64,000 bases of DNA from the human T2T-CHM13v2.0 reference genome, Homo sapiens, in assembly GCF_009914755.1 (NCBI RefSeq), contig NC_060933.1. The stretch is one strand, 5' to 3'. A program made the translations under genes and the position numbers. Each line of letters opens with the position of its first letter. Positions within the stretch are counted from its first letter, which is position 1. A model generated the notes under the pieces. The model ran no database searches, was not told the origin of the DNA, and was given only the letters and a program-made list of their open reading frames with translations. Shown in pieces: positions 1 through 64,000 of this stretch.

Positions 1-278
1 AATGGAATGCAATGGAATGGAATCATCCGTAATGGAATGGAAAGGAATGGAATGGAATGGAATGGAATGGAATCAACTCGATTGCAATCAAATGGAATGG
101 AATGGAATTAACCCGAATAGAATGGAATGGAATGGAATGGAACGGAACGGAACGGAACGGAATGGAATGGAATGGAATGGAATGGAATGGAACGGAAAGG
201 AACGGAATGGAATGGAATGGAATGGAATGGAATCAACGCGAGTGCAGGGGAATGGAATGTAATGGAATGCAATGGAAT

Positions 279-293
279 GGAATCTTCCGGAAT
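279..293. promoter_or_regulatory. Perfect three-unit heat-shock element nGAAn-nTTCn-nGAAn (GGAAT CTTCC GGAAT); first of about 50 in the window
   Basis: Exact match to the canonical HSF-binding element. Further copies at 883, 2371, 10031, 22556, 33446, 40126, 40211, 62985 and elsewhere. HSF1 binding to SatIII is established, but occupancy of these particular sites is not shown by the sequence. Confidence 0.7.
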
Positions 294-686
294 GGAATGG
301 AATGGAATGGAATGGAATCAACCCGAGTGCAATGGAATGGAGTGGAATGCAATGGAATGGAATGGAACAACCCGAATGGAATGGAATGTAATGGAGAGTA
401 AGGGAGTTGAATAGAATCATTCCGAATGTAATGGAATGGAATGGAACAGAACGGAATTGAAAGGAATGGAATGGAATGCAATGGAATGGAATCAACCCGA
501 GTGCAATGGAATGGAGAGGAATGGAATGGAATGGAATGGAAAATACCCGAATGGAATGGAATGTAATGGAGTGTAAGGGAATTGAATAGAATCAATCTGA
601 AGGTAATGGAATGGAATGGAACGGAATGGAATGGAATGGAATGGAATGGAATGGAATGGAATGGAATAGAGTGGAATGGAATCAAC

Positions 687-700
687 TCGATTGCAATCGA
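687..700. other. Recurrent perfect 14-bp palindrome TCGATTGCAATCGA (sister palindrome TCCATTGCAATGGA at 4290-4303)
   Basis: Directly read. It recurs in the module preceding TTAACCCGAATAG throughout the window. Confidence 0.9.
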
Positions 701-3599
701 ATGGAATGGAATGGAATTAACCCGAATAGAATGGAATGGAATGGAATGGAACGGAACGGAATGGAATGGAATGGAATGGAATGGAATGGAACGGGAAGGA
801 AGGGAATGGAATGGAATAGAATGGAATGGAATGGAATCAACGCGAGTGCAGGGGAATGGAATGGAATGGAATGCAATGGAATGGAATCTTCCGGAATGGA
901 ATGGAATGGAATGGAATGGAATGGAATGGAATGGAATCAAACCGAGCACAATGGAATGGAGGGAAATGGAATGGAATGGAATGGAACAACCCGAATGGAA
1001 TGGAATGTAATGGAGAGTAAGGGAGTTGAATAGAATCAATCCGAATGTAATGGAATGGAACGGAATGGAATGGAATGGAATGGAATGGAATGGAATGGAA
1101 TGGAATGGAATGCAATGGAATGGAATCAACCCGAGTACAATGGAACGGAATAGAATGGAATGTAATGTAATCGAATGGAATGGAATGGAATGGAATGGAA
1201 TCAACCCGAGTGCAATGGAATGGAGAGGAATGGAATGGAATGGAATGGAAACTACCCGAATGGAATGGAACGTAATGGAGTGTAAGGGAATTGAATAGAA
1301 TCAATCCGAATGGAATGGAATGGAATGGAACGGAATGTAATGTAATGGAATGGAATGGAATCAACCCGAGTGCAGGGGAATGGAATGGAATGGAATGCAA
1401 TGGAATGGAATCATCCGGAATGGAATGGAATGGAATGCAATGGAATGGAATGGAATGGAATCAACCCGAGTGCAATGGAATGGAGTGAAATGGAATGGAA
1501 TGGAATGGAGACAACCAGAATGGATTGGAATATAATGGACTGTAAGGGAATTGAATAGAATCAATCTGAATGTAATGAAATGGAATGGAACGGAATGGAA
1601 TGGAATGGAATGGAATGGAATGGAATGGAATGGAATGCAATGGAATGGAATCAACCCGAGTGCAATCGAATGGAATTGAATGGAATGCAACGCAATGGAA
1701 TGGATTCAACTTGAATGGAATGGAAAGAATGGAATCAACACGAGTGGAATGGCATGGATTGGAATGGAATGGAATGGAATCAACCCGAGTATAGGGGAAT
1801 GGAATGGAATGGAATGCAATGGAATGGAATCATCCGTAATGGAATGGAAAGGAATGGAATGGAATGGAATGGAATGGAATGTTATGGAATGATACGGAAT
1901 AGAATGGAATGGAAGGAAATGGAATGGAATGGAATGGAATGGAATGGAATGGAATGGAATCGTTCCGAGTGGAATAGGAGGGAATGTATTCGAGTGGAAT
2001 GGAAAAGAGTGGAATCAACCAGAGTGGAATGGAAGGGAATGGAATGGAATGGAAACTAATAGAATGGAATCAACCCGAGAGGAATGGAACGGAAAGGACT
2101 GGAATGGAATGGAATGGAATGGAATCAACTCGATTGTAATGGAATGGAATGGAATGGAATGGAATGGAATCAACTCGATTGCAATCGAATGGAATGGAAT
2201 GGAATTAACCCGAATAGAATGGAATGGAATGGAATGGAACGGAACGGAATGGAATGGAATGGAATGGAATGGAATGGAACGGAAAGGAAGGGAATGGGAT
2301 GGAATAGAATGGAATGGAATGGAATCAACGCGAGTGCAGGGGAATGGAATGGAATGGAATGCAATGGAATGGAATCTTCCGGAATGGAATGGAATGGAAT
2401 GGAATGGAATGGAATGGAATCAACCCGAGTGCAATGGAATGGAGTGGAATGGAATGGAATGGAATGGAACAACCCGAATGGAATGGAATCGAATGGAGAG
2501 TAAGGGAGTTTAATAGAATCAATCCGAATGTAATGGAATGGAATGGAACGGAATGGAATTGAATGGAATGGAATGGAATGCAATGGAATGGAATCAACCC
2601 GAGTGCAATGGAATGGAGAGGAATGGAATGGAATGGAATGGAAACTACCCGAATGGAATGGAATGTAATGGAATGTAAGGGAATTGAATAGAATCAATCC
2701 GAATGTAATGGAATGGAATGGAACGGAATGGAATGGAATGCAATGGAATGGAATGGAATGCAATGGAATGCAATCAACCCAAGTGTAATCGAATGGAATC
2801 TAATGGAATGGAATGCAATGGAATGGATTCAACTTGAATGGAATGGAAAGAATGGAATCAACACGAGTGGAAGGGCATGGATTGGAATGGAATGGAATGG
2901 AATCAACCCGAGTACAGGGGAATGGAATGGAATGGAATGCAATGGAATGGAATTATCCGTTATGGAATGGAAAGGAATGGAATGGAATGGAATGCAATGG
3001 AATGGAATGGAATGAAATGGAATCAACTCGATTGCAATCGAATGGAATGGAATGGAATTAACCAGAATAGAATGGAATGGAATGGAATGGAACGGAACGG
3101 AATGGAATGGAATGGAATGGAATGGAACGGAACGGAACGGAATGGAATGGAATGGAATGGAATGGAATGGAATGGAATGGAATGGAATCAACGCGAGTGC
3201 AGGGGAATGGAATGGAATGGAATGCAATGGAATGGAATCTTCCGGAATGGAATGGAATGGAATGGAATGGAATGAAATGCAATGGATTCAACTCGATTGC
3301 AATGGAATGTAATGGAATGGGATGGAATGGAATGGAATGGAATTAACCCGAATAGAATGGAATGGAATGGAATGGAACGGAATGGAACGGAATGGAATGG
3401 AATGGAATGGAATGGAATGGAATGGAATGGAATGGAATGGTATGGAATGGAATGGAATGGTACGGAATAGAATGGAATGGAACGAATTGTAATGGAATGG
3501 AAGTGAATGGAATGGAATGGAATGGAATGGAATGGAATCAACGCGAGTGCAGGGGAATGTAATGGAATGGAATGCAATGGAATGGAATCATCCGGAATG

Positions 3600-6500
3600 C
3601 AATGGAATGGAATGGAATGGAATGGAATCAACCCGAGTGCAATGGAATGGAGTGGAATGGAATGGAATGGAATGGAACAACCCGAATGGAATGGAATGTA
3701 ATGGAGAGTAAGGGAGTTGAATAGAATCAATCCGAATGTAATGGAATGGAATGCAACGGAATGGAATGGAATGGAATGGAATGGAATGCAAAGGAATGGA
3801 ATCAACCTGAGTGGAATGGCATGGAATGGAATGCAATGGATTGGAATGGAATGGAATCAACTCGAGTGGAAAGGAATGGAATGGAATGGAAAGGAATGGA
3901 ATGACGTCAACTCGAGTGGAATGGAATGGAATGGAATGGATTGGAATGGATTGCAATGGAATGAAATGGAATGGAATGGAATGGAATCAATCATTCCGAG
4001 TGGAATGGAAGGGAATGTAATGGAGTGGAAAGAAGGGAATGGAATCAACCCGAGTGGAATGCAAGGCAATGGAATGGAATGGAAAGGAATGGAATGCAAT
4101 CAACTCGATTGCAATGGAATGGAATGGAATGGAATGGAATGGAATGGAATGGAATGGAATTAACCGGAATAGAATGGAATGGAATGGAATGGAACGGAAT
4201 GGAAAGAACACGAGTGCAAGGGAATGGAAAGGAATGGAATGCAATGGAATGGAATCATCCGGAATGGAATGGAATGGAATGGAATCAACTCCATTGCAAT
4301 GGAATGGAATGGAATGGAATGGAATAGAATGCAATGGAATTAACCCGAATAGAATGGAATGCAATAGAATGGAATGCAACGGAACCGAATGGAGGGGAAT
4401 GGAATGGAATGGAATCAACCCGAGTACAGGGGACTGGAATGGAATGGAATACAATGGAATGGAGTCATCCGTAATGGAATGGAAAGGAATGGAATGGAAT
4501 GGAATGGAATGGAATGGAATGGAGTGGAATGGAATCAACTCGATGGCAATCGAATGGAATGGAATGGAATTAACCCGAATAGAATGGAATGGAATGGAAT
4601 GGAACGGAACGGAATGGAATGGAATGGAATGGAATGGAATGGAACGGAACGGAATGGAATGGAATGGAATGGAATGGAATCAACGCGAGTGCAGGGGAAT
4701 GGAATGGAATGGAATGGAATGGAATGGAATCATCCGGAATGGAATGGAATGGAATGGAATGGAATGGAATGAAAGCAATGGATTCAACTCGATTGCAATG
4801 GAATGGAATAGAATGGAATGGAATGGAATGGAATGGAATGGAATGGAATTGAATGGAATGGAATGCCTTCAAACCGAATGGAATGGAAAGGAATGGAATG
4901 GAATGGTACGGAATAGAATGGAATGGAACGAACTGGAATGGAATGGAATGGAATGGAATGGAATGGAATCGTTCCGAGTGGAATAGGAGGGAATGTATTC
5001 GAGTGGAATGGAAAGGAATGGAATCAACCAGAGTGGAATGGAAGGGAATGGAATGGAATGGAAACTAATAGAATGGAATCAAACCGAGTGGAATGGAAAG
5101 GAAAGGACTGGAATGGAATGGAATGGAATGGAATGGAATCAACTCGATTGTAATGGAATGGAATGGAATGGAATGGAATGGAATGGAATTAACCCGAATA
5201 AAATGGAATGGAATGGAATGGAACGGAAAGGAGTGGAATGGAATGGAATCAACCCGAGTGCAGGGGAATGGAATGGAATGGAATGCAATGGAATGGAATC
5301 ATCCGGAATGGAATGGAATGTAATGGAATGCAAAGCAATGGAATCAACTCGATTGCAATGGAATGGAATGGAGTGGAAAGGAATAGAATGGAATCAACCC
5401 GAGTGTAATGGAATGGAAAGGACTGGAATGGAGTGGAATGGAATGGAATGGAATGGAATGGAATCAACTCGATTGGAATCGAATGGAATGGAATGGAATG
5501 GAATGGAATTAACCCGAATAGAATGGAATGGAATGGAATTGAACGGAACGGAATGGAATGGAATGGAATGGAATGGAATGGAATGGAATGGAATGGAATG
5601 GAATCAACCCGACTGCAGGGGAATGGAATGGAATGGAATGGAATGGAATGGAATGGAATCATCAGGAACGGAATGGAATGGAATGGAATGGAATCAACTC
5701 GATTGCAATGGAATGGAATGGAATGGAATGGAATGGAATGGAATGGAATGGAATGGAATGGAATTCACCCGAATAGAATGGAATGGAATGGAATGGAAAG
5801 GAATGGAAGGGAAGGAAATGGAATGCAATCAACCCGAGTGCAGGGGAATGGAATGGAATGGAATGCGATGGAATGAAATCATCCGGAATGGAATGGAATG
5901 GAATGGAATGGAATGGTATCAACCCGAGTGCAGGGGAATGTAATGGAACGGAATGCAATGGAATGGAATCATCCGGAATGGAATGGAATGGAATGGAATG
6001 GAATGGAATCAACCCGAGTGCAATGGAATGGAGTGGAATGGAATGGAATGGAATGGAACAACCCGAATGGAATGGAATGTAATGGAGAGTAAGGGAGTTG
6101 AATAGAATCAATCCGAATGTAATGGAATGGAATGCAACGGAATGGAATGGAATGGAATGCAATGGAATGGAATGGAATGGAATGCAAAGGAATGGAATCA
6201 ACCCGAGTGGAATGGCATGGAATGGAATGCAATGGATTGCAATGGAATGGAATCAACTCGAGTGGAAAGGAATGGAATGGAATGGAATGGAAAGGAATGG
6301 AATGAGGTCAACTCGAGTGGAATGGAATGGAATGGAATGGATTGGAATGGATTGCAATGGAATGAAATGGAATGGAATGGAATGGAATCAATCATTCCGA
6401 GTGGAATGGAAGGGACTGTAATGGAGTGGAAAGAAGGGAATGTAATCAACCCGAGTGGAATGCAAGGCAATGGAATGGAATGGAAAGGAATGGAATGGAA

Positions 6501-9500
6501 TCAACTCGATGGCAATGGAATGGAATGGAATGGAATGGAATGGAATGGAATTAATCGAAATAGAATGGAATGGAATGGAATGGAATGGAAGGGAATGGAA
6601 TCAACACGAGTGCAGGGGAATGGAATGGAATGGAATGCAATGGAATGGAATCATCCGGAATGGAATGGAATGGAATGGAATAAACTCCATTGCAATGGAA
6701 TGGAATGGAATGGAATGGAATAGAATGGAATGGAATTAACCCGAATAGAATGGAATGCAATAGAATGGAATGCAACGGAACCGAATGGAGTGGAATGGAA
6801 TGGAATGGAATCATCCCGAGTACAGGGGAATGGAATGGAATGGAATGCAATGGAATGGACTCATCCGTAATGGAATGGAAAGGAATGGAATGGAATGGAA
6901 AGGAATGGAATGGAATGGAATGGAATGGAATGGAATCAACACGATGGCAATCGAATGGAATGGAATGGAATTAACCCGAATAGAATGGAATAGAATGGAA
7001 TGGAACGGAACGGAATGGAATGGAATGGAATGGAATGGAATGCAACGGAACGGAATGGAATGGAATGGAATGGAATGGAATCAACGCGAGTGCAGGGGAA
7101 TGGAATGGAATGGAATGTAATGGAATGGAATCTTCCGGAATGGAATGGAATGGAATGGAATGGAATGGAATGAGAGGCAATGGATTAAACTCGATTGCAA
7201 TGGAATGGAAGAGAATGGAATGGAATGGAATGGAATGGAATGGAATGGAATGCCTTCAAACCGAAAGGAATGGAAAGGAATGGAATCAACACGAGTGGAA
7301 AGGAATGGAATGGAAAGGAATGGAATGGAATGGAATGGTACGGAATAGAATGGAATGGAACGAACTGGAATGGAATGGAATGGAATGGAATGGAATGGAA
7401 TGGAATGGAATGGAATCGTTCCGAGTGGAATAGGAGGGAATGTATTCTAGTGGAATGGAAAGGAATGGAATCAACCAGAGTGGAATGGAAGGGAATGGAA
7501 TGGAATGGAAACTAATAGAATGGAATCAACCCGAGTGGAATGGAATGGAAAGGACTGGAATGGAATGGAATGGAATGGAATGGAATGGAATGGAATCAAC
7601 TCGATTGTAATGGAATGGAATGGAATGGAATGGAATGGAATGGAATGGAATGGAATTAACCCGAATACAATGGAATGGAATGGAATGGAACGGAACGGAA
7701 TGGAGTGGAATGGAATGGAATCAACCCGAGTGCAGGGGAATGGAATGGAATGGAATGCAATGGAATGGAATCATCCGGAATGGAATGGAATGGAATGGAA
7801 TGTAAAGCAATGGAATCAACTCAATTGCAATGGAATGGAATGGAATGGAAAGGAATAGAATGGAATCAACCCGAGTGTAATGGAATGGAAAGGACTGGAA
7901 TGGAGTGGAATGGAATGGAATGGAATGGAATGGAATGGAATCAACTCGATTGGAATGGAATGGAATGGAATGGAATTTAATGGAATAGAATGGAATTAAC
8001 CCGAATAGAATGGAATGGAATGGAATGGAATGGAATGGAATGGAATGGAATGGAATTAACCCGAATAGAATGGAATGGAATGGAATGGAACGGAATGGAA
8101 TGGAATGGAATGGAATGGAATGGAATGGAATGGAATCGAATGGAATGGAATGGAATTAACCGGAATGGAATGGAATGGAATGGAATGGAGTGTAAGGGAA
8201 TTCAATAGAATCAATCCGAATGTAAAGGAATGGAATGCAATGAAATGGAATGGAATGGAATGGAATGGAATCAACCCGAATTCAATGGAATGGATTCGAA
8301 TGGAATGGATTGGAATGGAATGGATTCAACAAGAATGGAATGGAAAGGAATGGAATCAACCCGAGTGTAATGGCATGGAATGGAACGGAATGGAATGGGA
8401 TGGAATGGAATGGTACGGAATAGAATGGAATGGAATGGAATGGAATGGAATGGAATGGAATGAACCCGTGTGCAATGGAATGGAATGCAATGGAATGGAA
8501 TGGATTCAACTCGAATGGAATCCACTCGATTGCAATCGAATGGAATGGAATGGAATTGAAAGGAATAGAATGGAATCAACCCGAGTGGAATGGAATGGAA
8601 AGGACTGGAATGGAGTGGAATGGAATGGAATGGAATTAACCCGAATAGAATGAAATGGAACGGAATGGAATGGAATGTAATGGAATGGAATGGAATAGAA
8701 TCAACCCTAGTGCAGGGGAATGGAATGGAATGGAATGCAATGGAATGGAATCATCCCGAATGGAATGGAATGGAATGGAATGGAATGGAATGGAATGGTA
8801 TTGAATGGAATGGAATCAACTCGATTTCAATGGAATGGAATGGAATAGAATGGAACGGAATTAACACGAATAGAATGGAATGGAATGGAATGGAATGGAA
8901 CAGAAAGGAATGGAATGGAATGGAATGGAATCAACCCAAGTGCAGGGGAATGGAATGGAATGGAATTCCATGGAATGGAATCATCCGGAATGGAATGGAA
9001 TGGAATGGAATGGAATGGAATCAAGCCGAGTGCAATGGAATGGAGAGGAATGGAATGGAATGGAATGGAAACTACACGAATGGAATGGAATGTAATGGAG
9101 TGTAAGGGAATTGAATAGAATGCATCCGAATGGAATGCAATGGAATGGAATGGAAAGGAATGGAATGGAATGGAATGGAATGGAATGCAATGCCATGGAA
9201 TCTACCCGAGTGCAATCGAATGGAATCGAAGGGAATGGAATCCAATGGAATGGATTCAACTTGAATGGAATGGAAAGAATGGAAACAACACGAGTGGAAT
9301 GGCATGGATTGGAATGGAATGGGATAGAATCAACCCGAGTACAGGGGAATGGAATGGAATGGAATGAAATGGAATGGAATCACCCGTAATGTAATGGAAA
9401 GGAATGGAATGGAATGGAATGGAATGGAATGGAATGGAATCAACTCGATTGCAATTGAATGGAATGGAATGGAATTAACCCGAATAGAATGGAATGGAAT

Positions 9501-12500
9501 GGAATGGAATGGAACGGAACGGAATGGAATGGAATGGAATGGAACGGATCGGAATGGAATGGAATGGAATGGAATGGAATGGAATGGAATGGAATCAACG
9601 CGAGTGCAGGGGAATGGAATGGAATGGAATGCAATGGAATGGAAACTTCCGGAATGGAATGGAATGTAATGGAATAGAATGGAATGGAATGGAATGGAAT
9701 GGAATCAACCCGAGTACAGGCGAATGGAATGGAATGTAATGCAATGGAATGGAATCATCCGTAATGGAATGGAAAGGAATGGAATGGAATGGAATGGAAT
9801 GGAGTGGAATGGAATGGAATCAACTCGATTGCAATCGAATGGAATGGAATGGAATTAACCCGAATAAAATGGAATGGAATGGAATGGAACGGAACGGAAC
9901 GGAATGGAATGGAATGGAATGGAATAGAATGGAACGGAAAGGAATGGAATGGAATGGAATGGAATGGAATGGAATGGAATGGAATCAACGCGAGTGCAGG
10001 GGAATGGAATGGAATGGAATGCAATGGAATGGAATCTTCCGGAATGGAATGGAATGGAGTGGAATTGAATAAACCCGAGTGCAATGGAATGGAGTGGAAT
10101 GGAATGGAATGGAATGGAACAGCCCGAATGGAATTGAATGTAATGGAGAGTAAGGGAGTTGAATAGAATCAATCCGAATATAATGGAATGGAATGGAACG
10201 GAATGGATTGAATGGAATGGAATGGAATGCAATGGAATGGAATCAACCTGAGTGCAATGGAATGGAGAGGAATGGAATGGAATGGAATGGAAACTACCCG
10301 AATGGAATGGAATGTAATGGAGTGTAAGGGAATTGAATAGAATCAATCCGAATGTAATGGAATGGAATGGAACGGAATGGAATGGAATGGAATGGAATGG
10401 AATGGAATGGAATGGAATGCAATGGAATGGAATCAACCCGAATGCAATCGAATGGAATCGAATGGAATGGAATGCAATGGAATGGATTCAACTTGAATGG
10501 AATGGAATGAATGGACTCAACACGAGTGGAAGGGCATGGATTGGAATGCAATGGAATGGAATCAACCCGAGTACAGGGGAATGGAATGGAATGGAATGCA
10601 ATGAAATGGAATCATCCGTAATGGAATGGAAAGGAATGGAATGGAATGGAATGGAATGGAATGGAATGGAATGGAATCAACATGATTGCAATCGAATGGA
10701 ATGGAATGGAATTAACCCGAATAGAATGGAATGGAATGGAATGGAACGGAACGGAATGGAATGGAATGGAATGGAATGGAACGGAACGGAATGGAATGGA
10801 ATGGAATGGAATGGAATGGAATCAACCCGAGTGCAATGGAATGGAGTGGAATGGAATGGAATGGAATGGAACAACCCGAATGGAATGGAATGTAATGGAG
10901 AGTAAGGGAGTTGAATAGAATCAATCCGAATGTAATGGAATGGAATGCAACGGAATGGAATGGAATGGAATGGAATGCAATGCAAAGGAATGGAATCAAC
11001 CCGAGTGGAATGGCCTGGAATGGAATGCAATGGATTGGAATGGAATGGAATCAACTCGAGTGGAAAGGAATGGAATGGAATGGAAAGGAATGGAATGAAG
11101 TCAACTCGAGTGGAATGGAATGGAATGGAATGGATTGGAATGGATTGCAATGGAATGAAATGGAATGGAATGGAATGGAATCAATCATTCCGAGTGGAAT
11201 GGAAGGGAATGTAATGGAGTGGAAAGAAGGGAATGGAATCAACCCGAGTGGAATGCAAGGCAATGGAATGGAATGGAAAGGAATGGAATGCAATCAACTC
11301 GATTGCAATGGAATGGAATGGAATGGAATGGAATGGAATGGAATTAACCGGAATAGAATGGAATGGAATGGAATGGAACGGAATGGAAAGAACACGAGTG
11401 CAGGGGAATGGAAAGGAATGGAATGCAATGGAATGGAATCATCCGGAATGGAATGGAATGGAATGGAATCAACTCCATTGCAATGGAATGGAATGGAATG
11501 GAATGGAATAGAATGGAATGGAATTAACCCGCATAGAATGGAATGCAATAGAATGGAATGCAACGGAACCGAATGGAGTGGAATGGAATGGAATGGAATC
11601 AACCCGAGTACAGGGGAATGGAATGGAATGGAATGCAATGGAATGGAGTCTTCCGTAATGGAATGGAAAGGAATGGAATGGAATGGAATGGAATGGAATG
11701 GAATGGAATGGAATGGAATGGAATCAACTCGATGGCAATCGAATGGAATGGAATGGAATTAACCCGAATAGAATGGAATGGAATGGAATGGAACGGAACG
11801 GAATGGAATGGAATGGAATGGAATGGAATGCAACGGAACGGAATGGAATGGAATGGAATGGAATGGAATCAACGCGAGTGTAGGGGAATGGAATGGAATG
11901 GAATGTAATGGAATGGAATCATCCGGAATGGAATGGAATGGAATGGAATGGAATGAAAGGCAATGGATTCAACTCGATTGCAATGGAATGGAATAGAATG
12001 GAATGGAATGGAATGGAATGGAATGGAATGGAATGGAATGGAATGGAATGGAATGCCTTCAAACCGAATGGAATGGAAAGGAATGGAATCAACACGAGTG
12101 GAAAGGAATGGAATGGAAAGGAATGGAATGGAATGGAATGGTACGGAATAGAATGGAATGGAACGAACTGGAATGGAATGGAATGGAATGGAATGGAATG
12201 GAATGGAATGGAATGGAATCGTTCCGAGTGGAATAGGAGGGAATGTATTCGAGTGGAATGGAAAGGAATGGAATCAACCAGAGTGGAATGGAAGGGAATG
12301 GAATGGAATGGAAACTAATAGAATGGAATCAAGCCGAGTGGAATGGAATGGAAAGGACTGGAATGGAATGGAATGGAATGGAATGGAATGGAATGGAATC
12401 AACTCGATTGTAATGGAATGGAATGGAATGGAATGCAATGGAATGGAATGGAATGGAATTAACCCGAATAAAATGGAATGGAATGGAATGGAACGGAATG

Positions 12501-25400: not shown

Positions 25401-28290
25401 TGCAGGGGAATGTAATGGAACGGAATGCAATGGAATGGAATCATCCGGAATGGAATGGAATGGAATGGAATGGAATGGAATGGAATGGAATCAACCCGAG
25501 TGCAATGGAATGGAGTGGAATGGAATGGAATGGAATGGAACAACCCGAATGGAATGGAATGTAATGGAGAGTAAGGGAGTTGAATAGAATCAATCGGAAT
25601 GTAATGGAATGGAATGCAACGGAATGGAATGGAATGGAATGGAATGGAATGGAATGGAATGGAATGGAATGCAAAGGAATGGAATCAACCCGAGTGGAAT
25701 GGCATGGAATGGAATGCAATGGAATGGTATGGAATGGAATCAACTCGAATGGAAAGGAATGGAATGGAATGGAAAGGAATGGAATGAAATCAACTCGAGT
25801 GGAATGGAATGGAATGGATTGGAATGGATTGCAATGGAATGAAATGGAATGGAATGGAATATAATCAATCATTCCGAGTGGAATGGAAGGGAATGTAATG
25901 GAGTGGAAAGAAGGGAATGGAATCAACCCGATTGGAATGCAAGGCAATGGAATGGAATGGAAAGGAATGGAATGGAATCAACTCGATTGCAATGGAATGG
26001 AATGGAATGGAATGGAATGGAATGGAATTAACCGGAATAGAATGGAATGCAATGGAATGGAACGGAATGGAATGGAATAGAAGGTAATGGAATCAACACG
26101 AGTGCAGTGGAATGGAATGGAATGGAATGCAATGGAATGGAATCATCCGGAATGGAATGGAATGGAATGGAATCAACTCCATTGCAATGGAATGGAATGG
26201 AATGGAATGGAATAGAATGGAATGGAATTAACCCGAATAGAATGGAATGCAATAGAATGGAATGCAACGGAACCGAATGGAGTGGAATGGAATGGAATGG
26301 AATCAACCTGAGTGCAGGGGAATGGAATGGAATGGAATGCAATGGAATGGAATCATCCGGAATGGAATGGAATGGAATGGAATGGAATCAAACCGAGTGC
26401 AATGGAATGGAGTGAAATGGAATGGAATGGAATGGAAACAACCAGAATGGATTGGAATATAATGGAGTGTAAGGGAATTGAATAGAGTCAAAATGAATGT
26501 AATGAAATGGAATGGAACGGAATGGAATGGAATGGAATGGAATGGAATGGAATGGAATGGAATGGAATCAACCCGAGTGGAATGGCATGGAATGGAATGC
26601 AATGGAATGGAATGGAATGGAATGGAATGGTTCGGAATAGAATGGATTGGAACAAAATGGAATGGAATGGAATGGAATGGAATGGAATAGAATGGAATGG
26701 AATGGAATCAAGTCGATTGCAGTGGAATAGAATGGAATGGAATGGAACGGATTGGAATGGAATGGAATGGAATGGAATGGAATTAAATGGAATGGAAAGG
26801 AATGGAATCAACCAGAGTGGAATGGAAGGGAATGGAATGGAATGGAAACTAATAGAATGGAATCAACCCGAGTGGAATGGAATGGAAAGGACTGGAATGG
26901 AATGGAATGGAATGGAATGGAATGGAATCAACTCGATTGTAATGGAATGGAATGGAATGGAATGGAATGGAATTAACCTGAATACAATGGAATGGAATGG
27001 AATGGAACGGAATGGAGTGGAATGGAATGGAATCAACCCGAGTGCAGGGGAATGGAATGGAATGGAATGCAATGGAATGGAATCATCCGGAATGGAATGG
27101 AATGGAATGGAATGCAAAGCAATGGAATCAACTCGATTGCAATGGAATGGAATGGAATGGAAAGGAATACATTGGAATCAACCCGAGTGGAATGGAATGG
27201 TAAGGACTGGAATGGAGTGGAATGGAATGGAATGGAATCAACTCGATTGGAATGGAATGGAATGGAATGGAATGGAATTAACCCGAATAGAATGGAATGG
27301 AATGGAATGGAATGGAATCAACGCGAGTGCAGGGGAATGGAATGGAGTGGAATGTAATGGAATGGAATCTTCCGGAATGGAATGGAATGGAATGGAATGG
27401 AATGAATGGAATGAAAGGCAATGGATTCAACTCGATTGCAATGCAATGGAATAGAATGGAAGGGAATGGAATGGAATGGAATGGAATTGAATGGAATGGA
27501 ATGCCTTCAAACCGAATGGAATGGAAAGGAATGGAATCAACACGAGTGGAAAGGAATGGAATGGAAAGGAATGGAATGGAATGGAATGGTACCGAATAGA
27601 ACGGAATGGAACGAACTGGAATGGAATGGAATGGATTGGAATAGAATGGAATGGAATGGAATGGAATCGTTCCGAGTGGAATAGGAGGGAATGTATTCGA
27701 GTGGAATGGAAAGGAATGGAATCAACCAGAGTGGAATGGAAGGGAATGGAATGGAATGGAAACTAATAGAATGGAATCAACCCGAGTGGAATGGAATGGA
27801 AAGGACTGGAATGGAATGGAATGGAATGGAATGGAATGGAATGGAATGGAATCAACTCGATTGGAATGGAATGGAATGGAATGGAATGGAATGGAATGGA
27901 ATGGAATGGAATTAACCCGAATACAATGGAATGGAATGGAATGGAACGGAATGGAGTGGAATGGAATGGAATCAACCCGATTGTAATGGAATGGAAAGGA
28001 CTGGAATGGAGTGGAATGGAATGGAATGCAATGGAATGGAATCAACTCGATTGGAATGGAATGGAATGGAATGGAATGCAATGGAATGGAATCTTCCGGA
28101 ATGGAATGGAATGGAATGGAATGGAATGGAATAAACCCGAGTGCAATGGAATGGAGTGGAATGGAATGGAATGGTATGGAACAACCCGAATGGAATGGAA
28201 TGTAATGGAGAGTAAGGGAGTTGAATAGAATCAATCCGAATGGAATGGAATGGAATGGAACGGAATGGAATTGAATGGAATGGAATGGAA
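16440..28290 (+). repeat. ~4.2-kb direct duplication at ~7.62-kb offset (16440-20640 ~ 24060-28290)
   Basis: ORF twins at +7621 to +7648 (16802/24423, 18218/25849, 19110/26737, 20363/28011). Private shared variants are GAGACTAAGGGAGATGAATAGAATCAATTAGA (16798/24419), GGAATATAATCAATCA, GAAGGTAATGG, TCAAAATGAATG and GGTACCGAATAGAACGG. Confidence 0.9.
21208..23790 (+). repeat. 1,258-bp tandem duplication (21208-22532 ~ 22466-23790)
   Basis: Identical ORFs at +1258 (21402/22660, 21502/22760). Shared variants GGAAGGTAATGCAATGGAAAGG (21378/22636), TAGAGTCAAT (21831/23089) and CAACACTAGT (22171/23429). One SNP and compensating 5-bp indels separate the copies. Confidence 0.93.
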
Positions 28291-31200
28291 TGGAATGGAA
28301 TGGTATGGAATCGAATGGAATGGTACGGAATAGAATGGAATGGAAAGAATTGGAATGGAATGGAATCGAATGGAATGGAATGGAATGGAATGGAATCAAC
28401 CCGAGTGCAGGGGAATGTAATGGAACGGAATGTAATCGAATGGAATCATCCGGAATGGAATGGAATGGAATGGAATGGAATGGAACCAACTCGATTGTGA
28501 TGGAATGGAATGGAATGGAATGGAATGGAATGGAATTAACCCGAATACAATGGAATGGAATGGAATGGAACGGAATGGAGTGGAATGGAATGGAATCAAC
28601 CCGAGTGCAGAGGAATGGAATGGAATGGAATGCAATGGAATGGAATCATCCGGAATGGAATGGAATGGAATGGAATGCAAAGCAATGGAATCAACTCGAT
28701 TGCAATGGAATGGAATGGAATGGAAAGGAATACATTGGAATCAACCCGAGTGGAATGGAATGGAAAGGACTGGAATGGAGTGGAATGGAATGGAATGGAA
28801 TGGAATGGAATCAACTCGATTGGAATGGAATGGAATGGAATAGAATGGAATGGAATGGAATTAACCCGAATAGAATGGAATGGAATGGAATGGAATGGAA
28901 CGGAACGGAACGGAACGGAATGGAATGGAATGGAATGGAATGGAATGGAATGGAATCAACCCGACTGCAGGGGAATGGAATGGAATGGAATGCAATGTAA
29001 TGGATTCAACTTGAATGGAATGCAAAGAATGGAATCAACACGAGTGGAATGGCATGGATTGGAATGGAATGGAATGGAATCAACCCGAGTACAGGGGAAT
29101 GGAATGGAATGGAATGCAATGGAATGGAATCATCCGTAATGGAATGGAAAGGAATGGAATGGAATGGAATGGAATGGAATGGAATGGAATCAACTCGAAT
29201 GCAGTCGAATGGAATGGAATGGAATTAACCCGAATAGAATGGAATGGAATGGAATGGAACGGAACGGAACGGAATGGCATGGAATGGAATGGAATGGAAT
29301 GGAATGGAATGGAATGGAACGGAAAGGAATGGAATGGAATGGAATGGAATGGAATGGAATGGAATGGAATGGAATGAACGCGAGTGCAGGGGAATGGAAT
29401 GGAATGGAATGCAATGGAATGGAATCTTCTGGAATGGAATGGAATGGAATGGAATGGAATGGAATGGAATGAACCCTAGTGCAATGGAATGGAGTGGAAT
29501 GGAATGGAATGGAATGGAATGGAACAACCCGAATGGAATGGAATGTAATGGAGAGTAAGGGAGTTGAATAGAATCAATCCGAATGTAATGGAATGGAATG
29601 GAACGGAATGGAATTGAATGGAATGGAATGGAATGCAATGGAATGGAATCTTCCGGAATGGAATGGAATGTAATGGAATCAACCCGAGTGCAGTGGAATG
29701 GAGTGGAATGGAATGGAATGGAATGGAACAACCCGAATGGAATCGAATGTAAAGGAGAGTAAGGGAGTTGAATAGAATCAATCCGAATGTAATAGAATGG
29801 AATGGAACGGAATGGAATGGAATGGAATGGGATGGAATGGAATGGAATGGAATGCAATGGAATGGAATCAACCCGAGTGCAATCGAATGGAATCGAATGG
29901 AATGGAATGCAATGGAATGGATTCAACTAGAATGGAATGGAAATAATGGAATCAACACTAGTGGAAGGGCATGGATTGGAATGGAATGGAATGGAATCAA
30001 CCCGAGTACAGGGGAATGGAATGGAATGGAATGCAATGGAATGGAATCATCCGTAATGGAATGGAAAGGAATGGAATGGAATGGAATGGAATGGAATGGA
30101 ATGGAATGGAATCAACTCGATTGCAATCGAATGGAATGGAATGGAATAAACCCGAATAGAATGGAATGGAATGGAATGGAACGGAACGGAACGGAATGGA
30201 ATGGAATGGAATGGAACGGAAAGGAAGGGAATGGAATGGAATAGAATGGAATAGAATGGAATCAACGCGAGTGCAGGGGAATGGAATGGAATGGAAGGCA
30301 ATGGAATGGAATCTTCCGGAATGGAATGGAATGGAATGGAATGGAATGGAATCAACCCGAGTCCAATGGAATGGAGTGGAATGGAATGGAATGGAATGGA
30401 ACAACCCGAATGGAATGGAATGTAATGGAGAGTAAGGGAGTTGAATAGAATCAATCCGAATGTAATGGAATGGAATGGAACGGAATAGAATTGAATGGAA
30501 TGGAATGGAATGCAATGGAATGGAATCAACCCGAGTGCAATGGAATGGAGAGGAATGGAATGGAATGGAAACTACCCGAATGGAATGTAATGTAATGGAG
30601 TGTAAGGGAATTGAAGAGAATCAATCCGAATGTAATGGAATGGAATGGAACGGAATGGAATGGAATGGAATGGAATGCAATGGAATGGAATCAACCCGAG
30701 TGCAATCGAAAGGAATCGAATGGAATGGAATGCAATGGAATGGAATCAACTTGAATGGAATGGAAAGAATGGAATCAACACGAGTGGAATGGCATGGATT
30801 GGAATGGAATGGAATGGAATCAACCCGAGTACAGGGGAATGGAATGGAATGGAATGCAATGGAATGGAATCATCCGTAATGGAATGGAAAGGAATCGAAT
30901 GGAATGGAATGGAATGGAATGGAATGGAATGGAATCAACTCGATTGCAATCGAATGGAATGGAATGGAATTAACCCGAATAGAATGGAATGGAATGGAAT
31001 GGAACGGAACGGAATGGAATGGAATGGAATGGAATGGAATGGAACGGAACGGAATGGAATGGAATGGAATAGAATGGAATGGAATGGAATGGAATAAACG
31101 CGAGTGCAGGGGAATGGAATGGAATGGAATGCAATGGAATGGAATCTTTCGGAATGGAATGGAATGGAATGGAATGGAATGAAATGCAATGGATTCAACT

Positions 31201-33371
31201 CGATAGCAATGGAATGTAATAGAATGGAATGGAATGTAATGGAATGGAATTAATCCGAATAGAATGGAATGGAATGGAATGGAACGGAATGGAACGGAAT
31301 GGAATGGAATGGAATGGAATGGAATGGTATGGAATAGAATGGAATGGTACGGAATAGAATGGAATGGAACGAATTGTAATGGAATGGAATTGAATGGAAT
31401 GGAATGGAATGGAATGGAATCAACGCGAGTGCAGGGGAATGTAATGGAACGGAATGCAATGGAATGGAATCATCCGGAATGGAATGGAATGGAATGGAAT
31501 GGAATGGAATCAACCCGAGTGCAATGGAATGGAGTGGAATGGAATGCAATGGAATGGAATAACCCGAATGGAATGGAATGTAATGGAGAGTAAGGGAGTT
31601 GAATAGAATCAATCCGAATGTAATGGAATGGAATGCAACGGAATGGAATGGAATGGAATGGAATGGAATGCAATGGAATGGAATGGAATGGAATCAACGC
31701 GAGTGCAGGGGAATGGAATGTAATGGAATGCAATGGAATGGAATCTTCCGGAATGGAATGGGATGGAATGGAATGGAATCAACCCGAGTGCAATGGAATG
31801 GAGTGGAATGGAATGGAATGGAATGGAACAACCCGAATGGAATCGAAAGTAATGGAGAGTAAGGGAGTTGAATTGAACCAATCCGAATGTAATGGAATGG
31901 AATGGAACGGAATGGAATTGAATGGAATGGAATGGAATGGAATGCAATGGAATGGAATCAACCCGAGTGCAATGGAATGGAGAGGAATGGAATGGAATGG
32001 AGTGGAAACTACCCGAATGGAATGGAATGTAATGGAGTGTAAGGGAATTGAATACAATCAATCCGAATGTAATGGAAAGGAATGGAACTTAATGGAATGG
32101 AATGGAATGGAATGGAATGGAATGGAATGGAATGCAATGGAATGGAATCAACCCGAGTGCAATCGAATGGAATCGAATGGAATGGAATGAAATGGAATGG
32201 AATCAACTCGATTGCAATCGAATGGAATGGAATGGAATTAACCCGAATAGAATGGAATGGAATGGAAAGGAAAGGAACGGAATGGAATGGAATGGAAAGG
32301 AATGGAATGGAATGGAATGGAATGGTTCGGAATAGAATGGATTGGAACAAAATGGAATGGAATGGAATGGAATGGAATGGAATGGAATGGAATGGAATGG
32401 AATGGAATCAAGTCGATTGCAATGGAATAGAATGGAATGGAATGGAACGGATTGGAATGGAATGGAATGGAATGGAATGGAATTAAAAGGAATGGAATGG
32501 AATGGAATCAACCCGAGTGCAGGGGAAAGGAATGGAATGGAATGCAATGGAATGGAATGGAATGGAATGGAATGGAATGGAATGGAATGGAATGGAATGG
32601 AATCAACCCGAGTGGAATGGCATGGAATGGAATGCAATGGAATGGAATGGAATGGAATCAACTCGAGTGGAAAGGAATGGAATGGAATGGAAAGGAATGG
32701 AATGAAATCAACTCGAGTGGAATGGAATGGAATGGAATGGATTGGAATGGATTGCAATGGAATAAAATGGAATGGAATCGAATGGAATCAATCATTCCGA
32801 GTGGAATGGAAGGGAATGTAATGGAGTGGAAAGAAGGGAATGGAATCAACCAGAGTGGAATGCAAGGCAATGGAATGGAATTGAAAGGAATGGAATGTAA
32901 TCAACTCAATTGCAATGGAATGGAATGGAATGGAATGGAATGGAAAGGAATGGAATGGAATGAAATCGAATGGAATGGAGTGCAATGGAATGGAATCAAT
33001 CCGAGTGCAATCGAATGGAATCGAATGGAATGGAATGCAATGGAATGGATTCAACTTGAATGGAATGGAAAGAATGGAATCAACACGAGTGGAATGGCAT
33101 GGATTGGAATGGAATGGAATGGAATCAACCCGAGTACAGGGGAATGGAATGGAATGGAATGCAATGGAATGGAATCATCCGTAATGGAATGGAAAGGAAT
33201 GGAATGGAATGGAATGGAATGGAATGGAATGGAATGGAATCAACTCGATTGCAATCGAATGGAATGGAATGGAATTAACCCGAATAGAATGGAATGGAAT
33301 GGAATGGAACGGAACGGAACGGAACGGAACGGAATGGAATGGAATGGAATGGAACGGAAAGGAATGGAATT

Positions 33372-36300
33372 GAATGGAATGGAATGGAATGGAATGGAAT
33401 CAACGCGACTGCAGGGGAATGGAATGTAATGGAATGTAATGGAATGGAATCTTCCGGAATGGAATGGAATGGAATGGAATCAACCCGAGTGCAATGGAAT
33501 GGAGTGGAATGGAATGGAATGGAATGGAACAACCCGAATGGAATCGAATGTAATGGAGAGTAAGGGAGTTGAATAGAATCAATCCGAATGTAATGGAATG
33601 GAATGGAACGGAATGGAATTCAATGGAATGGAATGGAATGCAATGGAATGGAATCATCCGTAATGGAATGGAATGGAATGGAATGGAATGGAATGGAATG
33701 GAATGGTATGGAATGGAATGGAATGGTACGGAATAGAATGGAATGGAACGAATTGTAATGGAATGGAATTGAATGGAAAGGAATGGAATGGAATGGAATC
33801 AACGCGAGTGCAGGGGAATGTAATGGAACGGAATGCAATGGAATGGAATCATCCGGAATGGAATGGAATGGAATGGAATGGAATGGAATCAACCCGAGTG
33901 CAATGGAATGGAGTGGAATGGAATGGAATGGAATGGAACAACCCGAATGGAATGGAATGTAATGGACAGTAAGGGAGTTGAATAGAATGAATGCGAATGT
34001 AATGGAATGGAATGCAACGGAATGGAATGGAATGGAATGGAATGGAATGGAATGGAATGCAAAGGAATGGAATCAACCCGAGTGGAACGGCATGGAATGG
34101 AATGCAATGGATTGGAATGGAATGGAATCAACTCGAGTGGAAAGGAATGGAATGGAATGGAAAGGAATGGAATAAAGTCAACTCGAGTGGAATAGAATGG
34201 AATGGAATGGATTGGAATGGATTGCAATGGAATGCAATGGAATGGAATCAATCATGGAAGGGAATGTAATGGAGTGGAAAGAAGGGAATGGAATCAACCC
34301 GTGTGGAATGCAAGGCAATGGAATGGAATGGAAAGGAATGGAATGGAATCAACTCGATTGCAATGGAATGGAATGGAATGGAATGGAATGGAATGGAATT
34401 AACCGGAATAGAATGGAATGGAATGGAATGGGACGGAATGGAATGGAATGGAAGGAATTGGAATCAACACGAGTGCAGGGGAATGGAATGGAATGGAATG
34501 CAATGCAATGGAATCATCCGGAATGGAATGGAATGGAATGGAATCAACTCCATTGCAATGGAATGGAATGGAATGGAATGGAATAGAATGGAATGGAATT
34601 AACCCGAATAGATGGAATGCAATAGAATGGAATGCAACGGAACCGAATGGAGTGGAATGGAATGGAATGGAATCAACACGAGTACAGGGGAATGGAATGG
34701 AATGGAATGCAATGGAATGGAGTCATCCGTAATGGAATGGAAAGGAATGGAATGGAATGGAATGGAATGGAATGGAATGGAATGGAATGGAATCAACTCG
34801 ATGGCAATCGAATGGAATGGAATGGAATTAACCCGAATGGAATGGAATGGAATGGAACGGAACGGAATGGAATGGAATGGAATGGAATGGAATGGAATGG
34901 AACGGAACGGAATGGAATGGAATGGAATGGAATGGAATCAACGCGAGTGCAGGGGAATGGAATGGAATGGAATGCAATGGAATGGAATCTTCCGGAATGG
35001 AATGGAATGGAATGGAATGAAAGGCAATGGATTCAACTCGATTGCAATGGAATGGAATAGAATGGAATGGAATGGAATGGAATGGAATGGAATTGAATGG
35101 AATGGAATGCCTTCAAACCGAATGGAATGGAAAGGAATGGAATCAACACGAGTGGAAAGGAATGGAATGGAATGGAATGGTATGGAATAGAACGGAATGG
35201 AACGAACTGGAATGGAATGGAATGGAATGGAATGGAATGGAATGGAATGGAATCGTTCCGAGTGGAATAGGAGGGAATGTATTCGACTGGAATGGAAAGG
35301 AATGGAATCAACCAGAGTGGAATGGAAGGGAATGGAATGGAATGGAAACTAATAGAATGGAATCAACCTGAGTGAAATGGAATGGAAAGGACTGGAATGG
35401 AATGGAATGGAATGGTATGGAATCAACTCGATTGTAATGGAATGGAATGGAATGGAATGGAATGGAATGGAATGCAATGGAATGGAATGGAATGGAATTA
35501 ACCCAAATACAATGGAATGGAATGGAATGGAACGGAATGGAGTGGAATGGAATGGAATCAACCCGAGTGCAGGGGAATGGAATGGAATGCAATGCAATGG
35601 AATGGAATCATCCGGAATGGAGTCGTATGGAATGGAATGCAAAGCAATGGAATCAACTCGATTGCAATGGAATGGAATGGAATGGAAAGGAATACATTGG
35701 AATCAACCCGAGTGGAATGGAATGGAAAGGACTGGAATGGAGTGGAATGGAATGGAATGGAATGGAATGGAATCAACTCGATTGGAATGGAATGGAATGG
35801 AATGGAATGGAATGGAATTAACCCGAATAGAATGGAATGGAATGGAATTGAACGGAACGGAACGGAACGGAACGGAATGGAATGGAATGGAATGGAATGG
35901 AATGGAATCAACCCGACTGCAGGGGAATGGAATGGAATGGAATGCAATGGAATGGATTCAACTTGAATGGAATGGAAAGAATGGAATCAACACGAGTGGA
36001 ATGTCATGGATTGGAATGGAATGGAATGGAATCAACCCGAGTACAGGGGAATGGAATGGAATGGAATGCAATGGAATGGAATCATGTGTAATGGAATGGA
36101 AAGGAATGGAATGGAATGGAATGGAAAGGAATGGAATGGAATGGAATGGAATGGAATGGAATGGAATGGAATGGAATCAACTCGATTGCAATCGAATGGA
36201 ATGGAATGGAATTAACCCGAATAGAATGGAATGGAATGGAATGGAATGGAACGGAACGGAATGGAATGGAATGGAATGGAATGGAATGGAATGGAACGGA

Positions 36301-39300
36301 AAGGAATGGAATGGAATGGAATGGAATGGAATGGAATGGAATGGAATGGAATGGAATCAACGCGAGTGCAGGGGAATGGAAAGGAAGGGAATGCAATGGA
36401 ATAGAATCTTCCGGAATGGAATGGAATGGAATGGAATGGAATGGAATGGAATGGAATAAACCCGAGTGCAATGGAATGGAGTGGAATGGAATGGAATGGA
36501 ATGGAGCAACCCGAACGGAATGGAATGTAATGGAGAGTAAGGGAGTTGAATAGAATCAATCCGAATGTAATGGAATGGAATGGAACGGAATGGAATTGAA
36601 TGGAATGGAATGGAATGCAATGGAATAGAATCAACCCGAGTGCAATGGAATGGAGAGGAATGGAATGGAATGGAATGGAAACTACCCGAATGGAATGGAA
36701 TGTAATGGATTGTAAGGGAATTGAATAGAATCAATCCGAATGGAATGGAATGGAATGGAACGGAATGGAATGGAATGGAATGGAATGGAATGCAATGGAA
36801 TGGAATCAACCCGAGTGCAATCGAATGGAATCGAATGGAATGGAATGCAATGGAATGGATTCAACTTGAATGGAATGGAAAGAATGGAATCAACACGAGT
36901 GGAAGGGCATGGATTGGAATGCAATGGAATGGAATCAACCGGAGTACAGGGGAATGGAATGGAATGGAATGCAATAGAATGGAATCATCCGTAATGGAAT
37001 GGAAAGGAATGGAATGGAATGGAATGGAATGGAATAGAATGGAATCAACACGATTGCAATCGAATGGAATGGAATGGAATTAACCCGAATAGAATGGAAT
37101 GGAATGGAATGGAACGGAACGGAATGGAATGGAATGGAATGGAATGGAATGGAACGGAACGGAATGGAATGGAATGGAATGGAATGGAATGGAATCAACG
37201 CGAGTGCAGGGGAATGGAATGGAATGGAATGCAATGGAATGGAATCTTCCGGAATGCAATGGAATGGAATGGAATGGAATGGAATTAACCCGAATAGAAT
37301 GGAATGGAATGGAATGGAACGGAACGGAACGGAACGGAATGGAATGGAATGGAATGGAATGGAATCAACCCGACTGCAGGGGATTGGAATGGAATGGAAT
37401 GGAATGGAATGGAATCATCTGGAACGGAATGGAATGGAATGGAATGGAATCAACTCGATTGCAATGGAATGGAATGGAATGGAATGGAATGGAATGGAAT
37501 GGAATGGAATGGAATGGAATGGAATTCACCCGAATAGAATGGAATGGAATGGAATGGAAAGGAATGGAAGGGAAAGAAATGGAATGTAATCAACCCGAGT
37601 GCAGGGGAATGGAATGGAATGGAATGCAATGGAATGGAATCATCCGGAATGGAATGGAATCGAATGGTATCAACCCGAGTGCAGGGGAATGTAATGGAAC
37701 GGAATGCAATGGAATGGAGTCATCCGGAATGGAATGGAATGGAATGGAATGGATTGGAATCAACCCGAGTGCAATGGAATGGAGTGGAATGGAATGGAAT
37801 GGAATGGAACAACCCGAATGGAATGGAATGTAATGGAGACTAAGGGAGTTGAATAGAATCAATCCGAATGTAATGGAATGGAATGCAACGGAATGGAATG
37901 GAATGGAATGCAATGGAATGGAATGGAATGGAATGCAAAGGAATGGAATCAACCCGAGTGGAATGGCATGGAATGGATTGCAATGGATTGGAATGGAATG
38001 GAATCAACTCGAGTGGAAAGGAATGGAATGGAATGGAAAGGAATGGAATGAAGTCAACTCGAGTGGAATGGAATGGAATGGAATGGATTGGAATGGATTG
38101 CAATGGAATGAAATGGAATGGAATGGAATGGAATCAATCATTCCGAGTGGAATGGAAGGGAATGTAATGGAGTGGAAAGAAGGGAATGGAATCAACCCGA
38201 GTGGAATGCAAGGCAATGGAATGGAATTGAAAGGAATGGAATGGAATCAACTCGATTGCAATGGAATGGAATGGAATGGAATGGAATGGAATGGAATGGA
38301 TTTAACCGGAATAGAATGGAATGGAATGGAATGGAACGGAATGGAATGGAATGGAAGGGAATGGAATCAACACCAGTGCAGGGGAATGGAATGGAATGGA
38401 ATGCAATGCAATGGAATCATCCGGAATGGAATGGAATGGAATGGAATCAACTCCATTGCAATGGAATGGAATGGAATGGAATGGAATAGAATGGAATGGA
38501 ATTAACCCGAATAGATGGAATGCAATAGAATGGAATGCAACGGAACCGAATGGAGTGGAATGGAATGGAATGGAATTAACCCGAGTACAGGGGAATGGAA
38601 TGGAAGGGAATGCAATGGAATGGAGTCATCCGTAATGGAATGGAAAGGAATGGAACGGAACGGAATGGAATGGAATGGAATGGAATGGAATCAACGCGAG
38701 TGCAGGGGAATGGAATGGAATGGAATGCAATGGAATGGAATCTTCCGGAATGGAATGGAATGGAATGGAATGAAAGGCAATGGTTTCAACTCGATTGCAA
38801 TGGAATGGAATAGAATGGAATGGAATGGAATGGAATGGAATGGAATGGAATTGAATGGAATGGAATGCCTTCAAAACGAATGGAATGGAAAGGAATGGAA
38901 TCAACACGAGTGGAAAGGAATGGAATGGAAAGGAATGGAATGGAATGGAATGGTACGGAATAGAACGGAATGGAACGAACTGGAATGGAAAGGAATGGAA
39001 TGGAATGGAATGGAATCGTTCCGAGTGGAATAGGAGGGAATGTATTCGAGTGGAATGGAAAGGAATGGAATCAACCAGAGTGGAATGGAAGGGAATGGAA
39101 TGGAATGGAAACTAATAGAATGGAATCAACCCGAGTGGAATGGAATGGAAAGGACTGGAATGGAATGGAATGGAATGGAATGGAATGGAATGGAATCAAC
39201 TCGATTGTAATGGAATGGAATGGAATGGAATGGAATGGAATGCAATGGAATGGAATGGAATGGAATTAACCCGAATACAATGGAATGGAATGGAACGGAA

Positions 39301-42300
39301 TGGAGTGGAATGGAATGGAATCAACCCGAGTGCAGGGGAATGGAACGGAATGGAATGCAATGGAATGGAATCATCCGGAATGGAATGGAATGAAATGGAA
39401 TGCAAAGCAATGGAATCAACTCGATTGCAATGGAATGGAATAGAATGGAAAGGAATATATTGGAATCAACCCGAGTGGAATGGAATGGAAAGGACTGGAA
39501 TGGAGTGGAATGGAATGGAATGGAATGGAATGGAATCAACTCGATTGGAATGGAATGGAATGGAATGGAATGGAATTAACCCGAATAGAATGGAATGGAA
39601 TGGAATGGAACGGAACGGAGCGGAATGGAACGGAACGGAATGGAATGGAATGGAATGGAATGGAATGGAATCAACCCGACAGCAGGGGAATGGAATGGAA
39701 TGGAATGCAATGGAATGGATTCAACTTTAATGGAATGGAAAGAATGGAATCAACACGAGTGGAATGGCATGGATTGGAATGGAATGGAATGGAATCAACC
39801 CGAGTACAGGGGAATGGAATGGAATGGAATGCAATGGAATGGAATCATCCGTAATGGAATGGAAAAGAATGGAATGGAATGGAATGGAATGGAATGGAAT
39901 GGAATGGAATCAACTCGATTGCAATCGAATGGAATGGAATGGAATTAACCCGAATAGAATGGAATGGAATGGAATGGAATGGAACGGAACGGAATGGAAT
40001 GGAATGGAATGGAATGGAATGGAATGGAATGGAACGGAAAGGAATGGAATGGAATGGAATGGAATGGAATGGAATGGAATCAACGCGAGTGCAGGGGAAA
40101 GGAATGGAATGGAATGCAATGGAATGGAATCTTCCGGAATGGAATGGAATGGAATGGAATGGAATCAACGCGACTGCAGGGGAATGGAATGTAATGGAAT
40201 GTAATGGAATGGAATCTTCCGGAATGGAATGGAATGGAATGGAATCAACCCGAGTGCAATGGAATGGAGTGGAATGGAATGGAATGGAATGGAACAACCC
40301 GAATGGAATCGAATGTAATGGAGAGTAAGGGAGTTGAATAGAATCAATCCGAATGTAATGGAATGGAATGGAACGGAATGGAATTGAATGGAATGGAATG
40401 GAATGCAATGGAATGGAATCATCCGTAATGGAATGGAATGGAATGGAATGGATTGGAATGGAATGGAATGGTATGGAATGGAATGGAATGGTACGGAATA
40501 GAATGGAATGGAACGAATTGTAATGGAATGGAATTGAATGGAAAGGAATGGAATGGAATGGAATCAACGCGAGTGCAGGGGAATGTAATGGAACGGAATG
40601 CAATGGAATGGAATCATCCGGAATGGAATGGAATGGAATGGAATGGAATGGAATCAACCCGAGTGCAATGGAATGGAGTGGAATGGAATGGAATGGAATG
40701 GAACAACCCGAATGGAATGGAATGTAATGGACAGTAAGGGAGTTGAATAGAATGAATGCGAATGTAATGGAATGGAATGCAACGGAATGGAATGGAATGG
40801 AATGGAATGGAATGGAATGGAATGCAAAGGAATGGAATCAACCCGAGTGGAACGGCATGGAATGGAATGCAATGGATTGGAATGGAATGGAATCAACTCG
40901 AGTGGAAAGGAATGGAATGGAATGGAAAGGAATGGAATAAAGTCAACTCGAGTGGAATAGAATGGAATGGAATGGATTGGAATGGATTGCAATGGAATGC
41001 AATGGAATGGAATCAATCATGGAAGGGAATGTAATGGAGTGGAAAGAAGGGAATGGAATCAACCCGAGTGGAATGCAAGGCAATGGAATGGAATGGAAAG
41101 GAATGGAATGGAATCAACTCGATTGCAATGGAATGGAATGGAATGGAATGGAATGGAATGGAATTAACCGGAATAGAATGGAATGGAATGGAATGGGACG
41201 GAATGGAATGGAATGGAAGGGATTGGAATCAACACGAGTGCAGGGGAATGGAATGGAATGGAATGCAATGCAATGGAATCATCCGGAATGGAATGGAATG
41301 GAATGGAATCAACTCCATTGCAATGGAATGGAATGGAATGGAATGGAATAGAATGGAATGGAATTAACCCGAATAGATGGAATGCAATAGAATGGAATGC
41401 AACGGAACCGAATGGAGTGGAATGGAATGGAATGGAATCAACACGAGTACAGGGGAATGGAATGGAATGGAATGCAATGGAATGGAGTCATCCGTAATGG
41501 AATGGAAAGGAATGGAATGGAATGGAATGGAATGGAATGGAATGGAATGGAATGGAATCAACTCGATGGCAATCGAATGGAATGGAATGGAATTAACCCG
41601 AATGGAATGGAATGGAATGGAACGGAACGGAATGGAATGGAATGGAATGGAATGGAATGGAATGGAACGGAACGGAATGGAATGGAATGGAATGGAATGG
41701 AATCAACGCGAGTGCAGGGGAATGGAATGGAATGGAATGCAATGGAATGGAATCTTCCGGAATGGAATGGAATGGAATGGAATGAAAGGCAATGGATTCA
41801 ACTCGATTGCAATGGAATGGAATAGAATGGAATGGAATGGAATGGAATGGAATGGAATTGAATGGAATGGAATGCCTTCAAACCGAATGGAATGGAAAGG
41901 AATGGAATCAACACGAGTGGAAAGGAATGGAATGGAAAGGAATGGAATGGTACGGAATAGAACGGAATGGAACGAACTGGAATGGAATGGAATGGAATGG
42001 AATGGAATGGAATGGAATGGAATCGTTCCGAGTGGAATAGGAGGGAATGTATTCGACTGGAATGGAAAGGAATGGAATCAACCAGAGTGGAATGGAAGGG
42101 AATGGAATGGAATGGAAACTAATAGAATGGAATCAACCTGAGTGAAATGGAATGGAAAGGACTGGAATGGAATGGAATGGAATGGTATGGAATCAACTCG
42201 ATTGTAATGGAATGGAATGGAATGGAATGGAATGGAATGGAATGCAATGGAATGGAATGGAATGGAATTAACCCAAATACAATGGAATGGAATGGAATGG

Positions 42301-44518
42301 AACGGAATGGAGTGGAATGGAATGGAATCAACCCGAGTGCAGGGGAATGGAATGGAATGCAATGCAATGGAATGGAATCATCCGGAATGGAGTCGTATGG
42401 AATGGAATGCAAAGCAATGGAATCAACTCGATTGCAATGGAATGGAATGGAATGGAAAGGAATACATTGGAATCAACCCGAGTGGAATGGAATGGAAAGG
42501 ACTGGAATGGAGTGGAATGGAATGGAATGGAATGGAATGGAATCAACTCGATTGGAATGGAATGGAATGGAATGGAATGGAATGGAATGGAATTAACCCG
42601 AATAGAATGGAATGGAATGGAATGGAACGGAACGGAACGGAACGGAACGGAATGGAATGGAATGGAATGGAATGGAATGGAATCAACCCGACTGCAGGGG
42701 AATGGAATGGAATGGAATGCAATGGAATGGATTCAACTTGAATGGAATGGAAAGAATGGAATCAACACGAGTGGAATGTCATGGATTGGAATGGAATGGA
42801 ATGGAATCAACCCGAGTACAGGGGAATGGAATGGAATGGAATGCAATGGAATGGAATCATGTGTAATGGAATGGAAAGGAATGGAATGGAATGGAATGGA
42901 AAGGAATGGAATGGAATGGAATGGAATGGAATGGAATGGAATGGAATGGAATCAACTCGATTGCAATCGAATGGAATGGAATGGAATTAACCCGAATAGA
43001 ATGGAATGGAATGGAATGGAATGGAACGGAACGGAATGGAATGGAATGGAATGGAATGGAATGGAATGGAACGGAAAGGAATGGAATGGAATGGAATGGA
43101 ATGGAATGGAATGGAATGGAATGGAATCAACGCGAGTGCAGGGGAATGGAAAGGAAGGGAATGCAATGGAATAGAATCTTCCGGAATGGAATGGAATGGA
43201 ATGGAATGGAATGGAATGGAATGGAATAAACCCGAGTGCAATGGAATGGAGTGGAATGGAATGGAATGGAATGGAGCAACCCGAACGGAATGGAATGTAA
43301 TGGAGAGTAAGGGAGTTGAATAGAATCAATCCGAATGTAATGGAATGGAATGGAACGGAATGGAATTGAATGGAATGGAATGGAATGCAATGGAATGGAA
43401 TCAACCCGAGTGCAATGGAATGGAGAGGAATGGAATGGAATGGAATGGAAACTACCCGAATGGAATGGAATGTAATGGATTGTAAGGGAATTGAATAGAA
43501 TCAATCCGAATGGAATGGAATGGAATGGAACGGAATGGAATGGAATGGAATGGAATGGAATGCAATGGAATGGAATCAACCCGAGTGCAATCGAATGGAA
43601 TCGAATGGAATGGAATGCAATGGAATGGATTCAACTTGAATGGAATGGAAAGAATGGAATCAACACGAGTGGAAGGGCATGGATTGGAATGCAATGGAAT
43701 GGAATCAACCGGAGTACAGGGGAATGGAATGGAATGGAATGCAATAGAATGGAATCATCCGTAATGGAATGGAAAGGAATGGAATGGAATGGAATGGAAT
43801 GGAATAGAATGGAATCAACACGATTGCAATCGAATGGAATGGAATGGAATTAACCCGAATAGAATGGAATGGAATGGAATGGAACGGAACGGAATGGAAT
43901 GGAATGGAATGGAATGGAATGGAACGGAACGGAATGGAATGGAATGGAATGGAATGGAATGGAATCAACGCGAGTGCAGGGGAATGGAATGGAATGGAAT
44001 GCAATGGAATGGAATCTTCCGGAATGCAATGGAATGGAATGGAATGGAATGGAATTAACCCGAATAGAATGGAATGGAATGGAATGGAACGGAACGGAAC
44101 GGAACGGAATGGAATGGAATGGAATGGAATGGAATCAACCCGACTGCAGGGGAATGGAATGGAATGGAATGGAATGGAATGGAATGGAATCATCTGGAAC
44201 GGAATGGAATGGAATGGAATGGAATCAACTCGATTGCAATGGAATGGAATGGAATGGAATGGAATGGAATGGAATGGAATGGAATGGAATTCACCCAAAT
44301 AGAATGGAATGGAATGGAATGGAAAGGAATGGAAGGGAAAGAAATGGAATGTAATCAACCCGAGTGCAGGGGAATGGAATGGAATGGAATGCAATGGAAT
44401 GGAATCATCCGGAATGGAATGGAATGGAATGGTATCAACCCGAGTGCAGGGGAATGTAATGGAACGGAATGCAATGGAATGGAGTCATCCGGAATGGAAT
44501 GGAATGGAATGGAATGGA
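33372..44518 (+). repeat. Older ~4.4-kb direct duplication at ~6,765-bp offset (33372-37753 ~ 40137-44518), also copied into 47861-59007
   Basis: ORF twins at +6765 to +6775 (33400/40165, 33978/40743, 35967/42742, 36682/43452, 37544/44309). Shared private variants include GGACAGTAAGG, GAATGAATGCGAAT, ATTCGACTGG, GGAGTCGTATGG, ATCATGTGT and GGAGCAACCCGAACGG. The copies differ by a few SNPs and whole-pentamer indels. Confidence 0.92.
40126..40225. promoter_or_regulatory. Pair of perfect HSEs 85 bp apart (40126-40140, 40211-40225; twin pair at 54615/54700)
   Basis: Two consecutive CAACGCGA-GCAGGGG...CTTCC modules, juxtaposed at the left boundary of the 6.77-kb-offset duplication. Confidence 0.6.
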
Positions 44519-45385
44519 ATGGAATGGAATTAACCCGAATAGAATGGAATGGAATGGAATGGAACGGAATGGAACGGAATGGAATGGAATGGAATGGAAT
44601 GGAATGGTATGGAAAGGAATGGAATGGTACGGAATAGAATGGAATGGAACGAATTGTAATGGAATGGAATTTAATGGAACGGAATGGAATGGAATGGAAT
44701 CAACGCGAGTGCAGGGGAATGTAATGGAACGGAATGCAATGGAATGGAATCATCCGGAATGGAATGGAATGGAATGGAATGGAATGGAATGGAATGGAAT
44801 GGAATCAACCCGAGTGCAATGGAATGGAGTGGAATGGAATGGAATGGAATGGAACAACCCGAATGGAATGGAATGTAATGGAGAGTAAGGGAGTTGAATA
44901 GAATCAATCCGAATGTAATGGAATGGAATGCAACGGAATGGAATGGAATGGAATGCAATGGAATGGAATGGAATGGAACGCAACGGAATGGAATCAACCC
45001 GAGTGGAATGGCATGGAATGGAATGCAATGGATTGGAATGGAATGGAATCAACTCGAGTGGAAAGGAATGGAATGGAATGGAAAGGAATGGAATGAAGTC
45101 AACTCGAGTGGAATGGAATGGAATGGAATGGATTGGAATGGATTGCAATGGAATGAAGTGGAATGGAATGGAATGGAATCAACTCCATTGCAATGGAATG
45201 GAATGGAATGGAATGGAATAGAATGGAATGGAATTAACCCGATTAGAATGGAATGCAATACAAGGGAATGCAACGGAACCGAATGGAGTGGAATGGAATG
45301 GAATGGAATCAACCCGAGTACAGGGGAATGGAATGGAATGGAAAGCAATGGAATGGAGTCATCCGTAATGGAACGGAAAGGAATG

Positions 45386-48300
45386 GAATGGAATGGAATG
45401 GAATGGAATGGAATGGAATGGAATCAACTCGATTGCAATCGAATGGAATGGAATGGAATTAACCCGAATAGAATGGAATGGAATGGAATGGAACGGAACG
45501 GAATGGAATGGAATGGAATGGAATGGAATGGAACGGAACGGAATGGAATGGAATGGAATAGAATGGAATGGAATGGAATGGAATAAACGCGAGTGCAGGG
45601 GAATGGAATGGAATGGAATGCAATGGAATGGAATCTTTCGGAATGGAATGGAATGGAATGGAATGGAATGAAATGCAATGGATTCAACTCGATAGCAATG
45701 GAATGTAATAGAATGGAATGGAATGTAATGGAATGGAATTAATCCGAATAGAATGGAATGGAATGGAATGGAACGGAATGGAACGGAATGGAATGGAATG
45801 GAATGGAATGGAATGGTATGGAATAGAATGGAATGGTACGGAATAGAATGGAATGGAACGAATTGTAATGGAATGGAATTGAATGGAATGGAATGGAATG
45901 GAATGGAATCAACGCGAGTGCAGGGGAATGTAATGGAACGGAATGCAATGGAATGGAATCATCCGGAATGGAATGGAATGGAATGGAATGGAATGGAATC
46001 AACCCGAGTGCAATGGAATGGAGTGGAATGGAATGCAATGGAATGGAATAACCCGAATGGAATGGAATGTAATGGAGAGTAAGGGAGTTGAATAGAATCA
46101 ATCCGAATGTAATGGAATGGAATGCAACGGAATGGAATGGAATGGAATGGAATGGAATGCAATGGAATGGAATGGAATGGAATCAACGCGAGTGCAGGGG
46201 AATGGAATGTAATGGAATGCAATGGAATGGAATCTTCCGGAATGGAATGGGATGGAATGGAATGGAATCAACCCGAGTGCAATGGAATGGAGTGGAATGG
46301 AATGGAATGGAATGGAACAACCCGAATGGAATCGAAAGTAATGGAGAGTAAGGGAGTTGAATTGAACCAATCCGAATGTAATGGAATGGAATGGAACGGA
46401 ATGGAATTGAATGGAATGGAATGGAATGGAATGCAATGGAATGGAATCAACCCGAGTGCAATGGAATGGAGAGGAATGGAATGGAATGGAGTGGAAACTA
46501 CCCGAATGGAATGGAATGTAATGGAGTGTAAGGGAATTGAATACAATCAATCCGAATGTAATGGAAAGGAATGGAACTTAATGGAATGGAATGGAATGGA
46601 ATGGAATGGAATGGAATGGAATGCAATGGAATGGAATCAACCCGAGTGCAATCGAATGGAATCGAATGGAATGGAATGAAATGGAATGGAATCAACTCGA
46701 TTGCAATCGAATGGAATGGAATGGAATTAACCCGAATAGAATGGAATGGAATGGAAAGGAAAGGAACGGAATGGAATGGAATGGAAAGGAATGGAATGGA
46801 ATGGAATGGAATGGTTCGGAATAGAATGGATTGGAACAAAATGGAATGGAATGGAATGGAATGGAATGGAATGGAATGGAATGGAATGGAATGGAATCAA
46901 GTCGATTGCAATGGAATAGAATGGAATGGAATGGAACGGATTGGAATGGAATGGAATGGAATGGAATGGAATTAAAAGGAATGGAATGGAATGGAATCAA
47001 CCCGAGTGCAGGGGAAAGGAATGGAATGGAATGCAATGGAATGGAATGGAATGGAATGGAATGGAATGGAATGGAATGGAATGGAATGGAATCAACCCGA
47101 GTGGAATGGCATGGAATGGAATGCAATGGAATGGAATGGAATGGAATCAACTCGAGTGGAAAGGAATGGAATGGAATGGAAAGGAATGGAATGAAATCAA
47201 CTCGAGTGGAATGGAATGGAATGGAATGGATTGGAATGGATTGCAATGGAATAAAATGGAATGGAATCGAATGGAATCAATCATTCCGAGTGGAATGGAA
47301 GGGAATGTAATGGAGTGGAAAGAAGGGAATGGAATCAACCAGAGTGGAATGCAAGGCAATGGAATGGAATTGAAAGGAATGGAATGTAATCAACTCAATT
47401 GCAATGGAATGGAATGGAATGGAATGGAATGGAAAGGAATGGAATGGAATGAAATCGAATGGAATGGAGTGCAATGGAATGGAATCAATCCGAGTGCAAT
47501 CGAATGGAATCGAATGGAATGGAATGCAATGGAATGGATTCAACTTGAATGGAATGGAAAGAATGGAATCAACACGAGTGGAATGGCATGGATTGGAATG
47601 GAATGGAATGGAATCAACCCGAGTACAGGGGAATGGAATGGAATGGAATGCAATGGAATGGAATCATCCGTAATGGAATGGAAAGGAATGGAATGGAATG
47701 GAATGGAATGGAATGGAATGGAATGGAATCAACTCGATTGCAATCGAATGGAATGGAATGGAATTAACCCGAATAGAATGGAATGGAATGGAATGGAACG
47801 GAACGGAACGGAACGGAACGGAATGGAATGGAATGGAATGGAACGGAAAGGAATGGAATTGAATGGAATGGAATGGAATGGAATGGAATCAACGCGACTG
47901 CAGGGGAATGGAATGTAATGGAATGTAATGGAATGGAATCTTCCGGAATGGAATGGAATGGAATGGAATCAACCCGAGTGCAATGGAATGGAGTGGAATG
48001 GAATGGAATGGAATGGAACAACCCGAATGGAATCGAATGTAATGGAGAGTAAGGGAGTTGAATAGAATCAATCCGAATGTAATGGAATGGAATGGAACGG
48101 AATGGAATTCAATGGAATGGAATGGAATGCAATGGAATGGAATCATCCGTAATGGAATGGAATGGAATGGAATGGAATGGAATGGAATGGAATGGTATGG
48201 AATGGAATGGAATGGTACGGAATAGAATGGAATGGAACGAATTGTAATGGAATGGAATTGAATGGAAAGGAATGGAATGGAATGGAATCAACGCGAGTGC

Positions 48301-51300
48301 AGGGGAATGTAATGGAACGGAATGCAATGGAATGGAATCATCCGGAATGGAATGGAATGGAATGGAATGGAATGGAATCAACCCGAGTGCAATGGAATGG
48401 AGTGGAATGGAATGGAATGGAATGGAACAACCCGAATGGAATGGAATGTAATGGACAGTAAGGGAGTTGAATAGAATGAATGCGAATGTAATGGAATGGA
48501 ATGCAACGGAATGGAATGGAATGGAATGGAATGGAATGGAATGGAATGCAAAGGAATGGAATCAACCCGAGTGGAACGGCATGGAATGGAATGCAATGGA
48601 TTGGAATGGAATGGAATCAACTCGAGTGGAAAGGAATGGAATGGAATGGAAAGGAATGGAATAAAGTCAACTCGAGTGGAATAGAATGGAATGGAATGGA
48701 TTGGAATGGATTGCAATGGAATGCAATGGAATGGAATCAATCATGGAAGGGAATGTAATGGAGTGGAAAGAAGGGAATGGAATCAACCCGTGTGGAATGC
48801 AAGGCAATGGAATGGAATGGAAAGGAATGGAATGGAATCAACTCGATTGCAATGGAATGGAATGGAATGGAATGGAATGGAATGGAATTAACCGGAATAG
48901 AATGGAATGGAATGGAATGGGACGGAATGGAATGGAATGGAAGGAATTGGAATCAACACGAGTGCAGGGGAATGGAATGGAATGGAATGCAATGCAATGG
49001 AATCATCCGGAATGGAATGGAATGGAATGGAATCAACTCCATTGCAATGGAATGGAATGGAATGGAATGGAATAGAATGGAATGGAATTAACCCGAATAG
49101 ATGGAATGCAATAGAATGGAATGCAACGGAACCGAATGGAGTGGAATGGAATGGAATGGAATCAACACGAGTACAGGGGAATGGAATGGAATGGAATGCA
49201 ATGGAATGGAGTCATCCGTAATGGAATGGAAAGGAATGGAATGGAATGGAATGGAATGGAATGGAATGGAATGGAATGGAATCAACTCGATGGCAATCGA
49301 ATGGAATGGAATGGAATTAACCCGAATGGAATGGAATGGAATGGAACGGAACGGAATGGAATGGAATGGAATGGAATGGAATGGAATGGAACGGAACGGA
49401 ATGGAATGGAATGGAATGGAATGGAATCAACGCGAGTGCAGGGGAATGGAATGGAATGGAATGCAATGGAATGGAATCTTCCGGAATGGAATGGAATGGA
49501 ATGGAATGAAAGGCAATGGATTCAACTCGATTGCAATGGAATGGAATAGAATGGAATGGAATGGAATGGAATGGAATGGAATTGAATGGAATGGAATGCC
49601 TTCAAACCGAATGGAATGGAAAGGAATGGAATCAACACGAGTGGAAAGGAATGGAATGGAATGGAATGGTATGGAATAGAACGGAATGGAACGAACTGGA
49701 ATGGAATGGAATGGAATGGAATGGAATGGAATGGAATGGAATCGTTCCGAGTGGAATAGGAGGGAATGTATTCGACTGGAATGGAAAGGAATGGAATCAA
49801 CCAGAGTGGAATGGAAGGGAATGGAATGGAATGGAAACTAATAGAATGGAATCAACCTGAGTGAAATGGAATGGAAAGGACTGGAATGGAATGGAATGGA
49901 ATGGTATGGAATCAACTCGATTGTAATGGAATGGAATGGAATGGAATGGAATGGAATGGAATGCAATGGAATGGAATGGAATGGAATTAACCCAAATACA
50001 ATGGAATGGAATGGAATGGAACGGAATGGAGTGGAATGGAATGGAATCAACCCGAGTGCAGGGGAATGGAATGGAATGCAATGCAATGGAATGGAATCAT
50101 CCGGAATGGAGTCGTATGGAATGGAATGCAAAGCAATGGAATCAACTCGATTGCAATGGAATGGAATGGAATGGAAAGGAATACATTGGAATCAACCCGA
50201 GTGGAATGGAATGGAAAGGACTGGAATGGAGTGGAATGGAATGGAATGGAATGGAATGGAATCAACTCGATTGGAATGGAATGGAATGGAATGGAATGGA
50301 ATGGAATTAACCCGAATAGAATGGAATGGAATGGAATTGAACGGAACGGAACGGAACGGAACGGAATGGAATGGAATGGAATGGAATGGAATGGAATCAA
50401 CCCGACTGCAGGGGAATGGAATGGAATGGAATGCAATGGAATGGATTCAACTTGAATGGAATGGAAAGAATGGAATCAACACGAGTGGAATGTCATGGAT
50501 TGGAATGGAATGGAATGGAATCAACCCGAGTACAGGGGAATGGAATGGAATGGAATGCAATGGAATGGAATCATGTGTAATGGAATGGAAAGGAATGGAA
50601 TGGAATGGAATGGAAAGGAATGGAATGGAATGGAATGGAATGGAATGGAATGGAATGGAATGGAATCAACTCGATTGCAATCGAATGGAATGGAATGGAA
50701 TTAACCCGAATAGAATGGAATGGAATGGAATGGAATGGAACGGAACGGAATGGAATGGAATGGAATGGAATGGAATGGAATGGAACGGAAAGGAATGGAA
50801 TGGAATGGAATGGAATGGAATGGAATGGAATGGAATGGAATGGAATCAACGCGAGTGCAGGGGAATGGAAAGGAAGGGAATGCAATGGAATAGAATCTTC
50901 CGGAATGGAATGGAATGGAATGGAATGGAATGGAATGGAATGGAATAAACCCGAGTGCAATGGAATGGAGTGGAATGGAATGGAATGGAATGGAGCAACC
51001 CGAACGGAATGGAATGTAATGGAGAGTAAGGGAGTTGAATAGAATCAATCCGAATGTAATGGAATGGAATGGAACGGAATGGAATTGAATGGAATGGAAT
51101 GGAATGCAATGGAATAGAATCAACCCGAGTGCAATGGAATGGAGAGGAATGGAATGGAATGGAATGGAAACTACCCGAATGGAATGGAATGTAATGGATT
51201 GTAAGGGAATTGAATAGAATCAATCCGAATGGAATGGAATGGAATGGAACGGAATGGAATGGAATGGAATGGAATGGAATGCAATGGAATGGAATCAACC

Positions 51301-54300
51301 CGAGTGCAATCGAATGGAATCGAATGGAATGGAATGCAATGGAATGGATTCAACTTGAATGGAATGGAAAGAATGGAATCAACACGAGTGGAAGGGCATG
51401 GATTGGAATGCAATGGAATGGAATCAACCGGAGTACAGGGGAATGGAATGGAATGGAATGCAATAGAATGGAATCATCCGTAATGGAATGGAAAGGAATG
51501 GAATGGAATGGAATGGAATGGAATAGAATGGAATCAACACGATTGCAATCGAATGGAATGGAATGGAATTAACCCGAATAGAATGGAATGGAATGGAATG
51601 GAACGGAACGGAATGGAATGGAATGGAATGGAATGGAATGGAACGGAACGGAATGGAATGGAATGGAATGGAATGGAATGGAATCAACGCGAGTGCAGGG
51701 GAATGGAATGGAATGGAATGCAATGGAATGGAATCTTCCGGAATGCAATGGAATGGAATGGAATGGAATGGAATTAACCCGAATAGAATGGAATGGAATG
51801 GAATGGAACGGAACGGAACGGAACGGAATGGAATGGAATGGAATGGAATGGAATCAACCCGACTGCAGGGGATTGGAATGGAATGGAATGGAATGGAATG
51901 GAATCATCTGGAACGGAATGGAATGGAATGGAATGGAATCAACTCGATTGCAATGGAATGGAATGGAATGGAATGGAATGGAATGGAATGGAATGGAATG
52001 GAATGGAATGGAATTCACCCGAATAGAATGGAATGGAATGGAATGGAAAGGAATGGAAGGGAAAGAAATGGAATGTAATCAACCCGAGTGCAGGGGAATG
52101 GAATGGAATGGAATGCAATGGAATGGAATCATCCGGAATGGAATGGAATCGAATGGTATCAACCCGAGTGCAGGGGAATGTAATGGAACGGAATGCAATG
52201 GAATGGAGTCATCCGGAATGGAATGGAATGGAATGGAATGGATTGGAATCAACCCGAGTGCAATGGAATGGAGTGGAATGGAATGGAATGGAATGGAACA
52301 ACCCGAATGGAATGGAATGTAATGGAGACTAAGGGAGTTGAATAGAATCAATCCGAATGTAATGGAATGGAATGCAACGGAATGGAATGGAATGGAATGC
52401 AATGGAATGGAATGGAATGGAATGCAAAGGAATGGAATCAACCCGAGTGGAATGGCATGGAATGGATTGCAATGGATTGGAATGGAATGGAATCAACTCG
52501 AGTGGAAAGGAATGGAATGGAATGGAAAGGAATGGAATGAAGTCAACTCGAGTGGAATGGAATGGAATGGAATGGATTGGAATGGATTGCAATGGAATGA
52601 AATGGAATGGAATGGAATGGAATCAATCATTCCGAGTGGAATGGAAGGGAATGTAATGGAGTGGAAAGAAGGGAATGGAATCAACCCGAGTGGAATGCAA
52701 GGCAATGGAATGGAATTGAAAGGAATGGAATGGAATCAACTCGATTGCAATGGAATGGAATGGAATGGAATGGAATGGAATGGAATGGATTTAACCGGAA
52801 TAGAATGGAATGGAATGGAATGGAACGGAATGGAATGGAATGGAAGGGAATGGAATCAACACCAGTGCAGGGGAATGGAATGGAATGGAATGCAATGCAA
52901 TGGAATCATCCGGAATGGAATGGAATGGAATGGAATCAACTCCATTGCAATGGAATGGAATGGAATGGAATGGAATAGAATGGAATGGAATTAACCCGAA
53001 TAGATGGAATGCAATAGAATGGAATGCAACGGAACCGAATGGAGTGGAATGGAATGGAATGGAATTAACCCGAGTACAGGGGAATGGAATGGAAGGGAAT
53101 GCAATGGAATGGAGTCATCCGTAATGGAATGGAAAGGAATGGAACGGAACGGAATGGAATGGAATGGAATGGAATGGAATCAACGCGAGTGCAGGGGAAT
53201 GGAATGGAATGGAATGCAATGGAATGGAATCTTCCGGAATGGAATGGAATGGAATGGAATGAAAGGCAATGGTTTCAACTCGATTGCAATGGAATGGAAT
53301 AGAATGGAATGGAATGGAATGGAATGGAATGGAATGGAATTGAATGGAATGGAATGCCTTCAAAACGAATGGAATGGAAAGGAATGGAATCAACACGAGT
53401 GGAAAGGAATGGAATGGAAAGGAATGGAATGGAATGGAATGGTACGGAATAGAACGGAATGGAACGAACTGGAATGGAAAGGAATGGAATGGAATGGAAT
53501 GGAATCGTTCCGAGTGGAATAGGAGGGAATGTATTCGAGTGGAATGGAAAGGAATGGAATCAACCAGAGTGGAATGGAAGGGAATGGAATGGAATGGAAA
53601 CTAATAGAATGGAATCAACCCGAGTGGAATGGAATGGAAAGGACTGGAATGGAATGGAATGGAATGGAATGGAATGGAATGGAATCAACTCGATTGTAAT
53701 GGAATGGAATGGAATGGAATGGAATGGAATGCAATGGAATGGAATGGAATGGAATTAACCCGAATACAATGGAATGGAATGGAACGGAATGGAGTGGAAT
53801 GGAATGGAATCAACCCGAGTGCAGGGGAATGGAACGGAATGGAATGCAATGGAATGGAATCATCCGGAATGGAATGGAATGAAATGGAATGCAAAGCAAT
53901 GGAATCAACTCGATTGCAATGGAATGGAATAGAATGGAAAGGAATATATTGGAATCAACCCGAGTGGAATGGAATGGAAAGGACTGGAATGGAGTGGAAT
54001 GGAATGGAATGGAATGGAATGGAATCAACTCGATTGGAATGGAATGGAATGGAATGGAATGGAATTAACCCGAATAGAATGGAATGGAATGGAATGGAAC
54101 GGAACGGAGCGGAATGGAACGGAACGGAATGGAATGGAATGGAATGGAATGGAATGGAATCAACCCGACAGCAGGGGAATGGAATGGAATGGAATGCAAT
54201 GGAATGGATTCAACTTTAATGGAATGGAAAGAATGGAATCAACACGAGTGGAATGGCATGGATTGGAATGGAATGGAATGGAATCAACCCGAGTACAGGG

Positions 54301-57300
54301 GAATGGAATGGAATGGAATGCAATGGAATGGAATCATCCGTAATGGAATGGAAAAGAATGGAATGGAATGGAATGGAATGGAATGGAATGGAATGGAATC
54401 AACTCGATTGCAATCGAATGGAATGGAATGGAATTAACCCGAATAGAATGGAATGGAATGGAATGGAATGGAACGGAACGGAATGGAATGGAATGGAATG
54501 GAATGGAATGGAATGGAATGGAACGGAAAGGAATGGAATGGAATGGAATGGAATGGAATGGAATGGAATCAACGCGAGTGCAGGGGAAAGGAATGGAATG
54601 GAATGCAATGGAATGGAATCTTCCGGAATGGAATGGAATGGAATGGAATGGAATCAACGCGACTGCAGGGGAATGGAATGTAATGGAATGTAATGGAATG
54701 GAATCTTCCGGAATGGAATGGAATGGAATGGAATCAACCCGAGTGCAATGGAATGGAGTGGAATGGAATGGAATGGAATGGAACAACCCGAATGGAATCG
54801 AATGTAATGGAGAGTAAGGGAGTTGAATAGAATCAATCCGAATGTAATGGAATGGAATGGAACGGAATGGAATTGAATGGAATGGAATGGAATGCAATGG
54901 AATGGAATCATCCGTAATGGAATGGAATGGAATGGAATGGATTGGAATGGAATGGAATGGTATGGAATGGAATGGAATGGTACGGAATAGAATGGAATGG
55001 AACGAATTGTAATGGAATGGAATTGAATGGAAAGGAATGGAATGGAATGGAATCAACGCGAGTGCAGGGGAATGTAATGGAACGGAATGCAATGGAATGG
55101 AATCATCCGGAATGGAATGGAATGGAATGGAATGGAATGGAATCAACCCGAGTGCAATGGAATGGAGTGGAATGGAATGGAATGGAATGGAACAACCCGA
55201 ATGGAATGGAATGTAATGGACAGTAAGGGAGTTGAATAGAATGAATGCGAATGTAATGGAATGGAATGCAACGGAATGGAATGGAATGGAATGGAATGGA
55301 ATGGAATGGAATGCAAAGGAATGGAATCAACCCGAGTGGAACGGCATGGAATGGAATGCAATGGATTGGAATGGAATGGAATCAACTCGAGTGGAAAGGA
55401 ATGGAATGGAATGGAAAGGAATGGAATAAAGTCAACTCGAGTGGAATAGAATGGAATGGAATGGATTGGAATGGATTGCAATGGAATGCAATGGAATGGA
55501 ATCAATCATGGAAGGGAATGTAATGGAGTGGAAAGAAGGGAATGGAATCAACCCGAGTGGAATGCAAGGCAATGGAATGGAATGGAAAGGAATGGAATGG
55601 AATCAACTCGATTGCAATGGAATGGAATGGAATGGAATGGAATGGAATGGAATTAACCGGAATAGAATGGAATGGAATGGAATGGGACGGAATGGAATGG
55701 AATGGAAGGGATTGGAATCAACACGAGTGCAGGGGAATGGAATGGAATGGAATGCAATGCAATGGAATCATCCGGAATGGAATGGAATGGAATGGAATCA
55801 ACTCCATTGCAATGGAATGGAATGGAATGGAATGGAATAGAATGGAATGGAATTAACCCGAATAGATGGAATGCAATAGAATGGAATGCAACGGAACCGA
55901 ATGGAGTGGAATGGAATGGAATGGAATCAACACGAGTACAGGGGAATGGAATGGAATGGAATGCAATGGAATGGAGTCATCCGTAATGGAATGGAAAGGA
56001 ATGGAATGGAATGGAATGGAATGGAATGGAATGGAATGGAATGGAATCAACTCGATGGCAATCGAATGGAATGGAATGGAATTAACCCGAATGGAATGGA
56101 ATGGAATGGAACGGAACGGAATGGAATGGAATGGAATGGAATGGAATGGAATGGAACGGAACGGAATGGAATGGAATGGAATGGAATGGAATCAACGCGA
56201 GTGCAGGGGAATGGAATGGAATGGAATGCAATGGAATGGAATCTTCCGGAATGGAATGGAATGGAATGGAATGAAAGGCAATGGATTCAACTCGATTGCA
56301 ATGGAATGGAATAGAATGGAATGGAATGGAATGGAATGGAATGGAATTGAATGGAATGGAATGCCTTCAAACCGAATGGAATGGAAAGGAATGGAATCAA
56401 CACGAGTGGAAAGGAATGGAATGGAAAGGAATGGAATGGTACGGAATAGAACGGAATGGAACGAACTGGAATGGAATGGAATGGAATGGAATGGAATGGA
56501 ATGGAATGGAATCGTTCCGAGTGGAATAGGAGGGAATGTATTCGACTGGAATGGAAAGGAATGGAATCAACCAGAGTGGAATGGAAGGGAATGGAATGGA
56601 ATGGAAACTAATAGAATGGAATCAACCTGAGTGAAATGGAATGGAAAGGACTGGAATGGAATGGAATGGAATGGTATGGAATCAACTCGATTGTAATGGA
56701 ATGGAATGGAATGGAATGGAATGGAATGGAATGCAATGGAATGGAATGGAATGGAATTAACCCAAATACAATGGAATGGAATGGAATGGAACGGAATGGA
56801 GTGGAATGGAATGGAATCAACCCGAGTGCAGGGGAATGGAATGGAATGCAATGCAATGGAATGGAATCATCCGGAATGGAGTCGTATGGAATGGAATGCA
56901 AAGCAATGGAATCAACTCGATTGCAATGGAATGGAATGGAATGGAAAGGAATACATTGGAATCAACCCGAGTGGAATGGAATGGAAAGGACTGGAATGGA
57001 GTGGAATGGAATGGAATGGAATGGAATGGAATCAACTCGATTGGAATGGAATGGAATGGAATGGAATGGAATGGAATGGAATTAACCCGAATAGAATGGA
57101 ATGGAATGGAATGGAACGGAACGGAACGGAACGGAACGGAATGGAATGGAATGGAATGGAATGGAATGGAATCAACCCGACTGCAGGGGAATGGAATGGA
57201 ATGGAATGCAATGGAATGGATTCAACTTGAATGGAATGGAAAGAATGGAATCAACACGAGTGGAATGTCATGGATTGGAATGGAATGGAATGGAATCAAC

Positions 57301-59922
57301 CCGAGTACAGGGGAATGGAATGGAATGGAATGCAATGGAATGGAATCATGTGTAATGGAATGGAAAGGAATGGAATGGAATGGAATGGAAAGGAATGGAA
57401 TGGAATGGAATGGAATGGAATGGAATGGAATGGAATGGAATCAACTCGATTGCAATCGAATGGAATGGAATGGAATTAACCCGAATAGAATGGAATGGAA
57501 TGGAATGGAATGGAACGGAACGGAATGGAATGGAATGGAATGGAATGGAATGGAATGGAACGGAAAGGAATGGAATGGAATGGAATGGAATGGAATGGAA
57601 TGGAATGGAATGGAATCAACGCGAGTGCAGGGGAATGGAAAGGAAGGGAATGCAATGGAATAGAATCTTCCGGAATGGAATGGAATGGAATGGAATGGAA
57701 TGGAATGGAATGGAATAAACCCGAGTGCAATGGAATGGAGTGGAATGGAATGGAATGGAATGGAGCAACCCGAACGGAATGGAATGTAATGGAGAGTAAG
57801 GGAGTTGAATAGAATCAATCCGAATGTAATGGAATGGAATGGAACGGAATGGAATTGAATGGAATGGAATGGAATGCAATGGAATGGAATCAACCCGAGT
57901 GCAATGGAATGGAGAGGAATGGAATGGAATGGAATGGAAACTACCCGAATGGAATGGAATGTAATGGATTGTAAGGGAATTGAATAGAATCAATCCGAAT
58001 GGAATGGAATGGAATGGAACGGAATGGAATGGAATGGAATGGAATGGAATGCAATGGAATGGAATCAACCCGAGTGCAATCGAATGGAATCGAATGGAAT
58101 GGAATGCAATGGAATGGATTCAACTTGAATGGAATGGAAAGAATGGAATCAACACGAGTGGAAGGGCATGGATTGGAATGCAATGGAATGGAATCAACCG
58201 GAGTACAGGGGAATGGAATGGAATGGAATGCAATAGAATGGAATCATCCGTAATGGAATGGAAAGGAATGGAATGGAATGGAATGGAATGGAATAGAATG
58301 GAATCAACACGATTGCAATCGAATGGAATGGAATGGAATTAACCCGAATAGAATGGAATGGAATGGAATGGAACGGAACGGAATGGAATGGAATGGAATG
58401 GAATGGAATGGAACGGAACGGAATGGAATGGAATGGAATGGAATGGAATGGAATCAACGCGAGTGCAGGGGAATGGAATGGAATGGAATGCAATGGAATG
58501 GAATCTTCCGGAATGCAATGGAATGGAATGGAATGGAATGGAATTAACCCGAATAGAATGGAATGGAATGGAATGGAACGGAACGGAACGGAACGGAATG
58601 GAATGGAATGGAATGGAATGGAATCAACCCGACTGCAGGGGAATGGAATGGAATGGAATGGAATGGAATGGAATGGAATCATCTGGAACGGAATGGAATG
58701 GAATGGAATGGAATCAACTCGATTGCAATGGAATGGAATGGAATGGAATGGAATGGAATGGAATGGAATGGAATGGAATTCACCCAAATAGAATGGAATG
58801 GAATGGAATGGAAAGGAATGGAAGGGAAAGAAATGGAATGTAATCAACCCGAGTGCAGGGGAATGGAATGGAATGGAATGCAATGGAATGGAATCATCCG
58901 GAATGGAATGGAATGGAATGGTATCAACCCGAGTGCAGGGGAATGTAATGGAACGGAATGCAATGGAATGGAGTCATCCGGAATGGAATGGAATGGAATG
59001 GAATGGAATGGAATGGAATTAACCCGAATAGAATGGAATGGAATGGAATGGAACGGAATGGAACGGAATGGAATGGAATGGAATGGAATGGAATGGTATG
59101 GAAAGGAATGGAATGGTACGGAATAGAATGGAATGGAACGAATTGTAATGGAATGGAATTTAATGGAACGGAATGGAATGGAATGGAATCAACGCGAGTG
59201 CAGGGGAATGTAATGGAACGGAATGCAATGGAATGGAATCATCCGGAATGGAATGGAATGGAATGGAATGGAATGGAATGGAATGGAATGGAATCAACCC
59301 GAGTGCAATGGAATGGAGTGGAATGGAATGGAATGGAATGGAACAACCCGAATGGAATGGAATGTAATGGAGAGTAAGGGAGTTGAATAGAATCAATCCG
59401 AATGTAATGGAATGGAATGCAACGGAATGGAATGGAATGGAATGCAATGGAATGGAATGGAATGGAACGCAACGGAATGGAATCAACCCGAGTGGAATGG
59501 CATGGAATGGAATGCAATGGATTGGAATGGAATGGAATCAACTCGAGTGGAAAGGAATGGAATGGAATGGAAAGGAATGGAATGAAGTCAACTCGAGTGG
59601 AATGGAATGGAATGGAATGGATTGGAATGGATTGCAATGGAATGAAGTGGAATGGAATGGAATGGAATCAACTCCATTGCAATGGAATGGAATGGAATGG
59701 AATGGAATAGAATGGAATGGAATTAACCCGATTAGAATGGAATGCAATACAAGGGAATGCAACGGAACCGAATGGAGTGGAATGGAATGGAATGGAATCA
59801 ACCCGAGTACAGGGGAATGGAATGGAATGGAAAGCAATGGAATGGAGTCATCCGTAATGGAACGGAAAGGAATGGAATGGAATGGAATGGAATGGAATGG
59901 AATGGAATGGAATCAACTCGAT
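45386..59922 (+). repeat. 14,489-bp tandem duplication, copy 2 (plus 48-bp junction overlap)
   Basis: Identity to copy 1 runs until 45434 T vs 59923 G (CTCGATTGC vs CTCGATGGC). I noticed no internal mismatch by eye or in the ORF track. Confidence 0.96.
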
Positions 59923-62900
59923 GGCAATCGAATGGAATGGAATGGAATTAACCCGAATAGAATGGAATGGAATGGAATGGAACGGAACGGAATGGAATGG
60001 AATGGAATGGAATGGAATGGAACGGAACGGAATGGAATGGAATGGAATGGAATGGAATCAACGCGAGTGCAGGGGAATGGAATGGAATGGAATGTAATGG
60101 AATGGAATCTTACGGAATGGAATGGAATGGAATGGAATGGAATGAAAGGCAATGGATTCAACTCGATTGCAATGGAATGGAATAGAATGGAATGGAATGG
60201 AATGGAATGGAATGGAATGGAATGGAATGGAATCAACTCGATGGCAATCGAATGGAATGGAATGGAATTAACCCGAATAGAATGAAATGGAATGGAATGG
60301 AACGGAACGGAATGGAATGGAATGGAATGGAATGGAGTGGAACGGAACGGAATGGAATGGAATGGAATGGAATGGAAAGGAATGGAATCAACGCGATTGC
60401 AGGGGAATGGAATGTAATGGAATGCAAAGGAATGGAATGGGAATGGAATGTAATGGAATGCAATGGAATGGAATCTTCCGGAATGGAATGGAATGTAATG
60501 GAATCAACCCGAGTGCAATGGAATGGAGTGGAATGGAATGGAATGGAATGGAACAACCCGAATGGAATCGAATGTAATGGAGAGTAAGGGAGTTGAATAG
60601 AATCAATCCGAATGTAATGGAATGGAATGGAAAGGAATGGAATGGAATGGAATGGAATGGAATGCAATGGAATGGAATCAACCCGAGTGCAATCGAATGG
60701 AATCGAATGGAATGGAATGGAATGGAATGGAACGGAAAGGAAGGGAATGGAATGGAATAGAATGGAATAGAATGGAATCAACGCGAGTGCAGGGGAATGG
60801 AATGGAATGCAATGCAATGGAATGGAATCATCCGGAATGGAATGGAATGGAATGGAATGGAATGGAATGGAATGGAATGGAATCAACCCGAGTGCAATGG
60901 AATGGAGAGGAATGGAATGGAATGGAATGGAAACTACACGAATGGAATGGAATGTAATGGAGTGTAAGGGAATTGAATAGAATGAATCCGAATGGAATGG
61001 AATGCAATGGAATGGAAAGGAATGGAATGGAATGGAATGGAATGGAATGGAATGGAATGCAATGCCATGGAATCAACCCGAGTGCAATCGAATGGAATCG
61101 AATGGAATGGAATGCAATGGAATGGATTCAACTTGAATGGAATGGAAAGAATGGAATCAACACGAGTGGAATGGCATGGATTGGAATGGAATGGAATGGA
61201 ATCAACCCGAGTACAGGGGAATGGAATGGAATGGAATGCAATGGAATGGAATCATCCGTAATGGAATGGAAAGGAATGGAATGGAATGGAATGGAATGGA
61301 ATGGAATGGAAAGGAATGGAATGGAATGGAATGGAATGGAATGGAATGGAATGGAATGGAATCAACTCGATTGCAATCGAATGGAATGGAATGGAATTAA
61401 CCCGAATAGAATGGAATGGAATAGAATGGAACGGAACGGAACGGAATGGAATGGAATGGAATGGAATGGAATGGAAGGGAACGGAAAGGAATGGAATGGA
61501 ATGGAATGGAATGGAATGGAATGGAGTGGAATCAACGCGAGTTCAGGGGAATGGAATGGAATGGAATGCAATGGAATGGAATCTTCCGGAATGGAATGGA
61601 ATGGAATGGAATGGAATGGAATGGAATGGAATCAACCCGAGTGCAATGGAATGGAGTGGAATGGAATGGAATGGAATGGAACAACCCGAATGGAATGGAA
61701 TGTAATGGAGAGTAAGGGAGTTGAATAGAATCAATCCGAATGTAATGGAATGGAATGGAACGGAATGGAATTGAATGGAATGGAATGGAATGGAATGGAA
61801 TGGAATCAACACGATTGCAATGGAATGGAATGGAATGGAATTAACCCGAATAGAATGGAATGGAATGGAATGGAACGGAACGGAATGGAATGGAATGGAA
61901 TGGAATGGAATGGAACGGAACGGAATGGAATGGAATGGAATGGAATGGAATGGAATGGAAAGGAATGGAATCAACGCGAGTGCAGGGGAATGGAATGTAA
62001 TGGAATGCAATGGAATGGAATGTTCCGGAATGGAATGGAATGTAATGGAATCAACCCGAGTGCAATGGAATGGAGTGGAATGGAATGGAATGGAATGGAA
62101 CAACCCGAATGGAATCGAATGTAATGGAGAGTAAGGGAGTTGAATAGAATCAATCCGAATGTAATGGAATGGAATGGAACGGAATGGAATTGAATGGAAT
62201 GGAATGGAATGCAATGGAATGGAATCAACCCGAGTGCAATGGAATGGAGAGGAATGGAAGGCAATGGAATGGATTCAACTTGAATGGAATGGAAAGAATG
62301 GAATCAACACGAGTGGAATGGCATGGATTGGAAAGGAATGGAATGGAATCAACCCGAGTACAGGGGAATGGAATGGAATGGAATTAAATGGAATGGAATC
62401 ATCCGTAATGTAATGGAAAGGAATGGAATGGAATGGAATGGAATGGAATGGAATCAACTCGATTGCAATTGAATGGAATGGAATGGAATTAACCCGAATA
62501 GAATGGAATGGAATGGAATGGAATGGAACGGAACGGAATGGAATGGAATGGAATGGAATGGAACGGAACGGATCGGAATGGAATGGAATGGAATGGAATG
62601 GAATGGAATCAACGCGAGTGCAGGGGAATGGAATGGAATGGAATGCAATGGAATGGAATCTACCCGAGTACAGGGGAATGGAATGGAATGGAATGGAATG
62701 CAATGGAATGGAATCATCCGTAATGGAATGGAAAGGAATGGAATGGAATGGAATGGAATGGAATGGAATCAACTCGAGTGCAATCGAATGGAATGGAATG
62801 GAATTAAACCGAATAGAATGGAATGGAATGGAATGGAACGGAACGGAATGGAATGGAATGGAATGGAATGGAACGGAACGGAACGGAACGGAACGGAATG

Positions 62901-64000
62901 GAATGGAATGGAATGGAATGGAATGGAATGGAATGGAATCAACGCGAGTGCACGGGAATGGAATGGAATGGAATGCAATGGAATGGAATCTTCCGGAATG
63001 GAATGGAATGGAATGGAATGGAATGAAATGCAATGGATTCAACTCGATTGCAATGGAATGTTATAGAATGGGATGGAATGGAATGGAATGGAATTAACCC
63101 GAATAGAATGGAATGGAATGGAATGGAACGGAATGGAATGGTACGGAACAGAATGGAATGGAACGAATTGTAATGGAATGGAATTGAATGGAATGGAATG
63201 GAATGGAATGGAATCAACGCGAGTGCAGGGGAATGTAATGGAACGGAATGCAATGGAATGGAATCATCCGGAATGGAATGGAATGGAATGGAATGGAATG
63301 GAATCAACCCGAGTGCAATGGAATGGTGTGGAATGGAATGGAATGGAATGGAACAACCCGAATGCAATGGAATGTAATGGAGAGTAAGGGAGTTGAATAG
63401 AATCAATCCGAATGAAATGGAATGGAATGCAACGGAATGGAATGGAATGGAATGGAAAGGAATGGAATGGAATGGAATGGAATGCAAAGGAATGGAATCA
63501 ACCCGAGTGGAATGGCATGGAATGGAATGCAATGGATTGGAATGGAATGGAATCAACTCGAGTGGAAAGGAATGGAATGGAATGGAAAGGAATGGAATGA
63601 AGTCAACTCGAGTGGAATGGAATGGAATGGAATGGATTGGAATGGATTGCAATGGAATGAAATGGAATGGAATGGAATGGAATCAATCATTCCGAGTGGA
63701 ATGGAAGGGAATGTAATGGAGTGGAAAGAACGGAATGGAATCAACCCGAGTGGAATGCAAGGCAATGGAATGGAATGGAAAGGAATGGAATGGAATCAAC
63801 TCGATTGCAATGGAATGGAAAGGAATGGAATGGAATTAACCGGAATAGAATGGAATGGAATGGAATGGAACGGAATGGACTGAACACGAGTGCAGGGGAA
63901 TGGAATGGAATGGAATGCAATGGAATGGAATCATCCGGAATGGAATGGAATGGAATGGAATCAACTCCATTGCAATGGAATGGAATGGAATGGAATGGAA

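What the first reader, a model, noticed from the sequence alone, without database searches (positions are those of the whole stretch)
279..62999. A distributed lattice of ~50 perfect heat-shock elements written into one satellite module
Seen: the variant pentamer CTTCC inserted in register gives gGAAt-cTTCc-gGAAt, an exact nGAAn-nTTCn-nGAAn element. I count about 50 by hand, roughly one per 1.3 kb. Several copies are mutated only at 'n' positions and stay perfect (GGAAACTTCC 9641, CTTCT 29426, AGAATCTTCC 36403, GTTCC 62022). A few break the core (CTTTC 31146/45635, CTTAC ~60109). The paralogous module carries CATCC, one base away from an HSE. Each HSE dyad spans a CpG (CCGG). Established: HSF1 trimers need inverted nGAAn units, which plain head-to-tail GGAAT does not supply, and HSF1 binds SatIII to drive SatIII RNA and nuclear stress bodies. 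Inference: this single A-to-T variant, amplified by duplication, could be what makes some HSat3 arrays HSF1 platforms, with CpG methylation at the dyad and duplication copy number acting as tuning variables.
Basis: partly seen in the sequence, partly recalled or inferred. Interest (0 to 1): 0.82.

Follow-up and report, generated by a model that had tools for sequence, protein, structure and literature searches.

The report
Heat-shock-factor sites in chromosome 9 satellite
The 50 perfect heat-shock elements are real copies of one variant five-base unit amplified through the chromosome 9 satellite where heat-shock factor 1 is known to gather, so the sighting is correct but largely known.

Summary
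The window (chr9q12 HSat3) holds exactly 50 perfect three-unit heat-shock elements (GAAnnTTCnnGAA), all on the GGAAT strand, with mean spacing 1,280 bp. All come from the variant pentamer CTTCC in one module type. Paralogous modules carry CATCC.

The 50 are not independent. One base change was amplified by nested duplications of 14.5 kb, about 7 kb and 1.26 kb. I see no sign of purifying selection.

Genome-wide in CHM13, the 15-mer GGAATCTTCCGGAAT occurs 12,700 times. None lies on chr1-8, and my chr9 sampling accounts for about that total. The Y-chromosome DYZ1 satellite carries about 14,000 perfect elements built from three other pentamer variants. By my estimate, chr9 and Y together explain about nine-tenths of the genome's surplus of perfect elements. 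Samples of chr15, chr14 and chr21 HSat3 and of chr1 and chr16 HSat2 have none.

9q12 and Yq12 are the two published primary HSF1 targets. Putative HSEs at 9q12 and HSF1-motif sub-regions that track ChIP-seq are already in print. The idea is therefore largely known. The base-level anatomy and the copy numbers are the modest additions. Methylation tuning is untested.

The parts
279..62999 (+). Span of the 50 perfect three-unit HSEs inside chr9q12 HSat3 (GGAAT satellite). The 54 CTTCC-family sites are listed individually below.
280..292 (+). perfect HSE GAATCTTCCGGAA
884..896 (+). perfect HSE GAATCTTCCGGAA
2372..2384 (+). perfect HSE GAATCTTCCGGAA
3235..3247 (+). perfect HSE GAATCTTCCGGAA
7128..7140 (+). 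perfect HSE GAATCTTCCGGAA
9642..9654 (+). perfect HSE, n-position variant GAAACTTCCGGAA
10032..10044 (+). perfect HSE GAATCTTCCGGAA
11645..11659 (+). GGAGTCTTCCGTAAT: the T variant inside a CATCCGTAAT-type module, with both flanking GAA units broken. Not an HSE. Either a recurrent change or gene conversion.
14413..14425 (+). perfect HSE GAATCTTCCGGAA
16669..16681 (+). perfect HSE GAATCTTCCGGAA
17477..17489 (+). perfect HSE GAATCTTCCGGAA
19748..19760 (+). perfect HSE GAATCTTCCGGAA
20441..20453 (+). perfect HSE GAATCTTCCGGAA
21299..21311 (+). perfect HSE GAATCTTCCGGAA, inside the 1,258-bp tandem duplication
21679..21691 (+). perfect HSE GAATCTTCCGGAA
22557..22569 (+). perfect HSE GAATCTTCCGGAA
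22937..22949 (+). perfect HSE GAATCTTCCGGAA
23815..23827 (+). perfect HSE GAATCTTCCGGAA
24290..24302 (+). perfect HSE GAATCTTCCGGAA
25108..25120 (+). perfect HSE GAATCTTCCGGAA
27365..27377 (+). perfect HSE GAATCTTCCGGAA
28089..28101 (+). perfect HSE GAATCTTCCGGAA
29422..29434 (+). perfect HSE with the CpG lost, GAATCTTCTGGAA (C to T at an n position)
29646..29658 (+). perfect HSE GAATCTTCCGGAA
30309..30321 (+). perfect HSE GAATCTTCCGGAA
31141..31155 (+). broken copy GGAATCTTTCGGAAT (core C to T). Same event as 45630, which lies 14,489 bp away.
31741..31753 (+). perfect HSE GAATCTTCCGGAA
33447..33459 (+). perfect HSE GAATCTTCCGGAA
34985..34997 (+). perfect HSE GAATCTTCCGGAA
36404..36416 (+). 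perfect HSE with AGAAT first unit. One event present in 4 duplicated copies.
37242..37254 (+). perfect HSE GAATCTTCCGGAA
38738..38750 (+). perfect HSE GAATCTTCCGGAA
40127..40139 (+). perfect HSE, first of a pair 85 bp apart
40212..40224 (+). perfect HSE, second of a pair 85 bp apart
41750..41762 (+). perfect HSE GAATCTTCCGGAA
43174..43186 (+). perfect HSE with AGAAT first unit
44012..44024 (+). perfect HSE GAATCTTCCGGAA
45630..45644 (+). broken copy GGAATCTTTCGGAAT, duplicate of 31141
46230..46242 (+). perfect HSE GAATCTTCCGGAA
47936..47948 (+). perfect HSE GAATCTTCCGGAA
49474..49486 (+). perfect HSE GAATCTTCCGGAA
50893..50905 (+). perfect HSE with AGAAT first unit
51731..51743 (+). perfect HSE GAATCTTCCGGAA
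53227..53239 (+). perfect HSE GAATCTTCCGGAA
54616..54628 (+). perfect HSE, first of a pair 85 bp apart
54701..54713 (+). perfect HSE, second of a pair 85 bp apart
56239..56251 (+). perfect HSE GAATCTTCCGGAA
57663..57675 (+). perfect HSE with AGAAT first unit
58501..58513 (+). perfect HSE GAATCTTCCGGAA
60104..60118 (+). broken copy GGAATCTTACGGAAT (core C to A)
60471..60483 (+). perfect HSE GAATCTTCCGGAA
61579..61591 (+). perfect HSE GAATCTTCCGGAA
62018..62030 (+). perfect HSE, n-position variant GAATGTTCCGGAA
62986..62998 (+). perfect HSE GAATCTTCCGGAA
31012..59922 (+). Two copies of a 14,489-bp repeat, each built of about 6.77-kb and 7.72-kb sub-repeats. This multiplies the HSE-bearing modules. 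The bounds are approximate, taken from shared 60-mers.
21264..23777 (+). 1,258-bp tandem duplication carrying HSE pairs. The end is approximate.

Best explanation
The window is chr9q12 HSat3, the array labelled HSat3B5 in a published table. One of its recurring modules has the form CAACGCGAGTGCAGGGG, then a 28-base GGAAT-type spacer, then a variant pentamer. In that module the pentamer is CTTCC instead of the commoner CATCC. Because it sits in register between GGAAT units, it forms gGAAt-cTTCc-gGAAt, a canonical three-unit heat-shock element. Unequal exchange and nested duplication spread this module to about one per 1.3-1.7 kb, roughly 15,000 copies over the approximately 27-Mb array.

I infer that on heat shock HSF1 trimers dock on these elements as the high-affinity anchors. 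In this view the surrounding head-to-tail GGAAT units and the one-off near-elements such as CATCC are at most weak sites. The resulting density would concentrate HSF1, drive RNA polymerase II transcription of the GGAAU-rich strand, and nucleate nuclear stress bodies at 9q12.

Shown here: the sequence anatomy, the single origin, the chr9 specificity, the copy number, and the contrast with other arrays. Taken from the literature: HSF1 binds 9q12 and Yq12, and ChIP-seq follows motif density. Inferred: that these exact elements are the sites HSF1 occupies.
For: Anatomy:
- 50 of 50 elements are in-register perfect HSEs on the G-rich strand.
- 107 of the 113 CTTCC slots tabulated in 224 kb of chr9 sequence follow the CAACGCG...GCAGGGG signature. 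Modules with CAACCCG signatures carry CATCC (232) and almost never CTTCC (4).

Specificity:
- The exact 15-mer occurs 12,700 times in CHM13 (6,460 forward, 6,240 reverse). There are none on chr1-8 and none on chr9 before 49.76 Mb.
- 16 samples of 10 kb between 49.5 and 57 Mb hold 75 exact 15-mers (0.47 per kb) and 92 HSEs (0.575 per kb). Over about 27.2 Mb this extrapolates to about 12,800, close to the genome total.

Genome budget:
- There are 76,189 perfect HSEs against 43,994 for the reversed-pattern control, a surplus of about 32,200.
- chr9 accounts for about 15,000.
- Three Y-specific 15-mers add 14,278 hits: 4,836, 4,895 and 4,547.
- The Y hits are almost all on the forward strand. This explains most of the forward-minus-reverse excess of 14,055.

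Contrast with other arrays: 0 perfect HSEs in 43 kb of chr15 HSat3, 6 kb of chr14, 6 kb of chr21, 7 kb of chr1 HSat2, 7 kb of chr16 HSat2, and 10 kb of chr9 HSat3 at 48.5 Mb.

Literature (passages read):
- 9q12 and Yq12 are the primary HSF1 targets, and four perfect HSEs lie in the 3,564-bp Y unit (PMC7889540).
- HSF1 shifts the 9q12 clone pHuR98, and a consensus HSE competes (PMC2173303).
- HSF1 motifs lie in sub-regions of HSat3 arrays, and heat-shock ChIP-seq is enriched where motif density is high (10.1101/2024.10.22.616524).
- The HSE probe used as positive control reads GGAATATTCCCGACC, which matches 8 of 9 core bases. The satellite element is therefore a closer match to consensus than that probe.
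Against: - No base-resolution binding data were available to me.
- The preprint's PWM-based table gives HSF1 motif enrichment of about 10 for chr9 HSat3B5, about 16 for chrY HSat3A6, 18.6 for chr15 HSat3A5, and up to 47 for small HSat3A1 arrays. By that measure chr9 is not special. I attribute this to near-elements matching 8 of 9 core bases, which are common in many arrays, but I did not reproduce their scan.
- HT1080 cells put HSF1 on Yq12 and not on 9q12 although 9q12 can bind it in vitro. Chromatin or cofactors therefore also decide.
- Secondary stress bodies form on other chromosomes when HSF1 is overexpressed.
- Jolly et al. 2002 considered recognition of unusual DNA structure.
- I sampled only the first 7.5 Mb of the chr9 array plus this window.
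- HSat3A1 and HSat3A2 arrays were not knowingly sampled.
Confidence: 0.72

Rival explanations
1. The elements are real matches but a neutral by-product. A single base change hitch-hiked on a module that happened to be amplified. Which arrays recruit HSF1 is set mainly by chromatin state, array size or cofactors rather than by these sites.
For: - Single origin and spread by duplication.
- No excess of n-position over core changes beyond chance. There are 4 against 2 independent events in the window. In 224 kb there are 9 variant types at 6 n positions against 5-6 at 9 core positions.
- Near-elements one base from an HSE are common in GGAAT satellites at 0.3-2.4 per kb, so chance creation is easy.
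- HT1080 cells ignore 9q12 despite its elements.
Against: - The two arrays with thousands of perfect elements are exactly the two documented primary HSF1 targets, and the sampled arrays without them are not.
- ChIP-seq follows motif density within arrays.
- Lack of per-site selection is expected for any one of about 15,000 redundant copies. It says nothing about binding.
Confidence: 0.13
2. HSF1 is held at 9q12 by the bulk satellite. The holding sequences would be head-to-tail GGAAT runs, the commoner one-off elements such as GGAATCATCCGGAAT, or an unusual DNA structure of the G-rich strand. The perfect elements would add little.
For: - HSF1 shifted the 158-bp pHuR98 probe, giving several complexes and only from slower-migrating probe forms. 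The authors raised structure recognition.
- The CATCC 15-mer is also essentially chr9-specific and more numerous, at 20,563 copies.
- From recall rather than a call: the guanine of GAA is the main base-specific contact, and CATCC keeps it.
Against: - chr15, chr14 and chr21 HSat3 are equally GGAAT-rich (53-72 GGAAT per kb in the samples), yet they are not primary targets and have no perfect element.
- The pHuR98 shift needed more HSF1 than a consensus HSE did.
- I could not check whether pHuR98 itself contains CTTCC.
Confidence: 0.12
3. The variant matters because it creates a different site. CTTCCGG reads CCGGAAG on the other strand, which is an ETS-type core with a central CpG. An ETS-family factor rather than HSF1 would be the relevant reader.
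For: The core CCGGAAG is present in every CTTCCGG copy (sequence reading). ETS binding to CCGGAAG and its sensitivity to CpG methylation are recalled, not tested.
Against: - The flanks (T before the core, A after it) differ from the class I ETS consensus as I recall it.
- The preprint reports that ETS-family motifs are not enriched in HSat3 apart from one fusion motif.
- No ETS factor is reported at 9q12 in the papers I read.
Confidence: 0.03

Closest known systems
Canonical heat-shock element (three or more alternately inverted nGAAn units) as in HSP70 promoters
   Same: Exact nGAAnnTTCnnGAAn with 5-bp register. It is a closer match to consensus than the HSP70-derived EMSA probe GGAATATTCCCGACC quoted in PMC2173303.
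   Different: It is embedded in a megabase satellite at about 0.5-0.8 per kb, roughly 15,000 copies, rather than upstream of a gene. It is exactly three units long and is flanked by same-orientation GGAAT units. It lies in constitutive heterochromatin.
HSF1 binding to 9q12 satellite III and nuclear stress bodies (Jolly 2002 and 2004; Rizzi 2004; reviews PMC9032817 and PMC10505914)
   Same: Same locus and same factor. The reviews already say HSF1 probably recognises HSE-like sequences scattered in HSat3 and that putative HSEs exist at 9q12.
   Different: Those texts give neither the sequence nor the number of sites. [quoted passage not shown] Here the element, its module, its chr9 specificity and an approximate count are given.
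Perfect HSEs in the Yq12 DYZ1 (HSat3A6) 3.56-kb unit (Penin et al. 2021, PMC7889540)
   Same: Perfect three-unit elements interspersed in an HSat3 array that is a primary HSF1 target. The density is similar or higher, at 0.78 per kb in my 18 kb. Three 15-mers are each present about 4,500-4,900 times.
   Different: Independent origin. The Y elements use GTTCT, GTTCT and TTTCT/ATTCT pentamers at fixed positions of a strict higher-order repeat. Almost all lie on one strand. None has the TTCCGGAA palindrome.
HSF1 motif sub-regions of HSat3 arrays (Franklin et al. preprint, 10.1101/2024.10.22.616524)
   Same: States that HSF1 motifs lie in sub-regions of HSat3 arrays and that heat-shock ChIP-seq in MCF7 follows motif density. 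My samples also show patchiness: 0 HSEs at 52.5 Mb and 48.5 Mb against 2-10 per 10 kb elsewhere.
   Different: Their measure is PWM enrichment. By that measure chr15 HSat3A5 scores higher (18.6) than chr9 HSat3B5 (about 10). The strict 9-of-9 count used here separates chr9 and Y from chr15. I could not see their Figure 2b or their PDF supplement.

Membership tests
Canonical heat-shock element (HSE) | At least three contiguous nGAAn units in alternating orientation at 5-bp spacing | tested here: met
   50 matches to GAANNTTCNNGAA in the window. 92 matches in 160 kb of other chr9 samples.
Canonical heat-shock element (HSE) | Bound by trimeric HSF1 | not testable with these tools
   Indirect only. 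There is EMSA on a different 158-bp 9q12 clone, and ChIP-seq follows motif density according to preprint text.
Canonical heat-shock element (HSE) | Confers heat-inducible transcription on nearby DNA | not testable with these tools
   Heat-induced transcription of the GGAAU strand of 9q12 is published (passages). It has not been tied to these elements.
Human satellite 3, chr9 subfamily (HSat3B5) | GGAAT-based satellite located in 9q12 | tested here: met
   7,268 GGAAT on the + strand against 14 on the - strand in 64 kb. The window is chr9:74,896,001-74,960,000 of CHM13 (hub note).
Human satellite 3, chr9 subfamily (HSat3B5) | Subfamily-specific k-mer classification (Altemose scheme) | not tested
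   The classifier was not available. The label rests on the column names chr9_HSat3B5_88 to _322 in the preprint's supplementary table and on the chr9 specificity of the CTTCC and CATCC 15-mers.
ETS-family binding site | Core CCGGAAG with consensus flanks | tested here: inconclusive
   The core is present on the - strand of every CTTCCGG copy. The flanks differ from the recalled consensus. No binding data.

The most novel reading that the evidence does not exclude
Perfect HSEs arose independently in two unrelated HSat3 subfamilies. On chr9 the route was CATCC to CTTCC. On the Y it was three other pentamer variants. These two are the HSat3 arrays that grew to tens of megabases in humans. The large chr15 array has no perfect element in the 43 kb I sampled from a span of about 7 Mb. 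The boldest reading not excluded is that gaining HSF1-responsive transcription itself favours expansion or retention of a satellite array. The cause could be selection for a stress-body function or transcription-linked amplification. On that reading HSE copy number would be a heritable, variable dose of the stress response, with the CTTCC/CATCC pair as a natural one-base control.
Probability: 0.1. Interest if true: 0.65.

Novelty: already known. Interest (0 to 1): 0.33.

Why it matters
Why HSF1 gathers at 9q12 has been discussed since 2002, when the NGAAN units of the satellite were noted to be arranged unlike a canonical HSE. The sequence shows that canonical elements do exist there, at roughly 15,000 copies. 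By my estimate, 9q12 and Yq12 together hold about nine-tenths of the genome's surplus of perfect elements. This fits, and puts numbers on, what two groups have already indicated.

What remains useful is practical. The CTTCC and CATCC 15-mers are both chr9-specific and differ by one base. Existing ChIP-seq reads can therefore test directly whether the perfect element is what HSF1 reads. Strict counting separates arrays that PWM enrichment does not.

Tried and rejected
- Selection on the element. I tabulated variants of the 15-mer in 152 modules chosen by their upstream signature, and independent events in the window. n positions do not vary significantly more than core positions. Two of the n-position changes are CpG transitions. 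I rejected this as evidence for constraint.
- Global shift autocorrelation was swamped by the 5-bp period. I replaced it with shared 60-mers.
- My first module tabulation used wrong offsets and was redone.
The distal 20 Mb is represented only by this window and by the genome-wide count.
- Exact-string literature search for the 13-mer and three 10- to 13-mers found 97 papers, of which 25 were listed. None of the listed titles concerns satellites or HSF1. The single paper with the 13-mer is a chance match inside a Cas12a coding sequence.
- A search for an effect of CpG methylation on HSF1 binding found nothing usable. 147 papers held 3 of the 4 terms; 15 were listed and none was on the point.
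- Rizzi 2004 (PMC329232) is not held.
- Two 2026 papers on HSATIII and HSF1 and one 2026 preprint give no sequence-level account of HSEs in HSat3 in the passages found.

Full report
**Observation.** The window is GGAAT-rich satellite, with 7,268 GGAAT on the + strand against 14 on the - strand. The hub note and one search place it at chr9:74,896,001-74,960,000 of T2T-CHM13, which is 9q12.

- GAANNTTCNNGAA matches 50 times, always as GAA-TTC-GAA on the + strand. Shuffles give a mean of 0.39.
- 43 matches are the exact 15-mer GGAATCTTCCGGAAT.
- 7 matches differ only at n positions.
- 4 further family members are broken in a core base.
The spacing is as stated (mean 1,280 bp), and so is the CATCC paralogue (55 + 29 copies).
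- 49 of 50 elements contain the palindrome TTCCGGAA with a central CpG.

**What it is.** I located modules by their upstream signature instead of by the element, using the window plus 16 other chr9 samples (224 kb, 532 signature sites).

- CTTCC is tied to one module type. 107 of the 113 CTTCC slots tabulated follow CAACGCGAGTGCAGGGG and a plain GGAAT spacer.
- Modules with CAACCCG signatures carry CATCC (232) and CTTCC only 4 times.
- A second CAACGCG module with a GTAATGGAAC spacer carries CATCC.
- CATCC is the state in several module types, so CTTCC is most simply the derived state.

The copies are not independent.

- The region 31-60 kb is two copies of a 14,489-bp repeat, itself made of about 6.77-kb and 7.72-kb sub-repeats. 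There is also a 1,258-bp tandem duplication at 21.2-23.8 kb.
- By flank identity the 54 sites fall into 29-38 groups.
- The four AGAAT variants are one event, and the two CTTTC copies are one event.

The shuffle statistic therefore overstates surprise. The real event is one base change in one module, followed by amplification.

**Selection.**

- Independent changes in the window are 4 at n positions and 2 in core bases. Neutrality predicts 6:9, so there is no significant departure.
- In 152 signature-defined modules I count 9 variant types at the 6 n positions and 5-6 at the 9 core positions. That is a weak trend, and two of the n-position types are CpG transitions.
- The CpG occupies two n positions. 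Deamination (CTTCT, or CCAGAAT) leaves the element perfect, and 4 such copies were seen in 224 kb.
- Near-elements matching 8 of 9 core bases occur at 0.3-2.4 per kb in most GGAAT satellites I sampled. A one-step gain of a perfect element is therefore easy.
- Nothing here requires selection on individual sites.

**Genome-wide picture.** The whole CHM13 assembly could be searched by pattern.

- The CTTCC 15-mer occurs 12,700 times (6,460 forward, 6,240 reverse). The listing is ordered by contig with both strands interleaved (shown), and it starts at chr9:49,755,937. There are therefore none on chr1-8.
- Sixteen 10-kb samples from 49.5-57.0 Mb hold 75 exact 15-mers and 92 perfect elements. The range is 0-10 per 10 kb, with none at 52.5 Mb. 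An HSat3 sample at 48.5 Mb has none.
- 0.47 per kb over about 27.2 Mb gives about 12,800. Essentially all copies are accounted for by the chr9 array, within roughly 10% sampling error.
- The CATCC 15-mer occurs 20,563 times. The listing shows one chr1 hit before the chr9 hits begin, so it too is absent from the rest of chr1-8.
- GGAATNTTCNGGAAT occurs 14,004 times. The 100 hits listed, on chr1-7, are scattered and not clustered in satellites.

All perfect three-unit elements number 76,189 (45,122 forward, 31,067 reverse), against 43,994 for the reversed pattern.

- Six of eight 3-kb samples of Yq12 are HSat3. They carry 14 perfect elements (0.78 per kb), all on the + strand, at three recurring positions built from other pentamers.
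- Those three 15-mers occur 4,836, 4,895 and 4,547 times. Almost all are forward, at a period of about 3.55 kb on the Y, with 46, 1 and 30 scattered hits elsewhere.
- Their forward-minus-reverse sum is 13,190. That explains most of the genome's strand asymmetry of 14,055.
- chr9 holds about 15,000 (12,700 scaled by 92/75 or 50/43) and the Y about 14,200. Together these are about 29,000-30,000 of the surplus of about 32,200.

**Other arrays.** Probes placed the chr15 HSat3 array at 6.5-13.5 Mb.

- In 43 kb of it there is no perfect element and not even one GAAnnTTC or TTCnnGAA pair.
- chr14 (6 kb), chr21 (6 kb), chr1 HSat2 (7 kb) and chr16 HSat2 (7 kb) also have none.
- These arrays are internally homogeneous, so the samples say that their repeat units lack the element. 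They are not many independent tests.
- I did not knowingly sample HSat3A1 or HSat3A2 arrays.

**Literature.** I read passages only unless stated otherwise.

- Jolly et al. 2002 (PMC2173303) mapped HSF1 granules to 9q11-q12. They showed that recombinant HSF1 shifts the 158-bp clone pHuR98 at higher protein amounts than a consensus HSE, and that the HSE competes. They remarked that the NGAAN units are organised unlike a canonical HSE.
- Penin et al. 2021 (PMC7889540) showed Yq12 is also a primary target. They found four perfect HSEs in the 3,564-bp Y unit and suggested that more HSEs at Yq12 than at 9q12 could explain the higher affinity. My densities fit that suggestion: 0.78 per kb in my Y samples, or about 1.1 per kb if four per unit, against 0.57 per kb on chr9.
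- The 2022 review PMC9032817 says putative HSEs at 9q12 are an unpublished observation and that the number of sites is unknown.
- The 2023 review PMC10505914 says HSF1 probably recognises HSE-like sequences scattered in HSat3.
- The preprint 10.1101/2024.10.22.616524 says HSF1 motifs lie in sub-regions of HSat3 arrays and that heat-shock ChIP-seq is enriched where motif density is high.

**A result against a simple reading.** I read the header and the HSF1 row of that preprint's supplementary table. It gives PWM enrichment of about 10 for chr9 HSat3B5 blocks, about 16 for chrY HSat3A6, 18.6 for chr15 HSat3A5, and 20-47 for some small HSat3A1 arrays. That does not single out chr9. I think the difference from my strict count comes from 8-of-9 near-elements, but I did not reproduce their scan. 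I could not see their figures or their PDF supplement.

**What I did not find in print.** No text gave the CTTCC/CATCC anatomy or the copy numbers.

- An exact-string search found no relevant paper among the 25 listed of 97. The one 13-mer hit is a coincidence in a Cas12a gene.
- Searches on HSat3 + HSF1, on HSF1 + CHM13, and on HSATIII + heat shock element led only to the papers above.

**Mechanism.**

- Shown: a canonical element at high copy number, specific to the chr9 array. A convergent counterpart exists on the Y, and the element is absent from the other sampled arrays.
- From the literature: those two arrays are the primary HSF1 targets, and ChIP follows motif density.
- Inferred: HSF1 trimers dock on the CTTCC elements as high-affinity anchors. 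Near-elements and plain GGAAT would give the weak binding seen on other chromosomes when HSF1 is in excess. Site density would concentrate HSF1 and start transcription of the G-rich strand.
- Chromatin must also matter, because HT1080 cells use Yq12 and not 9q12.
- The methylation idea remains untested. The only relevant fact from the sequence is that the CpG sits at n positions.

**Verdict.** It is a refinement of something already known in outline. The Y shows that the specific A-to-T change is not the general rule.

Noticed in passing
G000 chr9 samples L005 (49.5 Mb), L009 (51.5 Mb) and L014 (54.0 Mb), against the other samples: The chr9 array switches orientation repeatedly. Three of the 16 HSat3B5-type samples have GGAAT on the - strand. 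Genome-wide, the chr9-specific 15-mer is split 6,460 forward to 6,240 reverse.
   Followed up: partly
window 1-64000: There is no CpG depletion. With 1,664 CG, 5,123 C and 21,749 G in 64,000 bases, observed/expected is about 0.96. About a third of all + strand cytosines are in CpG (numbers).
   Followed up: no
L003 (chr9:48,500,001-48,510,000): An HSat3 block proximal to the main array has 1,085 GGAAT per 10 kb but no CTTCC or CATCCGG 15-mer and no perfect HSE. It carries GGAATCATCCCGAAT instead. It may be one of the chr9_HSat3B3 blocks named in the preprint's table.
   Followed up: partly
L011 (chr9:52,500,001-52,510,000): A 10-kb stretch of the main array has 8 CATCC 15-mers but no CTTCC and no HSE. 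This is patchiness within the array.
   Followed up: no
window 11645-11659: GGAGTCTTCCGTAAT carries the T variant inside a CATCCGTAAT-type module with a CAACCCGAGTACAGGGG signature. It is either a recurrent A-to-T change or gene conversion between module types. Four comparable off-type CTTCC slots were seen in 224 kb.
   Followed up: partly
L021-L024, L026 and L027 (chrY 30-54 Mb): The Y DYZ1 unit has three perfect HSEs at fixed offsets. The first two are 280 bp apart and the third lies 1,026 bp after the second. It also has 2.4 near-elements per kb. L025 and L028 are AT-rich non-GGAAT blocks, presumably the interleaved DYZ2.
   Followed up: partly
window, 15 copies; chr9 samples, 45 copies: A second recurrent near-element, GGAAACTACCCGAAT, matches 8 of 9 core bases. 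It is part of the ...GGAAACTACCCGAATGG... module.
   Followed up: no
L049-L055 (chr15 7-13 Mb): The chr15 HSat3 array is very uniform. Each 5 kb has 335-362 GGAAT, 13-15 TTC on the G-rich strand and 142-157 CpG. Its recurrent near-element is GGAATGTGCTCGAAT, seen 24 times in 43 kb.
   Followed up: no
L058 (chr1:133,000,001-133,005,000): chr1 HSat2 has GAAnnTTC pairs recurring at a 2,244-bp period (positions 146 and 2390; 1798 and 4042) but no third unit.
   Followed up: no
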